Of a DNA stretch of 64,000 nucleotides, positions 1-64,000 are shown in pieces. The DNA lies in NCBI GenBank assembly GCA_963666975.2, contig CAXVYR010000003.1, positions 896,001-960,000 on the forward strand, read 5' to 3'. A model generated the notes under the pieces. It saw only the letters and a list, made by a program, of their open reading frames with translations, was not told where the DNA came from and ran no database searches. The stretch's first letter is position 1. The number at the start of each line of letters is the position of its first letter. The position numbers and the translations under genes are program-made. This DNA comes from Terriglobia bacterium (GTDB taxonomy: Bacteria; Acidobacteriota; Terriglobia; 2-12-FULL-54-10).

Positions 1-37
1 ACCACAAACACAACTAGTAGACCTAAAAGGCCGGACG

Positions 38-1603
38 GTGACCCCCGGTCTGATTGATGTGCACACGCATCCGCAGATGTGGGGTATGTGGCATCATGGG
101 GGAGACATCGACCCACAGTTGGAACCTGTGTATGTGGACGGAGAGACTCCGGAGGAAGTAGCGGCCAACTTTGCACCAGCCGTAAAAGCCCGTATCCAGA
201 AAAATGGAGAGGGGAAATGGGTCTACGCGGTGGTGCCCCATAGAATGCGGGACAAGCTGGTAACTTATCCTATCAGCTATGATTATAAGCCGCGTCCTGT
301 GACTGGGTTAATTACGCGCGATATGATGGACGAAATAGCGCCCAACACGCCGATGGCGGTATTGTCCGGTTGTTGCTGGGCTTTCGGCAATACGAAAGCA
401 ACAGAGATCATGGAAAAGGTGGTGGGCTACGAGCAGGTTGGAGTTCGCGTCACTTATGACACGACTTTTGCTGTCGTACTGGCCGGGCAGACTCGCAAGG
501 CGGCTGACCTTCTCAGACGTGAGATGCAGGAGTTTGTGGAGTACGGTGTCACGACTATTGCTACTCATGGGGAAGTGAACACGGAAGTTTTTAACGCGAT
601 CAATCTGATGGAACGGGAAGGCACACTGCCGCAACGTTTTGCCTGGACCCACGAAAGTGGATTCTTCGGGAAGGATCCAGCAGAGTTCTATCGGTTACTC
701 GGGAACTTTGTAGGGCAGGGTAGCGATCATGTGTGGAACATTGGCGTAGGCTGGGAGGTCTGGGATGCCTTCGGGGATTGCCTTTCTGCGAAACGGAACA
801 ATGAGACCTCCCAACAAGCTCAAGATCGCCTGCAATACAATCCCTGTATACCAGAAGATTCGAAGAGCTATCAGGGACATTTGGCGGCAGCAAAAGCGGG
901 CCTGCGTCTGGCCGAGCTGCACGCTCTGACGGGAGACCTGGGCTATGACAGAGCCATCGCTCTCGCTGATGAGCTAATTGGCTCGGGAACGACTACCCTT
1001 GAGAAACTTCGCGAACCCGGATGGAGCTTCGCTCACAATATGTGGATTCGGCCAGATCAAATTCCCAACTTAGTGAAATACGGTTTTTGGTTGAATTTCC
1101 AACCGTGCCATTTTGCTCGATCCGCCGGGGGGCCCGGATGGTTAGACATTGAGGATCTGTGGGGCCCAGATTATTTGAAGTGGAAGGCTCCTCTTAAGAG
1201 TCTAACCGACGCGGGCGCTCGAGTAGTTTTTTCAACCGATACTCACGTCGGTACGCTACCGGGCAAGGGAGAACAGTATTGGAATGACTTGGCGCAAGGG
1301 TTCCCCTATCGAGATTCCATTTGGCCGTGGGTGGGCTGGTGGGTAACGCGGGAGCTTCACGGAAAGGTATGGGTGCCGGAGGAAAGAATCGACCGGATTA
1401 CGGCGTTGCGAGGCTGGACAAACGGAGGGGCACAGTACCTGCTCCGCTGGGATCGACTTGGATCATTGGAGCCGGGCAAGCTCGCAGACTTCATCGTGCT
1501 GGATAGGGATTACTTCACGATTCCTGAGGCCGAAATTATGAATATTAAGACTCTGATGACTGCTATAGGAGGCCGGATCGCCTACCAAGCTCCGAGCTTC
1601 TGA
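38..1603 (+). CDS. Amidohydrolase family 3 protein (5'-partial, continues upstream of the window)
   Basis: TPGLIDVHTH metal-binding HxH motif; C-terminal GSLEPGKLADFIVLD motif; frame open to the window edge. Confidence 0.85.
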   Translation: MTPGLIDVHTHPQMWGMWHHGGDIDPQLEPVYVDGETPEEVAANFAPAVKARIQKNGEGKWVYAVVPHRMRDKLVTYPISYDYKPRPVTGLITRDMMDEIAPNTPMAVLSGCCWAFGNTKATEIMEKVVGYEQVGVRVTYDTTFAVVLAGQTRKAADLLRREMQEFVEYGVTTIATHGEVNTEVFNAINLMEREGTLPQRFAWTHESGFFGKDPAEFYRLLGNFVGQGSDHVWNIGVGWEVWDAFGDCLSAKRNNETSQQAQDRLQYNPCIPEDSKSYQGHLAAAKAGLRLAELHALTGDLGYDRAIALADELIGSGTTTLEKLREPGWSFAHNMWIRPDQIPNLVKYGFWLNFQPCHFARSAGGPGWLDIEDLWGPDYLKWKAPLKSLTDAGARVVFSTDTHVGTLPGKGEQYWNDLAQGFPYRDSIWPWVGWWVTRELHGKVWVPEERIDRITALRGWTNGGAQYLLRWDRLGSLEPGKLADFIVLDRDYFTIPEAEIMNIKTLMTAIGGRIAYQAPSF

Positions 1604-1691
1604 TCCTCTGACCGAAAGTTAAGTGTTTACGGGGAGGCGATTTGCCATAAAACAATGATAGGGCTTTATGCCAGAACACAACACTTTCGAT

Positions 1692-1822
1692 GGTACTGTC
1701 AAGTTAACGGTTTGAGGCCCATGTGAGCGCTTCATAGCAGTCTCTAAGTTGTTGATTCTTTGTTCCAGAGCAGATCGTTTTGGCCTCGACAACGAGGGAA
1801 TTCCCCTTAACTTGACAATGCC
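1692..1822. mobile_element. MITE copy 1 (~131 bp, IS6-like terminal inverted repeats)
   Basis: Ends ggtactgtcaagttaa ... ttaacttgacaatgcc; close homolog at 6539-6670; no ORF. Confidence 0.75.
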
Positions 1823-1837
1823 CGCGCGCCTTATCCG

Positions 1838-1935
1838 TTGGAAGCCACGGAAGTGGCTGCGGCCGCAATCGGCGCGAAGGTGTATGTGGTCGGCGGCCTG
1901 ATCCGGGCGGGTTCCACTAATCGTTTGTTGGTGCT
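1838..1935 (+). pseudogene. Kelch-repeat protein fragment
   Basis: EVAAAAIGAKVYVVGGL resembles one kelch blade; lies next to the MITE; no full gene. Confidence 0.45.
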
Positions 1936-2322
1936 TCCGCAATCTAGTGTTGTTAGCTCATCACTATCTACAACAAACAAAGCGGCTTGTTCTATATTTA
2001 CCACACTTCAGACCAGCTAAGACCATTTCTGCCAGCAACCTATTGAACATTATGGGGTTATACCGATCCCACCAACAGTCGATTGCGGAAGCACCGGTAA
2101 ATCCGAGGGTTGGGGCTCGGATTACTTTCCTGTCGGCACTCTCCGTTTCAGCTCTTCAAACCAATACTTCGGAAAGGGATACCGATGCGCCTCAACAGGT
2201 CTTGGAAGCGCTGGTCCGAGCGCAGGTTGTCGAATAATGGCTCCATTTTGATGTAAACCATTTCGTTTGCACGGACTTCGTAGGCCTTTTCCAACATGCG
2301 ATGCGAGCGTCTGATCCTTTTC

Positions 2323-3771
2323 GAAGGTGTCCCAAACTCAGTTGCAGGTTGGGACGGCGGGTTGAGTTCATATTACGCCACTTTCTCCTTGTGAGAGGAA
2401 GCAGCGTTTGGACTTCGGCCGAGAATCGATGCCAAAGCCCAGAGATCGTGATAACCCATGATCTTCCGGAAATTCTTCTCGGTCAGCAGAAACGCTCCTG
2501 CCACCCAGCGCAACGTCATCTCGCCGTCGCGCCAGCGGCAAACATTGCCAGTCTTTTTCCGCACGCCCGACTGCGGGCTCTCGATGAGGTTCGTGGTTGC
2601 CAGGCAGCGGTGGAGGCTGGGAGGAACGTCGGCTCGATTGATCGTAAAGGTCTCCTCCAACCCTTCGCGCAAGCTGGCGGCTGCTGCCGGATGATCGCAC
2701 TCGATCATCCCAGCGAGCTTTTTTATGCGCACGATGCCTTCCTCGGCTTGGGGCAATCGCCAGGCGGCGCGCATCAGCGACCGCACCTGATTCGCCAGCA
2801 TTTTGTCGCCCTTTGGTAACCGCTCAGCCACGTTGCGCAGCTTATGAGTACGGCAACGCTGCACCAGCTGATTGCTGCCGAATACTTCCTCGATCCCCGC
2901 GCGGAGCGCTTTGGCGCCGTCGATCACAAACAGATAGCGCTGATCCGTGCGCAAACCTTGCTGGCGCAGGCGGGTGAGAAGGTCTTTCACCGCAGCGGCG
3001 TTTTCGGTCGCGCCCAGTTGAATCCCCAGCACATGCTTGCGGCCCTCGATGTCCACGCCCACGGCGCTGATGACGTGGTGGGAGCCGAACCGCATTCCGT
3101 CCAGGTAAATCACCAGAATCTCGACCTCCTCCCAGCGCCGCGCCAACAGTTCTTCCAGCCGCCGCGCTCCTTGCTCGGCCGCTTCCCGGCTCACCTGAGA
3201 CTTCGACACCCCAGCGCTGTTGGCCATCTCCGGGATCACCTCGCGGTAGTTCCGCGTCGAAACCCCTTTCAACAGTGCCTCGAACATCTCCTCGCCCGTC
3301 TTCTCGCTTTTCCGCAGTGCTTCGTAGGCCGGCACCGCTTCTTCCCCTCCGCCCTTCCGGCGCAGCCGGGGCCGCTCCACCCGCAGCTGGCGATCGGCCA
3401 GTTTCACCCTCCCCAATTGCCGGCCATGCCAGCGCACCTCTCCGCTCGCCTTCCCGGGACTCTTTGGCCCCGCGATTTGCTCTGCGCTCATGCTCAGAAT
3501 CGTTTCAATCAAACCTCGCCCGGCCCGATCAATCACCTCATCCACCGCCAGACGCGCCTCCGTGATCAGATCCACCACCGGCAACAGCATCTGTCCGTTG
3601 GTTTGGCAAAACTTCTGGATGGTTTCTTCGGCTCCCTTGGAACCCAGTTCCAAAACGTGATATTTTCCCTTCATTCGGCGGTTCTCCTTCTATAGGATTT
3701 AGGCTTGGCCCGATTCTATTCGATTCGGGCCGAACCGCCGTTCAACCTTCAACTATGTATGGGACACCCTC
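2323..3771 (-). mobile_element. IS256-family element, 1449 bp, 8-bp target duplication tccttttc
   Basis: Imperfect TIRs gaaggtgtcccaaact / tatgggacaccctc; TSD at 2315-2322 and 3772-3779. Confidence 0.95.
2373..3674 (-). CDS. IS256 (Mutator-type) DDE transposase
   Basis: GVSTRNY, YLDG, VIDGAKAL, QRCRTHK, TTNLIES motifs. Confidence 0.95.
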   Translation of the reverse strand: MKGKYHVLELGSKGAEETIQKFCQTNGQMLLPVVDLITEARLAVDEVIDRAGRGLIETILSMSAEQIAGPKSPGKASGEVRWHGRQLGRVKLADRQLRVERPRLRRKGGGEEAVPAYEALRKSEKTGEEMFEALLKGVSTRNYREVIPEMANSAGVSKSQVSREAAEQGARRLEELLARRWEEVEILVIYLDGMRFGSHHVISAVGVDIEGRKHVLGIQLGATENAAAVKDLLTRLRQQGLRTDQRYLFVIDGAKALRAGIEEVFGSNQLVQRCRTHKLRNVAERLPKGDKMLANQVRSLMRAAWRLPQAEEGIVRIKKLAGMIECDHPAAAASLREGLEETFTINRADVPPSLHRCLATTNLIESPQSGVRKKTGNVCRWRDGEMTLRWVAGAFLLTEKNFRKIMGYHDLWALASILGRSPNAASSHKEKVA

Positions 3772-6264
3772 TCCTTTTCGCCAAGGCCGGCATATACAAC
3801 TGCTATGGAAAATGGGGAAACATACCCTCGCTCTGATAGTTCATTCAACTGATCCAATATTCTCAGTGCGTCGGCTCTCCTGCCAGATTGGGCGTAGGCG
3901 AGTCCAAGAACCGATTTCATTTGAGGGTTTCCTCCAGAAAGAGTACCTCCCTCTTCAAACTCGGCAATGGCTTCTTCATACATTCCCATCTCTGCATGAA
4001 TCAGTCCCAGGTCGAAGTACGCCTGAATAAAGTTTGGGTCCATCTCGAGTGTCTTCCGGATTTGTTCGATCGCTTTGTCTTGCTGACCGGCGGATTTGAG
4101 AAGACGCGCCACACCCGCGTTTATGGTGAGCGAGAGAGGATCCAGTTCGTGGGCTCGCCTAATCTCCGAGAGGGCTTCCTCGGTGCGCCCCATGATCCCT
4201 AGATCCATGGCATACCACTGGTGTGCTGTGGGATAGTTGGGGTTGAGTTCAATGGCGCGCTGGTATTCTTTTTCGGCTTCCGGCCAGTTCCAGTCAAAAC
4301 GGAATGTGATGAAGGCCAGCGAGGCGTGAGCTTCGGCGAGCGTGTCATCGATTTCCAGCGCCTTCCTCGTAGCGGCTTTGGCTTTCGCCATCACATCCTT
4401 CGTCGCCGCTCCGGCATATCCAACCGACCCCAGCAAGGCATAGCAATCGGCCAGCCCGGCGTAGGCCAGAGCGTAGGTCGGGTCCTTGGCTATGGCCTGC
4501 TGGAAATACTCCAAACCTTTCCGAAACCCGTCCTCCGACCTCTTGTTCCAGTGGTAGCGGCCTCGCAGATAGGCTTGATAAGCCTCCGGATCGACCGAGC
4601 GCGGGCTGGCGAGGCGCGCCTGTTCCTGCGGCGTCAGTTTTACTTTGATCTCCCGGGCAATGGCCCCCGCAACCTCGCTCTGCAACGTTAAGACATCTCG
4701 CAAATCGCGTTCGTAGCTCTCGGCCCACAGGTGCTGATCCGTTGCTGTGTCGATCAACTGTGCCGTGATCCGCACCCTCTCCCCAGAGCGCAGAACCGAT
4801 CCCTCCACCACCGAGTCCACATTTAATTCCCGGGCAATCTGTGACAGGGGCTTGTCGGTCTTGATGTAGCGCATCACTGAAGTTCGGGAAATAACCCGGA
4901 GCGCCCCGATCTTAGCCAGATCAGTGGTCAGAGCCTCGGTCATGCCTTGGACGAAATATTCCTGATCGGGGTCACCGGAGAAGTTCGTGAACGGAAATAC
5001 CGCGACGGAACGGATCGGCACACGTGCCATAGTCGCCTCGGCTTGTTTTGCTCCCCCCTTGGCACCGGGACTAGGTTTAAGGGGCACATGCCATTCCAGA
5101 GTCTTGCTCTCGCCACGGTCTCGTTCACCCGGCGCCTTCGGTGGATGATGGACCCGCCACCATTCCTCAGCACGTTTCTCGGTCCAGAGTTCGCCAACCG
5201 AGCACTCGGCAAGTTGGCGAGACAGCGCCTCCACGCTCTGCGGCCGCTTGGCGGGGTCCTTTTCCAGGCAGGCCATGACGATCTGGTCGAGTTCGGTTGG
5301 GATTTCCAATTCGGATCGGGTTGAAGGCGGTGCAGGCGACTGCTCGAGATGGGCCGCCATGATCTGCATCGGCGTCTCCCCTTCAAAAACGAGTTGCCCG
5401 GTGAGAATCCAGTAGGCGACGCACCCTAACGAGTAGATGTCAACTCTCTCGTCAATCGTGGAGCTGCCTCTGATCATTTCCGGAGCCATGAAGGCGGGTG
5501 AACCGGCGACGACACCTTCGACGGTCAAACGCGAACCCTTCCAATCCGATCCCGGTGTGTGCTGGACGAGCCCGAAGTCGAGCACCTTGACGAAGTCGTA
5601 CTTCAAGCCAACCTCGGTGAGAAAAATGTTGGCTGGTTTTATATCTCGATGAATGAGCTCGCTGCGGTGGGCCTCGGCAAGAGATTCGCAGACCTGACGC
5701 AGGATATAAATCACCCGGGCGGCTGGAAGGGGCCCGTGCTGCTCGACCAGCGAGTTGAGATCGCGTCCCTCGAGCAGTTCCATGGCGTAGTAAAAGGTAC
5801 CGTCCTCGGTGGTGCCAAAGTCATATACCTGGATGGTGTGGGGCGACCGCAAGGCAGAGGTCACCTTTGCTTCGCGCTCGAAGCGACGCAGTAGGGTATT
5901 AGCTTGCTCACCTACCCCAGGCCTCAAGGACTCAGGGCGGATTAGCATGATGGCAGCCTGGCGATCAAGCATCAAGTGTCTGGCTCGCCAAACCTGACCC
6001 ATGCCACCCGAACCTAATGGACTGAGTATCTCGTAAGAGCCAAGCTGAGTACCCGAGGAAACCTCCACGTTTACCCCTGTCTGATTTGAAGTGTTGGCGA
6101 GAGTTTACACGAGGTGGGAGGGGAAAGCAATTGGGGGAGGGGGTTTCCTGGGTCTGAAGCCTGCGCCTGTCTATGATTCCAGTTTCACAGCCCCAGGATA
6201 TAATGTAACTTTCTCAGTCACGCTAGTACAAAAAAATTGGTCTGGTCATTACTATAACTAAACG

Positions 6265-6441
6265 GTGGAACATTTCTTTACCTGTCCGTACTGCGGAGAA
6301 ACCATCTCAATGGTGCTGGACACCTCCGTGCGAGGGCAAACCTACGTCGAAGATTGCGAGGTTTGCTGCCAGCCTATCGAGATTCGGTACGCCGTTAGTC
6401 AAGGTGAGGTGGTTCACTTTGCGGCTCGGGTTCTCGGATGA
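6265..6441 (+). CDS. CPXCG-motif cysteine-rich small protein (58 aa, below the ORF track cutoff)
   Basis: Own translation: MEHFFTCPYCGETISMVLDTSVRGQTYVEDCEVCCQPIEIRY... Confidence 0.8.
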   Translation: MEHFFTCPYCGETISMVLDTSVRGQTYVEDCEVCCQPIEIRYAVSQGEVVHFAARVLG

Positions 6442-6538
6442 CGGATGGTCAATCGGGAAGTCTGTGAACTTACGCCTTTGCTGCTGCTGCGGTGCTTTTG
6501 CAACCGACTGTTGGTGGGACCAGCTTAACCCTATAATC

Positions 6539-6670
6539 GGTACTGTCAAGTTAACGGTTTGAGCCCCTTAGGAGCGCTTCATAACAGTCTCTAAGTTGTT
6601 GATTCTTTGTTCCAGAGCAGACCGTTTTTGCCTCGACTAAGGGGGAATCACCCCTTAACTTGACAATACC
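6539..6670. mobile_element. MITE copy 2 (~132 bp), truncates the recombinase
   Basis: TIRs ggtactgtcaagttaa / ttaacttgacaatacc (15 of 16 match); supplies the stop codon of the recombinase ORF. Confidence 0.75.
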
Positions 6671-7092
6671 CCCAGGACGGTAAACACCATCTTGCCGGTA
6701 GGGGTTGAGGTGTCTACCTGTTCCGATAGGGAAACGAATTCAATACCCAAAACGCGGAACGTTTCCAGCGCACGCAACAAGTGAGAAACCGAACGGGCAA
6801 AGCGATCAAACCGCCACACCACCACGGCGTCCAATCGTCGGCGGTGGGCATCTGCTAAAAGGCGGTCCAATTCCGGTCGCTTTTCTTTTGTACCGGAGAT
6901 CCCCACATCCACATACTCCTTCGCGATTCCCCAGCCCCGACGTTGACAATACTCCCGCAATTCCCGCAGTTGCATCTCGGGATCTTGGCCGTTTGTAGTA
7001 CTGACTCTGGAATACAAAGCCGCTCGAATGGTCTCGCGGGGCTTTTGATCTTGAGCTGAGAAATTTCTGGTATTAACTTTTCTTCCAGCCAT
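6655..7092 (-). pseudogene. Serine recombinase (resolvase/invertase) catalytic domain, C-terminally truncated
   Basis: ALYSRVST, YVDVGISG, RPELDRL, VWRFDRFARS, DTSTPTGKMVFTVLG, then runs into the MITE. Confidence 0.85.
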
Positions 7093-7371
7093 CTTGACCT
7101 CCTTGTTAGGTCGCGTTGGTTAGGGGCGCGTTCGGTGTTAGCGCACCGGCGTGCCCCGTTTTCCATCACTGATTCGTCTTCTTTTTCCGACCCCGTCCTC
7201 AGCAGTAAATGCCTTTTTCACCTCACGGAGCCGGACCAAGTCGTGCTCGTTCCAAAGCCTCGCGGCACCACCACCACCCGCGTACCCGCTACGTACCCCG
7301 GTTCGGCGTTTTTGGCGTTTTTAGCGTATCTGTCGTTATGTAGAATCAGTAAGTTACGCCCTCTCAAAGAG

Positions 7372-7404
7372 GGACGGGGGTTTCGACTCCCCCCGCCTCC
7401 ACCA
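7372..7404 (+). repeat. tmRNA (ssrA) 3'-end fragment, att-site scar 1
   Basis: ggacgggggtttcgactccccccgcctccacca resembles the T-arm plus acceptor end CTCCACCA typical of tmRNA; no 5' half seen. Confidence 0.7.
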
Positions 7405-7457
7405 CGTGCCAGCACAAGGTTCTTGTGGGGCGCGCTTTCTTACTATAGACTTCCACT

Positions 7458-7661
7458 GTGGATGAGATTCTGTTTGAGGTTACCCAAGAAGCCGATGGCG
7501 ATTTTTCCGCCGAGTGCCTGACCGAAAGTATTTTTACACAAGGCAACTCGTGGGAAAAACTCCGGACCAACGTCAAGGAAGCCGTAGTTGCTTACTACTT
7601 CGACCGGCCGATCCCCTCCCGGATTCGCTTACGCCTTGTCCGCGATGAAGTCCTGGCTTAG
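7458..7661 (+). CDS. hicB: HicB-like antitoxin
   Basis: IFTQGNSWEKLRTNVKEAV motif; directly upstream of a HicA-like gene. Confidence 0.7.
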   Translation: MDEILFEVTQEADGDFSAECLTESIFTQGNSWEKLRTNVKEAVVAYYFDRPIPSRIRLRLVRDEVLA

Positions 7662-7663
7662 CA

Positions 7664-7905
7664 ATGAAGCTGCCCGGGATCTGAGCGGCAGAGAGTTCAT
7701 CCGAGTATTGTGCCGGGATTGGGATTACAAGGTGATCCATCAGGAAGGCAGCCACGTAACCCTGCAAACAGAGACACCGGCCCTTCATCGCATAGTCGTA
7801 CCGCAGCATAGAACGCTTCGAATCGGCACGCTGGCAGCCATCCTCCGATCAGTGGCAAATCACAAAGAAGTCAGTCGAAACGACGTGCTGCGATCCATCC
7901 ATTGA
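7664..7905 (+). pseudogene. hicA: HicA-family toxin with a 1-nt deletion near the start
   Basis: atg aag ctg ccc (c)gg gat ctg would give MKLPRDLSG; HQEGSHV and VPQHRTLRIGTL motifs. Confidence 0.75.
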
Positions 7906-7951
7906 GATCCCCAATTCGATGACTCATGGATGGGAATAATCTCTGACAGGA

Positions 7952-7983
7952 GGACAGGGGGTCGACTCCCCCCGCCTCCACCA
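7952..7983 (+). repeat. tmRNA 3'-end fragment, att-site scar 2
   Basis: ggacagggggtcgactccccccgcctccacca, direct repeat of 7372-7404. Confidence 0.7.
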
Positions 7984-9520
7984 AACCCAAAACACGGCGG
8001 TCCTCGCATAGCTGCTCACAATATTGCAATGTTACGAGGAAATTCGTCCCTTTTCCAAAAAGCTTCAAACGTCAGCCAAGTCCACCAGACTAATTAAAGT
8101 TTGCCCGGCGCCCGCCTTGGGTTTCCCATCCGCCGTAACGACCTTCAAACTGCCGTCGCCGGTAATCACAAGCAGGGGGGTCGCGCTGTTCCTTGACGCG
8201 CCTGAAACGCCTCGTAGTCGAATTTCTCCGTCAGGCTGGTCTTTTTAATCGTTGCGCCCTGGGCAAATCTGCTGGACAGAAAAGCATAGGTGATTGCGGG
8301 ACCGAACAAATAGCGTCCGTTCAAATGCTGGAGCGCGACCAGCTTTCTTCCTTTCTCGCCGTCTTCCGGAGAGAGTTGATACACTTCCTGGCGGCCAAAC
8401 ACATCGCAGAAATGCACTGCGGCCAAGGAATTGGCCTCATCGTTCGAAGTCAAAGCGAGCAGGCGGCCAATGCCGTAAAGACTCATCTCGTCCAGAACAT
8501 GCTTGGAAAGGATGCCGCCAAAATGAGATGGCAGTCCAGCCAAGCGTGAAGCGGAAATGTTTTGCCAGTTGCTATCCACCAGCACCACCTGGAAGCCCTC
8601 CGCTTGAAGAGCAAGGGCCAACTCGCGCGCCCAGCCATGCGCGCCCGCTATGAGGACGCCTTGCGGGTGCGGTTCAGCCAGCTTGAGGCGCCGGGCGAGG
8701 GGAAACGCAGTGAGCCCATAAATTGCGACAGTAGCAATGATCACGAGAAAAGTCAGTGGCACCAGCCGGTCGGCTTGCGCATAGCCGGCCGCAGCCAATC
8801 GCGAGGCAAAAACCGAGGACACCGCCGCGGCCACAATTTCGCGAGGAGCCATCCATGCAAGAAAGAGTCGTTCTTTCCGGTTCAATTGCGATCCCAGACT
8901 GGAAAGCAATACTCCAGCGGGCCGTGCCACGAACATGAGAATCGCGAGCAGCCAAAAACCGCCCATATCCATTTGCGCTAGATCACTCACATCCAAGCGC
9001 GCCGCCAGCAAGATAAAAAGACTGGAGATAATCAGGACTCGAAGGTCCTCCTTAAACTCAATGATGTGTTTGACGGGGCAAAATCTCTGGTTGGCAATCG
9101 CAATTCCCATTACGGTGGTGGCCAGGAAACCTGATTCTTCTTGCAGCAGATTGGAAACGCTATAGACACTGACGACCATCATCAAAGAGAAGGCATTCTG
9201 GAGAAAATCGGGGACCCAATAAAATTTCAACAACAAGACCATCAGGCCGCCGCCCAGCACGCCAACCACGCAGCCGAGCAGCACGGAGGAAAAAAAACGA
9301 ATCACGGTTTGATCGGCACTCTCCCGGAAGCCTCCCTCTAAAATCGCCTCATACACCAAGACCGCCAGCAGCGCCCCGATCGGGTCGCCTAAAATTCCTT
9401 CCCACTTTAGGACCTCGCCCACCTGACCCGCCGGCCGCACGTGCCGTAACAAAGGAGCAATCACAGTGGGGCCCGTGACAACCAAAATTGACCCCAACAA
9501 TACGGCCAATGGGAAATCCA

Positions 9521-10969
9521 GAGGGTGTCCCATACATAGTTGAAGGTTGAACGGCGGTTCGGCCCGAATCGAATAGAATCGGGCCAAGCCTAAATCCTAT
9601 AGAAGGAGAACCGCCGAATGAAGGGAAAATATCACGTTTTGGAACTGGGTTCCAAGGGAGCCGAAGAAACCATCCAGAAGTTTTGCCAAACCAACGGACA
9701 GATGCTGTTGCCGGTGGTGGATCTGATCACGGAGGCGCGTCTGGCGGTGGATGAGGTGATTGATCGGGCCGGGCGAGGTTTGATTGAAACGATTCTGAGC
9801 ATGAGCGCAGAGCAAATCGCGGGGCCAAAGAGTCCCGGGAAGGCGAGCGGAGAGGTGCGCTGGCATGGCCGGCAATTGGGGAGGGTGAAACTGGCCGATC
9901 GCCAGCTGCGGGTGGAGCGGCCCCGGCTGCGCCGGAAGGGCGGAGGGGAAGAAGCGGTGCCGGCCTACGAAGCACTGCGGAAAAGCGAGAAGACGGGCGA
10001 GGAGATGTTCGAGGCACTGTTGAAAGGGGTTTCGACGCGGAACTACCGCGAGGTGATCCCGGAGATGGCCAACAGCGCTGGGGTGTCGAAGTCTCAGGTG
10101 AGCCGGGAAGCGGCCGAGCAAGGAGCGCGGCGGCTGGAAGAACTGTTGGCGCGGCGCTGGGAGGAGGTCGAGATTCTGGTGATTTACCTGGACGGAATGC
10201 GGTTCGGCTCCCACCACGTCATCAGCGCCGTGGGCGTGGACATCGAGGGCCGCAAGCATGTGCTGGGGATTCAACTGGGCGCGACCGAAAACGCCGCTGC
10301 GGTGAAAGACCTTCTCACCCGCCTGCGCCAGCAAGGTTTGCGCACGGATCAGCGCTATCTGTTTGTGATCGACGGCGCCAAAGCGCTCCGCGCGGGGATC
10401 GAGGAAGTATTCGGCAGCAATCAGCTGGTGCAGCGTTGCCGTACTCATAAGCTGCGCAACGTGGCTGAGCGGTTACCAAAGGGCGACAAAATGCTGGCGA
10501 ATCAGGTGCGGTCGCTGATGCGCGCCGCCTGGCGATTGCCCCAAGCCGAGGAAGGCATCGTGCGCATAAAAAAGCTCGCTGGGATGATCGAGTGCGATCA
10601 TCCGGCAGCAGCCGCCAGCTTGCGCGAAGGGTTGGAGGAGACCTTTACGATCAATCGAGCCGACGTTCCTCCCAGCCTCCACCGCTGCCTGGCAACCACG
10701 AACCTCATCGAGAGCCCGCAGTCGGGCGTGCGGAAAAAGACTGGCAATGTTTGCCGCTGGCGCGACGGCGAGATGACGTTGCGCTGGGTGGCAGGAGCGT
10801 TTCTGCTGACCGAGAAGAATTTCCGGAAGATCATGGGTTATCACGATCTCTGGGCTTTGGCATCGATTCTCGGCCGAAGTCCAAACGCTGCTTCCTCTCA
10901 CAAGGAGGAAGTGGCGTAATATGAACTCAACCCGCCGTCCCAACCTGCAACTGAGTTTGGGACACCTTC
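9521..10969 (+). mobile_element. IS256-family element, 1449 bp, 8-bp TSD gaaatcca
   Basis: Nearly identical to 2323-3771, inverted; TSD at 9513-9520 and 10970-10977. Confidence 0.95.
9618..10919 (+). CDS. IS256 transposase
   Basis: Identical to copy 1 except K/E near the C-terminus. Confidence 0.95.
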   Translation: MKGKYHVLELGSKGAEETIQKFCQTNGQMLLPVVDLITEARLAVDEVIDRAGRGLIETILSMSAEQIAGPKSPGKASGEVRWHGRQLGRVKLADRQLRVERPRLRRKGGGEEAVPAYEALRKSEKTGEEMFEALLKGVSTRNYREVIPEMANSAGVSKSQVSREAAEQGARRLEELLARRWEEVEILVIYLDGMRFGSHHVISAVGVDIEGRKHVLGIQLGATENAAAVKDLLTRLRQQGLRTDQRYLFVIDGAKALRAGIEEVFGSNQLVQRCRTHKLRNVAERLPKGDKMLANQVRSLMRAAWRLPQAEEGIVRIKKLAGMIECDHPAAAASLREGLEETFTINRADVPPSLHRCLATTNLIESPQSGVRKKTGNVCRWRDGEMTLRWVAGAFLLTEKNFRKIMGYHDLWALASILGRSPNAASSHKEEVA

Positions 10970-11594
10970 GAAATCCAGATGCAGAATGAAATAGGCAGCC
11001 GCGGTGCTGAGCGTCCAAGTGACCAGGACGCCTACGGTCACCAGATTCCGCACAACCCCGCCGATTTCCCGAAGGTCGGCGATACTTAAACTCAGCCCCC
11101 CTTCAAACAATATGATTGCAACTGCAATGGATACCAGGGGAAGCAACAGATCGCCGAAGAGCAAATCCGGGTCCAGAAAATTCGTTACGGGTCCCGCTAC
11201 AATCCCGAACACGAGCAGCAAGAGAATGGAGGGAAGGTGGATGCGCCACGCCAGCCACTGCGCCGCGATACCGAATATGATGATTGCCGCCAGGCCAATC
11301 CAGAGATGTTCAGCTAAAGAATGCCTTTTGAGGTATTAGGTATTGTCCTCTTGCTTTGCGCACGGCCCAGGCTCGGCGCTGCGCAACCTACATTTTAGTG
11401 GGAATTTCCGTTTCTCACTCTGCCTTCGCCAACCATCCTACACCAGCCTTCTGCCAGATCAGCATGGCTTTTCCGGCTGGAATTGGCTCCCTCCAATTTC
11501 AGTTTTCCAGCGCCCCAATCCCAAGCACTCTCCCGCTTCGGGTGCGGTCTACGGAAATTCTGAAACTAGGGTAATTGGATAGAAGCAGGCAATT

Positions 11595-11790
11595 TTACCG
11601 GACTTTCCGGCTCACGATTTCCAGGACGACGCCGTGCACCTGAAACTCGTCATACGCAGTGACGACCACGGGGCTGATTGCGGGATTATCGGCTCGGAGA
11701 ACAATCACCGTGCGCTTTTTCTCGTATCGCCGCAGCATTTTCTTTCCGTTTATGGTGCAGGCGTTGTAGCTGCCCGTTGACCTTGCCGGC
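11595..11790 (-). pseudogene. S24/LexA-like peptidase C-terminal fragment
   Basis: CTINGKKMLRRY...LRADNPAISPVVV...FQVHGVV resembles the S24 C-terminus; no N-terminus. Confidence 0.5.
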
Positions 11791-11978
11791 AGTGTGAAGA
11801 CGGTGGTAGTGAGCAAGGAGAAAGGCGAGCGGCAAGGCTGAGTCCAGGACCCCGCGACACGGAAACTCCTCTGCCTGGTTCCGCTCGACTCCTTCACCGA
11901 CCTAAAAACACTGCGGGCGACGCTCCCGACCCTGCTGGCGGAAACAAAACTCGTCGTTCCGTTATCTCCGTTGAAACC

Positions 11979-12300
11979 ATGATCCCGATGCTGCATCAGT
12001 TGTGCGCAGTTCCCAACAAAGCTTACCGGTCCCCTCGTTTCCTCTTCACCCTGCCCGGCATCTTCTTTTGCATCGCATTGGCCTTGCCCGTTTCCTCGGC
12101 TGTTGCGCAGCAGGCGGCGATTCCTCCAGAGGTGGAGGAATATTCCTCAGCCATGCAAGCGTTCCAAGACGCTTCCGCAAAGCAGCCGATTGAGCCGCTG
12201 TTTGCCTTGGGACTTGCTGCCGCTGATTCCCTGAAAGAAGCGCTTGAATTGCTGGACGACGCTGCGTATGAGCTGGCATCGAAAAAAATGGAGGGATTTT
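11979..12300 (+). pseudogene. Secreted hypothetical protein, N-terminal fragment
   Basis: Signal-like FFCIALALPVSSAVAQ; protein-like sequence stops at about 12300 where the opposite-strand 3D gene ends. Confidence 0.4.
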
Positions 12301-12323
12301 GTCAGGAGGCGGGTTTTAATTTT

Positions 12324-12809
12324 TTACCGGAACAGGCTTTGCGGGGCCGGTTCCCCGGCAACGTCCATGTCGAGCAGCGCAATTTCCTCATCGATCCCAT
12401 CCAAGAAAACTTCAATAGGGAGTTTCCTTCTTCCAAACTGGAGCGCCTCCGCCTTGTTGGGCTTCCATATGTCGATTCTGTGATCGTATTTCCGCGCCAG
12501 CCGGTCCAGGCAAACGTACAGCTTGCCCTCAATCAGAAATCTTGTTCCGAATGGATAATCTCTGGAGCAAGCAATGATCCCGTCGCGGACGCGCTGTCCC
12601 GACGCCGTGATAAACGGGTCCCCCTGAGTTTCGTCGAGCGAACTCGAATAGGCCGTCACCTCGGCAATCAGTATGTTGTTTTTCAGAGGTTCCTCTTCCG
12701 GGATGGGCTCTTCGATTCCGATATGAGCGGGAAAGATCCCCACCAAGGCCAAAAGTGTGATCCAAGTAGCGGATAGCGCCGTCAAGTGCTGGTAAATTTG
12801 TGAAATCAT
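12324..12809 (-). CDS. 3D-domain (MltA-like double-psi barrel) membrane-anchored protein
   Basis: VTAYSS...PFITASG...GIIAC...PFGT...CLDR...RIDIW...ALQFG. Confidence 0.85.
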   Translation of the reverse strand: MISQIYQHLTALSATWITLLALVGIFPAHIGIEEPIPEEEPLKNNILIAEVTAYSSSLDETQGDPFITASGQRVRDGIIACSRDYPFGTRFLIEGKLYVCLDRLARKYDHRIDIWKPNKAEALQFGRRKLPIEVFLDGIDEEIALLDMDVAGEPAPQSLFR

Positions 12810-13284
12810 AGGTGAACGGCAGTAGCTTTCATTGCCTGAAGCTTTCTCCCTCCCTTTCCCTTTTCGTTCGATATTCCAAGTTCACTAGTGCATTCCAGCA
12901 AAATCACTAACAGGAGGAAAAATATGAATCCATTCAACCTATTGATACTAAATGACTACCTTATTTTTTTAGGCGGTCCCAGGGTAAACTTTGAATAGTC
13001 TAGCACATTACCGCAGATTCGCTAGCAAAAAAAACAGGGGTCGTTAGTGAAAAAAACACATACTTCTGCAAGGTTCTAAGGGGGGAATATCCCCCCCGTC
13101 CAGTATCCCGGAAGTTCTGGGTCTCAACTCAATCAACCTCCCTAGCATAACCCCCCAAGGAGCCCAGGAGCTACTGATGCCCTTCCCAAGAGTTTGCTGC
13201 CATGAATTGCTGGTTAGGGGGTGATAGGATACGGAACGGCTGGGACTGGCAGATCAGCGAAATGCGAGGTGCGGAGGCGCCCGA

Positions 13285-14166
13285 ATGGGTTTTGAATACT
13301 GGCACATGCTGCCGATTTCGATCCTCATCGCAACCGCAGCGATGGCCTCCGGCGTGGGAGGCGCCACCTTTTTCACCCCGCTATTCATCCTTGTCCTGGG
13401 ACTGCCCGTTCCTGTGGCCGTGGCAGCGGGACTGATGACCGCGACCTGCGGCTTTGCCAGCGGCCTTTACGCTTACTCACGAAGGCGGGTTGTTGATTAC
13501 AAGCTAGGGTTATTGCTGCTTGCCGTCGCGGTGCCGATGGCTCTGGCTGGGACATAGCTCTCCGGCCATGTCGATCCGGGAGTTGTTAAAGTGATCCTGG
13601 CATTGATGCTGTTCGGCATAGCGGCCAGCTTCCTGCGCTCACCGGCGCACCCCGAAGCCGCTTATAGTGACGCCTCTGAGACTGACGCTGCTTACATGGC
13701 TGCCGCCCATCCAGAGAACTCCGAAGACATTCAGAACCACTCCTGCCTGACGGCAGCCGATGGGGAGACGATCTGCTACCCCATCCCCAACCGTACGGAG
13801 GGACAGGGGATCGCCTGCATCGGCGGATTATTTCTCGGCATGAGCTCAGCGGGCCTGGGCGAACTGAACGGATATTTTCTAATGCAACGGTCTCGCATGC
13901 CCAGCAAAGTGGCTATCCCAACAACCGTCTTCGTTGTAGCGGTCACATCGCTGAGCGCCTCGGTCGGCCATGCCGTGCAGTTAATGCAGAGCGGGCTGGG
14001 TTCGCAAACACTGCTGCTCAATCTGCTTGTCTTCACCGTACCCGGCGTCATCATCGGCGGGCAGTTGGGGCCGATCCTGGCTCGCAACCTTGCCCACCGC
14101 GTGATGCTCCGCGCGCTGGCAATCCTGTTCACGATAGTCGGGGTAACGATGCTGGCGGGTGTGTAA
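13285..14166 (+). pseudogene. Sulfite exporter TauE/SafE family, in-frame TAG at 13555-13557
   Basis: MASGVGGATFFTP, GLGEL, PGVIIGGQLG; the two ORFs are in one frame across a single TAG (likely a former TGG). Confidence 0.8.
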
Positions 14167-14251
14167 TGCAGACGGCGCGGACAATTCAGCCCGGCGCATT
14201 CTCCCCACTGCCGGATTGCTTGATCCACCTGCGGGGACGGGACCACATCGA

Positions 14252-14503
14252 TCAACTCATCAAGCCTAAACGCCGCAAATCGTCCTCGGTCCATTGGGCC
14301 TGTAATTCAAGGATGCTTTTTAATGTTCCTGGCCGAAAAGTGTCGGAAACGTGGTGGAAGGAGAGGGTGACGCGTCGTCCATCGGGGTGAGCATAGCGCC
14401 GGTGGCTTCCTCGCTGTCTTTTCAAGGTAAAGGCATCTGCGGTCAGGGCGGCGATCAACCGGCGGGCAGTAAGCGACCGCAGCTTCACATACTCGATCGT
14501 CAT
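14252..14503 (-). CDS. hicA: HicA-family mRNA interferase toxin
   Basis: RQRGSHRRYAHPDGRRVT, GTLKSI. Confidence 0.85.
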   Translation of the reverse strand: MTIEYVKLRSLTARRLIAALTADAFTLKRQRGSHRRYAHPDGRRVTLSFHHVSDTFRPGTLKSILELQAQWTEDDLRRLGLMS

Positions 14504-14733
14504 ACCGTAACGGCAACCACTGTCCGGTCTGAGGCGGTTACGACCTCCGGTAAAGACGCTCCGTCTTCCAGCATCTCCTCGATCACTATTTGAACAACCT
14601 CTTGCAGATTCTTGAGCGCCTCATCCTGGGTGTGTCCCCAGGTTGCCGCTCCCTTCTCTTCCAGTTCCGGGACGTAGGCACGCCAGACATCCTCATCGCG
14701 TTCGATGGCAACAGGGAAAATGTAGGATTTCAC
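14500..14733 (-). CDS. hicB: HicB-family antitoxin
   Basis: AYVPEL..AATWGHTQDEALKNLQEV; SD aaggagg before the GTG. Confidence 0.85.
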   Translation of the reverse strand: MKSYIFPVAIERDEDVWRAYVPELEEKGAATWGHTQDEALKNLQEVVQIVIEEMLEDGASLPEVVTASDRTVVAVTV

Positions 14734-14832
14734 GGACACGCCCTCCTTGTGAACCATGGTAGCATAATCCTCGGTATGTAGACTTTGGGTCAGGAAAATG
14801 CTATCCGTAGCAATCTCTTTCATTTTCAGTCT

Positions 14833-15576
14833 CTAACTACAATTATCAGTGGTCTTCTGCAACATCCCTCGAATCGCTTCCCGCACCTTTTCGGCTAGCA
14901 GGTCCTTATCCTTCCTGTTCATTCCTTCTGTCGAGATCGGGTCGCCCACAATCAGCCGGACGCGCCCGCCGTGGATGTTGAGCGAGTCCGGCGCCAGCAC
15001 CGCACGAGTCCCCGCGATGACCATAGGCACCACGGGCACGCGGGTGTCCAGCGCCAGCCGGAAACTACCGCTTAGAAATGGCTGCAACGTCCCGTCAGGG
15101 CTCCGGCCGCCCTCCGGGAACAGGATGATCGATGTCCCCTGACGGATTCGCTCCCTCGCCTTTGCCAGGCTGCGAACCGCGTCCCGAGGGTTGCGCGTGT
15201 CTCCCGGCAGATGCCCTGCCCGGCTTAGGTGCCACCCCATAAAGGGAATCGCAAAGAGCGATTTCTTAGCGACGATGCGGAACTGGAAGGGCAAGAACCC
15301 GAAGACCACGGGCGTATCCATGTAGCTCAAATGGTTGGAGCAAAAGACGCAGGGTTTCGTGAGGTCGATCTTTTCCAGCCCCTTGACTGTTACCCTCACA
15401 AAGCTTGTGGCCAGGATCAGGCGCGACCAAATGCGGGCGCAGGCGTGCTGGAAGCGTCCCCGCCGCTCAAAAAGCGAGCCGGTCAGCGACAGGCTGCCCA
15501 TCACAATCGTGTAGAGAGAAATCAGAGGAATGGTAAACAGGACCGAGCGAATCCAACTCAGCGAGTTCCACAGCAT
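14833..15576 (-). CDS. plsC: 1-acyl-sn-glycerol-3-phosphate acyltransferase
   Basis: NHLSYMD and FPEGGRS motifs; start overlaps the folC stop. Confidence 0.9.
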   Translation of the reverse strand: MLWNSLSWIRSVLFTIPLISLYTIVMGSLSLTGSLFERRGRFQHACARIWSRLILATSFVRVTVKGLEKIDLTKPCVFCSNHLSYMDTPVVFGFLPFQFRIVAKKSLFAIPFMGWHLSRAGHLPGDTRNPRDAVRSLAKARERIRQGTSIILFPEGGRSPDGTLQPFLSGSFRLALDTRVPVVPMVIAGTRAVLAPDSLNIHGGRVRLIVGDPISTEGMNRKDKDLLAEKVREAIRGMLQKTTDNCS

Positions 15577-16970
15577 TAGCGATCGCCCGAGGGAACCAGC
15601 ACAGTCTCCCGCAGCCAATCCGCCCCTTCGGCTTCCGGAGCGCACAGCCGCTTGATGTCGCCCACCAGGAAGAGCGAGCCGGTAACGAAAATTACATCCT
15701 CGTCCGAAGCCATCGCAAGCGCCGCTTCGAGCGCCGCCGCAGGCGCAGGCTCGATCACAAGATTCCGGCTCAGGTGGCTCGACAGTTCCCGCAGTGTCTC
15801 CGGGACAGCGGCTCGAAACTGTTCCGGGCGTGTCAGCACAACAGCGGAGGCTTGGGGGAACAGAATCTCCATGATCTCCTGGACCGCCTTGTCCCGCATA
15901 GCGCCGTAGACCAGGATGAGGTGGCGGGAGGGAAAATTCTCCTCCCAAAAGCGAACCAGCGCCCGCGCTGCGGAAGGATTGTGCGCACCATCCAGAAAGA
16001 CCCGTGGACGTTGCCGAAACAACTCCAGCCGCCCGGGCCACTCGGCCGCGGCCAGGCCCCGCTGGATGTCGTCGTCTGAGATGGGGAATCCCAGCCGCGC
16101 CAGCTCTCTCGCGCCGGCGACGGCAGCCAGGGCATTCTCCACCTGATGCCTTCCCCGCAACGACAGCTTCACGGGAAGCGATGGGCCGTCGTTCGCGCAG
16201 GCCAGAAAGCGATATTGTCCCTCGTGCCGGGAAACTTCCCCGGCGAAATATTCCCTCCCGACCTCCACCAGCCGCGCTCCTTGCTCGCGCGCCCTGGCGC
16301 GAATCACTTCCGCTGCCGCCGGATGAGAAGCCGCGCTCACCACCACCGATCCCGGCTTGATGACCCCGGCCTTTTCCGAAGCGATCGCTGCAATGGTGTT
16401 GCCTAAAAACCGCTCATGGTCAAAGTCGATCTCCGTCAGCAGCGAGAGGCAGGCGGCTGACGTGTTGGTGGCGTCCAGCCGTCCTCCCATGCCCACCTCC
16501 AGGACCGCCATGTCGCACCTCCGCCGGCGAAAGTACTCCATGCCCATTGCGGTCAGGCATTCAAAGTATGTGGGATGATAACGAAGCCGCCCCGCCGCCA
16601 AGAGCCGCTCGATCCGGCTGCGGAGGAAAGTAAACAGTTCGGCAAATTCCTCGGGAGGGATTGGATGGCCGCCGACCCGAATTCGTTCATTGATCTCCAC
16701 CAGGTGAGGCGAGGTATAAAGACCGGAGCGCAGGCCCGCCGCCCGAAGCACCGCATCCAGCATGGCGGCAGCCGAGCCTTTCCCGTTTGTGCCCGCAACC
16801 AGGATGCTGCGATAGGCCTCCTGGGGCCGCCCCAAATCTTCCAGCAGTTCGGTAATGTTACCGAGCCCCAATTTCTGGACGGTATCGGAAGCCGAGGCGC
16901 GGAGCTCATTGCCGAGCGAAATTAAGTATCGAGTGGCTCCTGCGTAATCCATCGTCTCCATCCATCTCAA
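15576..16970 (-). CDS. folC: Folylpolyglutamate/dihydrofolate synthase
   Basis: VAGTNGKGS, YTSPHL, EVGMGGRLDATN, DGAHNP. Confidence 0.95.
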   Translation of the reverse strand: MRWMETMDYAGATRYLISLGNELRASASDTVQKLGLGNITELLEDLGRPQEAYRSILVAGTNGKGSAAAMLDAVLRAAGLRSGLYTSPHLVEINERIRVGGHPIPPEEFAELFTFLRSRIERLLAAGRLRYHPTYFECLTAMGMEYFRRRRCDMAVLEVGMGGRLDATNTSAACLSLLTEIDFDHERFLGNTIAAIASEKAGVIKPGSVVVSAASHPAAAEVIRARAREQGARLVEVGREYFAGEVSRHEGQYRFLACANDGPSLPVKLSLRGRHQVENALAAVAGARELARLGFPISDDDIQRGLAAAEWPGRLELFRQRPRVFLDGAHNPSAARALVRFWEENFPSRHLILVYGAMRDKAVQEIMEILFPQASAVVLTRPEQFRAAVPETLRELSSHLSRNLVIEPAPAAALEAALAMASDEDVIFVTGSLFLVGDIKRLCAPEAEGADWLRETVLVPSGDR

Positions 16971-17809
16971 CCCATAAAGAAATTCAAGGAGCGCGCCAAA
17001 AAGGCTTTTAGCTCCCGGCGGGGCACTATGGCATCCAGCATCCCGTGTTCCAGAAGAAATTCGCTCCGCTGGAATCCGGCAGGAAGCTTCTGGCGTATGG
17101 TCTGCTCAATCACGCGCGGGCCGGCAAACCCGATCAGCGCTCCCGGTTCGGCGATGTTCAGGTCGCCGAGCATGGCGAAGCTGGCCGTCACGCCGCCCGT
17201 GGTGGGATCGGTGAGGAGGCTGAGAAAAGGAATGCGGGCTTCATCCAGGCGCGCCAGCGCGGCGCTGATCTTGGCCATCTGCATCAAGCTCACCGTTCCT
17301 TCCATCATCCGAGCGCCGCCGGACGCCGACACAATCACCAGCGGCAGCCGCTTTGCCATGGCGCGTTCAATGGCGCGGGTCACCATCTCTCCCACCACGC
17401 AACCCATGCTCCCGCCGATGAAGGCATATTCCATCGCACAGACAATCACGGCCCGGCCCTCCATGCTGCCTTCCGCGCTGATCAGCGCATCCTTCAAACC
17501 CGTGGATTGCTGGCTGCTCAGCAACCTGTCCTGGTAGGGTTTCAGGTCCACAAAATGCAGCGGGTCGGTCGTCTCCAATCCGGCATCCTGCTCCGTATAT
17601 TTTCCGTCGTCGAGCAACAGCCGCAGGCGCGCCCGTGCATCGATGCGGAAATGAAAGCCGCACCGGGGACAGACATTCCAGCTCGCTTCCAGGTCTTTCT
17701 TCCAGATAATTTGCCGGCACCCGCCGCACTTGATCCACAAGCCTTCCGTGCGAACCCGCGATCCTTCCGCGGGCTGGATGGGCTGTTTTTCTCTGCGAAA
17801 CCACGCCAT
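16967..17809 (-). CDS. accD: Acetyl-CoA carboxylase carboxyltransferase beta
   Basis: LWIKC..C zinc finger, GGSMG, SGGARM, PTTGGVTASF. Confidence 0.97.
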   Translation of the reverse strand: MAWFRREKQPIQPAEGSRVRTEGLWIKCGGCRQIIWKKDLEASWNVCPRCGFHFRIDARARLRLLLDDGKYTEQDAGLETTDPLHFVDLKPYQDRLLSSQQSTGLKDALISAEGSMEGRAVIVCAMEYAFIGGSMGCVVGEMVTRAIERAMAKRLPLVIVSASGGARMMEGTVSLMQMAKISAALARLDEARIPFLSLLTDPTTGGVTASFAMLGDLNIAEPGALIGFAGPRVIEQTIRQKLPAGFQRSEFLLEHGMLDAIVPRRELKAFLARSLNFFMG

Positions 17810-17973
17810 GATTTCCTCTCGCGAGACCCTTCATCTGAAAGGATCGGCTGCCTGAAACGCACCGAATGTCCGACCCTAATGTCCAACAGGACGGCCTTGT
17901 CGAAAACTTCGCCTTCCCTGGCAATCCAGTTGATTTTCTTTACCGGCCCCCAGCGTTCAACCGCCGGCGGCAG

Positions 17974-18132
17974 GGCTCTCGCCGAGTATTTTACACTTTT
18001 CGGTTGATCGGGAAGCTTTCTCAACCACTCAATGCGTAAAATTGCCGGGGGCTGCCGCCGGCAATCTTACGCGCCGACTGGCTTGAGAAGCTCGCCGCAT
18101 AACCGCAAGGCGTTAAACTCTCGGCGAGAGCC
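17974..18132 (-). ncRNA. ~160-nt rod-like hairpin (6S-like RNA or repeat-derived palindrome)
   Basis: Perfect 13-bp closing stem ggctctcgccgag/ctcggcgagagcc; internal stems with G-U pairs on the minus strand. Confidence 0.4.
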
Positions 18133-18134
18133 TC

Positions 18135-18587
18135 CTAGCGCGGATAGGGATGGTGGGCGAGCAGCGTGCAGGCGCGGTAGATTTGCTCCAGCAAAACAAC
18201 GCGCGCCAACTCGTGGGGCATCGTCAGGGGCGAGAGGGAGAGCAGCAAATCGGCCTCCCGCCGAAAAGGCTGCGAAAAGCCGTCCGCGCCGCCGACACAA
18301 AAGCAGATGCCGCGGTTTCCCTCATCGCGGCTGCGCTGCCAGAAGCGCGCAAAATCCTGCGAGGTCCACAAGCTCCCGGAAGCATCCAGGACTACACGAT
18401 AGGAGCCGACCGAGCGGGCCAGCAGGACCGCCTCCTCGCCCTTTACATCCCCCTTTCGTTTTTCTTTGCCGCGAATCTCTTCCGCGCGAAACTGGCAAAA
18501 CCGTCCCAGGCGGCGGGTGTATTCCTCGGTGAGAGCCGCCACCCCCGGTAGGCGGGTTTTCCCCACCCAGAACACCCGCACTTCCAT
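18135..18587 (-). CDS. rlmH: 23S rRNA m3Psi1915 methyltransferase
   Basis: VGGADG, LSPLTMPHELARVVLLEQIYRA, HPY. Confidence 0.95.
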   Translation of the reverse strand: MEVRVFWVGKTRLPGVAALTEEYTRRLGRFCQFRAEEIRGKEKRKGDVKGEEAVLLARSVGSYRVVLDASGSLWTSQDFARFWQRSRDEGNRGICFCVGGADGFSQPFRREADLLLSLSPLTMPHELARVVLLEQIYRACTLLAHHPYPR

Positions 18588-18649
18588 GCCATCGTTCCTC
18601 CACGGACTGCCTGGCTAAACGGGCTGTCCCGCCGGGTATTTCACGCCCT

Positions 18650-19015
18650 TCACAACTCAGCCTCGTCCGGCACCCGTCGCGTGGTCCGCCACAGCCGCTC
18701 CAGATTGTAGAAGGCTCTGGCCTGCTCGGAGAAGATGTGAACCACAAAATCCGCGTAGTCCATCAAAATCCACTCAGCGTGATTATAGCCTTCAATATGG
18801 GATGGCAGCAAACCGTGCTGCTTCAGGCGGCGCTCGATCTCGTCGCTGATGGATTGCATTTGCCGCCCGCTGGCGCCGCTGCAAATCAGGAAGTGACCGG
18901 TGAACGCAGCCACCGCGCTCAACTCCAGAACGAGCAGATCCTGGGCTTTTTTGTCCCGTGCCGCTTCCACCGCTACTCCCAGCGAGGATATCTGTTTACC
19001 CTTCGTGGTTTTCAT
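18650..19015 (-). CDS. rsfS: Ribosome silencing factor
   Basis: DKKAQD, WILMDY.DFVVHIF, RAFYNLERLW. Confidence 0.95.
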   Translation of the reverse strand: MKTTKGKQISSLGVAVEAARDKKAQDLLVLELSAVAAFTGHFLICSGASGRQMQSISDEIERRLKQHGLLPSHIEGYNHAEWILMDYADFVVHIFSEQARAFYNLERLWRTTRRVPDEAEL

Positions 19016-19652
19016 GGAATAGTCGCAACTTCTGAATGTAATCACCCACCAAATCCGGCACCAGTCCGCAGAGGGAGTTCCCTTCTGCGGCCAAGCTGCG
19101 GATTGTGGAAGAGGAGACATCCGCCTGAACCGTCGTCAGCAGATGAAGACTCGTCCGTCGCAGCGGAATACATTTTTCGGTGGCGCGGCCCGTTCGCAAC
19201 TCCGGCGGCACCGCCTTTGCAATTTCCTCAATCGGAAAACCCGGACGGCTGACGATGATGAAATCGCAGGAATCCAGCAGGGCAGCCGATTCGTGCCACT
19301 GCGGAATATCCAGGAAGGCATCTGCGCCGACCAGAAAATAGAGACGGTCCTCGGAAGACAACAAGGCAGCCAGTTTCCGGACGGTGACAATGGAGTAATT
19401 GACCTCCTCGCCGTTCTGTTCCGAGGCTTCCAGCAAGGAAGGAATAAATTGCGGCACGCCGGCGCAAGCCAGGACAACCATAGCGTAGCGGTGTGCGAAG
19501 GAGGTGAGGGGACGGTCGCGCTTGTGGGGAGGGATGCTGGCCGGGACAAAATGGATTTGGTCCAGGGCGAAAGCATGCATCGCGGCTTGTGCGGCGGAGA
19601 GATGTCCGGAGTGCACCGGATCAAAGGTGCCTCCAAACAAAGCAACATTCAC
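18996..19652 (-). CDS. nadD: Nicotinate-nucleotide adenylyltransferase
   Basis: [23 protein letters not shown]. Confidence 0.95.
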
Positions 19653-20740
19653 TCGTGCTCCCTTTCTGACACACCGGTTGCGTCACTCCACACGGCGGAC
19701 GACTCCGGCAGCGTGGAGGCAGCCGGCTCCGGCTCGGCGCACCGCCTTTCGCGCAGCATCTCGGCAAGGCCCCATTTCAACTCTTCCAAACCTTCCCCCG
19801 TAGCAGCAGAGACCCGAAACAACCTCAGATTCCGGCGAGCTGCCAACTGCTCCAGGGCGCGCAACCGGCGGCCTTGTCCGGCAAGGTCGAGCTTTGCGGC
19901 AACCAATATCATCGGCTTGCGGGCCAGCTCCGGCTGAAAGCGGGACAACTCTTCCATTATCGTCTCGAACTCTTGCTCCGGCTCCGACTCTTTGTGTTCG
20001 CTGACCTCGATCAAGTGCGCCAGCAGGTAGGTCCGCTCAATGTGCCGCAGAAATCGCATCCCCAGGCCATGACCGCTGTGCGCTCCCTCAATCAGGCCTG
20101 GGATATCGGCCACGACAAAACTCTCGTCTTCCTCCACACGGACCACGCCCAGACAAGGCTCCAGAGTGGTAAAGGGATAGTCGGCAACTTTCGGGCGAGC
20201 GGCGGAGATGCGGCTCAGCAAGGATGACTTCCCCACGTTGGGGAAACCCACCAGCCCGACATCGGCCAACAGTTTCAAAACCAGCTGCAGCCGCCGAAAC
20301 TCACCGGGGGTGCCGGGCTCCGCTTCCCGCGGCGTCTGATGCGTGGAGGTGGCAAAGCGCGCATTGCCCCTTCCGCCTCGTCCTCCGGCTGCAACGACAA
20401 ATCGCCGGTCAGGCCGGTCAAAGTCGCACAGCTTCACTCCCGAGTCTTCTTCCGTAACCACGCAGCCCACCGGCACCTTCAGCACCAGGTCCTCGCCGCT
20501 GCGCCCTTTTCGGTTGCTCCCCTCTCCATGTCTTCCCCGCGGAGCCTTATGCTCCGGGTTAAACCGGAAATGGATCAGGGTGTTGTGCTGCTGAGAACTC
20601 TCCAGGATCACGTCGCCGCCCTTGCCGCCGTCGCCGCCGCTGGGCCCCCCCCGAGGAATAAACTTTTCCCTTCGGAAAGCGACACAGCCGTTGCCGCCGC
20701 CGCCGGCCTTGACGGAAATCCTGGTCTCATCCACAAACAC
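19649..20740 (-). CDS. obgE: GTPase Obg
   Basis: [40 protein letters not shown]. Confidence 0.97.
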
Positions 20741-20787
20741 TGTCGGAATTTTTCTCCCGGAAGGGCTGCCGCCGACGGCGGACCGCC

Positions 20788-21069
20788 CTAACTTGCCGGC
20801 GGAGGGGCCGCTGGCTCTGCAGGCAAAACGTGAACAAATTTCCCGAACCGGCCCCGGTCAACAAAACGGACGACGCCGCTGATCTTTGCAAACAGCGTGT
20901 CGTCCCTGCCGCGGCCCACGTTTTCGCCCGGCTTGATGGGCGTCCCGCGCTGCCTCACCAGGATGGAACCGCCCGTGACCAACTGGCCTCCGAACCGTTT
21001 TACGCCCAACCGCTGCGCGTTGGAATCCCGGCCGTTGCGCGAACTCCCTAACCCTTTTTTGTGTGCCAT
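20788..21069 (-). CDS. rpmA: 50S ribosomal protein L27
   Basis: [24 protein letters not shown]. Confidence 0.98.
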
Positions 21070-21127
21070 ACTTCGATCATCCTCAGGCTTTCCCTGTTTT
21101 TAGCTTTCCCACCCGGCCCGGATGGAA

Positions 21128-21652
21128 TCAGCGTTTCTTGGTCGCGCCTCCGCTTTTTTTGGTTCCGCTTCCGCTCTTTTTCTGCGGGGCGCTGGTTTTT
21201 GCCGAAGGCTTTGCCGGGGCTTTCTTTGCAGTTTTCGGCGGCGCCTTGCGTGAAGCTTTTTGTGAAGCTTTCGGCGCGGCTTTCTTGGCAGGCTTCGGGG
21301 ATGCTTTCGGCGGAGCCTTCAGCGTTTCTCCCGGCGACAGCGAAATTTGATCCACGCGCAACTCCGTGTAACTTTGCCGGTGCCCGCGAGTTTTTTTGTA
21401 TTGCTTCTTTCTCTTAAAGTGAAAAACCAGAACCTTCCGGCTCCGGGCATGCGACAGGATCGTGGCCTCGACCTTCGCCTGCGCTACCGCCTCGCCAATC
21501 AATACTTTTCCCTCTTCGGCAGAAACGGCGAGCACTCGTCCGAACGCTCCCTCGCTTCCCTTCTCTCCCGGCAAACTCTCCACGCGGATTACATCGCCCG
21601 GCGCCACGCGGTACTGTTTGCCGCCCGTCTCAATGACGGCATACATCGACAC
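21128..21652 (-). CDS. rplU: 50S ribosomal protein L21 with Lys/Ala/Pro-rich tail
   Basis: MYAVIETGGKQYRV, GHRQ.YT. Confidence 0.97.
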   Translation of the reverse strand: MSMYAVIETGGKQYRVAPGDVIRVESLPGEKGSEGAFGRVLAVSAEEGKVLIGEAVAQAKVEATILSHARSRKVLVFHFKRKKQYKKTRGHRQSYTELRVDQISLSPGETLKAPPKASPKPAKKAAPKASQKASRKAPPKTAKKAPAKPSAKTSAPQKKSGSGTKKSGGATKKR

Positions 21653-21767
21653 CTCCAGCCTCTGCCGCCCCAGCCATTCATCTCTGCTTCCCGTGAGCCA
21701 CCCGCAATGTGCATCGGCTCATCCAACCGGAACGGCAACAAAACACCCTTGGATTCTTAGCCCGATT

Positions 21768-21797
21768 ATTATAGAGGTCTCAACGGACCGGCGTCAA
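21768..21797 (-). promoter_or_regulatory. Putative sigma70 promoter of the rplU operon
   Basis: Minus strand TTGACG-18 nt-TATAAT about 115 bp upstream of rplU. Confidence 0.55.
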
Positions 21798-21872
21798 ATG
21801 CGAAGCTGTGGCGGGGAAGCGGCTGGGGGAAATAATGGGGGTGAGATCTGCATGGCCGAGCGCGCCAGCGGC

Positions 21873-21953
21873 GACTGCTGCGCAGACTGATTTAGCGCGA
21901 ACGCGCTAAGCCGTGGAGGAGTTGCCAAAACATAAAATTTGTCGGCGGCAGCC
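21873..21953. repeat. CTGCTGCGCAGAC...GGCGGCAGCC MITE-like element
   Basis: Homologs at 23846, 25758, 26514, 29820; abuts the TPR gene stop codon. Confidence 0.65.
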
Positions 21954-23060
21954 TTAGCGGCTGGCGGTCAGGCTTCGTGCGCGATCTCCTATCTGTTTCG
22001 CCTGTTCGGTCTCGCCCATCCGCGTGTACACTTCTGCCAGGTTTTCCAGCGGCACCGCCAAGTTCGGGTGCTCTGGTCCAAGGGCAGTCTCCGCGATCGC
22101 GAGCACCCGATGGAAGAGCGTCTCCGCTTCCCGGTAGTTGCCTTGCTCCTGGTAGAACACCGCAAAGTTGCTCAGCGTCGTGACCAACTCCGGATGCTGG
22201 CTGCCGTACACCTTTTCCTTGATAGCGAGAGCTTGTTGAAACAGCTTTTCGGCCTGTTCCGGCTTGCTCTGGGCTGCGTAAAGCAGCGCTTGGTTGTTGA
22301 GGTTCATTGCGATGATCGGATGATCCCGCCCGTGCTGTTTTTGGTCAATTTCCAGCGCCTTCCGGTAGAGCGGTTCCGCCAGCGGAAATGCGCCCCGCAC
22401 CCGGTATAGCTCGGCCAGGTTGTTCATGCAGGCCGCCACCAACGGATGATCCATCCCCAGCGCATTCCCGTAGATTCCCAGGGCGCGCTGATAGAGCGGC
22501 TCCGCTTGCTCCAGCTTGTTTTGCGCGGCGTAGAGGAGCGCCAGATTGTTCAACGCCTGCGCCAGGTCGGGATGTTCCGGTCCCAGAAACTTTTCCCGGA
22601 TGCTGATCGCCCTCTGGTACATCGGCTCGGCCGCGCCGTAATCCGCCTGCATCCGGCTCATCTCGCCCAGATTGTTCAGCGTGGTCGCCACCAGCGGGTT
22701 GTCCGGGCCCACCGCCGCCTCGGCAATCCGCAGGGCGCGCTCGTAGAGCGGCTTGGCTTCGGCAAACTGGCCGATCAGCCGGTGCATCTCCGCAAGATTA
22801 TTCAGGCTGATGGCCAGATTGGGATGCTCCACCCCAAAGGTCACTTCCGCAATCCGCGCCGCCTCGGCAGCGATGGGAATCCCTTCGGCGTAGCCGCCGC
22901 CCTCGTACAGGTCATACAGTTGTTGGTTGAGCCCATCCCACTGGCTTTTTTGCGCCCAAAGGCTCGAAACAAAAACAGCACTGGAGAAAAGGACCAGAAG
23001 GAAAGTTAGCCGACAATATTTTTGTATCATTGCAGTCAATCTAGCAAAGCGGAGGAACAA
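21954..23060 (-). CDS. Secreted TPR protein (kinesin-light-chain-type repeats)
   Basis: Repeated GxEHPxLAxxLNNLAxxY...AEPLYxRAL; N-terminal signal. Confidence 0.9.
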   Translation of the reverse strand: MFLRFARLTAMIQKYCRLTFLLVLFSSAVFVSSLWAQKSQWDGLNQQLYDLYEGGGYAEGIPIAAEAARIAEVTFGVEHPNLAISLNNLAEMHRLIGQFAEAKPLYERALRIAEAAVGPDNPLVATTLNNLGEMSRMQADYGAAEPMYQRAISIREKFLGPEHPDLAQALNNLALLYAAQNKLEQAEPLYQRALGIYGNALGMDHPLVAACMNNLAELYRVRGAFPLAEPLYRKALEIDQKQHGRDHPIIAMNLNNQALLYAAQSKPEQAEKLFQQALAIKEKVYGSQHPELVTTLSNFAVFYQEQGNYREAETLFHRVLAIAETALGPEHPNLAVPLENLAEVYTRMGETEQAKQIGDRARSLTASR

Positions 23061-23261
23061 ACAAGCCCCGAAGTGGGCGTGGCTTTCTGCTTGCCATATT
23101 AGTTACCCCTCCCCTGAGCGCGCTCGTAGTCGGCTCCCTCGGGATCTTCGTCTCGCTCGGATCGATCCGCTTTCTCGCTCTCCTCGGCATCTGCGGGCTG
23201 TTCGCAATCATCGGGATAGTTTTCTTGCTCCCAAATTCCCTATCGCTGAAACTCGGCTTGT

Positions 23262-24707
23262 ATGACGAAGCGAGAGAGCAAAACAGGAAACGAGAAAACG
23301 ATGCGAAACGAAGAAAGCAGCAACAACCTTCCCCTGGCCTCGGTCCTCCTTCCCGATCCCGGCAAGCCCATTGCGGAACAGGAACTCGCAGTTCTTCTCG
23401 CCATGTGCCTGTTCGGCGAGGCGCGGGGCGAGAGCGACCTGGCTCGCCGGGCCGTGGCGCAACTGCTGCTGAACCGTGCGAGAACCCCCCGGCGCGCCTT
23501 TGGCTCCAAACCCGGAGCGGACTTTGCGGAAAATCTCCGCCGCGTGATCCTGCAACCTTGGCAGTTTTCCTGCTTCAACCCGGGCGACGCCAATCGCGCG
23601 AAATTGCTGCATCCGCTCGATCACGAGGAGCCTCAAGTATGGGAGCGCTGCTTCCGTTGCGCCCAGCAAGCTCTGCAAGCCGGTGATTACAACGCGCAAC
23701 ATAACGCGGACCCGCGCGACGAGCTGACTGCGAACAGCGATCATTACTTCGACGATTCCATCCAACCACCCGCCTGGGCTGACCCTTCCAAGCAAACCGT
23801 GAAGATCGGGCGGCTGAATTTCTACCGCCTCTACCTGTCTCCGCCGGCTGCTGCGCAGACTGACGACTCCGTCGGCCAGTATGGCGCGAGCGCGCACTCT
23901 GCGGCGTTTCTCGAAAAAAGTGAAACTGCCGGCGGCAACCCGCGAGCGCGCCAAGCCGGGAAGAAGCTGCCAAGCCGTGAAGTAGCCGGCGACAGCCCCT
24001 GGAAAGGCGCTGTAGCAGCGGCAACCTTGCCGGGGACATCCTCTTCCGGTTCCCTCCTCACAACGGGCCTCCCTTCTCCGCATCTCCCGGACACCAGCAA
24101 CATCCGCCCGGGACCGTCTCAGCGGCATAAGCGGAAAGGGAGGCTCGCCGCCTTTGTCCTCATGCTGCTCGCGCCGTTCCGCTCGGTGCGGCACAGCGGC
24201 CAGCGAGGCAAACTGGGGATAGCTGCGGCATTGAGCTTGACTCTGCTGCTCGCCGCTTGCACTGACCTGGAGCGCGCTGCCTACCAGACACTGGCCGTAA
24301 CCCGTGCGGAGTACGAGACCGTCCAGCGTCACGTTGCCGAGGCCGCGGTACACGGGCTCATCACCACCCAGCAGTGGAATCGCTTTCAAGCCGAAGGCCA
24401 TCGCTTCATCGACGCGCACAACACCGCCGCCGATGCGTTCGCCCTTTGGAGCACGATGAAAACGGACGGAGACGCCGCACGCTTGGAAGCGATGCTTCAA
24501 ATCCTCCCCCGGCTGATCCGTGAGATCAACCGCCTCGTGGAGAGCTTCCAGGAAAAACCGGGGTCGGGAGTAAACAGTCAGGAGCCGATGGCCGGAAGTG
24601 CGCTAGTGCTGCCACCGGCAAAAACGCCTGTCCCAAGCTTGGTGAAACAAAGTTTTGTGAAACAAAGACTGATTAAACAAAGACTGGTGAAACAACGATG
24701 GCTTTGA
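23262..24707 (+). CDS. SleB/Hydrolase_2-type endolysin, in frame with a downstream lipoprotein-like domain
   Basis: LFGEARGE, AVAQLLLNR, QPWQFSCFN, DHYF, PAWA, IGRLNFY; lipobox LLLAAC late in the ORF. Confidence 0.75.
   Translation: MTKRESKTGNEKTMRNEESSNNLPLASVLLPDPGKPIAEQELAVLLAMCLFGEARGESDLARRAVAQLLLNRARTPRRAFGSKPGADFAENLRRVILQPWQFSCFNPGDANRAKLLHPLDHEEPQVWERCFRCAQQALQAGDYNAQHNADPRDELTANSDHYFDDSIQPPAWADPSKQTVKIGRLNFYRLYLSPPAAAQTDDSVGQYGASAHSAAFLEKSETAGGNPRARQAGKKLPSREVAGDSPWKGAVAAATLPGTSSSGSLLTTGLPSPHLPDTSNIRPGPSQRHKRKGRLAAFVLMLLAPFRSVRHSGQRGKLGIAAALSLTLLLAACTDLERAAYQTLAVTRAEYETVQRHVAEAAVHGLITTQQWNRFQAEGHRFIDAHNTAADAFALWSTMKTDGDAARLEAMLQILPRLIREINRLVESFQEKPGSGVNSQEPMAGSALVLPPAKTPVPSLVKQSFVKQRLIKQRLVKQRWL
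24639..24698 (+). repeat. 15-bp tandem repeat x4 (encodes xxKQx)
   Basis: ttggtgaaacaaagt tttgtgaaacaaaga ctgattaaacaaaga ctggtgaaacaacga. Confidence 0.85.
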
Positions 24708-24890
24708 GCGAAAAACAATTGCAATTGATCGAGGAAGGTATCCGCCTGGCGCTGGCTGCCGTATTGGCGGCGGTCCGGGCAGCCGGTGATGACCGAGGAG
24801 ATTGACTGGAACTCGGTGCGGATCACCGAGACGCCGGAGATGGCTCTGGCAAGGGCGCGCCGCGCGAAGCAACTGCGGCCGGCAGATTAA
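24698..24890 (+). pseudogene. Small hypothetical lysis-region protein, apparently frameshifted
   Basis: MALSEKQLQLIEEGIRLALAAVLAAVRAAG then EEIDWNSVRITETPEMALARA in another frame. Confidence 0.45.
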
Positions 24891-24913
24891 CGGCTCTTCC
24901 AAGCCGCAACTAA

Positions 24914-24940
24914 TCTGAGCCGCGACCGCAAGGGAGCGGT
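24914..24940 (+). repeat. REP-like unit GAGCCGCGACCGCAAGGGAGCGG
   Basis: Same motif at 27131-27206, 28072-28099, 28197-28272 and inverted near 62162-62189. Confidence 0.8.
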
Positions 24941-24970
24941 CCCTGCTTAAAACGGAAACGGCGAGTAAGA

Positions 24971-25456
24971 ATGCTTGCCCAAACACAGAAGACGGCAATG
25001 AATCAGCAACCCATCCCGCAACCCATCCCGCAACCGGCCTCCCCCGGCCTCGTCTCCGGCGGCCTCAAAAAAGCCGCCGGACCGGCAGCCGGAGCCGTTG
25101 TCGGCACCTCGGTCATTGTCCTGCTGGTGGAGCTGGCCCGTTCGGGCGCGCTGGCGCAATACGCGGACTTGCTCGCGCCGCTTCTCGGATGGGGACCCGG
25201 ACTGTTCATCCTGATGGGCTTCCTCTGGCTGGCGCACAGCTACGCGCCCCCGCTGATCGAATCTCAGCGCTCCACCGCCACGGCCTTGCAGAAGCTCGCC
25301 GACACGGTGGAATACAACGCCGGCAGCCAGCACGATCTGGTGCTGGCCATGCAAGTGAACTCGGACAAACTCGAGCAGGTGCGCAACACCGTTGCCGACC
25401 TGCAAGATCACGTACAGCAACTGAAGGAGGAGTGGCGTAATGGCCGAACGCAGTGA
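24971..25456 (+). CDS. Two-TM plus coiled-coil protein (holin-like or Mu gp25-like)
   Basis: Two hydrophobic helices then a heptad tail; lies between lysin and packaging genes. Confidence 0.5.
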   Translation: MLAQTQKTAMNQQPIPQPIPQPASPGLVSGGLKKAAGPAAGAVVGTSVIVLLVELARSGALAQYADLLAPLLGWGPGLFILMGFLWLAHSYAPPLIESQRSTATALQKLADTVEYNAGSQHDLVLAMQVNSDKLEQVRNTVADLQDHVQQLKEEWRNGRTQ

Positions 25457-25757
25457 GCCAAGACCTTCTTTGAAGCACGACTTCCGGCGGGGGGAAATCG
25501 TCTGGGTGCTGAAGCAGGACTATCCCCACATGGTCACCTTCCGCCACCTGCAACTGGCTTTGCGGGACCGCAACATCCCTCTCTCGCAAAGGGACATGGA
25601 AGGCTATCTCAGTTATCTCGAGGAGGGCGGCTTCGTGCGCTGCAAGCGGCGCTACGACGAGAAGGAGTCGCGCGACAGGATTCTGGCTGCTTCGCTCACC
25701 GGACGCGGGATTCTGCTGCTCGACAAAAAAATTACCGACGCCGGAGTGCGCTTCTAA
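25440..25757 (+). CDS. Small winged-helix protein (Mu gp26-like position)
   Basis: RRGEIVWVL...YLSYLEEGGFV...SLTGRGILLL pattern; synteny. Confidence 0.6.
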   Translation: MAERSEPRPSLKHDFRRGEIVWVLKQDYPHMVTFRHLQLALRDRNIPLSQRDMEGYLSYLEEGGFVRCKRRYDEKESRDRILAASLTGRGILLLDKKITDAGVRF

Positions 25758-25868
25758 CTGCTGCGCAGACTGACTTGCGCGAGCGCGCCAAGTCACGAGG
25801 AGTTGCCAAAACGGGTAGCGGCCTACGAGAACTCAGCACCGCAAGGATCGAATCCTTAAATAAAATGA

Positions 25869-26513
25869 ATGCCCAAACAGCAACAATTCGCCGTCGAGAA
25901 GCTGAGCGAGGCTGCGCAAGCTCTCATGCACCAGATACTCGACCAGCAGGCATCGCCCAAATCCATTGCCCGCGCCTTGCGGGAGCGGACCGGAAAACAC
26001 ATCTCCTCTGCGGCGATTACCCGTTACGCCGCCGATTACTGGGAGCAGCAACAGAAACGGCAGCAGGCGCGACAGCGGACCGACGCCTTGATCGAACGGG
26101 CCCGGCAGCAAGGTTACGAAATCTCCGCGTTGCTGCGCGCGGCGGTTCTCGAAGCATTTACTCAAACCCGCCGCAACGGCCCTCTCAAGAAAATCAGCCC
26201 GCTGCAACTGGAGTCCGCCGAGCGGAAGCGGAGGGAGCTGGCGCTCAAGGAAGAACAGGTGTGGCTCACCGGACGGCGCGTGAAAGTCTTCGAGCAAGGC
26301 TGGGAACTCAAGCGCAAAAAGGCGCAAGCGGATTTCAAAAAGCTCGACCGCAAAGCGAAGCTGGGCGAATCGCTGACAGCCGGCGACGTGAGACGAATCC
26401 GGGAGATTTACGAGATCTATGACGAATGGCAGCCGGAACCAGACGAGACCGCAACGGATGAAACCTATGGAAACTCGCAAGAAATCGAAGCCAGTGAAAT
26501 CCCGAAAGCCTAA
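25869..26513 (+). CDS. DUF3486/Mu gp27-like protein, probable small terminase
   Basis: FAVEKL...ISSAAITRY HTH; ends IREIY; directly precedes TerL. Confidence 0.7.
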   Translation: MPKQQQFAVEKLSEAAQALMHQILDQQASPKSIARALRERTGKHISSAAITRYAADYWEQQQKRQQARQRTDALIERARQQGYEISALLRAAVLEAFTQTRRNGPLKKISPLQLESAERKRRELALKEEQVWLTGRRVKVFEQGWELKRKKAQADFKKLDRKAKLGESLTAGDVRRIREIYEIYDEWQPEPDETATDETYGNSQEIEASEIPKA

Positions 26514-28152
26514 GGCTGCTGCGCAGACTCCTTCAGCGCGAGCACTCACGCAGCGGCAGTTCCCGAAAAACGCGAAATTGCCGGCGGCAGTCCCTCTTTA
26601 TCCTTACCAGAAGCGATGGGTCATGGACGACTCGCGCTTCAAGATTGCGGTCAAGTCCACTCAAATCGGCTTCAGCTTTGCCGCCGCGCTCGAAGCCGTG
26701 CTGGACTGCCTCGAAAAGCGGACCCTCTGGATCGTCCTCTCGCGCGGAGATCGTCAGTCGCTGGAGTTTATGCAGAAAGTTCAACAGCATACGAAAGTGT
26801 TGCAGATTGCCATCTCCATGCTCGAAACAGCTTTCTTTGATAGCGCGACCATCCGGAAGCGCGAGGTGAAATTCCCCAACGGCTCGCGCATCATCGCCCT
26901 GCCTGCCAACCCGGCCACGGCGCGCGGCTATACCGGCAATATGATCCTCGACGAGTTTGCTTTCCATCAGCAGGACCGTGAGATTTGGGCCGCCGCCTTC
27001 GGCCGCGTCTCGCGGGGCAACCTGAAGCTGCGCGTTATCTCAACCCCCAACGGTCGACGCGGAAAATTTTTTGAGCTTGCCCAGGAAGCCGGCCTCGCCG
27101 ATGGCGCTCCCGGCAGTCCCCCAACGCCGAATCCGAGCCGCGACCAATCCGAGCCGCGCGCGTCAGCAAGCGGACATAATCCGAGCCGCGACCGCGAGGG
27201 AGCGGTCACTCCCTCCGGCAAAAGACAAGACACAAGCCTCTGGTCCGGGCACTGGTGCGACGTGCATACGGCGGTCCGCCAGGGCTGCCCTATCGATCCG
27301 CAGATGTTGCGTCAGGCCATCGGGGACACCGAGACCTGGCAACAGGAATACGAGTGCATTTTCCTCTCCAACAGGCAGAACTACATCCCCATCGACCTGC
27401 TTGTCGAGTGCGAGCATCCGCAGGCCACCTCATCGCTTCCCGCTGATTGGCAACCAAGTCCCAACCGGGAGTGCTACTTCGGCTATGACGTGGGCCGCGT
27501 GCACGACCTTGCCGTTGTGGCTCTGGTCGAAAAAGTCGGCGATGTCTTTTGGACGCGCGCTCTGCTGGAGATGCCCAACACCAAATTCTCTGCCCAGGAA
27601 AAGGCTCTCAGCGATCTTGTCCCTTTCTGCTTGCGCGGCGCAGTGGATGCCACCGGCCTGGGGCGGGAGATGGCGGAGCGCCTGGCGGAAAAGTTCGCGG
27701 GGCGGGTCGAACCCGTGACCTTTACTGCGGCCGTCAAGCAGGAGATGGCCATACGCATGAAGCGGCATTTTGAGGAGCGCACCCTGCGGATTCCCGACAA
27801 CCGTCCTTTGCGCCGCGACCTGAACGCCGTCAAGCGCATCGTCACCTCGGCGGGCAACATTCGGTTTGACGCCGAGCGCACCGACGACGGACATGCCGAC
27901 CGCTTCTGGGCGCTGGCGCTGGCCCTGCACGCCGCCGGGCACGGCAGCCTCGCAGCCCCTGCCCTCGGGGCGCTCGATAGCGACCCCGAATGGTACGAGC
28001 CGCAGGAACGCAGCTCAATTTACGAGGAGACCGCAGAGCTGCGTCAGAGAACGGTTTCTACCTTGCCGCAAATCCGAGCCGCGACAGTAATGGAGCGGTC
28101 ATTCTCCGAGGCTTTTGCCGCCACAAGACCGAGAGGATTGTTATGGGCTTAA
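26467..28152 (+). CDS. Terminase large subunit, Mu gp28-like
   Basis: LYPYQKRW, KSTQIGFS, PANPATARG, ILDEFAFH, ISTPNG, WQQEYEC, GYDVGR..D, DATGLG, GHADRFWALAL. Confidence 0.95.
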   Translation: METRKKSKPVKSRKPKAAAQTPSARALTQRQFPKNAKLPAAVPLYPYQKRWVMDDSRFKIAVKSTQIGFSFAAALEAVLDCLEKRTLWIVLSRGDRQSLEFMQKVQQHTKVLQIAISMLETAFFDSATIRKREVKFPNGSRIIALPANPATARGYTGNMILDEFAFHQQDREIWAAAFGRVSRGNLKLRVISTPNGRRGKFFELAQEAGLADGAPGSPPTPNPSRDQSEPRASASGHNPSRDREGAVTPSGKRQDTSLWSGHWCDVHTAVRQGCPIDPQMLRQAIGDTETWQQEYECIFLSNRQNYIPIDLLVECEHPQATSSLPADWQPSPNRECYFGYDVGRVHDLAVVALVEKVGDVFWTRALLEMPNTKFSAQEKALSDLVPFCLRGAVDATGLGREMAERLAEKFAGRVEPVTFTAAVKQEMAIRMKRHFEERTLRIPDNRPLRRDLNAVKRIVTSAGNIRFDAERTDDGHADRFWALALALHAAGHGSLAAPALGALDSDPEWYEPQERSSIYEETAELRQRTVSTLPQIRAATVMERSFSEAFAATRPRGLLWA

Positions 28153-29636
28153 CCCTGCTCAATTTGCAAGACGCGCGCCGGGAAGCCGCCGCTGCTTCCG
28201 AGCCGCGACCCAATCCGAGCCGTGACCGTAAGGGAGCGGGTCACCGCCCGCTTGCTGACCCACGCGTCTCTGCGCGCGAAGCCGCCTCGCCGGCCTTGCT
28301 GCTGGGGCAGGACCCGGAAGGTTTCCGCCCCTACGGAATACACCGGCGCTTTGGCTCGGCTCTTACCTCGCGCGATCTCAACCCCGTTCTGCACGCTCGC
28401 ATGCAGCAGGTTGCCTACTACCTCTATCTGGTCAACCCGCTGGCCCATCGCATCGTGGAGTACACCAAGAACTATGTCGTCGGCGACGGCGTGTCGGTGA
28501 AGGCGGAAGACCCGGCGGTTGGGCGCGTAGTCGAATCCTTCTGGCAGGATTCGGTGAACTGCATGGACTTTTCCCTGCCGGAGTTTGTCAAAGAGCTTGC
28601 CATCTTCGGCGAGCAGTGCTGGCTGACGGCGGTGAACCCTCTGAGCGGGCGCGTGCGGCTGGCGTATTTGGACCCGGCTGAGATCGACGCCGTGGAGTGG
28701 GGGGAGCTGGCCGTCGGCGCGGACGCAGCGGGGGCGGGGGGCACGGTTTCCGTCCCTGTCGCCATCCTGCGCCGCCGTGCGCCGGGTGAAACCGAGCCGC
28801 GCCGCTTTCGCATCATCCGTATCGAGGAAGACCCGGAAAGTCCCGACTACGGCCGCCTGGTGGGAGAGTGTTTTTATTTTGCGGTCAACAAGGCGCGCAC
28901 CGCTTCGCGCGGCGTCAGCGACCTGTTTGCCATCGGGGATTACCTCGACGGCTACGACAAAATGCTCTTCGGCCTCATCGACCGCGTCGGCTTCTCGAAC
29001 GCCTTCATCTGGGACGTGCTGCTGAAGGGAGCCACGGAAGAGAACATTCAGCAGTGGCTGAAGGAGCAACGCCCGCCTCGTCCCGGCTCGGTGCGCGCTC
29101 ACAACGAACAGGTGGAATGGAAAACGGTAGCGCCCGACTTGAACGCCCAGGACTTCAATGAAGCGGCCCGCACCATCAAGAACATGAACCTGGCTGGCGC
29201 GGGATTTCCCGAGCACTGGTTTGCCGAGGGTGGAAACGTGAACCGCGCCTCCGCCCTGGAGATGGGCGATCCCACTTTGAAGACGCTGGTCGAGCGGCAG
29301 GGCTTTACCGCCTTCATGATCCGCCAAGTGATCGAGTTCGTCATCGACCAAGCCGTCGCGGCCGGCACACTCCCGGAAACGATAAACCGCAAGTTCCATG
29401 TGCAGATGCCCGAGCTGAGCGTGCGCGACATGGGCAAGGCCGCCCTGGCGCTCTCTCAGGTGGGAACCACGGCGATGGAGATGCGCCGCGCCCAACTGAT
29501 CGACACGGAATCGGCGCAGGAACTGGTGGCCTCGGTGGCCTTGCAACTCGGAGTGGAGATGGACCTGGAAGAGGTTCGACGCAGGCTGGCAGAAGTCGGC
29601 GGTCAGGAAGCAGGAGGCGAAATTGACAAGCGCTAA
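28143..29636 (+). CDS. Portal protein
   Basis: YLVNPLAHRIVE, YVVGDGV, ELAIFGE, RGVSDL; follows TerL. Confidence 0.85.
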   Translation: MGLTLLNLQDARREAAAASEPRPNPSRDRKGAGHRPLADPRVSAREAASPALLLGQDPEGFRPYGIHRRFGSALTSRDLNPVLHARMQQVAYYLYLVNPLAHRIVEYTKNYVVGDGVSVKAEDPAVGRVVESFWQDSVNCMDFSLPEFVKELAIFGEQCWLTAVNPLSGRVRLAYLDPAEIDAVEWGELAVGADAAGAGGTVSVPVAILRRRAPGETEPRRFRIIRIEEDPESPDYGRLVGECFYFAVNKARTASRGVSDLFAIGDYLDGYDKMLFGLIDRVGFSNAFIWDVLLKGATEENIQQWLKEQRPPRPGSVRAHNEQVEWKTVAPDLNAQDFNEAARTIKNMNLAGAGFPEHWFAEGGNVNRASALEMGDPTLKTLVERQGFTAFMIRQVIEFVIDQAVAAGTLPETINRKFHVQMPELSVRDMGKAALALSQVGTTAMEMRRAQLIDTESAQELVASVALQLGVEMDLEEVRRRLAEVGGQEAGGEIDKR

Positions 29637-31963
29637 GTTACAAGTGACAAGGGACAAGAATTCATCACCCATCACTCGCCACTCGTCACTTTCTATCGTC
29701 GAAGCCACACTTGCCAGTGGAGCGCTGGTCGAAAGCCCTTCCAACGGCGGACCCGCGGGCATGAAGTGGCGTGTACGGATCTTTGAATACTGTCTCTCCA
29801 AGAACCGCTATCCCTATCCGGCTGCTGCGCAGACCGGCTTTGCGCGAGCGCGCCTAGCCCCGACCTTTGACCACTTGCCGGTGGCCGTGCCTTTGAAGTG
29901 GACCCTGCGCTCGGCCCGGGAGGCATTGCGCCACCTGGAGGGAGCGCGCTGCTTCGCCGACCATTCTCTCGATTCCCCGCCCGGCTGCTCGCCGGGCCGC
30001 AGCGTCCGCGACCTGGTTGGTTTTTACTCGGATGCCGCGATGGGTCCGCGCGGTCCCGAGGCCACGCTGACACTGCTGGAAAGTGACGGCTGGGCCCGCG
30101 CCAAGCTGCTGGCCGCGTGGCATGCGGGCCGCCCGGACCTGATCGGTTTCAGCGTGGACGCTGTGATCGGCGTTCGCCCCGTGGGCGAGGGCGGGTCGCG
30201 TGTGCTCGAGGTCGAGCACATCGCCGCCATCCACAGCGTGGACATGGTGAGCGCGGCATCGAGCGGCGGCCGCGCCATCGACATTCTGGAAAGTAACGTC
30301 GAAAGCAATGTAGAAAGCAATTCCGACGGCGGTCTTCCGGAAAGATTTATCGTTCGGTCAATGCAGATAAGTTCCCAGGAGGGAAACAGCGAAAGAATTC
30401 GCAGAAAAGGAGCAACCATGAAGGAAGAAATTGAACGATTGCTGGAGGCGCTCCGTCGTACGGGCGGAGAAGTTGCCGGCGGCCCCCTGGGGCGCTTGCA
30501 GGCAATGCTGGAAGCGGAGCTGGCTAAGCCGGAGGTGGATGCAGGCCGTGTCCTGGCGGCCCTGGCGGACTGGCTCTCCTCGCCGGACACAAACCTCTCG
30601 CCGGAAACGGCACAAGAACAAGTGCACGAACAAATAAATGTCCTGCGCCAGCGGATCAGCGAGGCCGTCAGGCAGCAGCAAGCGGCCGAGGGGCTTTCTC
30701 TGCTCGATAGCAAACTGGCCGGCTCCCGTTTGCCCAAGCCCCTGGCCAGCCTGGTAGCCAGCCGCTTCCCATTCGGCCAGCCGGTTGGTGATCGGCCCAT
30801 CAGCGAGCAGGCAGTGGAGGCGGAGATCCATCGCGTGCGCGAGGCCTATGCTGCCCTCTCTCCTGCCGGGAGAGTCATCGAGACGGGGCGCGTCCGCGTC
30901 CTGCAGGAGCCGTGCGACAAAATGCAGACGGCTCTCGACCGTCTGGTCGGTCTTCCGGCGGAGGACTCCTCCATCCCCGCCTTTCGCGGTATTCGCGAAG
31001 CCTACGTCACCTACACCGGCGATGAGGAGATCAGCGGCGCCGCCTCCAACCTGAGAATCCACGAGGAGTTCAATACCGCCGGATTCCCCAATGCCCTGAG
31101 CAACAGCCTGCGGCGGCTGCTGCTCCGGGATTATCAGGAGCAGGATTTTGGGATTGGCCTGATCGCCCAATTTTCGAGCGTCCCGGACTTCCGCACTCAG
31201 GAGCGGATTCGCGTGGGCTACTTCGGCGACCTGCCGACGGTCGACCCGGAGGCGGCGGACTACGACGAGCTCACCGCTCCGACGGATGAGAAGGCCAGCT
31301 ATTCCGTGGTCACTTTCGGAGGACTGGTCACCGTCACCCGCAAGATGATTATCAATGACGATCTCGGCACCGTTCCCAAAATCGCGGGGCGCCTGGGGCG
31401 CTCTGCCCGCCGAACGCTGGCTCAGCGCGTCTTCAATCTGATGATCAACAACGGCCTCATCTACGACAGCGTGGTTTGGTTCCACTCCACCCACGGAAAC
31501 CTGGGATCGACTGCTCTTTCGGCGGCCGAGCTGGACGGGGCGCACCGCCATGCGGAACCGCACCGAGAAGGACAGCGGCAAAAAGCTGGGGATCGGCCCC
31601 CATGTTCTGGTGGTGCCGAACGAACTGGAGGGGCTGGCCCGGCAGGAGAACGAGAGGCAATATGTCGACGCCAGCTTCACCCCCAACCGCGTGCGTTTTT
31701 TATTCGGCCCCTCCAGCGAGCGCGTCGTCGTCTCTCCGCTGCTCACCGACACCAACGATTGGTACGTCTTCGCCAGCAAAGAGGAGGCGCCCACGGTGGA
31801 GGTCGGATTCCTCCAAGGACGGCAGGAGCCGGAGTTCTTCCTGGCCGACAACCCGGCCTCGGGCACGGTCTTCACCAGCGACCGCATCCGGTACAAGGTG
31901 CGCCACGAGCACGAAGCCGTAGTCATCGACTATCGCGGCGCCTACAAAGAAGTGGTGGCTTAA
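29623..31963 (+). CDS. Prohead protease-scaffold-major capsid fusion (Mu gpT-like capsid); frameshift at about 31540
   Basis: CFADH, RSVRDLVG, IGFSVD, SVDMV protease motifs; VPDFR, TFGGLVTVTRKMIINDDLG, FHSTHGNL; the C-terminus LVVPNELE...YKVRHE..VIDYRG lies in ORF 31550-31963. Confidence 0.85.
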
Positions 31964-31971
31964 GCAATGAC

Positions 31972-32099
31972 AGCCACAGAGGCACAGAGAACCGATGAAG
32001 CATAGGAAGCAAACGAAACAAAGGAAGCAGGGGAAATCCTCTTCTGCCTCTTATGCATCCCCTGCTTCCTATGCTTCTTAAGAGTGTCTCAGTGGCTGA
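31972..32099. repeat. Nested palindromic element (GCCACAGAG and GAAGCAG(A/G)GG arms)
   Basis: Self-complementary arms; inverted near-copy at 32604-32721. Confidence 0.8.
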
Positions 32100-32126
32100 T
32101 CCGACATTGAAAGAAAAGGAGCAAAC

Positions 32127-32588
32127 ATGGCAAGGACAGCAAGAGAGGACAACCTGGCCCTGCGCGGAGCATTGATCGTGGAGCTTCCGGCGGGCGCGGC
32201 AGTGGCGGCGAATGACGCACTCTACCTGGATTCCAGCGGGAAGGTGCAGAAGCTCACCTCGGCGCAGGAAGACAACCGCATCGGAGTGGCACAGAACGCC
32301 GCTGCGCTGGATGAAACGGTGCGCGTCCAGGTAGCGGGCAAATGCACCTGCGTGGCCGACGCAAGCATCTCTATCGGCGACCGCGTCGGCGCGCCGCCCA
32401 CAACGGCGGGCCGCGTGGCTACGGCCGCGAATACCCTGACGGTCGCTTCCGGCGGCACAGCGGTGACTTCTTCCTCCGCCAACGGGGCCATTGTGACCGG
32501 AGACCCGGTCGTAAGCCGCGTGCTGGGCCTCGCCCTCACGACGGCGGCTTCGGCAGGCGACAACATTACGGTGCTGCTGACACTGTGA
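32127..32588 (+). CDS. DUF2190-like capsid cement/decoration protein
   Basis: IGVAQNAA...V.VQV.G, ISIGDRV, LGLALTTAASAGDNITVLL; follows capsid; strong SD. Confidence 0.75.
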   Translation: MARTAREDNLALRGALIVELPAGAAVAANDALYLDSSGKVQKLTSAQEDNRIGVAQNAAALDETVRVQVAGKCTCVADASISIGDRVGAPPTTAGRVATAANTLTVASGGTAVTSSSANGAIVTGDPVVSRVLGLALTTAASAGDNITVLLTL

Positions 32589-32603
32589 GGGCATTGGCCC
32601 CCG

Positions 32604-32721
32604 AGCCACAGAGACACGATGAAGCAGAGGAGGCAGGGGAGGCATAAGAGGCAGAAGAGGATTTCCCCTGCTTCCTTTACTTCGTTTGCTTCTTATGTTT
32701 CTTACGCGTGCCTCTGTGGCT
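32604..32721. repeat. Inverted copy of the 31972-32099 palindrome
   Basis: Core ~80 bp is the reverse complement with only a few mismatches. Confidence 0.8.
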
Positions 32722-32734
32722 AATGAGATAACTT

Positions 32735-33409
32735 ATGCCAAAAACAATTCCTGATTTCCAAGAACTGGTACGGGGCCACGTTCAGGACGCTGCCGAGAAA
32801 CTCTCCGGCACGGACCTGACGGCGGCGATTGAGGAGGCGATCAGCGGCCGTTACTCCAAGGACCGCCCGCGAACGCTGCTCTCGGACTTGCTCGGCGACG
32901 GCGTGCAATTCGAGTGGGATCTGGCAACTCTCACGGGATGGCAAACGGGCTTCTCGCAGGTTGTCCAAATCGAATACCCGCAGGGTGAGCGCGCTCCTCA
33001 TTACCTGGAAGATGAGGACTGGCTGATCTACGAGTCACCCGCCGCGCAGTTCCTCCGTTTTTCCTTCACGCTCACCAGCGGCAAGACGGCGCGTGTAAAG
33101 TACACCGCCCCGCACACGGCGGACGCCTCCACCGTTCCGGACGCCGATTTCTACGCTGTCGCGTCGCTGGCTGCATCGCTCGCGGCCAAGCGGCTGTCGG
33201 CGCTTTCCGCCCAGACCGGCGACAGCTCGATCGCAGCCGACACGGTGGACTACAGAAGCAAGTCGCAGGAGTACGCTGCCCTGGCACGGCGGCTGGAGAA
33301 AGACTACGAAAATTTGCTGGGGACAGACCCGGGGCGCACTGCCCCAGCGGCTTCCCGGACGGCGGATTGGAAAGGAAAAACGGCGGGAGGCGACCGCCTC
33401 ACGCACTGA
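32735..33409 (+). CDS. Head-tail adaptor
   Basis: Synteny; ADTVDYRSKSQEY connector-like C-terminus. Confidence 0.6.
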   Translation: MPKTIPDFQELVRGHVQDAAEKLSGTDLTAAIEEAISGRYSKDRPRTLLSDLLGDGVQFEWDLATLTGWQTGFSQVVQIEYPQGERAPHYLEDEDWLIYESPAAQFLRFSFTLTSGKTARVKYTAPHTADASTVPDADFYAVASLAASLAAKRLSALSAQTGDSSIAADTVDYRSKSQEYAALARRLEKDYENLLGTDPGRTAPAASRTADWKGKTAGGDRLTH

Positions 33410-33462
33410 AAAGTTGCTGACACGCGCGCAGGAACAAAACGGATCGGGAGAAGTCTTAAAAG

Positions 33463-33981
33463 ATGGAACTGAAAATAGAGGTAAAGGTCGGCAGGTTTAC
33501 TGAACGGATCGAGCGCTTCCCAGCCGCATTGCGACGCGGCATCGAGCGGGGACTGGTGCGCTCGACACAACTGTTGCGGCGCGCAGTAGAGACGAATATT
33601 CGAACTCCGCTCGGAACAAAACCTCCGGCAGTGGCCTTGGGGGTTCTGGCAAGCTCTGTGATCGCGGAGGTGGAGGTCAGCCAGGAAAACGCGCGCGCGG
33701 TCGGTCGTGTATTCGTAAAGGCTCCTATCGACCGCTACGGGGTGTTCGTGGAGTTCGGAACATCGCCTCACTGGCCACCCCTCGATCCTCTAATTTCCTG
33801 GGCGCGGATAAAGTTCCACATGACCGACCCGAAGAAAATTCGGGCGACTGCCTGGGCGGTAGCAGAAACGATTGCAAAGCACGGCACGCAGGGGCACTTC
33901 ATGTTCACGCGGGCACATCAGGAAAACGAAAAGAAAGTGGTTTCGATTATGGAAGAGGAGATTGAGCGGATGCTTCCGTAA
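33463..33981 (+). CDS. HK97 gp10-like tail completion protein
   Basis: YGVFVEFGTSPHWPP, IAKHGT..HFMF. Confidence 0.8.
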   Translation: MELKIEVKVGRFTERIERFPAALRRGIERGLVRSTQLLRRAVETNIRTPLGTKPPAVALGVLASSVIAEVEVSQENARAVGRVFVKAPIDRYGVFVEFGTSPHWPPLDPLISWARIKFHMTDPKKIRATAWAVAETIAKHGTQGHFMFTRAHQENEKKVVSIMEEEIERMLP

Positions 33982-34008
33982 GGGAGCAAGAACCCGACAC
34001 GACAACCC

Positions 34009-34452
34009 ATGTCCCTGGCAAGCAACATTCTGGCGATCAAAACCATCCTCGAAGGGATCAGCGGCGTGACGAACGTGTACGACACCGTTCGGAACTGGCA
34101 AACCGAGAAGGAGTTCCGCGAGGCGGCCCGCAGTTCTTCCGGGACGATTCAGTTCTGGTTCCTCACGCGCGAGTCCAGCGAAGCCGAAGACCTGGGACCG
34201 CAACTGACCGCGCGCCGCCACACCATCGCGCTGCACGGCTATTACGGAGTGAACGACGCCGCCGCCAGTGAAAAAACATTCCAGGCGCTGGTGGAAAGCG
34301 TGGCCGCAGCGGTCGGGGCCGACCGAAAGCTGAACGCGACGGCGCGCCACTCCGGCCCGCCGCAGGTGCGGACCGTGGACTTTCGTGTTGTCAGCAATGT
34401 TCTCTGCCACCACGTGGAACTCGAACTGGCCGTGGAGGAGAAACCCGCGTAG
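34009..34452 (+). CDS. Tail terminator-like protein
   Basis: Size and synteny; ASEKTFQALVE, LCHHVELEL. Confidence 0.6.
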   Translation: MSLASNILAIKTILEGISGVTNVYDTVRNWQTEKEFREAARSSSGTIQFWFLTRESSEAEDLGPQLTARRHTIALHGYYGVNDAAASEKTFQALVESVAAAVGADRKLNATARHSGPPQVRTVDFRVVSNVLCHHVELELAVEEKPA

Positions 34453-34494
34453 CCGGAAGCAGTCAGTGAGCAGATATTAACAAGGAGAGAAACA

Positions 34495-35550
34495 ATGGCC
34501 TTCACGGAACCGAGTCATGATTATGAACTGTTATGGCGCTTCTCCACCAACCGCCAGACCACGCTGGGGACGCCGCTGGCCGACGCGGACTTGCCGCTTT
34601 CGGCGCTGATCTCCGGCTTTGACGCCGGCAAGCTCGCGCACCGGATGATCTCCGACGCAGACCGTTTCGGCAAGGGACATCCTTATGCCACCAGCCACCG
34701 CAAGGTGGCGCAAACGACCGCGCTCACCCGAACGCTGGAGTTGAACGACATCTTCGCCGGATGGGCGGCGGCCTTCGCGATGGGCAGCGTCACCACCACG
34801 CAACCCAACGCGGTCAACAATCCCTCCGTCTACGATCACCTCATTCGCTGGTCGGATCTCGCCGTTTCGAAGGTGATGCCCTTCACCACCATCCATGAGC
34901 AGCCCTGGGCGGGGCTGGCGCGCAAGCTGCCGGACCTGGTCGTGGCGAGCTTTGCGCTCAGCGGTCGCGGGCAGGACCCGGTGCAGCTTTCCATCCAAAT
35001 GCTCGGCTCCGGGCGCTCGAGCGACGTCGCTCTGCCCGCCCCCACCCTCTCGACTCCCGCTTATCTCGACAACGGCGGCGCCCTCATCCGTCTGGGACCA
35101 AGCGGAGCAACCGTGGACATCTCCAACCGCGTGGCGGAGTGGAGCGTCGCCGTGCAGGCCAACCCGGATGAGGCCAACGGACGCTTCCCTTCTTCGGGAC
35201 TTTACGTGGACCGCTGGTGGTACGGGCCCAAGCGCACGGCGATTCCGGAGATGACCCTTTTTGTGAACAGAAGTGACACGGACATTCTCGACCTGTTTCG
35301 CAATGACACCGCCCAGGAGCTGCAGATCAACCTCACCGGAGCGGTCATCACAAACGGCCAGCCCGAAATCTACCGTATGGACATGCTCTGGCCGGAGATT
35401 CACTTCACGGCAGCCGAAGACGTAGTGATCGACAACAAGGTCGCCTTCCGCATGACGGTTGCTGAAGACGGCGTATTCCAGAAAGCCGGCAGCGAATATT
35501 TCCAGGTGACGGTGACCAATACAACCGCCGCATACCTGGTGGCGGCATAG
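34495..35550 (+). CDS. Major tail tube protein
   Basis: Strong SD; WAAAFAMG, YDHLI; ends VTVTNTTAAY; no sheath gene present. Confidence 0.7.
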   Translation: MAFTEPSHDYELLWRFSTNRQTTLGTPLADADLPLSALISGFDAGKLAHRMISDADRFGKGHPYATSHRKVAQTTALTRTLELNDIFAGWAAAFAMGSVTTTQPNAVNNPSVYDHLIRWSDLAVSKVMPFTTIHEQPWAGLARKLPDLVVASFALSGRGQDPVQLSIQMLGSGRSSDVALPAPTLSTPAYLDNGGALIRLGPSGATVDISNRVAEWSVAVQANPDEANGRFPSSGLYVDRWWYGPKRTAIPEMTLFVNRSDTDILDLFRNDTAQELQINLTGAVITNGQPEIYRMDMLWPEIHFTAAEDVVIDNKVAFRMTVAEDGVFQKAGSEYFQVTVTNTTAAYLVAA

Positions 35551-35559
35551 GAGAGCGAA

Positions 35560-36306
35560 TTGGAAACCATCGAAGAGCTGTTTGAGCTGGCCCCGGAAGA
35601 GATCGAAGTTTGCCTGCGCCTGGCGCGCAATGGGGAACGCTTTCAGTTGCTGCACTTCGTGCGTCCGCCTGCCTTCGAGGACTGGCTGGACTATGAGCGG
35701 AACCTGCGCGGCTGCATCGAAAGCGTGGAGAGCGAAGGGGAGGAGGCGCTCCGCTTTGATGCTCGCACGTTGGAGGCGGCGGCCTCTCTCTACGACCGCA
35801 TCATTCGCCGCACGGAAGGCTATCGTGCGGGCGAGAAAACCATTGCCGTCCCGGTTGAAAAAATCCCTCTCGACCACAAGGAGATGGTTGTGCGCGGGCT
35901 CGCCAATGTAGCTCCTGCGGCGGTGCCGCCGTCTTCCCAGGCGGAGCCGGACCTGCCGCCCGCAGCTTTCTCGCTGGATTCGGAGGCGATAGAGGTAACG
36001 CTGGAAGCCGGTCGCAACGGGAACACGCACCGGAACCTTGTGCATGTCTTCCGCCCGCCCACGGCTGCCGAAACTATCGAGTTCAGCCGTGTCAGCTCCC
36101 ATGCCCTGTACGTGCGAGGTTCGAAGACCTTGAAATCGATTCTTCCGTCGCGACTGCCTGGCTTGGTGGCGTTGTACGACAAGCTGATCGAACAGGTGCG
36201 CGGCTACGCGGTGGACGGCGCTCCGGTGACCGACCGCGCCGTGATCGCCAAACAGATGGACCCGCTGCACAAGAAAGTGGCCCTGCAGAATCTTTTTGGA
36301 GCGTGA
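35560..36306 (+). CDS. Tail assembly chaperone-like protein with an internal duplication
   Basis: Between tube and TMP; two IEV.L...RNG...RPP / LYD.I...GY / HK halves. Confidence 0.6.
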   Translation: METIEELFELAPEEIEVCLRLARNGERFQLLHFVRPPAFEDWLDYERNLRGCIESVESEGEEALRFDARTLEAAASLYDRIIRRTEGYRAGEKTIAVPVEKIPLDHKEMVVRGLANVAPAAVPPSSQAEPDLPPAAFSLDSEAIEVTLEAGRNGNTHRNLVHVFRPPTAAETIEFSRVSSHALYVRGSKTLKSILPSRLPGLVALYDKLIEQVRGYAVDGAPVTDRAVIAKQMDPLHKKVALQNLFGA

Positions 36307-36333
36307 CGATCTCTCAACGGAAAGTTCCTGCTT

Positions 36334-36732
36334 ATGTCAGTCCGTATAGTGAACACATCTGGTTCCATAGCGTCACCCGGCAGCCCGTCGCGCTTTCAGG
36401 CGGTGCGGGCCAGCCGGGATCGCGAGCAGTTGAGGGAATCGATCTGGCGACATCTCACCGGCATCCACTCCGGTTCTGGCCGTCCTGGCAGACACCCCGC
36501 CAACAAACGCGTCCCCTACGCCTTTGAGCTGTGGATCGCGCACCTGTTGCTGCTGGAACAAACCCTGGAGGTCGCCCCGATTCCCTGGCGGGAGCTGCGC
36601 GCCGAAGAATTGGATGGACTGCTCCTGTTGCGTGCCGCGCAGGAAAGGTTCCGGAGAGAATACCGCCCCTGCGGGCAATGCAGGGCTCCCATCAAAGGGA
36701 AAATTTGTGACCGATGCGGGGCGGTGAACTAA
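36334..36732 (+). CDS. Second chaperone-position protein with C-terminal CxxC-CxxC
   Basis: LRAEELDGLLLL; CGQC...CDRCG; abuts TMP. Confidence 0.5.
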   Translation: MSVRIVNTSGSIASPGSPSRFQAVRASRDREQLRESIWRHLTGIHSGSGRPGRHPANKRVPYAFELWIAHLLLLEQTLEVAPIPWRELRAEELDGLLLLRAAQERFRREYRPCGQCRAPIKGKICDRCGAVN

Positions 36733-38037
36733 ATGCCACAGAAATCGGTGTCGATTGTCATTGAAGTTGCGGGGGCCGATGATGCCATCGGCCAAGTCCA
36801 GCGGATGCGCTCGGCGCTCGATGACCTGGCGAGTGGCGGCGCGGAGGACATGAACCGTCTGCGCCGCCAGAGCGGCGAAGTCACGCAGGCAATGCAGGAG
36901 ATGAAAAAGGCTTTTCAGTTGCGCGACCTGCAAAAAGAAATGACCGGCAGCCTGGAATCTTTCTTTGGCCGAATTATCTCCGGAGCCCGGACCACCGGCG
37001 ACGTTTTCCAGAACATCTGGCGACAAATCGCCGATTTCTTCAAGCGGACCGTTCGAGAGATGGCCGCCGCCTGGACTCTGAGCCTCGGCGGATCGCTTGC
37101 GGGCGGGGCCGCTGGCGGCGGTTTCTCGCTTGGAAATATTTTCACTCTTCCCGCCATCGGCTCCGGGACCGGGTTCCCTCCGACGACTCGCCGCAACCCG
37201 ACCTTGGCCGAGACATTGGGTCTGCCGGCAACGACACCGCTCGGAGATATTTTGTCCGGAACATTTTCGCGGGGCATCGGGCCGCTCAGCGGCTCACAAG
37301 TTGCGTTGGGCGGATTGAGCTTGGGTGCATTGACCATCGGCAACAGCAACCGTGCTGTCAGCGCCTTGGGAGGAGCGGCGAGCGGAGGCTTGCTCGGTTT
37401 CAGCGTCGGCGGGCCAATCGGCGCGGGTGTGGGAGCGCTGATCGGAGGATTGGCGGGCCTGTTCAGCGGCGGCGGCGGAAAGCAAAAAGAACAGGACACC
37501 GCGATTGCGAACCAGGGCTTCGCGCGAATGCGGGCAATCCTCAATGACTTCGAGCGCTTTCGGATCGACTTCGCCACCCCCATCGACGCCTCACACTTGA
37601 TATGGAGCCGAATGCAATCGCAGTTTGTCCGCTCCGAATCGGTCCGGACACAGCGGCCTTTTTTTGACGAGATCGTCAGCTCGATCCGCCGGACCGAAGA
37701 TGAGCGCAACCGGCGGCGGCAGTTGATGGCCCTGCAGCCGTTGCCGGAGTTTGCCGAAGGCGGTTTTGTGTCTTCGTCAACCTCGAGCTTGTCGAGGGGT
37801 CTGCTTGCTGTGCTGCATCCCGGCGAGTTTGTGATGAACCGCCAGTCGGCGGAGCGAATCGGACTGTCGGCGCTGGAAGGATTAAACAACGGAACCAATC
37901 TTAGCGGGGCCGCACGCGACGGACAGACCGTGACCTTGGAGATCCCGAGCCAGGAGTTTTTCAATGAGGTAGTGGAACGCTCCATCCCGGTGATCCTGCG
38001 GCGCGGCGGCAAGGCAAGCAAGGTGCTGAGAGGATGA
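36733..38037 (+). CDS. Short tape-measure protein (434 aa)
   Basis: N-terminal IVIEV; Gly-rich GPIGAGVGALIGG; FAEGGFV...AVLHPGEFVMN C-terminal motif. Confidence 0.8.
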   Translation: MPQKSVSIVIEVAGADDAIGQVQRMRSALDDLASGGAEDMNRLRRQSGEVTQAMQEMKKAFQLRDLQKEMTGSLESFFGRIISGARTTGDVFQNIWRQIADFFKRTVREMAAAWTLSLGGSLAGGAAGGGFSLGNIFTLPAIGSGTGFPPTTRRNPTLAETLGLPATTPLGDILSGTFSRGIGPLSGSQVALGGLSLGALTIGNSNRAVSALGGAASGGLLGFSVGGPIGAGVGALIGGLAGLFSGGGGKQKEQDTAIANQGFARMRAILNDFERFRIDFATPIDASHLIWSRMQSQFVRSESVRTQRPFFDEIVSSIRRTEDERNRRRQLMALQPLPEFAEGGFVSSSTSSLSRGLLAVLHPGEFVMNRQSAERIGLSALEGLNNGTNLSGAARDGQTVTLEIPSQEFFNEVVERSIPVILRRGGKASKVLRG

Positions 38038-38124
38038 AGCAGAGGAGGCAAAGGACGCACAGGAGGCAGGGGATTCTTTCCTATGATTCGTTTGTTTCCT
38101 CTGCTTCCTATGCTTCGTGAAATT

Positions 38125-38733
38125 ATGGCAACCACAGACATTTTTCCCGTCGATCCCGATTACACGATCACCCGCACGAAGGAAGCGAACGTCCTCCGCG
38201 GGCGAGTCGAAAGCGCCAGAGAATTTCTTCGCCAGAAGGCGGCGCCGCGGCGGGTGTTTGCGCTGGTCTTCAACCGCCGCGCGAAGGCCGACTGGGACGC
38301 AATCGAAAACTTCCGCCTGCGCATGCTGACCGACTTTTTTACTTTCGATGATAAAAGCGCCGGCGGCAGCCCGAACCGGCAGTATTCGGTCTATTTCGAT
38401 GCCGAGCCGGTCTATGAAGAAGCCGGCAACGAGGCTCACAACATCCGCGTGCAGTTGATTGAAGCGGCAGGCGTTGCCATGAACACCTATCCGAGCTTTG
38501 CCGCCGGAAACCCTTCTGTGAATATCCCCGTAGCGCAGGCAACGGACCTGGGAGCAAGCGGCAAGCAGTTTTTGTATCCGGGCTATGGATACCGCGTGAA
38601 CGGCACGTTCACGAGCATTTATCTCGACGAGGTGCTGACCGGCGGCGAGAACCCAAAGACGGACGTCGTCCTCGGACTGCACAGAATACGCATAGTCGGA
38701 GGAAGTCCAGCGAGCTTGGATTATTTGATTTGA
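38125..38733 (+). CDS. Distal tail (Dit-like) protein
   Basis: Follows TMP; PDYTITR, R.FALVFN.R, FFTF.D pattern. Confidence 0.55.
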   Translation: MATTDIFPVDPDYTITRTKEANVLRGRVESAREFLRQKAAPRRVFALVFNRRAKADWDAIENFRLRMLTDFFTFDDKSAGGSPNRQYSVYFDAEPVYEEAGNEAHNIRVQLIEAAGVAMNTYPSFAAGNPSVNIPVAQATDLGASGKQFLYPGYGYRVNGTFTSIYLDEVLTGGENPKTDVVLGLHRIRIVGGSPASLDYLI

Positions 38734-38826
38734 AATCAGGGCCGCCAGAGCCTGCCCCGAGCAAAGTCGAGGGGTGAGGGAGCGGTGCCTAGTCGCTAGC
38801 TTGACGCGCGCGGTTCGGAATTAGAT

Positions 38827-39537
38827 ATGTCAAGAACCCTTTCATCTACCATTCAAACTCTCCTCGCGCAGGACACATCCAGCGTGGCGCATCTGTTGTC
38901 GTTCAACGTCGGCGCGACGACTTACCGTTTCACGGAGGGCGACGGAACGTTCCAGGGAATTCAGCACTTGGGAAATCTCTACCTGCCGCACATGATCGCG
39001 AACTTTCCGGTCCGCTACACGCAGAAGCTGCGGAGCGAGCCGTTGACGATTGAGCTGCAGAACATCGACCTCGCGACGGCGGCGGTGCTGAAGGCCGAGA
39101 AAAGCGTCATGCAGGGCGCGGAGGCCGCGTTCGAGCGGTTGTTCCTGAAAGCGAGCGAAGCGGTGACTCTGTTCCGTGGACCCATCAGCGAGGTGGCGGT
39201 TGACGAACGCCGGGCTACTTTAACCCTTATCGGAGATCTCGATCCCACGGCCAGCCAAGTGCCGCAGCGCAAGTATTCCTCGCTGTGCGTGTGGAACTTC
39301 AAGGACGCCAACTGCGGCTACGCCGACGGCGTCGATCCGGACGATCCGCAGACCAGCTTGCCGTTCACCGCCTGCCCGAAGGATTTCCTGTCCTGCACAG
39401 CGCGATCGCGCGAGGAGCGGTTTCCCGGGTTCATCCATGTGACCCGCGATTTGACTGACGCGGTGGAAGGTCAGGTGCGGGACGAGGCGGACGACCGGAT
39501 GCTGGGCGATTACGACATCTATGACGACGATCTGTGA
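38827..39537 (+). CDS. Tail hub protein (gpL/DUF2163-like, Cys cluster)
   Basis: LFRGPI, C.W.FKDANCGY...CPKDF.SC...FPGF. Confidence 0.75.
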   Translation: MSRTLSSTIQTLLAQDTSSVAHLLSFNVGATTYRFTEGDGTFQGIQHLGNLYLPHMIANFPVRYTQKLRSEPLTIELQNIDLATAAVLKAEKSVMQGAEAAFERLFLKASEAVTLFRGPISEVAVDERRATLTLIGDLDPTASQVPQRKYSSLCVWNFKDANCGYADGVDPDDPQTSLPFTACPKDFLSCTARSREERFPGFIHVTRDLTDAVEGQVRDEADDRMLGDYDIYDDDL

Positions 39538-39613
39538 CGCAGGCAGAAGACAGAAGCCAGGCATGCCCCGAGCGAAGCCGAGGGGAGTCAGAATAAAAAA
39601 CAAGAGGTGAAGG

Positions 39614-39841
39614 ATGGCGAAAGTAACGCTGGAGACAATTGACGAGAAGCTAGATCACCTGATCGGGCAACTGAAGCTGCAGGAGCCGATCCCTGCAACG
39701 AGTCCGATCACGCTGGGGCAGGCAGTCAAAATGACGGAGCAAGACGCGAACCTTAGTTTTTCCGTCAGCGCCGGGAAGATTCATTTCTCCAAGAAATATC
39801 CCTTCGGCGAGCAAAAGTGGAGCCGGCCGCTGGCGAGGTGA
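39614..39841 (+). CDS. Hypothetical 75-aa protein
   Basis: SD gagg/aagg and ATG; in-operon. Confidence 0.5.
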   Translation: MAKVTLETIDEKLDHLIGQLKLQEPIPATSPITLGQAVKMTEQDANLSFSVSAGKIHFSKKYPFGEQKWSRPLAR

Positions 39842-39960
39842 GAAGAGCCACGGAGGCACAGAGAGCACAGAGAAAAAACCAAAGAGAAAGAACTTTTGAA
39901 ATCTCTGTGTCCTCTGTGACTCTGTGGCGGTTGCTTCTGAGGCTCTGTGGCAAATGAACT

Positions 39961-42189
39961 ATGCCGGTTAGCACAACCAACACGGACATCCTGACCGCCT
40001 CGCTGGGCAAACCGTTAGTCCTGGCCTACGGGCGGCATTTGGTGGGCGGGAACGTGATCCTCAAAGACGAGACCGACGCCGACCACACCATCCTGTTCAT
40101 TGCCCTGGGCGAGGGCGAATGGGACTCGGTGGAGGAGTTGTACCTCAATGAAAAGGCGCTGACCGAGATCGAGGACTTCCATTTCCATCCCGGCATCGAC
40201 GGGCAGATCAGCTCGAACGGCACGCTCGATCCGGAGGGGCTGACCGGCGACCAGAAGGCGGATATGCTCACCCCGCCGGGCGTGCAGGGATTGACGTTCT
40301 CCCGCACGGCCTACATCGCGCTGAACGCGCCGTTCGACGTCTTCGCGCCGGGGCCGGAGATGATCGTGCGGGGAATCTTCAAGACCCGCAAGGTGCGGTT
40401 CTTTGACGCGAACGGTGTTCAAACCGGCTACGGGTACTCGGACAACCCGGCGTGGCAGATCGCGGATCTGCTGACGATGGTGCGCGGGCTTTCTGATTCG
40501 CGGATCGACTGGGCCAGCTTCAAAGCATCCGCAGATTATGCAGATGAATTGATTTCGATCAATGGAGAGAATGTCAAGCGGTTCGTCTCGCACGTCGCCT
40601 TCACCGAAGAGGTGGACTTCGACCAGGCGCTGCAGGCGATCCTGGCCACCTGCCGCGGGCATCTGCTGGACACCGAAGGGACGATCAAGCTCAGGATCGA
40701 CCAGGCGCGCAGCTCCATATTCGATTTCGATATGAACAACATCATCGACGCCACGTTCTCGGCATGGTGGAAGGATACGCGCTCGGTGGCGAACCGGCTG
40801 GAGCTGAGCTTCCGCGACCTGGACAACAATTTCGCCGTCTCAAACAAGCTCTGGAACCACGAGCCGCAGCAGGCGCGGACCGGGCGAGTGATCGCCGCAA
40901 AGCTGCACCTCGGCAACGTCGCGCAGCACCAGGCCGAGCGGATCGGGAACTACCTGCTGACCCGCGCCATCGACAACAACCAGTTCTGCCGCTTTCGCTC
41001 GACGCAGGCGGGCTTCGCCGTGATGCCAGGGGATGTGGTGCGGGTGAAGCACGACGCCGCTCCCTGGGGCACGGCGCCGGGCGATTCGCTGTTTGAGACT
41101 TTCGAGGTCCTGGAAGTGACGGAGTTTCCAGATGAAACGCGCGAGATGGCCTGCCGCCTCTACAACCCGAACACTTATCCGGACACGGCCGGGCCCTCGC
41201 AGAACCTGGTGGGAACGACGGTCCGCAGGCGGCCGCCCGCGCCGGAGAAGCCGCCCATTTGGAACCTCTCGGCGGACCTCGGCGGAAATCTGCGGCTGAG
41301 CTTTGCCATTCCGAACAATGCCGACTATCGCACGGGTGATCTGATCTTGCTGGCCGACGAAGAACTGACGCGCATCACGACGGCGCTCTCTGCCACTTAT
41401 TTTCCAGGCGACACAACGATTGCAGTGAGCAGCTCGGCGGGATTTCGCGTGGGGGACTTCATCAACATCGACGCCGAGGTTTTGAAGCTGGTGGGGCCGG
41501 GAGTGGCAAATGTGGAGCCGACCTCAAACACATGGGAGGTGGCGCGGGCACAGAAGCTGACCCAAGAGGACTCCGCTGGAACGAATGCTCCGGTGTACCG
41601 CCTGACAGAGCGGCGGCTTCAGTTTGCCTTGCCGCCGGGATTTTCTCTCGCCCATCCCACGCTCGATCTGGCCAACGGCCCCTATTACGTCATTCATTTC
41701 CGTCCGGGCCGCCTGCGGATATTGCACGCCGCGCTGGAGCTTACAGGGCTGGGCGGCGTCTCGGAACCTGTCGAGCAAATGTTTGCCATCTTCGGAGCCT
41801 TTGAGCCGTTCGTCTTCGGGACGCTGCCGGGCCTGCGGACCTCCGCTGGCGGGCTGGCCACCATACAGATTCCCGGACCGCTGGCGACCGGCGAGGACCT
41901 GGCGATGCCGCTGGTGCTGCCCGCGGAGGCAAGCATCGGGCTGATCTCCGGACGAGTGGCGCGGACTCCCCTGGGCCAGCAGATTCAATTTCAGGTGAAG
42001 ATTGACGGAGCTGTCTACGGACCCACCGGCGTGATCCCGGTGCAAAATCAGGGTCTCGCTTCCGGCACGAACATCTTTATTTCCGGGTCACAGAAAGGGA
42101 ATGCAGGCGGAAGCGAGGTTTCCGTCAATCTCACGCAGGTGGGAACGACCGATCCTGGAGAGGACTTTACGCTTTCTGTGTGGTTCTGA
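39961..42189 (+). CDS. Tail tip/central fibre protein (gpJ-like, Phage-tail_3-like)
   Basis: PLVLAYGR, ALGEGE, YSDNPAWQIADLL, IDWASF, PGDVVRV. Confidence 0.85.
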   Translation: MPVSTTNTDILTASLGKPLVLAYGRHLVGGNVILKDETDADHTILFIALGEGEWDSVEELYLNEKALTEIEDFHFHPGIDGQISSNGTLDPEGLTGDQKADMLTPPGVQGLTFSRTAYIALNAPFDVFAPGPEMIVRGIFKTRKVRFFDANGVQTGYGYSDNPAWQIADLLTMVRGLSDSRIDWASFKASADYADELISINGENVKRFVSHVAFTEEVDFDQALQAILATCRGHLLDTEGTIKLRIDQARSSIFDFDMNNIIDATFSAWWKDTRSVANRLELSFRDLDNNFAVSNKLWNHEPQQARTGRVIAAKLHLGNVAQHQAERIGNYLLTRAIDNNQFCRFRSTQAGFAVMPGDVVRVKHDAAPWGTAPGDSLFETFEVLEVTEFPDETREMACRLYNPNTYPDTAGPSQNLVGTTVRRRPPAPEKPPIWNLSADLGGNLRLSFAIPNNADYRTGDLILLADEELTRITTALSATYFPGDTTIAVSSSAGFRVGDFINIDAEVLKLVGPGVANVEPTSNTWEVARAQKLTQEDSAGTNAPVYRLTERRLQFALPPGFSLAHPTLDLANGPYYVIHFRPGRLRILHAALELTGLGGVSEPVEQMFAIFGAFEPFVFGTLPGLRTSAGGLATIQIPGPLATGEDLAMPLVLPAEASIGLISGRVARTPLGQQIQFQVKIDGAVYGPTGVIPVQNQGLASGTNIFISGSQKGNAGGSEVSVNLTQVGTTDPGEDFTLSVWF

Positions 42190-44825
42190 TGGCCAAGACA
42201 ACTTTCCTCAATAACCATAGCGATTTGATCTTCGGGTACGAAGTCGATACTACTGTCACCTCGGCGTCGGCGCTCATGACGGCGGGTGATCCGCTGGCGG
42301 ATCCTCCGGTCCCGCCGGTGCGGATTGGCACCAAGGTTTACCCGGCTTCGATTGGAGGCATTGCCTTCAGCATGCTGCTCGAGATCGGCGGAGTTGGACA
42401 GGTGGTGGTAACTGATGTGGATTCCGATGGAGGGGGGAACTTCTTCACCTATTCGGAGGAGATCACTCCGGGCGCAGGGGCCACCGTCCGCACGCCGTGG
42501 AATCTCTCCGGAACGCTGCTGTTCACGCGGGAGAACAACTCCGTCTCTCTGACCTATTTCATTCCGATAGAGCATGACCTCTATTTCCGCACGCAGAAAA
42601 CAATCGATTCCGGATCGATCAGCGTGACGGTGGATGGGATTTCCGCAGGCACTTTTGATCTTTCCAATCCATCTACTATTTTAGCCTCGGTGCTGCTGAA
42701 GGCGGATGTGCCGAACGGAATCCATACCGTGAAAGTGACGGCGCAAATCTCAGGGGGCGCCGTATTCGTTTACTTCAACGGCTTCGAGCTGCTGGAGCAC
42801 AACGTGGAGACCGGCGGGGAGTTTCTCTACCAGGGGCCACAGGGGTTGCTGGATGATTCCTCGAACAACTTCGTCGGCGATTGGGCCACCGTCACGGGTT
42901 TTGCCTGGACGGCCACCTCCGGCGCCGGCGTCTTTTTCTACTCGCAGCTTGACACCGGCGGCAAGGTGAACGCGCGGTTGCAAAAGACGCCCGACTCCGG
43001 GATCGTCGATGTGTATGTCAACGGCGTCTTGGACCAGACCATTGACCTCTATGCGGACCCGGCGGTAAATCCGTTAGAGATCACGTTGCTCGATAACAAT
43101 GCTCCATCGAACGATCCGGCAGGCCTTTACGAGATCGAGATGCGGCATACGGGAACGAAGAACGCCTCCTCGTCCGGTTTCTTCTTCTACTTCAAATCGG
43201 CTGTGGTGGTTTTCACGCGCACGGATACTCAGGCTCTGCAATTGGCGGCGGACTACCTGAAGCAAGTGGCGGCGATCCGAGGCGACGGTGCCTTCCTGGA
43301 CGCGCGGGACTCCGACATCGTCAATTTCGACGCCAATGCGCTGTATGCCTGCATGGGGCTCTTGGCCGCTTACCAAGCGCTGAACATACAAGGGTATCTG
43401 GACGCGGTGCGCGACTTCCTGACATGGTTCGCGGGACTACAGGTAAATGCGCCCGGCAATTCCTTCGACGATGGCGCATGGAACATCGGCTACCGGGTGA
43501 ACCCCTCGCCGCCTCCGGCGTATCTCCCCGCGCTGGGACCCTACGCGCAACAAGGAGTCAGCGAAATCAAGTGGGTGGATGCGGTGCAGTGCCTTCCGGC
43601 GTTTGTGCTGTGGTGGTATTGGAAGCTCTCCGGGGACACTGCCACAAAGGACGCCCTGCTGCCCAAGTTTCGCAAAGCCGTTGACGGGTTCATCGCCAAC
43701 AACCACGACCCGCAGACGGGCTTTTACTTCTCTTCCTGGCAGAACAAGTCTGGGCCCACGATCTTCCTCTACCACGATGCCGTCCGGCGGTACAGCTCCG
43801 GCGGAACCTTGCTGGAGCAGCACAACGACGGCGAGGAGAGCTTCTTCACCTATTCCGGAGCTTGGTCCTCTTACGCGCCGCAGGGAGCGATTGCGAGCGA
43901 CGAACACTTCACGCTAACCAACCAGGACTACCTGGAGTTCTCGCTCGCCTTGAACAGCGGCGACGAGGTCCGCTGGGTGACGCAAACGGCCTGGGACGTC
44001 GGCATCGCCGAAATCCTGGTCTCCACCGACGGCTCCAACTTCAGCGCGGCGGGAACGGTCGACGGTTACACGAGCACTTTGCTGCTCCAGCAGGAATTCC
44101 TGATCTACACGGCGCCTTCCACGGCAACCTATTGGTTCCGCATCCGGCACAGCGGGACGATCAACGCGGCGGGCAACCTTGCGCCGGGCTGGCAGCGGCT
44201 CGCGAATCGGTTCACCGCCGGACAGACCGACGTGGCGCTCGGCTTGACGGGGCTCTGGATGCTGACACGCTCCGCCAAGTATGCGCATCTGGCCGCCCGG
44301 ATCATCCGGCGATTCGCGGGCCGATATTGGAGCGTTGCCGATGGCCGCTGGCTCATCTCGCTCGACGGCGCTGCGCCGGGAACAGCCAACAATTTCTGGT
44401 ACCCGATGGCGCACGGCTACACGGCCTTTGGACAAAAACAATCCCGCCTGTTTCAGCCGGCCAGCCGTTTGAGCGAGGGATTGCAGGCTCTGGAATCGTT
44501 CCAGGACAGCGAAGGCGGCTTTCAGCCTCCGGGCTACATCGAGGCGGAGCACATCTTCTCGGCGTTTTATGCGCTGGGAGAGAATCAGCTTGCAACGAAG
44601 ACGAATCAGGCTGCGTTTGACCTGGCAAAGGAGCACATCAAAGCCGGGCAATACCTTTTGGACATAGGCGGCGTGCAGGCGGGCGGCGTGGTGTTCAGCA
44701 AGAGGTTTCAGTTTTTGTATACCAACATTTCCGGCTTCGCTTGCATGGCGCTGGCTGGAACGACAAACCCTCTCACGGAGCAGTTGCGTTTCAGCGTCCC
44801 GCGCGTGGCATTGCCGGCGGCATGA
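42189..44825 (+). CDS. Tail-associated protein with carbohydrate-binding-like beta domains and a six-hairpin glycosidase-like helical domain
   Basis: Repeated G.VDVYV.G...T.DL..P modules; ALYACMGLLAAY, FLTWF..Q, WWYWKLSGD helical repeats. Confidence 0.55.
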   Translation: MAKTTFLNNHSDLIFGYEVDTTVTSASALMTAGDPLADPPVPPVRIGTKVYPASIGGIAFSMLLEIGGVGQVVVTDVDSDGGGNFFTYSEEITPGAGATVRTPWNLSGTLLFTRENNSVSLTYFIPIEHDLYFRTQKTIDSGSISVTVDGISAGTFDLSNPSTILASVLLKADVPNGIHTVKVTAQISGGAVFVYFNGFELLEHNVETGGEFLYQGPQGLLDDSSNNFVGDWATVTGFAWTATSGAGVFFYSQLDTGGKVNARLQKTPDSGIVDVYVNGVLDQTIDLYADPAVNPLEITLLDNNAPSNDPAGLYEIEMRHTGTKNASSSGFFFYFKSAVVVFTRTDTQALQLAADYLKQVAAIRGDGAFLDARDSDIVNFDANALYACMGLLAAYQALNIQGYLDAVRDFLTWFAGLQVNAPGNSFDDGAWNIGYRVNPSPPPAYLPALGPYAQQGVSEIKWVDAVQCLPAFVLWWYWKLSGDTATKDALLPKFRKAVDGFIANNHDPQTGFYFSSWQNKSGPTIFLYHDAVRRYSSGGTLLEQHNDGEESFFTYSGAWSSYAPQGAIASDEHFTLTNQDYLEFSLALNSGDEVRWVTQTAWDVGIAEILVSTDGSNFSAAGTVDGYTSTLLLQQEFLIYTAPSTATYWFRIRHSGTINAAGNLAPGWQRLANRFTAGQTDVALGLTGLWMLTRSAKYAHLAARIIRRFAGRYWSVADGRWLISLDGAAPGTANNFWYPMAHGYTAFGQKQSRLFQPASRLSEGLQALESFQDSEGGFQPPGYIEAEHIFSAFYALGENQLATKTNQAAFDLAKEHIKAGQYLLDIGGVQAGGVVFSKRFQFLYTNISGFACMALAGTTNPLTEQLRFSVPRVALPAA

Positions 44826-44836
44826 GGAGGAGAAAA

Positions 44837-46639
44837 ATGGAGAATAAAGGAAATAGTGGAAGCAGAGGAAACAGAGGAGGCAGAGGAAACAAAGGATTGT
44901 TCATATGCTTCCTCTGCTTCTTTTGCTTCCTTTGCTTCGCACGCTTCGCGCGCGCTCAAGCTCCGGCGACCACCACGGTCCAGGACACGGTTTATAAGCC
45001 GGATGGTACGCTGGCGTCCGGTTCCGTGGTGATCTCCTGGTCCCCTTTCCTGACGGCTGACAGCAAGCCGGTCTTCGGAGGGACCAAGACCGTGACGCTG
45101 ACGAACGGGTCTCTGGCGGTGGCGCTGACGCCGAACTCCGGTGGAACACCCTCGGGTACTTCCTACGGGGTAAAGTTCCTCCAGTCCGGTGGCGTCTTTT
45201 TTGAGGAGACATGGGTGGTGCCGGCCAGCTCGCCGCTGGCGAATCCCGCGCAGCCGGTTTCGGTGACGCAGGCGGGAACGCCGGGCAGCACTACGTATTA
45301 CTACTGGTGCACGGCGACGAACGCCAGCGGCGAGACCTTGCTGTCGCCTTCGCGGATCACCACGACCTCGCACGCTACGCTGGATGGGACCAACTACAAC
45401 ATCATCACCTGCGCCACCGTCTCCGGAGCCACGGGCTATAAAGCGTATCGGACGACGACCTCGACCGCGCCGAGCGGCACTGGGCTTTACCTGGCGGGCA
45501 GCTCGGCTACCACAACGATCAACGACCAGTCGAACACACTGACTTCGGAGACGATCCCGACGCTGAACACCACGGACCCGAAGACGCTGGCGCAGGTCCG
45601 GGTGACGGCAGCGCCAACACCGACAGTGATCTTCAACGCAACGCAGGTGACCGGGACGGCGATTGTATCCACTCCTTCGGCCACGCAGACGATCACAGCG
45701 CCTGCCACCGCGGGATTGATCCCGCTGCAACTCAAGGGAAACACAACGGCCAACGCGAACGTGCTGGAGATATTCGACTCGCAGGCTACCCCGGTTCGCC
45801 AGAGCTACTTCGACTCCGGAGGGAAGCTAAACACGGCGCAGCTGATCACCTCCACGCTGGCCACCGGGACGGCGCCGTTTTCGGTAGCGTCAACCACCCT
45901 CGTAACGAACCTGAATGCGGACACACTGGACGGAATTCAAGGGTCGTCGCTAGTTCAGACGACGCGGCTGATCAGCACCACCTCGCCCATAACCGGAGGG
46001 GGCGACCTGAGCGCGGACCGGACGATTGCCTGCGCCACCTGCACGACCAATGCGGCCGCATTGACGGCGAACGAGCTGATGATCGGCGGCGGCGGCCAGG
46101 CCGCCCAGGCGCTGGGATCGCCGGGTACGACGACAACCGTACTGCACGGCAACGCCGCAGGCGCACCAACATATTCTGCGGTGAGTCTGACGGCGGACGT
46201 TACCGGAATTCTGCCACTTGCAAACGGCGGCACGGGAAGCGCTACGCAGAACTTTGTGGACCTGACAACGAACCAGTCAGTCGGCGGGGTGAAGACGTTC
46301 TCTCAAGAAGTAGTGTCGAGCCAGTTCCTCTCCGGGGCGCTGGTCTCGGTGACGTTTTCCACCACTCCAGACTTCGACGCCGGTTTGGGGAATTTATTGA
46401 AGCTGACCTTAACAGGCAATGTCACCAGCTCGACGATCTCGAACCCGACCAGCGGCGAACAGATATTACTGCTGCTGTGCCAGGACGCGACCGGGTCGCG
46501 CACGATGGCCTGGCCGAGCAACCTGAAGCTGGCCGGAGGGTCATACACTTTAACCACGACCGCCAGCAAGTGCGACACGCTGACGGCAGCCTACGATGGG
46601 AGTAACTGGTATGAAATGGCAAGAGCGACGAATGAGTAA
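44837..46639 (+). CDS. Fibre/receptor-binding-like protein 1 with N-terminal signal peptide
   Basis: LFICFLCFFCFLCFARFARA-Q; TNLNADTLDG, GILPLANGGTG fibre motifs; QDATGSRT..WP C-terminal domain. Confidence 0.7.
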   Translation: MENKGNSGSRGNRGGRGNKGLFICFLCFFCFLCFARFARAQAPATTTVQDTVYKPDGTLASGSVVISWSPFLTADSKPVFGGTKTVTLTNGSLAVALTPNSGGTPSGTSYGVKFLQSGGVFFEETWVVPASSPLANPAQPVSVTQAGTPGSTTYYYWCTATNASGETLLSPSRITTTSHATLDGTNYNIITCATVSGATGYKAYRTTTSTAPSGTGLYLAGSSATTTINDQSNTLTSETIPTLNTTDPKTLAQVRVTAAPTPTVIFNATQVTGTAIVSTPSATQTITAPATAGLIPLQLKGNTTANANVLEIFDSQATPVRQSYFDSGGKLNTAQLITSTLATGTAPFSVASTTLVTNLNADTLDGIQGSSLVQTTRLISTTSPITGGGDLSADRTIACATCTTNAAALTANELMIGGGGQAAQALGSPGTTTTVLHGNAAGAPTYSAVSLTADVTGILPLANGGTGSATQNFVDLTTNQSVGGVKTFSQEVVSSQFLSGALVSVTFSTTPDFDAGLGNLLKLTLTGNVTSSTISNPTSGEQILLLLCQDATGSRTMAWPSNLKLAGGSYTLTTTASKCDTLTAAYDGSNWYEMARATNE

Positions 46640-47000
46640 TTGTATTGTAGCCCTACTGCTGATCTGGGCGGCTGCGGCTTTCGGGCAGGAGCCGCAACCG
46701 GAGACCGAAGCGCCAGCGCAGACGGAGTTGACCGAGGTCGAGGCGCTGAAGGGGGAGAACCTGCAACTGAAGTACGACTCCATCGACAAGCAGATGCGCC
46801 TCATGCAAACGCAGTACCAGCAGCTTCAAGCGCAGCAGGCCGGGATTGTCCGGCAGCTCCAGCAGCTCGAGGGGGAAATCCTTGAGGGGCGCTCGTTAAA
46901 GCCAGGTGAAGGGATCGTGAACTGGCAGGAGAAGACAGTGCAGGAAATTAGCCGCAGAGGTACGGAGAACGCAGAGAACGTTTTGGAGAAAAATCAATGA
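46632..47000 (+). CDS. Signal-peptide coiled-coil protein
   Basis: MSNCIVALLLIWAAAAFG-Q then Gln-rich heptads. Confidence 0.65.
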   Translation: MSNCIVALLLIWAAAAFGQEPQPETEAPAQTELTEVEALKGENLQLKYDSIDKQMRLMQTQYQQLQAQQAGIVRQLQQLEGEILEGRSLKPGEGIVNWQEKTVQEISRRGTENAENVLEKNQ

Positions 47001-49276
47001 ACAGAAGATTTTTGGTGAAAGTAATTTATGCTTCGTTGCTTTGTGTCCTCGGTGTCTCCGCGGCTCAATCCCAGACGCTGGTGACGATCACCGACACCCT
47101 CAAGAACGCCGACGGAACGAACGCAGCCGGCCGTGTGGTGATCTCCTGGGACCCGTTCACCGCCGCAAGCGGCGAGACGGTTGACGGTGGCACGATCCCC
47201 TACACGATCACAAACGGTGTCGTCAACCTTTCCCTGGCTCCGAACATTGGGGCCACGCCTGCCGGGACGAGCTACCGGGCTCAATACTATTTGACCAACC
47301 GGGCGAGCTACCGGGAAACGTGGGTGGTCCCGGCAACAGGGCCGGTGACGATCGCGGCCATTCGTGTGACCACGGTCCCTTCGCCAACCGTGACATTCAA
47401 TGCCGCCTTGCAGCTCACCAACTTCGATATGAGCACGCAGACGTTCACCCGGCCGGTGAAGCTGGGGACGACCCTACCGGCGACTTGCACCCTGGGAGAT
47501 CTGTTCGTGGACACCGATCTCACTCCGGCCGGGCAGCAGCTTTACCTTTGCACAGCGACCGATACATGGACACTGGTGGGCGACGGCGGCGGCGCCGGGT
47601 CAGGCATCACCAGCCTGAACGGATTGACGGCGGCGACGCAGACCTTCGCAGTTCCCGGAACCACAGGCACGGTGCCGACCTGGTCCTCGGCTACCTCGAT
47701 CCACACGCTGAATATCCCGTTGGCGGCGACGGCCAGCGTCACGGCCGGGCTGCTGAGCAAAACCGATTACGACACATTCAACGCCAAAGAAAGCACGCTG
47801 ACGTTCAGCTCGCCGCTATCGCGCTCGGTCAACACGATCTCTTGCGCGACCTGTTCGGTTTCAGGCCATACGCACACGGAAGCGAACATCACGGACTTGG
47901 CCCACCGAACCGCCGGGGTCGGCATCGGACTTTCGGTAAACGACCTGAGCCTGGACCTCGCAGAGCTAGTCGTAAACCAGACGATCTTCAATTCAGCCAA
48001 CGCCAGCCGCACGATTACATTCGGGCTATCCGGAGCTACGGACCCGGTCCTGACTTTGGCAGACGGGGTGTTCAATGTCTCAACTGGAACCCTTCAACAG
48101 GCAGGGACGGCGGTATCGCTGAGCGGGCACACGCACGTCGAGGCGAATATCACCGATCTGAGCCACGCCGATGCCTCGAAGCTCCCGCTGGCCGGCGGAA
48201 CGATGACCGGCGAGCTGGTCCTTCGGGCGGCAGGTGCAGCGATCTCAGGCGGGGGCCTGGTGGACTGCGATAACCCCACCACCTCGAAGCTGCTCTGGGA
48301 TATCACGACTGCGCGACTCTCTTGCGGAACCGACCAGGGCGGCGGAGGCGGGATCACAAACCTGGAAGGACAAACCGGCGCGACCCAAACTTTCACCGAT
48401 GACACCAACGTAACCATCGTGAGCGCCGCCGATGCCCATGTGATCACCTGGGCCGGGACGCTTGCGGTTGCTCGTGGCGGCCTGGGCGTCGGCACCATCA
48501 CCGGGTTGATGCAGGGGAATGGCACCAGCGCAGTCACCGGGATAACCAATTCCTCAACTGTGGGACAAGTCTTGCGCGTCACAGGAGCAAGCGCCTACGG
48601 ATTCGGCGCGCTTGATCTGGCGGATGGGGATGCGGTGACGGGCTTGCTGCCGGATGGAAATGTCGCGGCCTCTCTCATGCGGGATTCGGAGTTGGCGGCG
48701 TTCACGGTCACAAAGACGAATATGACCTACGACGCCGAGGGGACGGGGAACGTAATCACGCTTCCATTTCTCATCAACTACAAGGCTGCCGTCTGTCAGA
48801 ACGCCACGGCAACGGGAGGGTTCAGTGAGCCGACGAGCAACGCCCCGGCGGCGACCTGCGTTACGGGAACCAACACGCAATTCGGGACGGCGGCCTTTGA
48901 CGCAGCCACGGATGAGTCCGTGCAGGACAGGTTCACGCTTCCCTCCGACTGGACAGGGAATATCGACCTTGCCTTGATCTGGAGGGCGGCGGCGACGACC
49001 GGGAACGCAGCGTGGGACCTGCAAACAGTGTGCGTGGACGACGCCGAGACGGGCGACCCGGCTTTTAACGTCGCACAGGAAGTGGTGGACGCGGCCAAGG
49101 GGACGGCGAACCAGTTCAACGACGCCTCCATATCGACCGTGACCGTTACCGGCTGCACGGCAGGGGATACGTTCTTCTTCAAGTTCTTCCGCGACGCCAA
49201 TGATGCCACCAATGACACCATGACAGGAGACGCGGAGCTAATCTCGCTGACATTCACCATCAGGAGGGCTATGTAA
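46997..49276 (+). CDS. Fibre/receptor-binding-like protein 2 with signal peptide
   Basis: MNRRFLVKVIYASLLCVLGVSAAQS-Q; N-domain paralogous to 44837; GHTHTEANITDL, LPLAGGTMTG fibre motifs. Confidence 0.7.
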   Translation: MNRRFLVKVIYASLLCVLGVSAAQSQTLVTITDTLKNADGTNAAGRVVISWDPFTAASGETVDGGTIPYTITNGVVNLSLAPNIGATPAGTSYRAQYYLTNRASYRETWVVPATGPVTIAAIRVTTVPSPTVTFNAALQLTNFDMSTQTFTRPVKLGTTLPATCTLGDLFVDTDLTPAGQQLYLCTATDTWTLVGDGGGAGSGITSLNGLTAATQTFAVPGTTGTVPTWSSATSIHTLNIPLAATASVTAGLLSKTDYDTFNAKESTLTFSSPLSRSVNTISCATCSVSGHTHTEANITDLAHRTAGVGIGLSVNDLSLDLAELVVNQTIFNSANASRTITFGLSGATDPVLTLADGVFNVSTGTLQQAGTAVSLSGHTHVEANITDLSHADASKLPLAGGTMTGELVLRAAGAAISGGGLVDCDNPTTSKLLWDITTARLSCGTDQGGGGGITNLEGQTGATQTFTDDTNVTIVSAADAHVITWAGTLAVARGGLGVGTITGLMQGNGTSAVTGITNSSTVGQVLRVTGASAYGFGALDLADGDAVTGLLPDGNVAASLMRDSELAAFTVTKTNMTYDAEGTGNVITLPFLINYKAAVCQNATATGGFSEPTSNAPAATCVTGTNTQFGTAAFDAATDESVQDRFTLPSDWTGNIDLALIWRAAATTGNAAWDLQTVCVDDAETGDPAFNVAQEVVDAAKGTANQFNDASISTVTVTGCTAGDTFFFKFFRDANDATNDTMTGDAELISLTFTIRRAM

Positions 49277-49572
49277 TGTCTCTATACACCAGACTCACTG
49301 GAATTGACCGGGCAGAAAATGAGCCGAAGCTGGCTATCCATTCGCTGTTTGCCTTGCTGTCGGAGCGGAAGCGCGGGCGGCTGACCAATCAACAAGTCCT
49401 CGATTCTTTGGGTCTGTCGGCATTGGAAAAGACCGAGCTAATTGTGCTGGTTGGAAAAATCATAGACAGCACCCTCGATGCAGGCGAGGTGGAAGATGTC
49501 TTACTTTTAGCCGAGCAGGGGGTGCCGCCCTACGACACGGAGGCGGCGGTCAAGTCTCGCCTGGGGGTTTAA
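49276..49572 (+). CDS. Small protein, possible fibre chaperone
   Basis: Coupled by TAATG overlaps on both sides. Confidence 0.55.
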   Translation: MSLYTRLTGIDRAENEPKLAIHSLFALLSERKRGRLTNQQVLDSLGLSALEKTELIVLVGKIIDSTLDAGEVEDVLLLAEQGVPPYDTEAAVKSRLGV

Positions 49573-50876
49573 TGTTGATTAGAAATATACTTTTTCTCAT
49601 CCTGCTGTTTGCGAGCACCGCCCTTGCCGATCTCGGCGCAAAAGTCGGGTCCTTCGCTATATCAACGGGCGCGGCGACAACCACGCAGACCATTTCCGGC
49701 GTCGGATTTCAACCTAAACTCATCATCTTTTGGTGGTCTGGCCGGGTCACTGCTGTTGACGCTGTGGGCCGGGCGACTCATGTTCTTGGACGAGGGGCTA
49801 CTGACGGGACGAATCGATGGGCGAATGCCGGCAGGTCAGCAGATGCCCTTGGAACTTCTGAAACCTCCAGAAGGACTACAAATCTCGCCCTTATTATGGA
49901 CATCGATTCTTCCGGCAACGAAGCCGCAGCAGCCGATATCGACGCGATGCTTACCGATGGATTTCGTATCATCATCGACAACCAATTCGCGTCGGCTTTC
50001 AGGATTCACTATCTCGCCCTGGGTGGAAGCGACATCACGGGAGCGTTTGTCGGAACCTATGATGTGACGGCCGGGACCGGAAACTTCTCCGTGACGGGAG
50101 TAGGCTTTCAGCCAGAGTTTGTGTTCTTTAGCTCGCCTATGGCATCGGATACCGCAGAGGTTGCCGGTACGGATGGTCAAACCGGGGACAATATGGGGGC
50201 CGCTGTATCTTCGACCGCGCGGGCAACCTTGGCCGGATCCAGCTTTGACGCTCTGGGGACTTCAGACACCGCCTCGTATATTTATTCGGGCGAGGCGCTC
50301 TCCGGGATGAGCAGCACATCCTCCATGTCCCGCCGCTACGATTTCGTTTCGATGGACGCAGACGGCTTTACGATTAACAGGGTAGAAAACAATCCCGTTG
50401 TCCAATTCTATGCGGCCTTGGCCGGGCCGAGCTTTACCGTTGGAACGCTCACCACGCAGACGGACACGACGACCGACATCGCAGAGAGCGGCCTCGGCTT
50501 CCAGCCTTCCGCCATCATGTTCTTTTCGGCGGGCAGGGCGGAATCTACGGCGGACACTCCGACCGCCGACGAAATGATAACTATTGGAGCGGGGACGGGC
50601 ACAACGGAGCGCGGGGTCCAGGCAATACGAGATGAGGATAACGTAGCCACCACGGAAGTCACAACGGCAATCGAATTTGATGCGGTGTACGCCAATTTAT
50701 CGTCTGGGGCCATCGCGGGCTTGATGGACATCAAATCCATAGACTCGGACGGATTCACGGCAATCATGGATGACGCCGATCCGAGCGGGATGCTCGTCTG
50801 GTATTGGGCCATTGGAAATCCTCCGGCCATAGGCTTAACCCCGGCGGGGATCATCAACAACCCGCTGGGGTTCTAG
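49572..50876 (+). CDS. Secreted beta-repeat protein (3x GVGFQP...DGFT), last gene of the cluster
   Basis: MLIRNILFLILLFASTALA-D signal; three internal repeats. Confidence 0.65.
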   Translation: MLIRNILFLILLFASTALADLGAKVGSFAISTGAATTTQTISGVGFQPKLIIFWWSGRVTAVDAVGRATHVLGRGATDGTNRWANAGRSADALGTSETSRRTTNLALIMDIDSSGNEAAAADIDAMLTDGFRIIIDNQFASAFRIHYLALGGSDITGAFVGTYDVTAGTGNFSVTGVGFQPEFVFFSSPMASDTAEVAGTDGQTGDNMGAAVSSTARATLAGSSFDALGTSDTASYIYSGEALSGMSSTSSMSRRYDFVSMDADGFTINRVENNPVVQFYAALAGPSFTVGTLTTQTDTTTDIAESGLGFQPSAIMFFSAGRAESTADTPTADEMITIGAGTGTTERGVQAIRDEDNVATTEVTTAIEFDAVYANLSSGAIAGLMDIKSIDSDGFTAIMDDADPSGMLVWYWAIGNPPAIGLTPAGIINNPLGF

Positions 50877-51231
50877 CAAGGAGTGCCGAGTTGAGCAGCA
50901 ATAGAAACAATGGAACCTTCACTGGAGTGTATCAGCCGGTTCACGTCGAATTGCCATTGCCGGAGATCATGCCCCATGCTGGCCTTCTGTTCACCGGCAT
51001 ATCAATTTTTTAATGATGATACGGCGCAATCGATTGCCGGCGGAAATGTTCCCGACTGCTTGCCTGTTGGGAGTTCCGGCGAGATGCCTGCCCGCCGAGG
51101 CCGGCAGGACGGATCATCGGCCCCGTGCGCTGTAATCTGCAAAAAGAGGGTGGTCCGGCTGGACGGCCTGCCGCAATCAACGATTCACAAGCTGTCGATC
51201 GGCAAGCCGTCCCCGGAATCAATGGTGGGTC

Positions 51232-52722
51232 TTACTTTTTCTTGCCGGGCCTCTCGACCACGAATCCCCATTTCTCTTCTGACCGCCGCCGCCACTCCGG
51301 TGAGGGCATGTTGACGACGGGAAATTCGTTGCGCCACTCCCAGGGACGGGTGGCGTCGATGATGGCGCGGGAGTTCATCAGCTTGCCGGCCTTCTTGTCA
51401 GCCGGGCTGATGCGCGGATCGAGCAAAGTGCTCCAGGCCCGCTTGATGATGTCAATCGAGCTTTCCGGATCAGACCGTGTGGACACGGCCCACATCAGTT
51501 CTTCCAGATTGGTCACGTCAATGTCATCGTCCACCACGATCACATACCGGCCTGCGTAAGCTCCCACGTGGCACATGGCGGCAACGTGTCCCGCCTGGCG
51601 CGCGTGGCCTGGATACTTCTGCTCGATCGAAACCGCCACCAGCATCCGCGCGCCTCCCGCTTCGTGGCACCAGACTCCCGTGATGCCGGGAACGCTGGCT
51701 TTCTCCATTTCCTGATGCAGCAGCGCGGACCGCTGAATGGCGCGGAACCGTTGCTGCTCATCCGGAGGCCGCTGTGGCGGGAAGCCCGTCACGATCGGAT
51801 CGTTCCGGTAATACACCGCTTTGATGTCCATCACGGGCTCTTTCCGTTCGCCGCTGGCGTAGTATCCGGTCCACTCGCCGAAGGGCCCCTCGTCCCGCTT
51901 GTTGTCCTCTGCCACGTAGCCTTCAAATACGATCTCGGCATCTGCCGGGATGGGCAAACCGGTTACTCTGCCCTTGATCACAGGGTATGCCTCCCCGCGC
52001 AAGCCGCCCACCCAATCGTACTCGCTGACGCCAAACGGCAACTCCGTGCAGGCAGCCACCAGCAGCAGCGGATCTCCCCCTACCACAATGAGGGCGGGTA
52101 GAGCTGCGCCTCTTTTCCACCATTTTTCCCGATGGATGCGGCCGTGCTTGCCGGGAGAGATGTAGAAGCCGACGGTCTTTTTGTCCATCGACATCACCCG
52201 GTAGGTTCCCAAATTGATCGAACCGGTGTCCGGATCGCTCGTAATGTCGTAACTGCCGGTGCCGATGTAGGCCCCCCCGTCTTTTTCGTGCCATCTGGGG
52301 GAGGGGAAGATATCCACATTCACATCGTCGCCCTTCTGCACGTTCTCGAGCACCGGACCGTCGTCCACGTACTCGGTCGCGATCGGGTGGCTATTTTCAA
52401 TCATCTCCAGAATCCGGCGGCTGAGGTCCTTCTTGTTCAGGTCGGTGGGAAGGCCATAAGTCAATGCCATGCGCGCCGGAGTTCCGTAGGAATTTGCCAG
52501 GACGCGGAAGCCCTTCTTGTGGCCGGGGATCGAATCGAATATCACAGCGGGCGCATCGTCATGGTGCTGAAGTAACTCGGTAGCCATCCCGATGTCGGTT
52601 TTGCAATCAGCGCCCTCGACAATACGGAGGTCACCCATTTCAGCCAACTTGTCCATCCATCCGCGCAGTCCGTCGTAAGGGAGCATTCCCCCTTTCACTG
52701 GGACAGTTTTCAGTGTGGCCAT
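51232..52722 (-). CDS. UbiD-family prFMN-dependent decarboxylase
   Basis: NLGTYR, EIVFEG, EGPFGEWTGYY, VVDDDIDV, IIDAT. Confidence 0.92.
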   Translation of the reverse strand: MATLKTVPVKGGMLPYDGLRGWMDKLAEMGDLRIVEGADCKTDIGMATELLQHHDDAPAVIFDSIPGHKKGFRVLANSYGTPARMALTYGLPTDLNKKDLSRRILEMIENSHPIATEYVDDGPVLENVQKGDDVNVDIFPSPRWHEKDGGAYIGTGSYDITSDPDTGSINLGTYRVMSMDKKTVGFYISPGKHGRIHREKWWKRGAALPALIVVGGDPLLLVAACTELPFGVSEYDWVGGLRGEAYPVIKGRVTGLPIPADAEIVFEGYVAEDNKRDEGPFGEWTGYYASGERKEPVMDIKAVYYRNDPIVTGFPPQRPPDEQQRFRAIQRSALLHQEMEKASVPGITGVWCHEAGGARMLVAVSIEQKYPGHARQAGHVAAMCHVGAYAGRYVIVVDDDIDVTNLEELMWAVSTRSDPESSIDIIKRAWSTLLDPRISPADKKAGKLMNSRAIIDATRPWEWRNEFPVVNMPSPEWRRRSEEKWGFVVERPGKKK

Positions 52723-52958
52723 TGGTGTATCTCCTTCGGATATAAAGTAGCGGATATCGTGACTAATATCCCACGGGAAACCTTTGACGGTCAAGAGGGC
52801 CCTGGCCTCGTGAATGCGCCCCTGCAAAGAACACGCGGATAGGTTATTGCTCTTTGCACTTGCTTGGTGTAAAAAGAGTTCAGCTTGTTCGGGCACGCAA
52901 CAGCGGCATATCCACGGACCTGGCGGATCCAAAACAGCTTGGGGAAAGAGAGGAACCG

Positions 52959-54335
52959 ATGAAGAAGTGGCACTACACACTCGTGCTGGCGGCTGTTTTT
53001 TTGCTTGCCTCGTGCCAGTCTGCGCAGCAAACCAACACGGCCCCAGAGATCACGGTCATCGAAGGAGCAACCGTAATCGACGGCGTTTCTGACACGCCAA
53101 TCGAAGATGCGGTGATCGTGATTGCAGGGGATACGATCCAAAGTATTGGAAAGCGCGGCAGCGTGGAACCTCCAGCCGGCGCGCGGACAATCAACGCAGC
53201 CGGAAAAACCATCCTGCCCGGCATGTTCCACCTCCACGGGCATGTGGCGATGAGCGAAGGCTTCGATCGGCGTATGGAAAACTACACGCGGGAGCGCGTC
53301 CAGCGTGACGCCAATTCCTACCTCTATTATGGAATCACGCACTCGATCTCGCTCGGACTCGATCAGGAACCGATGCTGGGTTTTCTAGCCGATCAACGCG
53401 CGGGACGGACGGGTGGAGCGCGCCTCTACTCGGCCGGGCTCGGCTTCGCCGCAAAAGATGGTTGGCAGCCGGCGGGCGTCGAGGAGATCAACCGGCCGAC
53501 GACACCGGAGGAGGCGCGGGCTATGGTGCGGAAAGAATTAGAGAAGCGTCCCGACGTCCTGAAGATATGGGTGGATGACCGGCTCGGCGAGCTTCCCAAA
53601 ATCACGCCGGAGCTGTATGGCGCGATCATCGAAGAAGCACACAGAAACAACGTAAAAGTGCTTGCGCACATGTTCTACCTGGAAGACGCCAAGGAGCTGA
53701 TGCGCCGCGGATTGGACGCTCTGGCTCACAGCGTTCGGGACAAGGAAGTGGATGAGGAATTTCTGGCGCTGGCCAAAGAACACGGTGTCACGCAGGTGGC
53801 GACACTGGTGGGCCATTACGGCAACCTGACCTTCCCACAAGACACGTCGTACCTCGACGATCCCGGAGTGCCGCTGATGGTCCCGGCCGACGTGCTCGAA
53901 ACATTGCGCAGCGAGGTGTATCAAAACGAACAGGCAGCCAGCCCGACCATAGAACAGAGGCGGCGTCAATACGAAACCGCGCTCAAAAACACGGCGGCGA
54001 TTGCGGCAGCCGGCATCCCGATCGCGGTCGGGACCGACTCCAGCGGGGCCAGCCGGATCCAGGGACTGTGGGAGCATCGCGAGATGGAGCATCTGGTGAA
54101 GGCGGGCCTGACACCGATGCAAGCCATTCAGGCAGCTACGATGAATGGCGCGAAGCTGCTCGGTGTCGAGGACAAATATGGGTCGCTGGAACCGGGCAAG
54201 GTGGCTGACCTGGTCGTGCTGAACGCAAACCCTCTTTCCGATATTACTAATTCGCTGCAAATCGACGCAGTCTGGATGAGTGGAAAACAGGTTAACCGCG
54301 CCGCACTAGGGCACTACGGCTCCGGCACGTATTAA
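52959..54335 (+). CDS. Lipoprotein amidohydrolase
   Basis: LLASC lipobox; PGMFHLHGH; GTDS; GSLEPGKVADLVVL. Confidence 0.88.
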   Translation: MKKWHYTLVLAAVFLLASCQSAQQTNTAPEITVIEGATVIDGVSDTPIEDAVIVIAGDTIQSIGKRGSVEPPAGARTINAAGKTILPGMFHLHGHVAMSEGFDRRMENYTRERVQRDANSYLYYGITHSISLGLDQEPMLGFLADQRAGRTGGARLYSAGLGFAAKDGWQPAGVEEINRPTTPEEARAMVRKELEKRPDVLKIWVDDRLGELPKITPELYGAIIEEAHRNNVKVLAHMFYLEDAKELMRRGLDALAHSVRDKEVDEEFLALAKEHGVTQVATLVGHYGNLTFPQDTSYLDDPGVPLMVPADVLETLRSEVYQNEQAASPTIEQRRRQYETALKNTAAIAAAGIPIAVGTDSSGASRIQGLWEHREMEHLVKAGLTPMQAIQAATMNGAKLLGVEDKYGSLEPGKVADLVVLNANPLSDITNSLQIDAVWMSGKQVNRAALGHYGSGTY

Positions 54336-54350
54336 CCGCGTTCGATAGTA

Positions 54351-54381
54351 TTGACAGACGACGCCCGCCGGAAGGTATAAT
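54351..54381 (+). promoter_or_regulatory. Consensus -35/-10 hexamers with a 19-bp spacer
   Basis: TTGACA-19 nt-TATAAT upstream of the kinase. Confidence 0.4.
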
Positions 54382-54701
54382 TTATCTCTACGCTGTTCAG
54401 GCGCTGGGAATAGTATGTAGGAATTTTTCTAGCGGGCAAGTTGGGAGGATAGAAGGCCGGCTTCCACATCGTGTATGCGCAACCGGAGGTGCCGGTGTAA
54501 AGCTGTGCCATTTACGTTGGCCTAAATCCAAAATATCCTGCTCTCGGCCCGCCTGGCAGCAAAGAAATCCCCACGCCCCCTTACAAGCCACGGCATCAGA
54601 AGAGCGCGCCGAAACCGGCGGCTCGCCGAAACGGCTCGTCATAGCATCTTGAGTCATCGAAGGTATAGAAATTAACCCATTGGTGTTTTCCGGAAGGTTC
54701 G

Positions 54702-57700
54702 ATGCAACCCGAGCAAAAAATGCCGCTCACCAGTAACGATTCGGTGAAGGCTTTTCTTTCTCTTCCCTGGCCTCTGCTCATCACCACGCTCGCCGAGGGG
54801 CGCTTTGTGGAAGTGAACGAAAGTTTCCTGAAGATGACCAGGTTGCAGCGGACGGAGGTCATCGGACGGACGACTTTGGAGTTGAATCTTTGGCCGGAGA
54901 AAAGCGCCCGCGAGAAATTTGCCAAAAGATTACAAGACCAGGGCAGAATCACCGGCCTGGAAATGACGTTTCGCATGCCCTCCGGCGAGCTGCGCAGCGA
55001 ACTGACCTCTGCAGAGATCAGGGAACTCTCCGGCGAGCCTTGCGTCATCATGCAATGGCACGACATCGCCGGCCGCAAGCGGACCGAGGGAAACTTTCCG
55101 AACTGGCATCCATCGCGGAGTTCTCCGATGACGCCATCATTGGCGGGACGCCGCAGGGCGTCATCACCAGTTGGAACCGGGGAGCGGAGAAGATTTACGG
55201 CTATTCCGCCGGGGAAGTCCAAGGCCGTCATGTATCGCTGCTGACTCCGCTGGACCGTTCGGAGGAGTGTTCGCGAATTCTTGAGAAAATCCAGAAGGGA
55301 GAAACCACCCGGCATTTTGAAACCCTGCGCCTGCGGAAGGATGGCGGGCAAATTGACGTCTCCCTGACCGCATCTCCGGTAAAAAATGCCGCGGGTGAAA
55401 TTACGGGCTTCGTAGCCATCGCGCGCGACATCACCGGCCTCAAGCGGACTGCGGATAATCTTGTCCAGATGGCTGCGATTGTGGAGTCTGCCGATGACGC
55501 CATCGTCAGCACCACAGCGGACGGCCTCATCCTCAGTTGGAACCAGGCCGCAGAGAAATTGTTCGGATACTCCGCTGAAGAGGTGCAGGGCCGTCCGGTG
55601 TCGATTTTCTACCCGGTCGATAGTTCCCAGGAGTTGTCGCAAATCATCACACGACTCAACCAAGGGGAGCGCATCGCTCATTTTGAAACGGTGCGTGTCC
55701 GGAAAGACGGTTCGCTCCTCAACGTCTCTTTAACCTTGTCTCCGACGAAAAATGAAACGGGCAACGTTACGGGCGTCTCCTCCATTGCGCGCGATATCTC
55801 CGACCGCAAGCGAGCCGCGGAGGAACTGGCACAGCAGAAAGAAATGCTGCAAACGATTTTCGATCAAATTCCAGTGATCGTGATGTTTTTTGGCCCGGAT
55901 GGCAAAATGTAAACCGGGGTTTGGAGCGCACGCTAGGCTGGTCCCAGGAGAATTGGGGAAAGCAGGACGCTCAATCTTCTCCCCAAATCTTCTTTTTCCC
56001 GACCCAGTCGAATGCCAGCAATTCCGAGAATACATGCGGACGAAACCGCCCGGCTGGCGGGATTTCAAAACGCAGACCCGGAACGGGAAGGTGCTGGACA
56101 TCGCTTGGGCGACCGTGCCGCTTTCCAACGGAAGGAGCCTCGGCATCGGCCAGGATGTCACCGAGCGCAAGCGGGTCGCGGAGAAACTGGCGCAAAGCGA
56201 AAATACGGCCCGCGACATCCTGGAAAACTCCGGCGACCTGATTCAGAGCGTCAATGCCGAAGGCCGGTTTGAGTACGTCAACCACACTTGGCTGGAGATC
56301 CTGGGATACACAGCGCAAGAAATGCGCCAAATGACATTTCTGGACATCCTCCGCCCGGACCAAGTGGAACATTGCAAAAAGATTTTTGCCGCCCTGCATC
56401 GAGGAGAAGCATTCCCGCACATTGAAACGGTGTTTCGGAGCAAGGATGGGCGGGATATTTTCGTGGAAGGCTCTACGTCCTCTAATTATCGCGACGGGCG
56501 GTTTATTTCCTCCAGAGGCTTTTTCCGGGATGTGACCGAGCGCAAGCGGGCTGGGGAAGCGCTCCGGGAGAACGAAGAGCGGACCCGGCTGATTGTGGAA
56601 AGAGCGTACGACGCCTTCATCGCCATCAACGCCGACGGCCGGATCACGGATTGGAACCCCCAAGCCGAGCTTACCTTTGGCTGGTCCCGCGCGGAAGCCT
56701 TGCAGCAGCCCCTCGCCAGCCTCATCATCCCGGAGCGCTACCGGAAAGCCCACAAGAAGGGGATAAAACATTTCCTGGCCACCGGGGAAGGGCCGGTGCT
56801 GAACAAGCGAATCGAGATGTCGGCGCTGCACCGCGATGGACACGAGTTCCCGGCGGAACTTTCGATCTCCGCTATCCGGCGCGGAGAGACATATATCTTT
56901 ACTGCATTCGTCCACGACATCACCGAGCGCAAACGGGCGGAAGCGGCGGTTCAAAAATTCAGCCAGGAGCTCGAACAGCGCGTCCAGGACCGCACCGCAC
57001 AGTTGCAGCAGAGCGAGGGAAAGTTTCGGGGCCTGCTCGAATCCGCCCCGGATGCTATCGTAGGGAGCACCGCCAAGGGACAAATCATTCTCGTCAATGC
57101 TCAGACGGAAAAGCTGTTCGGTTATACCCGCGAGGAATTGCTCGGCAAGCCCGTTGAAATGCTGCTGCCCGACCGTTTACAGAAAAAACATGTCAAGCAT
57201 CGCAAGAGCTACAATTCCAATCCACCCACACGGATTATGGGAGGCGGCCTGGAACTGATCGGACGCCGCAAGGATGGCAGCGAGGTCCCGGTCGAGGTCA
57301 CCTTAAGCCCCTTGCAAACGAACGAGGGCGTCGGCGTCACGCGCATCATCCGCGATGTCACCAACCGCAAGCGCACTCAGAAAGCGCTGCAAGAAAGCGA
57401 AGACCGCTTCCGCGCCCAATATAAAGGGTTTCCGGTCTCCACACTCACCTGGCAGAGAGTCGGGGAAGATTTTCTGTTGATCGACCACAACGATGTTGCC
57501 CTCGATATCTCGCGGGGCCGGATTCGGAATTTTATCGGGAAGACCGCCAGTGATTTCTACAACGACAGGCTGGACTTGCTGGATAGTATGCGGCGATGCT
57601 TCAGGAAAAAAGGGTCCGTTAAGCGGGAGACCCCCTTTCGGCTGCGGACTACAGCGGAAGATAAGCATATCGCTTTTACCTATACTTTTATTCCGCCCGA

Positions 57701-59198
57701 CTTGGTGATGACTCATGCGGAGGACATCACCGAGCGGGAGCGAATGGCAGAGGCCCTGCGGCAGAGGGAGGAACAACTCCGCCATGCGCAGAAGATGGAG
57801 GCCATCGGGCAGTTGGCGGGCGGGGTGGCGCACGACTTCAACAACCTGCTCACGGGCATCATCGGATACAGCGATCTCCTCATGAAAAAGCTGGGCCCCG
57901 ACCATCCCTTCCTGAAACAGGCAGGGCAAATCAAAAAGGCGGGAGACCAGGCGGCTGTCCTCACCGGCCAGTTGCTGGCCTTCAGCCGGAAACAGGTTCT
58001 GCAACCCCAGGTGGTCGATCTGAATCATATCGTCACCGAGATGGACGAGATGCTGCGCCGCCTGCTCGGCGAAGACATCACTCTGGTGACCGCGCTCAGC
58101 CCGGCGCTGGGAAAAACGAAGGCGGACCCCAGCCAGATCGAGCAGGTTATTCTGAATTTGGTGAGCAACGCCCGCGATGCCATGCCCGAAGGAGGCACGC
58201 TCACGATCGCCACGAAAAACATCGAGCGAAAACAAACCAACGGACACCCCGGCCCGAAAACCAAGGCCAGACGGCACGTGATGCTCACCGTAAGCGACAC
58301 CGGCCGCGGAATGGACGGAGAAACTCTGGAACACATCTTTGAACCTTTCTTTACTACGAAGGAGAAGGGAAAAGGAACGGGGCTGGGGCTGGCCAGCGTC
58401 TACGGGGTCGTCCAGCAAAGCGGCGGCCACATCCAGGTATCGAGCACGCCCGGCCAGGGCACGAAGTTCCAGATTTACCTGTCGCAGGTTGATATAGCCG
58501 CTTCCACGCCTAAGCCGGACGCTGTCCAGCCTGTGCCATCCGGCGGCCGGGAAACCATCTTGCTGGTGGAAGACTCCGATCAGGTTCGGGAACTGGTCTG
58601 TCAATGCCTCCAAGACGAGGGCTACACGGTGCTGGCAGCGAGCATAAGCGCTGAGGCTGTCCAGATCACCAAGGAGGGGAAGCAGAAGATCGACATGCTT
58701 CTGACCGATGTAATCATGCCGGGCATGAGCGGACCCGACCTTGCCCAACTCCTTACGAAAAATCGCAAAGACCTCAAGGTGCTCTTTCTCTCCGGCTTTT
58801 CGGACCACCCCTTGGTCCAGCAAGGCATTTCCAAGCCGAACATTTCCTTCCTGGCAAAACCCTTCACTCTGGAGGCGCTGCTGCACAAAGTGCGCGAGGT
58901 TTTCGACGCCTCAAAAAGCAGGCCCGCGCAGAAAACCTCCCCGGCAAAAACCAAGTCCACACGGTTGCCAAAACCCGCAAAGGCTGCCAAGCCACCAAAA
59001 CTTTCCAAGGCTAACCGGACGACCAAACCCGCAAAGAAAAAGCCAGACCGCCCGAATTCAAAATCCCGAACTACCCTCAGGGAACATGGCCCGGATTCCC
59101 AGCACGCTGATGCTTTTCCTCACAACAGCCTGCATTCCGCTGCTTGCCGCCTGCAACCGCTCGCAGACCGCCGAACTGCCCGCCCATCCCTTCACTGA
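54702..59198 (+). pseudogene. Multi-PAS hybrid histidine kinase with receiver; frameshifts near 55090 and 55910-55950
   Basis: Many PAS/PAC repeats; AGGVAHDFNN, NARDAM, DTGRGM, GTGLGL, TDVIMP; 55890-59198 is an intact partial ORF. Confidence 0.85.
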
Positions 59199-59249
59199 AT
59201 GAACCGGCGAAAGCACTACAGATTCCCGGGGATCGGTACGATAGTTCTA

Positions 59250-59970
59250 GGGGCTGTCCTAGCTAAGCAGATTGCTTAGGGATAGGATGGCGATATGTAC
59301 GAACGGCGTAGTCGGCTGAGCAAGGCGAAGCGGGATCGGTTGGTGGAGCACTTCGTTGCCGGGACGACGGCACGGGCGGCGGCTGAGCTTGTCGGGGTTC
59401 ATCGGAACACGGCCGCTTCGTTCTATACACGGATTCGCACGGTGATTGCCGAGGAGACCCAGAAAGCCTCTTCGGTTTGCGGCGAAATCGAAGTGGACGA
59501 GAGTTACTTCGGTGGTCGCCGCAAGGGCAAACGCGGTCGTGGTGCTGGCGGGAAAGTCCCGGTTTTCGGGCTTTTGAAGCGTGGAGGAAGGGTCTACACG
59601 GTGATGATCCCCAATGCCCGTACGGACACGTTGATGCCGATCATGGAGCGCCTGATCCAGCCCGACAGCATCGTCTACACGGATGGCTTTTCGAGCTACG
59701 ATGCTCTGGATGTGTCGGACTTCCACCATGTTCGGATCAACCACTCGGAACGGTTCGTCGACGAACGGAACCACATCAATGGGATCGAGAACTTCTGGAA
59801 CCAGGCAAAGCGGCATCTTCGGCGCTTCAACGGGGTGCCCAAACAGAGTTTTCACCTCTTCCTGAAGGAGTGCGAATGGCGCTTCAATGGCGGTAACCAC
59901 CGGACACTGCTTAACCAATTGAAGACATGGATCAAATCGAGACAGAATCACCCTTAGCTAGGACAGCCCC
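59250..59970 (+). mobile_element. IS1595-family (IS1016-like) element, 721 bp, 8-bp TSD tagttcta
   Basis: Perfect 18-bp TIR ggggctgtcctagctaag; TSD at 59242-59249 and 59971-59978. Confidence 0.95.
59295..59957 (+). CDS. IS1595 transposase
   Basis: EVDESYFGG, VYTDG, NGIENFW, LKECEWRFN. Confidence 0.95.
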   Translation: MYERRSRLSKAKRDRLVEHFVAGTTARAAAELVGVHRNTAASFYTRIRTVIAEETQKASSVCGEIEVDESYFGGRRKGKRGRGAGGKVPVFGLLKRGGRVYTVMIPNARTDTLMPIMERLIQPDSIVYTDGFSSYDALDVSDFHHVRINHSERFVDERNHINGIENFWNQAKRHLRRFNGVPKQSFHLFLKECEWRFNGGNHRTLLNQLKTWIKSRQNHP

Positions 59971-60093
59971 TAGTTCTATTGACGGCAAAGCGATTTGCGG
60001 TAATCTTATATTGAATGCTGTATCTGGCACTTCTGCTTGGAACAATCCACCGGGAAACCGGATAATAATGATGATGAAGTGGAGGAGGGGCGT

Positions 60094-61143
60094 ATGAAAA
60101 GAAGCATCATCTACTACTCAGCCATGCTTTTGGTCCTCACGATGATTGCAAACCCTGCCTGGACGCAAGGCAGGGGCAAAGGGAAACCGAAACGGAAGCC
60201 TGCGACAGCCAGCCAGGCGGTTGCGGAAGTCTCTGTCGTGTTCACCACCCAGGAACGGGACATCATCAGCGGCTGGTTCGTAACAAATCGCAGCGGTCTG
60301 CCGCCGGGCCTGGCCAAACGGGAGACTTTGCCTCCCGGACTGGAGCGCCAATTGCGCCGGAACGGGACCCTCCCGCCCGGCCTGCAGAAAAAATTGCACC
60401 CCTTCCCGTACGCCCTGGAGCGGCGGTTGCCCAGGTTGCCGGCAGACTATAGCCGAGTGATCATTGGCGGCAGCATCATCCTCATGAACGGGAGAACCGG
60501 CGTCATCTTTGACATCATTCGCGACGTCATCCCAGAGGATGACTCCGAAGTCCTCACGCAACGCGCCGCCACCTCGGCTGCAAGCCAGCCCGCGCCGTCC
60601 ACAGCATCCAATCGCGAACGCACTGCCCCCTCGCAAAGCCTTGCTGGAATTCCGGCAGAAGGAGCGCTACTGAGGGTCCGCACTACGACGACCCTCTCCA
60701 CAAAGTCGCACCAGGCCGGGGACACATTCCTGGCCACTTTGGAGGAGCCATTGGTTGAAGGGAACCGGGTGATTGCTCCCAGAGGCGCACAAGTTGAAGG
60801 GCGCATCGTCGAAACAGATGATGGCGGCCGGGTAAAAGGCGTTGCTTGGATTGCTGTTCAACTTATTCGGTTGCACACGGTCTCTGGCCACGTTGCCGAG
60901 ATCGCTACCAACACCCTGGTTATGGAAGCCAACAGCACGAAGGCCGAGGACGCCGCGAAAATCGGCATCACCAGCGGGATTGGCGCTGCTGTCGGCGCCC
61001 TCATCGGCGGCGGGAAAGGCGCCGGCATTGGCGCAGCAACCGGAGCGGCTGCAGGCACGGGCGTTGTCCTGGCGACTCGCGGCGATCCAGCCGTTATCGG
61101 CAGCGAGACCGTGCTGGACTTCACACTGCAGCCTTCTCGGTAG
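60094..61143 (+). CDS. Secreted protein with LPPGL repeats (RcnB-like) and a TrbI-like/glycine-zipper domain
   Basis: LPPGLAKR, LPPGLQKK; IPAEG..LRVR..LST; GAAVGALIGGGKGAGIG. Confidence 0.7.
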   Translation: MKRSIIYYSAMLLVLTMIANPAWTQGRGKGKPKRKPATASQAVAEVSVVFTTQERDIISGWFVTNRSGLPPGLAKRETLPPGLERQLRRNGTLPPGLQKKLHPFPYALERRLPRLPADYSRVIIGGSIILMNGRTGVIFDIIRDVIPEDDSEVLTQRAATSAASQPAPSTASNRERTAPSQSLAGIPAEGALLRVRTTTTLSTKSHQAGDTFLATLEEPLVEGNRVIAPRGAQVEGRIVETDDGGRVKGVAWIAVQLIRLHTVSGHVAEIATNTLVMEANSTKAEDAAKIGITSGIGAAVGALIGGGKGAGIGAATGAAAGTGVVLATRGDPAVIGSETVLDFTLQPSR

Positions 61144-61228
61144 GGCAACCGCTAAGGAGAAGTAACCAGCGGCAAGTTTCCGTAAGGCGGGGCTGAAAGA
61201 AGTTTCGAGGTTGAAAGGAGCATGTAAG

Positions 61229-61933
61229 ATGCGTTATTTGCTATCTGCGGTCGCTGCTTTTCTGTTGGCGGGGCAACTGACTGCCGTTTGGGCCGCGAAC
61301 AAACAAGAGAAGAGGCTTACTCGCGCCACCGAGGTGTTCGAGGAAATCATGAACACTCCGGACAAGGGAATCCCGGTGGATTTGCTGGCACGGGCCGCCT
61401 GCATCGGCATTCTCCCCAGCGTCAAGAAGTTCGCCTTCGGCTTCGGAGGCCGTCACGGAGCCGGTTACGTCCTGTGCCGCAAGAACCGCGGCAAGGGCCC
61501 TTGGGGACCGCCCTCCGGTTTCTCCATGTCGGGAGGCAGCTTCGGCCTGCAACTGGGCTTTTCAGCCACCGACTACGTGCTGTTGTTCATGAACCCGGAC
61601 GGCGTGGATAAGCTCCTGTCGAATAAATTCACGCTCGGTGCCGCCTCCTCGGTAGCGGGCGGGCCGGTAGGCCGCACGGCCGAGGCGGCGACCGACGTGC
61701 AAATGAGCGCCAAAATCCTGAGCTATTCCCGCGCCAAGGGCTTGTTTGCCGGTTTGGCTCTGGAGGGCGCTGTGCTGAAACCCTCCGGCGGCGACAATAA
61801 GGCACTTTACGGCAGGAAGGTTGACCCCAGGAACTTGTTGCTCACGGGCAATGTGGCTCCGCCGCCGAGCGCTGGCCCGCTAATCCAAATACTTTCCCGC
61901 TATTCTGGAAGAAAAACCAAGAAGGCCCCTTAG
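61229..61933 (+). CDS. Lipid-binding SYLF (Ysc84) domain protein
   Basis: GGSFGLQLG, DYVLLFMN, GPVGR, SYSRAKGLFAG. Confidence 0.9.
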   Translation: MRYLLSAVAAFLLAGQLTAVWAANKQEKRLTRATEVFEEIMNTPDKGIPVDLLARAACIGILPSVKKFAFGFGGRHGAGYVLCRKNRGKGPWGPPSGFSMSGGSFGLQLGFSATDYVLLFMNPDGVDKLLSNKFTLGAASSVAGGPVGRTAEAATDVQMSAKILSYSRAKGLFAGLALEGAVLKPSGGDNKALYGRKVDPRNLLLTGNVAPPPSAGPLIQILSRYSGRKTKKAP

Positions 61934-62087
61934 CAAACCCTCTCTCACTAGAGCCCTGTTTCGGACAACCGTGCAGGGCTTGCCTTACACAGAGCTGCCT
62001 CCAGCGTTACTTTCAAAACAGCTTGTATCTTCTTGAATAAGTTTACATTTGTTTATTTTACAGTTTGTGTATAGTCAGAGCCGTGCG

Positions 62088-62189
62088 CGCCCGTCCCGCG
62101 CGAAGCCGAGGAATCAGCAAGCGGTCCCCAAACGCCAAGTGGGCAACCAAGGCTGGATTGTCCGCTCCCTTGCGGTCGCGGCTCGGATG
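62088..62189. repeat. Intergenic REP doublet (inverted pair)
   Basis: ...tcagcaagcgg ... ccgctcccttgcggtcgcggctcgga; same family as the copies in the phage-like cluster. Confidence 0.75.
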
Positions 62190-62406
62190 GATTTACAAAC
62201 AATGCACGCTACACCAACGCTGATGCTCCAGCTTTGCAGCCTACCCTGCAAGGCAGCAGATCGCGTTCCGTATTGAAAGAAACGGAAGATTGCTAAATCC
62301 TGGAAGGATTGTTCTGACAACTCTCCGTTTAAGGGGCGCTGATCGGACCTGTTCCACAAGACAACTATTACAGGTTGGTTTGCACTCCTGCAAGGATGGG
62401 AGGGTG

Positions 62407-63366
62407 TTATCTTTCTTCTGCAGACCGTGAACTGATGACCCGACGCGACTCGCCGCTTCCCGGAAGAAAAGGTCCCCAGTCGCCGCCTCTGAGGCCGGGC
62501 ACCTTGGGCGACGTTTCGATCTGAAGAGTCTTTCGTCCCGAAGAGAACGTCGCCATCTGCCGAAGCCGGTAGTGCGTTCGCTCGGCGTCCATATTGCTGC
62601 TTGCTTCCTCCAGAGCTTGGTCGATGGACTGGATTCCGTCAAACTCATGGATTCCGATGCTCAGGCTTAGCCTAAAACCCGGCAAAGGAGAATTCTCGAC
62701 AGAGGCGATGACCTCGTTCCATTCTGTTACTCGTTGTTGAATGCGCTGCTTCACCAACTCTCCGCCGGGCTCTTTGGTATTTTGCAAAGCCACCAGAAAC
62801 TCATCCCCGCCCAGGCGGACTACATAGTCCGAGCAGCGGATCCATTCCTTGACGAGCCCCCCGACTTCAGCCAAAACCAAATCACCATAGAGGTGGCCAA
62901 AATGCGTATTGAGTTGTTTGAAGTTATTCACATCGATATACAAAAAAACCAGGGTGCCGCTCCCGCGTTGCACGCTCTGGATTGCCTCGCTAAGGGCCCC
63001 GTCCAAGGCGGAACGATTGAAGACTTGAGTGAGAGGATCGGTAAATAACCGTATGCCGGCAACCTCGCATCTCCATGCCTCCATGATGGAGTTAAAACTG
63101 AGAGACAGAATCTGATTACATTTATGGATGAGGTAAATGCCGAACAGCAGAATAAGCGTCAGCAGGCCCAGAAGAAGCTGCGGCGTCGCCGGCGTATAAC
63201 CCGCGCGGAGACTCGTGAATGCGCCTGGAAAGGTGATGGCGAAAAACCCTGCAAACAAGATTCCAACCGTCGCAAAGAAAAAAATCCCCAGCTCCCGCTC
63301 CCGCCTCTCAACCGGCGATAACTGCCGTCTGAGTTGATTTGAAAATCGTTGCAACTCTACCCGCAT
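62407..63366 (-). CDS. Membrane-anchored diguanylate cyclase
   Basis: Two TM helices; DPLTQVFNR, FGHLYGD, RLGGDEF. Confidence 0.85.
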   Translation of the reverse strand: MRVELQRFSNQLRRQLSPVERRERELGIFFFATVGILFAGFFAITFPGAFTSLRAGYTPATPQLLLGLLTLILLFGIYLIHKCNQILSLSFNSIMEAWRCEVAGIRLFTDPLTQVFNRSALDGALSEAIQSVQRGSGTLVFLYIDVNNFKQLNTHFGHLYGDLVLAEVGGLVKEWIRCSDYVVRLGGDEFLVALQNTKEPGGELVKQRIQQRVTEWNEVIASVENSPLPGFRLSLSIGIHEFDGIQSIDQALEEASSNMDAERTHYRLRQMATFSSGRKTLQIETSPKVPGLRGGDWGPFLPGSGESRRVISSRSAEER

Positions 63367-63692
63367 GTATACCTTCCTTCTTGACTTGGCCGAACCTCCA
63401 CTTCTCCAGGGTATGGCAGCGGAGCGATGGAGAAAATAGCTCAAAGGTAACTTTATTTCAGCACTTTTGTACTGCGGTTATGCTGCCGTCCGATCCCGGT
63501 AAAACTCAAAAAAGCACGGGAGCAGGAAACGAGCCGCCTCTGGAACCTGGGGACCGGCCTTTCCCAGCGGAACGGCCGAGCAGGCGAAAATTCTCTATTA
63601 GGATTTCCGGTAGCAGGTCAACCTGGGTTTTGTTGGAGGAAAAAGAAAGCCGTCCGCGCACCTGGCCACTGTCGAGTCTGTTCGGTGGTTTA

Positions 63693-64000
63693 TTATTTTC
63701 CGAAGAGGCCGGTGAGACCCTTGATGAGGTCCGCTGGGCTCTGCGGCTTGGTCTGGCCCTCTTGATCCAAGCCCTGTTGCCCGGTCGCCCCGCCCAGAAG
63801 GTTTTGCAATCCGCTCTGCTGCCCCGAACCTCCAGCGGATTTTATTTTGAAGTTCGGGTTTTCGAGCGTTCCGCTCAAGGTAAAAGGGAGCGTCATTTTT
63901 CCGTCGGCAAAGGAGGCGCCGGCAAGAGTGGCCACCAGGCTGGTCACCAGGTTGTCTCCAGCGGCCACAGTGGCCACGCCCTCATAGTCCAGCCTGCCCT
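63693..64000 (-). CDS. AsmA-like protein C-terminus (partial)
   Basis: LPFTLSGTLENP motif; ends GLTGLFGK; runs off the window. Confidence 0.6.
   Translation of the reverse strand, partial: GRLDYEGVATVAAGDNLVTSLVATLAGASFADGKMTLPFTLSGTLENPNFKIKSAGGSGQQSGLQNLLGGATGQQGLDQEGQTKPQSPADLIKGLTGLFGK

What the first reader, a model, noticed from the sequence alone, without database searches (positions are those of the whole stretch)
23262..50876. Mu-derived virion operon with no early genes: candidate new gene transfer agent or domesticated particle
Seen: a full head-neck-tail-lysis set on one strand, beginning 200 bp from a divergent host TPR gene next to rplU-rpmA and ending ~350 bp from ubiD. No transposase, MuB, integrase, repressor or replication gene lies in or beside it. 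Established: the order lysin, membrane proteins, gp26-like, DUF3486/gp27, gp28 TerL, portal matches the Mu late operon, and Mu-type terminases package from chromosomal DNA by headful. The best-studied GTAs (RcGTA, BaGTA, VSH-1, Dd1) are structural clusters without their own replication, and to my knowledge none is Mu-derived or acidobacterial. Inference: the clean loss of everything before the lysin, the largely intact frames and the heavy load of host-type repeats suggest long vertical residence under selection.
Basis: partly seen in the sequence, partly recalled or inferred. Interest (0 to 1): 0.9.

Follow-up and report, generated by a model that had tools for sequence, protein, structure and literature searches.

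The report
Domesticated Mu-like phage particle operon
A 27.6 kb block of phage head, tail, DNA-packaging and lysis genes without any phage replication or integration genes has been inherited with the chromosome across an acidobacterial family under purifying selection, which makes it a candidate new gene transfer agent, although this genome's copy has a broken capsid gene.

Summary
Window 23262-50876 is a one-strand lysis, packaging, head, neck, siphovirus-tail and fibre cluster. It starts 201 bp from a divergent TPR gene beside rplU-rpmA-obg and ends 355 bp from ubiD. It has no transposase, integrase or replication gene.

The cluster is a family trait. TerL is in 10 of 13 other species of the family, and the cluster lies beside rplU in four genera. 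All shared ORFs are intact in four relatives. dN/dS is 0.08-0.53, and dS is comparable to or somewhat above that of the flanking host genes. None of the five family genomes whose flanks could be read (G001, G003, G008, G005 and G006 on the left side only), nor G044 of another family, has early genes beside the cluster.

The nearest phages by TerL are Mu-like transposable siphophages. Uncultured viral contigs with the same head module carry Mu-type transposases.

Points against current function here:
- The capsid frameshift is real. It is seen in contigs of four runs from four studies and is absent from the sister species.
- Two relatives carry large deletions, one genus lacks the cluster, and one genome has a swapped head module.

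New features are a 9-bp tandem array upstream of the operon and a conserved winged-helix gene. Particle production and DNA transfer are untested. A second Mu-type cluster fills a sister family.

The parts
23130..23213 (+). Degenerate 9-bp tandem array (8 in-phase TCG units, 5 of them TCGG) directly upstream of the operon. It is followed at 23214-23261 by a conserved promoter/leader box that ends in ...CTCGGCTTGTATG.
   Evidence: Alignment of upstream regions of 6 genomes. Periodicity counts in 7 of 7 genomes: 7-29 units. TRF finds about 21-29 copies in G001. It is the only intergenic array of this kind in the G000 genome. Strict arrays occur only at this position in 1.16 Mb of fetched loci.
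23262..24707 (+). Lysis gene: N-terminal SleB-type cell-wall hydrolase (aa 56-188), with a C-terminal part that carries a lipobox-like LLLAAC motif (read from the sequence). The C-terminal part is the piece conserved in G003 and G008.
   Evidence: PF07486 E 6.6e-10; phrog_938 endolysin; translation; orthologues.
24971..25456 (+). Membrane protein in the holin position, 74-89% identical in the family.
   Evidence: Translation shows hydrophobic segments. No family hit. Orthologues.
25440..25757 (+). Conserved 105-aa winged-helix (PadR/MarR-like fold) protein, phrog_436. Candidate DNA-binding regulator or packaging-recognition factor.
   Evidence: phrog_436 E 1.4e-6. Alignment of 9 orthologues with 72% mean column identity. 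AlphaFold model pLDDT 79.5. Foldseek top hits are PadR-family regulators, E 1e-4, TM 0.59. dN/dS 0.10-0.22.
25869..26513 (+). gp27-like (DUF3486) protein, putative small terminase. It is the fastest-evolving core gene.
   Evidence: PF11985 E 3.8e-4, 21.3 bits, below the 28-bit cut-off. phrog_426 terminase small subunit E 4e-4. Identity 39-61%, dN/dS 0.36-0.49.
26419..28152 (+). Large terminase with an in-frame REP-derived insert (27144-27208) in a variable linker. Catalytic motifs are conserved.
   Evidence: PF03237 and PF17289; phrog_5909 E 1.2e-47. The motif alignment shows KSxxxGxS, ILDEF, STP and the nuclease Asp motifs kept in 8 of 8 bacterial clusters and in the viral relatives over the parts each sequence covers. 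REP positions.
28143..29636 (+). Portal protein, with a REP copy at 28212-28241 in its N-terminal region.
   Evidence: phrog_10963 E 5e-39. Orthologues 47-91% identical. About 43 metagenomic protein clusters at 63-89% identity, then a gap to 49% or less.
29623..31963 (+). Fused prohead protease-scaffold-major capsid gene, broken by a frameshift at 31536-31539. The N piece is in frame 1 up to about 31539. The C piece (137 aa) runs from 31550 in frame 2.
   Evidence: PF25209 on both pieces and PF10124 Mu-like_gpT on the C piece. phrog_4523 'major head and protease protein'. Sequence and frames. It is a single ORF of 723-861 aa in G003, G005, G008 and G044, and in one frame in G002. G000 lacks two bases present in G002. 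No indel at this place in contigs of 4 runs.
32127..32588 (+). Cement/decoration-like head protein. Present in G002 and G044 and on viral contig L055, but absent in G003, G005 and G008.
   Evidence: PF09956 E 9.3e-8; phrog_673; presence and absence.
32735..34452 (+). Three neck/connector-position genes (224 aa, Neck1/tail completion 172 aa, 147 aa).
   Evidence: phrog_5 E 7.1e-10 for the middle gene. Conserved order in relatives and viral contigs.
34495..35550 (+). Tail tube protein.
   Evidence: PF18906 E 4.6e-7. 76-94% identical in G003, G005 and G002.
35560..36732 (+). Two genes (248 and 132 aa) in the tail-assembly-chaperone position.
   Evidence: Position between tube and tape measure. 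No family hit. Conserved in relatives.
36733..38037 (+). Tape measure protein (434 aa).
   Evidence: Tape-measure PHROGs 3547, 167, 3336 and 973.
38083..39537 (+). Distal-tail-position protein (216 aa) and baseplate hub N-terminal domain protein (236 aa). A repeat at 38741-38785 lies between them.
   Evidence: PF09931 E 5.6e-7; phrog_778; repeat.
39961..42189 (+). J-like central tail fibre / tail tip protein.
   Evidence: PF13550 E 1.4e-8; phrog_31 E 1.1e-30.
42180..44825 (+). Conserved 881-aa tail-associated protein of unknown family. There are weak leads to carbohydrate-active folds.
   Evidence: 59-84% identical in G001, G002, G003, G005, G008 and G004. Atlas scores are 0.82 or less, so leads only.
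44741..50876 (+). Variable distal module: ORFs of 632, 134, 759, 98 and 434 aa, probably fibres and receptor-binding proteins. Absent in G001 and G003, partly shared with G005, G008, G004 and G044.
   Evidence: No PHROG family, and only sub-cut-off Pfam matches. Partial N-terminal matches in relatives.

Best explanation
The cluster is the late (lysis, packaging and virion) region of a Mu-like transposable siphophage. It lost its early region (repressor, transposase, replication genes) and became a resident chromosomal operon in an ancestor of most genera of this acidobacterial family. Since then it has been passed on with the chromosome and kept intact by purifying selection. The simplest reason is that the host benefits from making DNA-filled, tailed particles that are released by the operon's own lysis genes. 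That would make it a gene-transfer-agent-like (or PBSX-like) particle. Shown here: the gene content, the absence of early genes, the conserved locus, co-divergence with the host, and selection. Inferred: with no transposition and no phage end left to mark its own DNA, the Mu-type headful terminase would fill heads with chromosomal DNA. Expression would be driven from one promoter behind a conserved 9-bp repeat array, possibly through the conserved winged-helix protein or a host factor. In the window's own species the capsid gene recently suffered a frameshift, so this copy is probably newly disabled, as are the deleted copies in two relatives.
For: Gene content: 25 ORFs with lysin, TerL, portal, protease-capsid, tube, tape measure, hub and J, and no early-gene family. 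Distribution: TerL in 10 of 13 other species of the family. This portal type is in 7 of 13 family genomes but only 2 of 387 genomes of the other families of the class. Locus: obg-rpmA-rplU-(TPR)-cluster in G001, G002, G003, G005 and G006, with ubiD on the far side in G001 and G003. No early genes: no PF00589 within about 50 kb of the cluster in G000, G003, G005, G044 and G198. No PF09299 in G000, G003 or G005, while the same model rang in G198, G044 and two viral contigs. The flanks of G008 and G044 are housekeeping genes. Selection: all shared ORFs are full length in G003, G005, G008 and G044 and in G002. NG86 dN/dS is 0.08-0.53 in five genome pairs and 0.085-0.27 for 14 further genes between G000 and G002. 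dS is comparable to or somewhat above that of the flanking host genes: G000-G001 host 0.43-0.70 against cluster 0.48-1.19; G000-G002 host 0.17-0.23 against cluster 0.13-0.62, with gp27 at 0.85. TerL catalytic motifs are conserved. Trees: genus g1 has 100% support and g2+g4 has 92-98% support in both the cluster tree and the host tree. Ancestry: the best phage TerL hits are Mu-like transposable siphophages at 32-38% identity. 12 IMG/VR contigs share the portal and head-neck-tube order at 30-43% identity, and 2 of the 5 long ones have Mu-transpos_C ORFs while 0 of 5 have a tyrosine integrase. G198 carries a related head module with a Mu-type transposase 10 kb away. No IMG/VR relative exceeds 43% portal identity, while about 43 metagenomic protein clusters lie at 63-89%.
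Against: The capsid gene of this genome is frameshifted. The lesion is present in contigs of 4 of 4 runs from 4 studies and is absent from sister species G002. G001 lacks portal-to-chaperone genes and G004 lacks everything from mid-TerL to mid-u881, so the cluster is dispensable in some lineages. Genus g8 (3 of 3 genomes, 82-100% complete) has neither TerL nor portal. In G007 and G008 the cluster is not beside rplU. G008's portal-to-chaperone module is closer to that of G044, from another family (53-64%), than to its own family (36-52%), and its TerL is 36-40% identical to all the others. The cement gene is patchy. Both points show recombination with other phage lineages. Some genes have dS two to four times that of the host flanks. 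Composition is atypical: GC is 60.9% against 57.7% for the genome, and tetranucleotide distance is at the 99th percentile of 302 windows. Nothing here shows particles, packaged DNA, transfer or even transcription.
Confidence: 0.6

Rival explanations
1. An ordinary defective prophage remnant with no function for the host. It is merely old and decaying slowly, and this genome shows the decay.
For: Capsid frameshift in G000. Large deletions in G001 and G004. Absence in genus g8. REP elements inserted in TerL and portal ORFs. Atypical composition.
Against: About 20 genes stay full length, with no stops, in G002, G003, G005 and G008, although synonymous sites between genera are near saturation (dS about 0.9-1.9). 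dN/dS is 0.08-0.53. TerL catalytic motifs are kept. Neutral decay over that distance would leave many stops and frameshifts (inference from the dS values). The REP inserts are in frame, lie in variable regions, and are shared within the genus.
Confidence: 0.1
2. The frames are kept open by phage-level selection, not by host-level selection. The resident cluster repeatedly recombines with infecting Mu-like relatives, or is activated and used by them as a helper-dependent structural module, so it is refreshed from functional phage genes.
For: G008 carries a replaced head-to-tube module and a TerL of another lineage. The cement gene is shared with G044 and viral contig L055 but not with G003, G005 or G008. 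Some genes have dS above the host flanks. Related Mu-like phages exist in the class (G198) and in viromes. Minor topology conflicts exist within genus g1.
Against: For most genes and genomes the cluster tree follows the host tree, and dS is within about a factor of two to four of the flanks. No viral contig is closer than 43% in the portal. No Mu-type transposase is present in G000, G003 or G005. Replacement is seen in 1 of the 5 genomes compared gene by gene.
Confidence: 0.12
3. A domesticated particle kept for a purpose other than gene transfer, for example a PBSX-like killer particle used against competitors, with DNA packaging as a by-product.
For: The variable distal fibre module (44741-50876) differs between genomes, as receptor-binding genes under conflict do. 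Lysis genes are part of the operon. Known precedent: PBSX of Bacillus subtilis (recalled, not checked here).
Against: Nothing separates this from the GTA reading with the data at hand. Terminase and portal are as conserved as the tail genes, which is expected if filled heads matter.
Confidence: 0.15

Closest known systems
RcGTA-type gene transfer agents of Alphaproteobacteria (Rhodogtaviriformidae)
   Same: A head-tail gene cluster in the chromosome without replication or integration genes. It is inherited vertically and kept under purifying selection, with incomplete copies in some lineages. The tail-tip Pfam families PF09931 and PF13550 found here are, as I recall, also those of RcGTA g13 and g15. 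Three independently exapted GTA groups are formally recognised (PMC9662315; abstract and passages read).
   Different: A different phylum and a different ancestor (Mu-like transposable siphophage by TerL). A fused protease-capsid gene. Lysis genes sit inside the same operon. The cluster is larger (21-27.6 kb). A winged-helix gene and a 9-bp repeat array stand at the head of the operon. No experimental evidence exists.
Mu-like transposable siphophages (Pseudomonas phage B3, Rhodovulum phage vB_RhkS_P1, Alteromonadaceae phage B23)
   Same: TerL is 32-38% identical. The late-region order lysin, small genes, gp27, TerL, portal, head, tail matches the annotated map of vB_RhkS_P1. The tail is of the siphovirus type.
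   Different: The early region with transposase A/B and repressor is absent. Only TerL is detectable by BLAST against vB_RhkS_P1. The portal is not of the Portal_Mu type, and no Mu F-type (virion morphogenesis) family match appeared in the Pfam or PHROG scans. Protease and capsid are one gene.
Uncultured IMG/VR Mu-like phages with the same head-neck-tube module (contigs behind L056 and L062) and the G198 prophage
   Same: The same order TerL, portal, protease-capsid, connector genes, tube and chaperones, at 21-43% identity (G198 27-41%).
   Different: They carry 740-754-aa ORFs with a Mu-transpos_C domain and, in G198, a block of small early ORFs. The window's cluster and its family relatives do not.
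PBSX-type defective prophages of Bacillus (recalled)
   Same: A chromosomally fixed, non-replicating, species-wide phage-like element that lyses the producer and packages host DNA.
   Different: PBSX is a myovirus-like element with its own repressor and late regulator. Here no repressor was found and the ancestry is Mu-like. The comparison rests on recall and was not tested.

Membership tests
Gene transfer agent (GTA / viriform) | Virion structural and packaging genes encoded in the cell's chromosome, without the element's own replication, integration or excision genes | tested here: met
   Pfam and PHROG scans of all 25 ORFs. No integrase within about 50 kb. No Mu-transpos_C in the genome.
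Gene transfer agent (GTA / viriform) | Vertical transmission with the host genome (conserved locus, co-divergence) | tested here: met
   The same rplU-side locus in 4 genera. Trees are broadly congruent. dS is comparable to or somewhat above that of the flanks. Exceptions: the locus differs in G007 and G008, and G008 has a replaced module.
Gene transfer agent (GTA / viriform) | Genes maintained by purifying selection | tested here: met
   Intact ORFs in G002, G003, G005, G008 and G044. dN/dS 0.08-0.53. Not met for the capsid gene of G000 itself.
Gene transfer agent (GTA / viriform) | Particles package essentially random host DNA and cannot carry the whole encoding locus | not testable with these tools
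   Needs sequencing of DNase-protected particle DNA.
Gene transfer agent (GTA / viriform) | Production controlled by host regulators in a subpopulation, and delivery of DNA to recipient cells | not testable with these tools
   No RNA holder was listed. Only a candidate control region (9-bp array) and a winged-helix gene were found.
Bacteriophage Mu-like transposable phage | DDE transposase (MuA) with MuB and a repressor in an early region | tested here: not met
   No PF09299 in G000, G003 or G005. PF02914 found nothing, but its control rang nowhere. No such family among the cluster's ORFs.
Bacteriophage Mu-like transposable phage | Late-region proteins of Mu type (gp27 DUF3486, TerL gp28, Portal_Mu gp29, F, I, T) | tested here: inconclusive
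   TerL is nearest to Mu-like phages. gp27 is below the cut-off (21.3 against 28 bits). The capsid C piece passes Mu-like_gpT (28.9 against 20.1 bits) but fits PF25209 better. There is no Portal_Mu hit and no F hit.
Tailocin (R/F-type pyocin-like) | Tail-only particle with no capsid, portal or terminase genes | tested here: not met
   TerL, portal and capsid genes are present and conserved.
Active temperate prophage | Integration/transposition, immunity and replication functions, and variable insertion sites among strains | tested here: not met
   for genes. The locus is fixed.

The most novel reading that the evidence does not exclude
Acidobacteriota harbour at least one, and perhaps two, previously unrecognised gene transfer agent families, independently domesticated from Mu-like transposable phages. 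One is the cluster studied here, which is family-wide in f1. It would be controlled through a unique 9-bp repeat array and a retained winged-helix protein. The other is a Mu-portal-type cluster present in 60 of 72 sampled genomes of sister family f5 (55 of 67 without five unpublished genomes). If so, transposable phages, which already package host DNA by headful from chromosomal sites, are a recurrent raw material for GTAs, and a dominant soil phylum has a dedicated DNA-exchange vehicle.
Probability: 0.4. Interest if true: 0.9.

Novelty: new variant of a known kind. Interest (0 to 1): 0.78.

Why it matters
Only a handful of GTA lineages have an established genetic basis. The classification paper recognises three independently exapted groups (PMC9662315, passages read), and none of the three host groups it names is acidobacterial; the term 'Mu-like' does not occur in its text.

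A family-wide, selected, early-gene-less virion operon in Acidobacteriota would add an independent domestication from a different phage type. It would also offer a natural series for study: intact copies, a frameshifted copy, deleted copies, and a copy with a swapped module. That series could show how such elements are kept and lost. It would further point to a possible route of gene exchange in a phylum that is abundant in soils and hard to manipulate.

The 9-bp array and the winged-helix protein give concrete handles on how a host takes over control of phage late genes.

Tried and rejected
- Expression: no RNA holder was listed for the stretch, so nothing can be said about transcription.
- Induction by read depth: all four runs laid were Logan contigs, which carry one mean depth per contig, and only 23001-43000 was laid. 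Coverage of the cluster against its flanks could not be judged.
- PF02914 (Mu DDE_2) found nothing in five genomes, but its control rang nowhere. I relied on PF09299 instead, which did ring in G198, G044 and two viral contigs.
- The ARAGORN tRNA-Ser(AGA) inside the cluster is rejected. Rfam found no family at gathering score in the whole window, and the call overlaps a dispersed repeat.
- The sigma-70 promoter scan of 21600-26000 gave 2 sites against 0.9 expected. Both are on the minus strand and neither is upstream of the operon.
- TRF with default scoring did not report the degenerate array in the window itself. It appears only by in-phase counting and by alignment to relatives.
- The Atlas search for the 881-aa protein gave scores of 0.82 or less (GH76, malectin and pectate-lyase leads). 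That is too weak to name a function.
- BLAST of all cluster proteins against Rhodovulum phage P1 found only TerL.
- A homopolymer sequencing error as the cause of the frameshift is rejected. The sister species has GTGGTG where the window has GGGG, and four independent data sets agree with the window.
- A programmed frameshift is considered unlikely, because five relatives (G002, G003, G005, G008, G044) read the gene in one frame.
No supplementary files of papers were consulted. Supplementary prophage tables of PMC5900883 might list related regions.
- Literature searches for acidobacterial or Mu-like GTAs listed no paper that describes such an element. Of these papers I read passages of PMC5900883 and PMC9662315, and otherwise only listings and the starts of abstracts.

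Full report
OBSERVATION. The window lies at C3:896001-960000 of a 4.23 Mb, 4-contig genome. Between 23262 and 50876 every long ORF is on the + strand. Family scans give the following.
- Lysis and packaging genes: a SleB-type cell-wall hydrolase (PF07486), a membrane protein, a phrog_436 protein, a weak gp27/DUF3486 match (21.3 bits, cut-off 28), and a large terminase (PF03237 and PF17289).
- Head and neck genes: a portal (phrog_10963), a fused protease-capsid gene in two frames (PF25209; phrog_4523 'major head and protease protein'; the C piece also passes Mu-like_gpT), a cement protein, and Neck1.
- Tail genes: a tail tube (PF18906), a 434-aa tape measure, a hub N-domain (PF09931), a J-like tip protein (PF13550), an 881-aa conserved protein, and five ORFs with no PHROG family and only sub-cut-off Pfam matches in the fibre position.

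The flanks are host genes: obg, rpmA, rplU and a TPR protein on the left, and ubiD and an amidohydrolase on the right. Further out lie kinases, Mur ligase and similar genes. No ORF of the cluster matches a transposase, integrase, repressor or replication family.

RELATIVES AND LOCUS. A TerL search of 60 relatives found the gene in 10 of 13 other species of the same family, at 39-85% identity. A search of 401 genomes of the class with the portal found it in 7 of 13 family genomes, 1 of 7 genomes of f11 (G044), 1 of 76 of f9 (G198), and none of the other families.
- Mapping all window proteins on fetched contigs shows obg-rpmA-rplU-(TPR)-lysin-...-cluster in G002 and G001 (same genus), G005 (g4), G006 (g5) and G003 (g2, closed genome). 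ubiD follows directly after the cluster in G001 and G003.
- In G003 the cluster is 21 kb, wedged between rplU and ubiD.
- In G008 (g7) the TPR-cluster junction is kept, but the block lies between RNase E/G-RodA-PBP2 and ArgJ-FabZ-LpxA.
- In G007 (g6) no cluster gene lies within the 9.3 kb fetched on the far side of rplU.
- Genus g8 (3 genomes) has neither TerL nor portal, and nothing lies beside rplU.
- No tyrosine integrase lies within about 50 kb of the cluster in five genomes. No Mu-transpos_C domain occurs in G000, G003 or G005.
- G044's copy, in another family, is also flanked by ordinary genes (an amidase on one side, a beta-helix protein and a Clp-type ATPase on the other). Its only Mu-type transposase is on another contig.

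SELECTION AND DESCENT. In G003, G005, G008 and G044 every shared gene is one full-length ORF, including a 723-861-aa protease-capsid gene. G002 has the whole cluster on two contigs without stops.
- Pairwise NG86 dN/dS is 0.08-0.53, mostly 0.1-0.3, against 0.06-0.31 for the flanking host genes.
- G000-G001: host dS 0.43-0.70, cluster 0.48-1.19.
- G000-G002: host dS 0.17-0.23, cluster 0.13-0.62, with gp27 at 0.85.
- Between genera dS is about 0.9-1.9, which is near saturation.

Over such distances unselected DNA would be riddled with stops. That is an inference from the dS values. TerL keeps a lambda-like deviant Walker A (KSxxxGxS; the lambda comparison is recalled), the Walker B motif ILDEF, the STP motif and the nuclease aspartates in all eight bacterial copies, and in the related viral contigs and Rhodovulum phage P1 over the parts each sequence covers.

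A tree of memb+phrog_436+gp27+TerL and a tree of obg+rpmA+rplU agree on genus g1 (100%), on g2+g4 (92-98%) and on g6. G008 groups with G044 on long branches.

ANCESTRY. The best TerL matches among 50,697 phage records are Mu-like transposable siphophages: Alteromonadaceae phage B23 at 38%, Rhodovulum phage vB_RhkS_P1 at 36%, and B3 at 32%. In these phages TerL lies 13-16 kb into a 33-39 kb genome. The annotated map of vB_RhkS_P1 shows early genes with two 'mobile element' proteins, then lysin, gp27, TerL, gp29 portal, F, I and T.

The window's portal has one match among cultured phages, and some of its metagenomic relatives carry PF05133 rather than Portal_Mu. IMG/VR holds 12 contigs with related portals (30-43%) and the same order of portal, protease-capsid, connector genes, tube and chaperones on the longer ones; six of the 12 also hold a related TerL. 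Of the 5 long contigs, 2 encode 740-747-aa ORFs with Mu-transpos_C and none has a tyrosine integrase. G198 has a related head module with a 742-754-aa Mu-type transposase ORF and a block of small early ORFs about 10 kb away. The cluster is therefore best read as the late half of a Mu-like transposable siphophage with a non-classical head module.

EVIDENCE AGAINST A WORKING ELEMENT IN THIS GENOME. The capsid gene shifts from frame 1 to frame 2 at 31536-31539. G003 and G005 read ...ELDVVRTAMRN... in one frame. G002 has GACGTGGTGCGC where the window has GACGGGGCGC, so two bases are missing. Contigs from four runs of four studies cover the site without any indel. The lesion is therefore real, and it is younger than the split from G002. 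dN/dS since that split is still 0.085-0.27, which argues that the break is recent.

Other counter-evidence:
- G001 lacks portal through chaperones, and G004 lacks mid-TerL to mid-u881.
- G008's portal-to-chaperone module is 53-64% identical to G044's but only 36-52% identical to its own family's. Its TerL is 36-40% identical to all the others. Its flanking genes are family-like at 55-78%.
- The cement gene is present in G000, G002, G044 and a viral contig, but not in G003, G005 or G008.
- Cluster GC (60.9% against 57.7%) and tetranucleotide usage lie at the 99th percentile of 302 genome windows.

FEATURES NOT NOTED BEFORE.
1. Directly upstream of the first gene, all seven genomes examined have a tandem array of 9-bp units with a TCGG core. 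G001 has 29 units, G005 has 9, and G000, G002, G003, G006 and G008 have 7-8. The array is followed by a conserved box ending ...CTYRGCTTGYRATG. In 1.16 Mb of fetched loci, strict arrays occur only at this position. In the G000 genome this is the only intergenic array of the kind.
2. The 105-aa phrog_436 protein is among the most conserved genes, at 71-90% identity within the family. It is predicted (pLDDT 79.5) to fold as a PadR/MarR-like winged helix.
3. Four copies of a 30-nt REP-like element lie within 24.9-28.2 kb, against 97 in the genome. One copy and an adjacent variant are in frame in a variable TerL linker, a second lies in the 3' part of the TerL ORF (28071-28100), and one lies in the portal N-terminus.

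MECHANISM.
- Shown: a complete set of lysis, packaging, head and tail genes, kept by selection at a chromosomal site, without means to replicate or move.
- Inferred: one promoter behind the repeat array drives the operon. The winged-helix protein or a host factor binds the array. Heads are filled by the Mu-type headful terminase with chromosomal DNA, since the phage end that marks Mu DNA for packaging is gone (Mu packaging biology is recalled). The hydrolase, membrane protein and lipoprotein-like domain release the particles. The variable distal fibres set the target range.
- Open: whether the pay-off is gene transfer or killing.

COMPARISON AND NOVELTY. The element meets the testable defining features of a GTA and fails those of an active Mu-like phage, a tailocin and a temperate prophage (see the membership table). 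It differs from RcGTA-type elements in phylum, ancestor, head architecture, built-in lysis genes and control region.

Searches for GTAs with Acidobacteria, with Mu-like, and for newly recognised GTA groups listed no description of such an element. A comparative study of 24 acidobacterial genomes reported prophages found by VirSorter/PHASTER and mentions gene transfer agents only in a general sense (PMC5900883, passages read).

BEYOND THE WINDOW. Family f5 carries a different, classical Mu-type late cluster: gp27 above the cut-off, TerL 43-55% identical to the window's, and Portal_Mu. It is syntenic over about 30 kb in four genomes. Its portal is in 60 of 72 sampled f5 genomes, in 2 of 70 genomes of f6, and in none of the other families (55 of 67 without five unpublished genomes). 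No Mu-transpos_C was found in five f5 genomes. This was only partly followed up.

LIMITS. There is one genome per species, and many assemblies are fragmented. The host tree rests on three genes and is unrooted. The pairwise dS values are saturated between genera. There are no expression or particle data.

Noticed in passing
Loci L035, L036, L091-L098 (genomes G033, G017, G025, G041, G049 of family f5): A second, classical Mu-type late cluster (gp27 PF11985 above cut-off, TerL, Portal_Mu PF06074, capsid, long tail protein), syntenic over about 30 kb in four genomes. Its portal is in 60 of 72 sampled genomes of family f5 (55 of 67 without the unpublished G099, G253, G293, G349 and G389), in 2 of 70 genomes of f6, and in none elsewhere in the class. 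No Mu-transpos_C was found in five of these genomes. It is possibly another domesticated element.
   Followed up: partly
window 23130-23261 and the same position in G001, G002, G003, G005, G006, G008: A 9-bp tandem array with a TCGG core (7-29 units) plus a conserved box directly upstream of the operon. What binds it is unknown.
   Followed up: partly
G008:C77 about 41600-62300 (loci L037-L039): A mosaic copy. TerL and the portal-to-chaperone genes belong to another lineage (closest to G044 and viral contig L055), while the lysis genes, the winged-helix gene and the tail tip are family-like.
   Followed up: partly
G198:C2 about 352700-389600 (loci L040-L042): Apparently complete Mu-like prophage in another family of the class. 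It has a block of small ORFs, a 742-aa ORF with a Mu-transpos_C match and a 325-aa neighbour on one strand, and late genes with a related head module (27-41% identity) on the other.
   Followed up: partly
window 2373-3674 (-) and 9618-10919 (+): Two equal-length 433-aa ORFs in inverted orientation, the first an IS256-type (Transposase_mut) transposase (the second was not scanned). They bracket a Ser/Thr kinase-TPR gene and a Na+/H+ exchanger gene, in a composite-transposon-like arrangement.
   Followed up: no
window 24912, 27178, 28071, 28212, 62160 and genome-wide: A 30-nt REP-like element with 97 copies (6 or fewer substitutions) in the genome. Translated in frame it gives the ...NPSRDREGAV... 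peptides seen inside TerL and the portal.
   Followed up: partly
window 38710-38805: ARAGORN calls a 96-nt tRNA-Ser with anticodon AGA. Rfam finds no tRNA, and the place overlaps a dispersed repeat (38741-38785) with raised contig depth, so it is probably a false call.
   Followed up: yes
window 24797 and 28197: Contigs of 3 of 4 runs lack one base at 24797 (intergenic), which may be an error in the assembly or strain variation. One run (X6) has a 17-base deletion at 28197 in the REP-bearing start of the portal ORF. The runs differ from the window by only 1-17 substitutions in 20 kb.
   Followed up: no
window 42180-44825: The conserved 881-aa protein after the J-like gene has no family. An embedding search gives only weak leads to glycoside hydrolase 76, malectin and pectate-lyase-like clusters, with scores of 0.82 or less.
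   Followed up: partly
G027:C37 (loci L033-L034) and G057:C1 (loci L030-L032): Elements with a related TerL (44-47%) and partly related tube, hub and J genes, but a different portal and head. This is further mosaicism among phage-like elements of the class.
   Followed up: no
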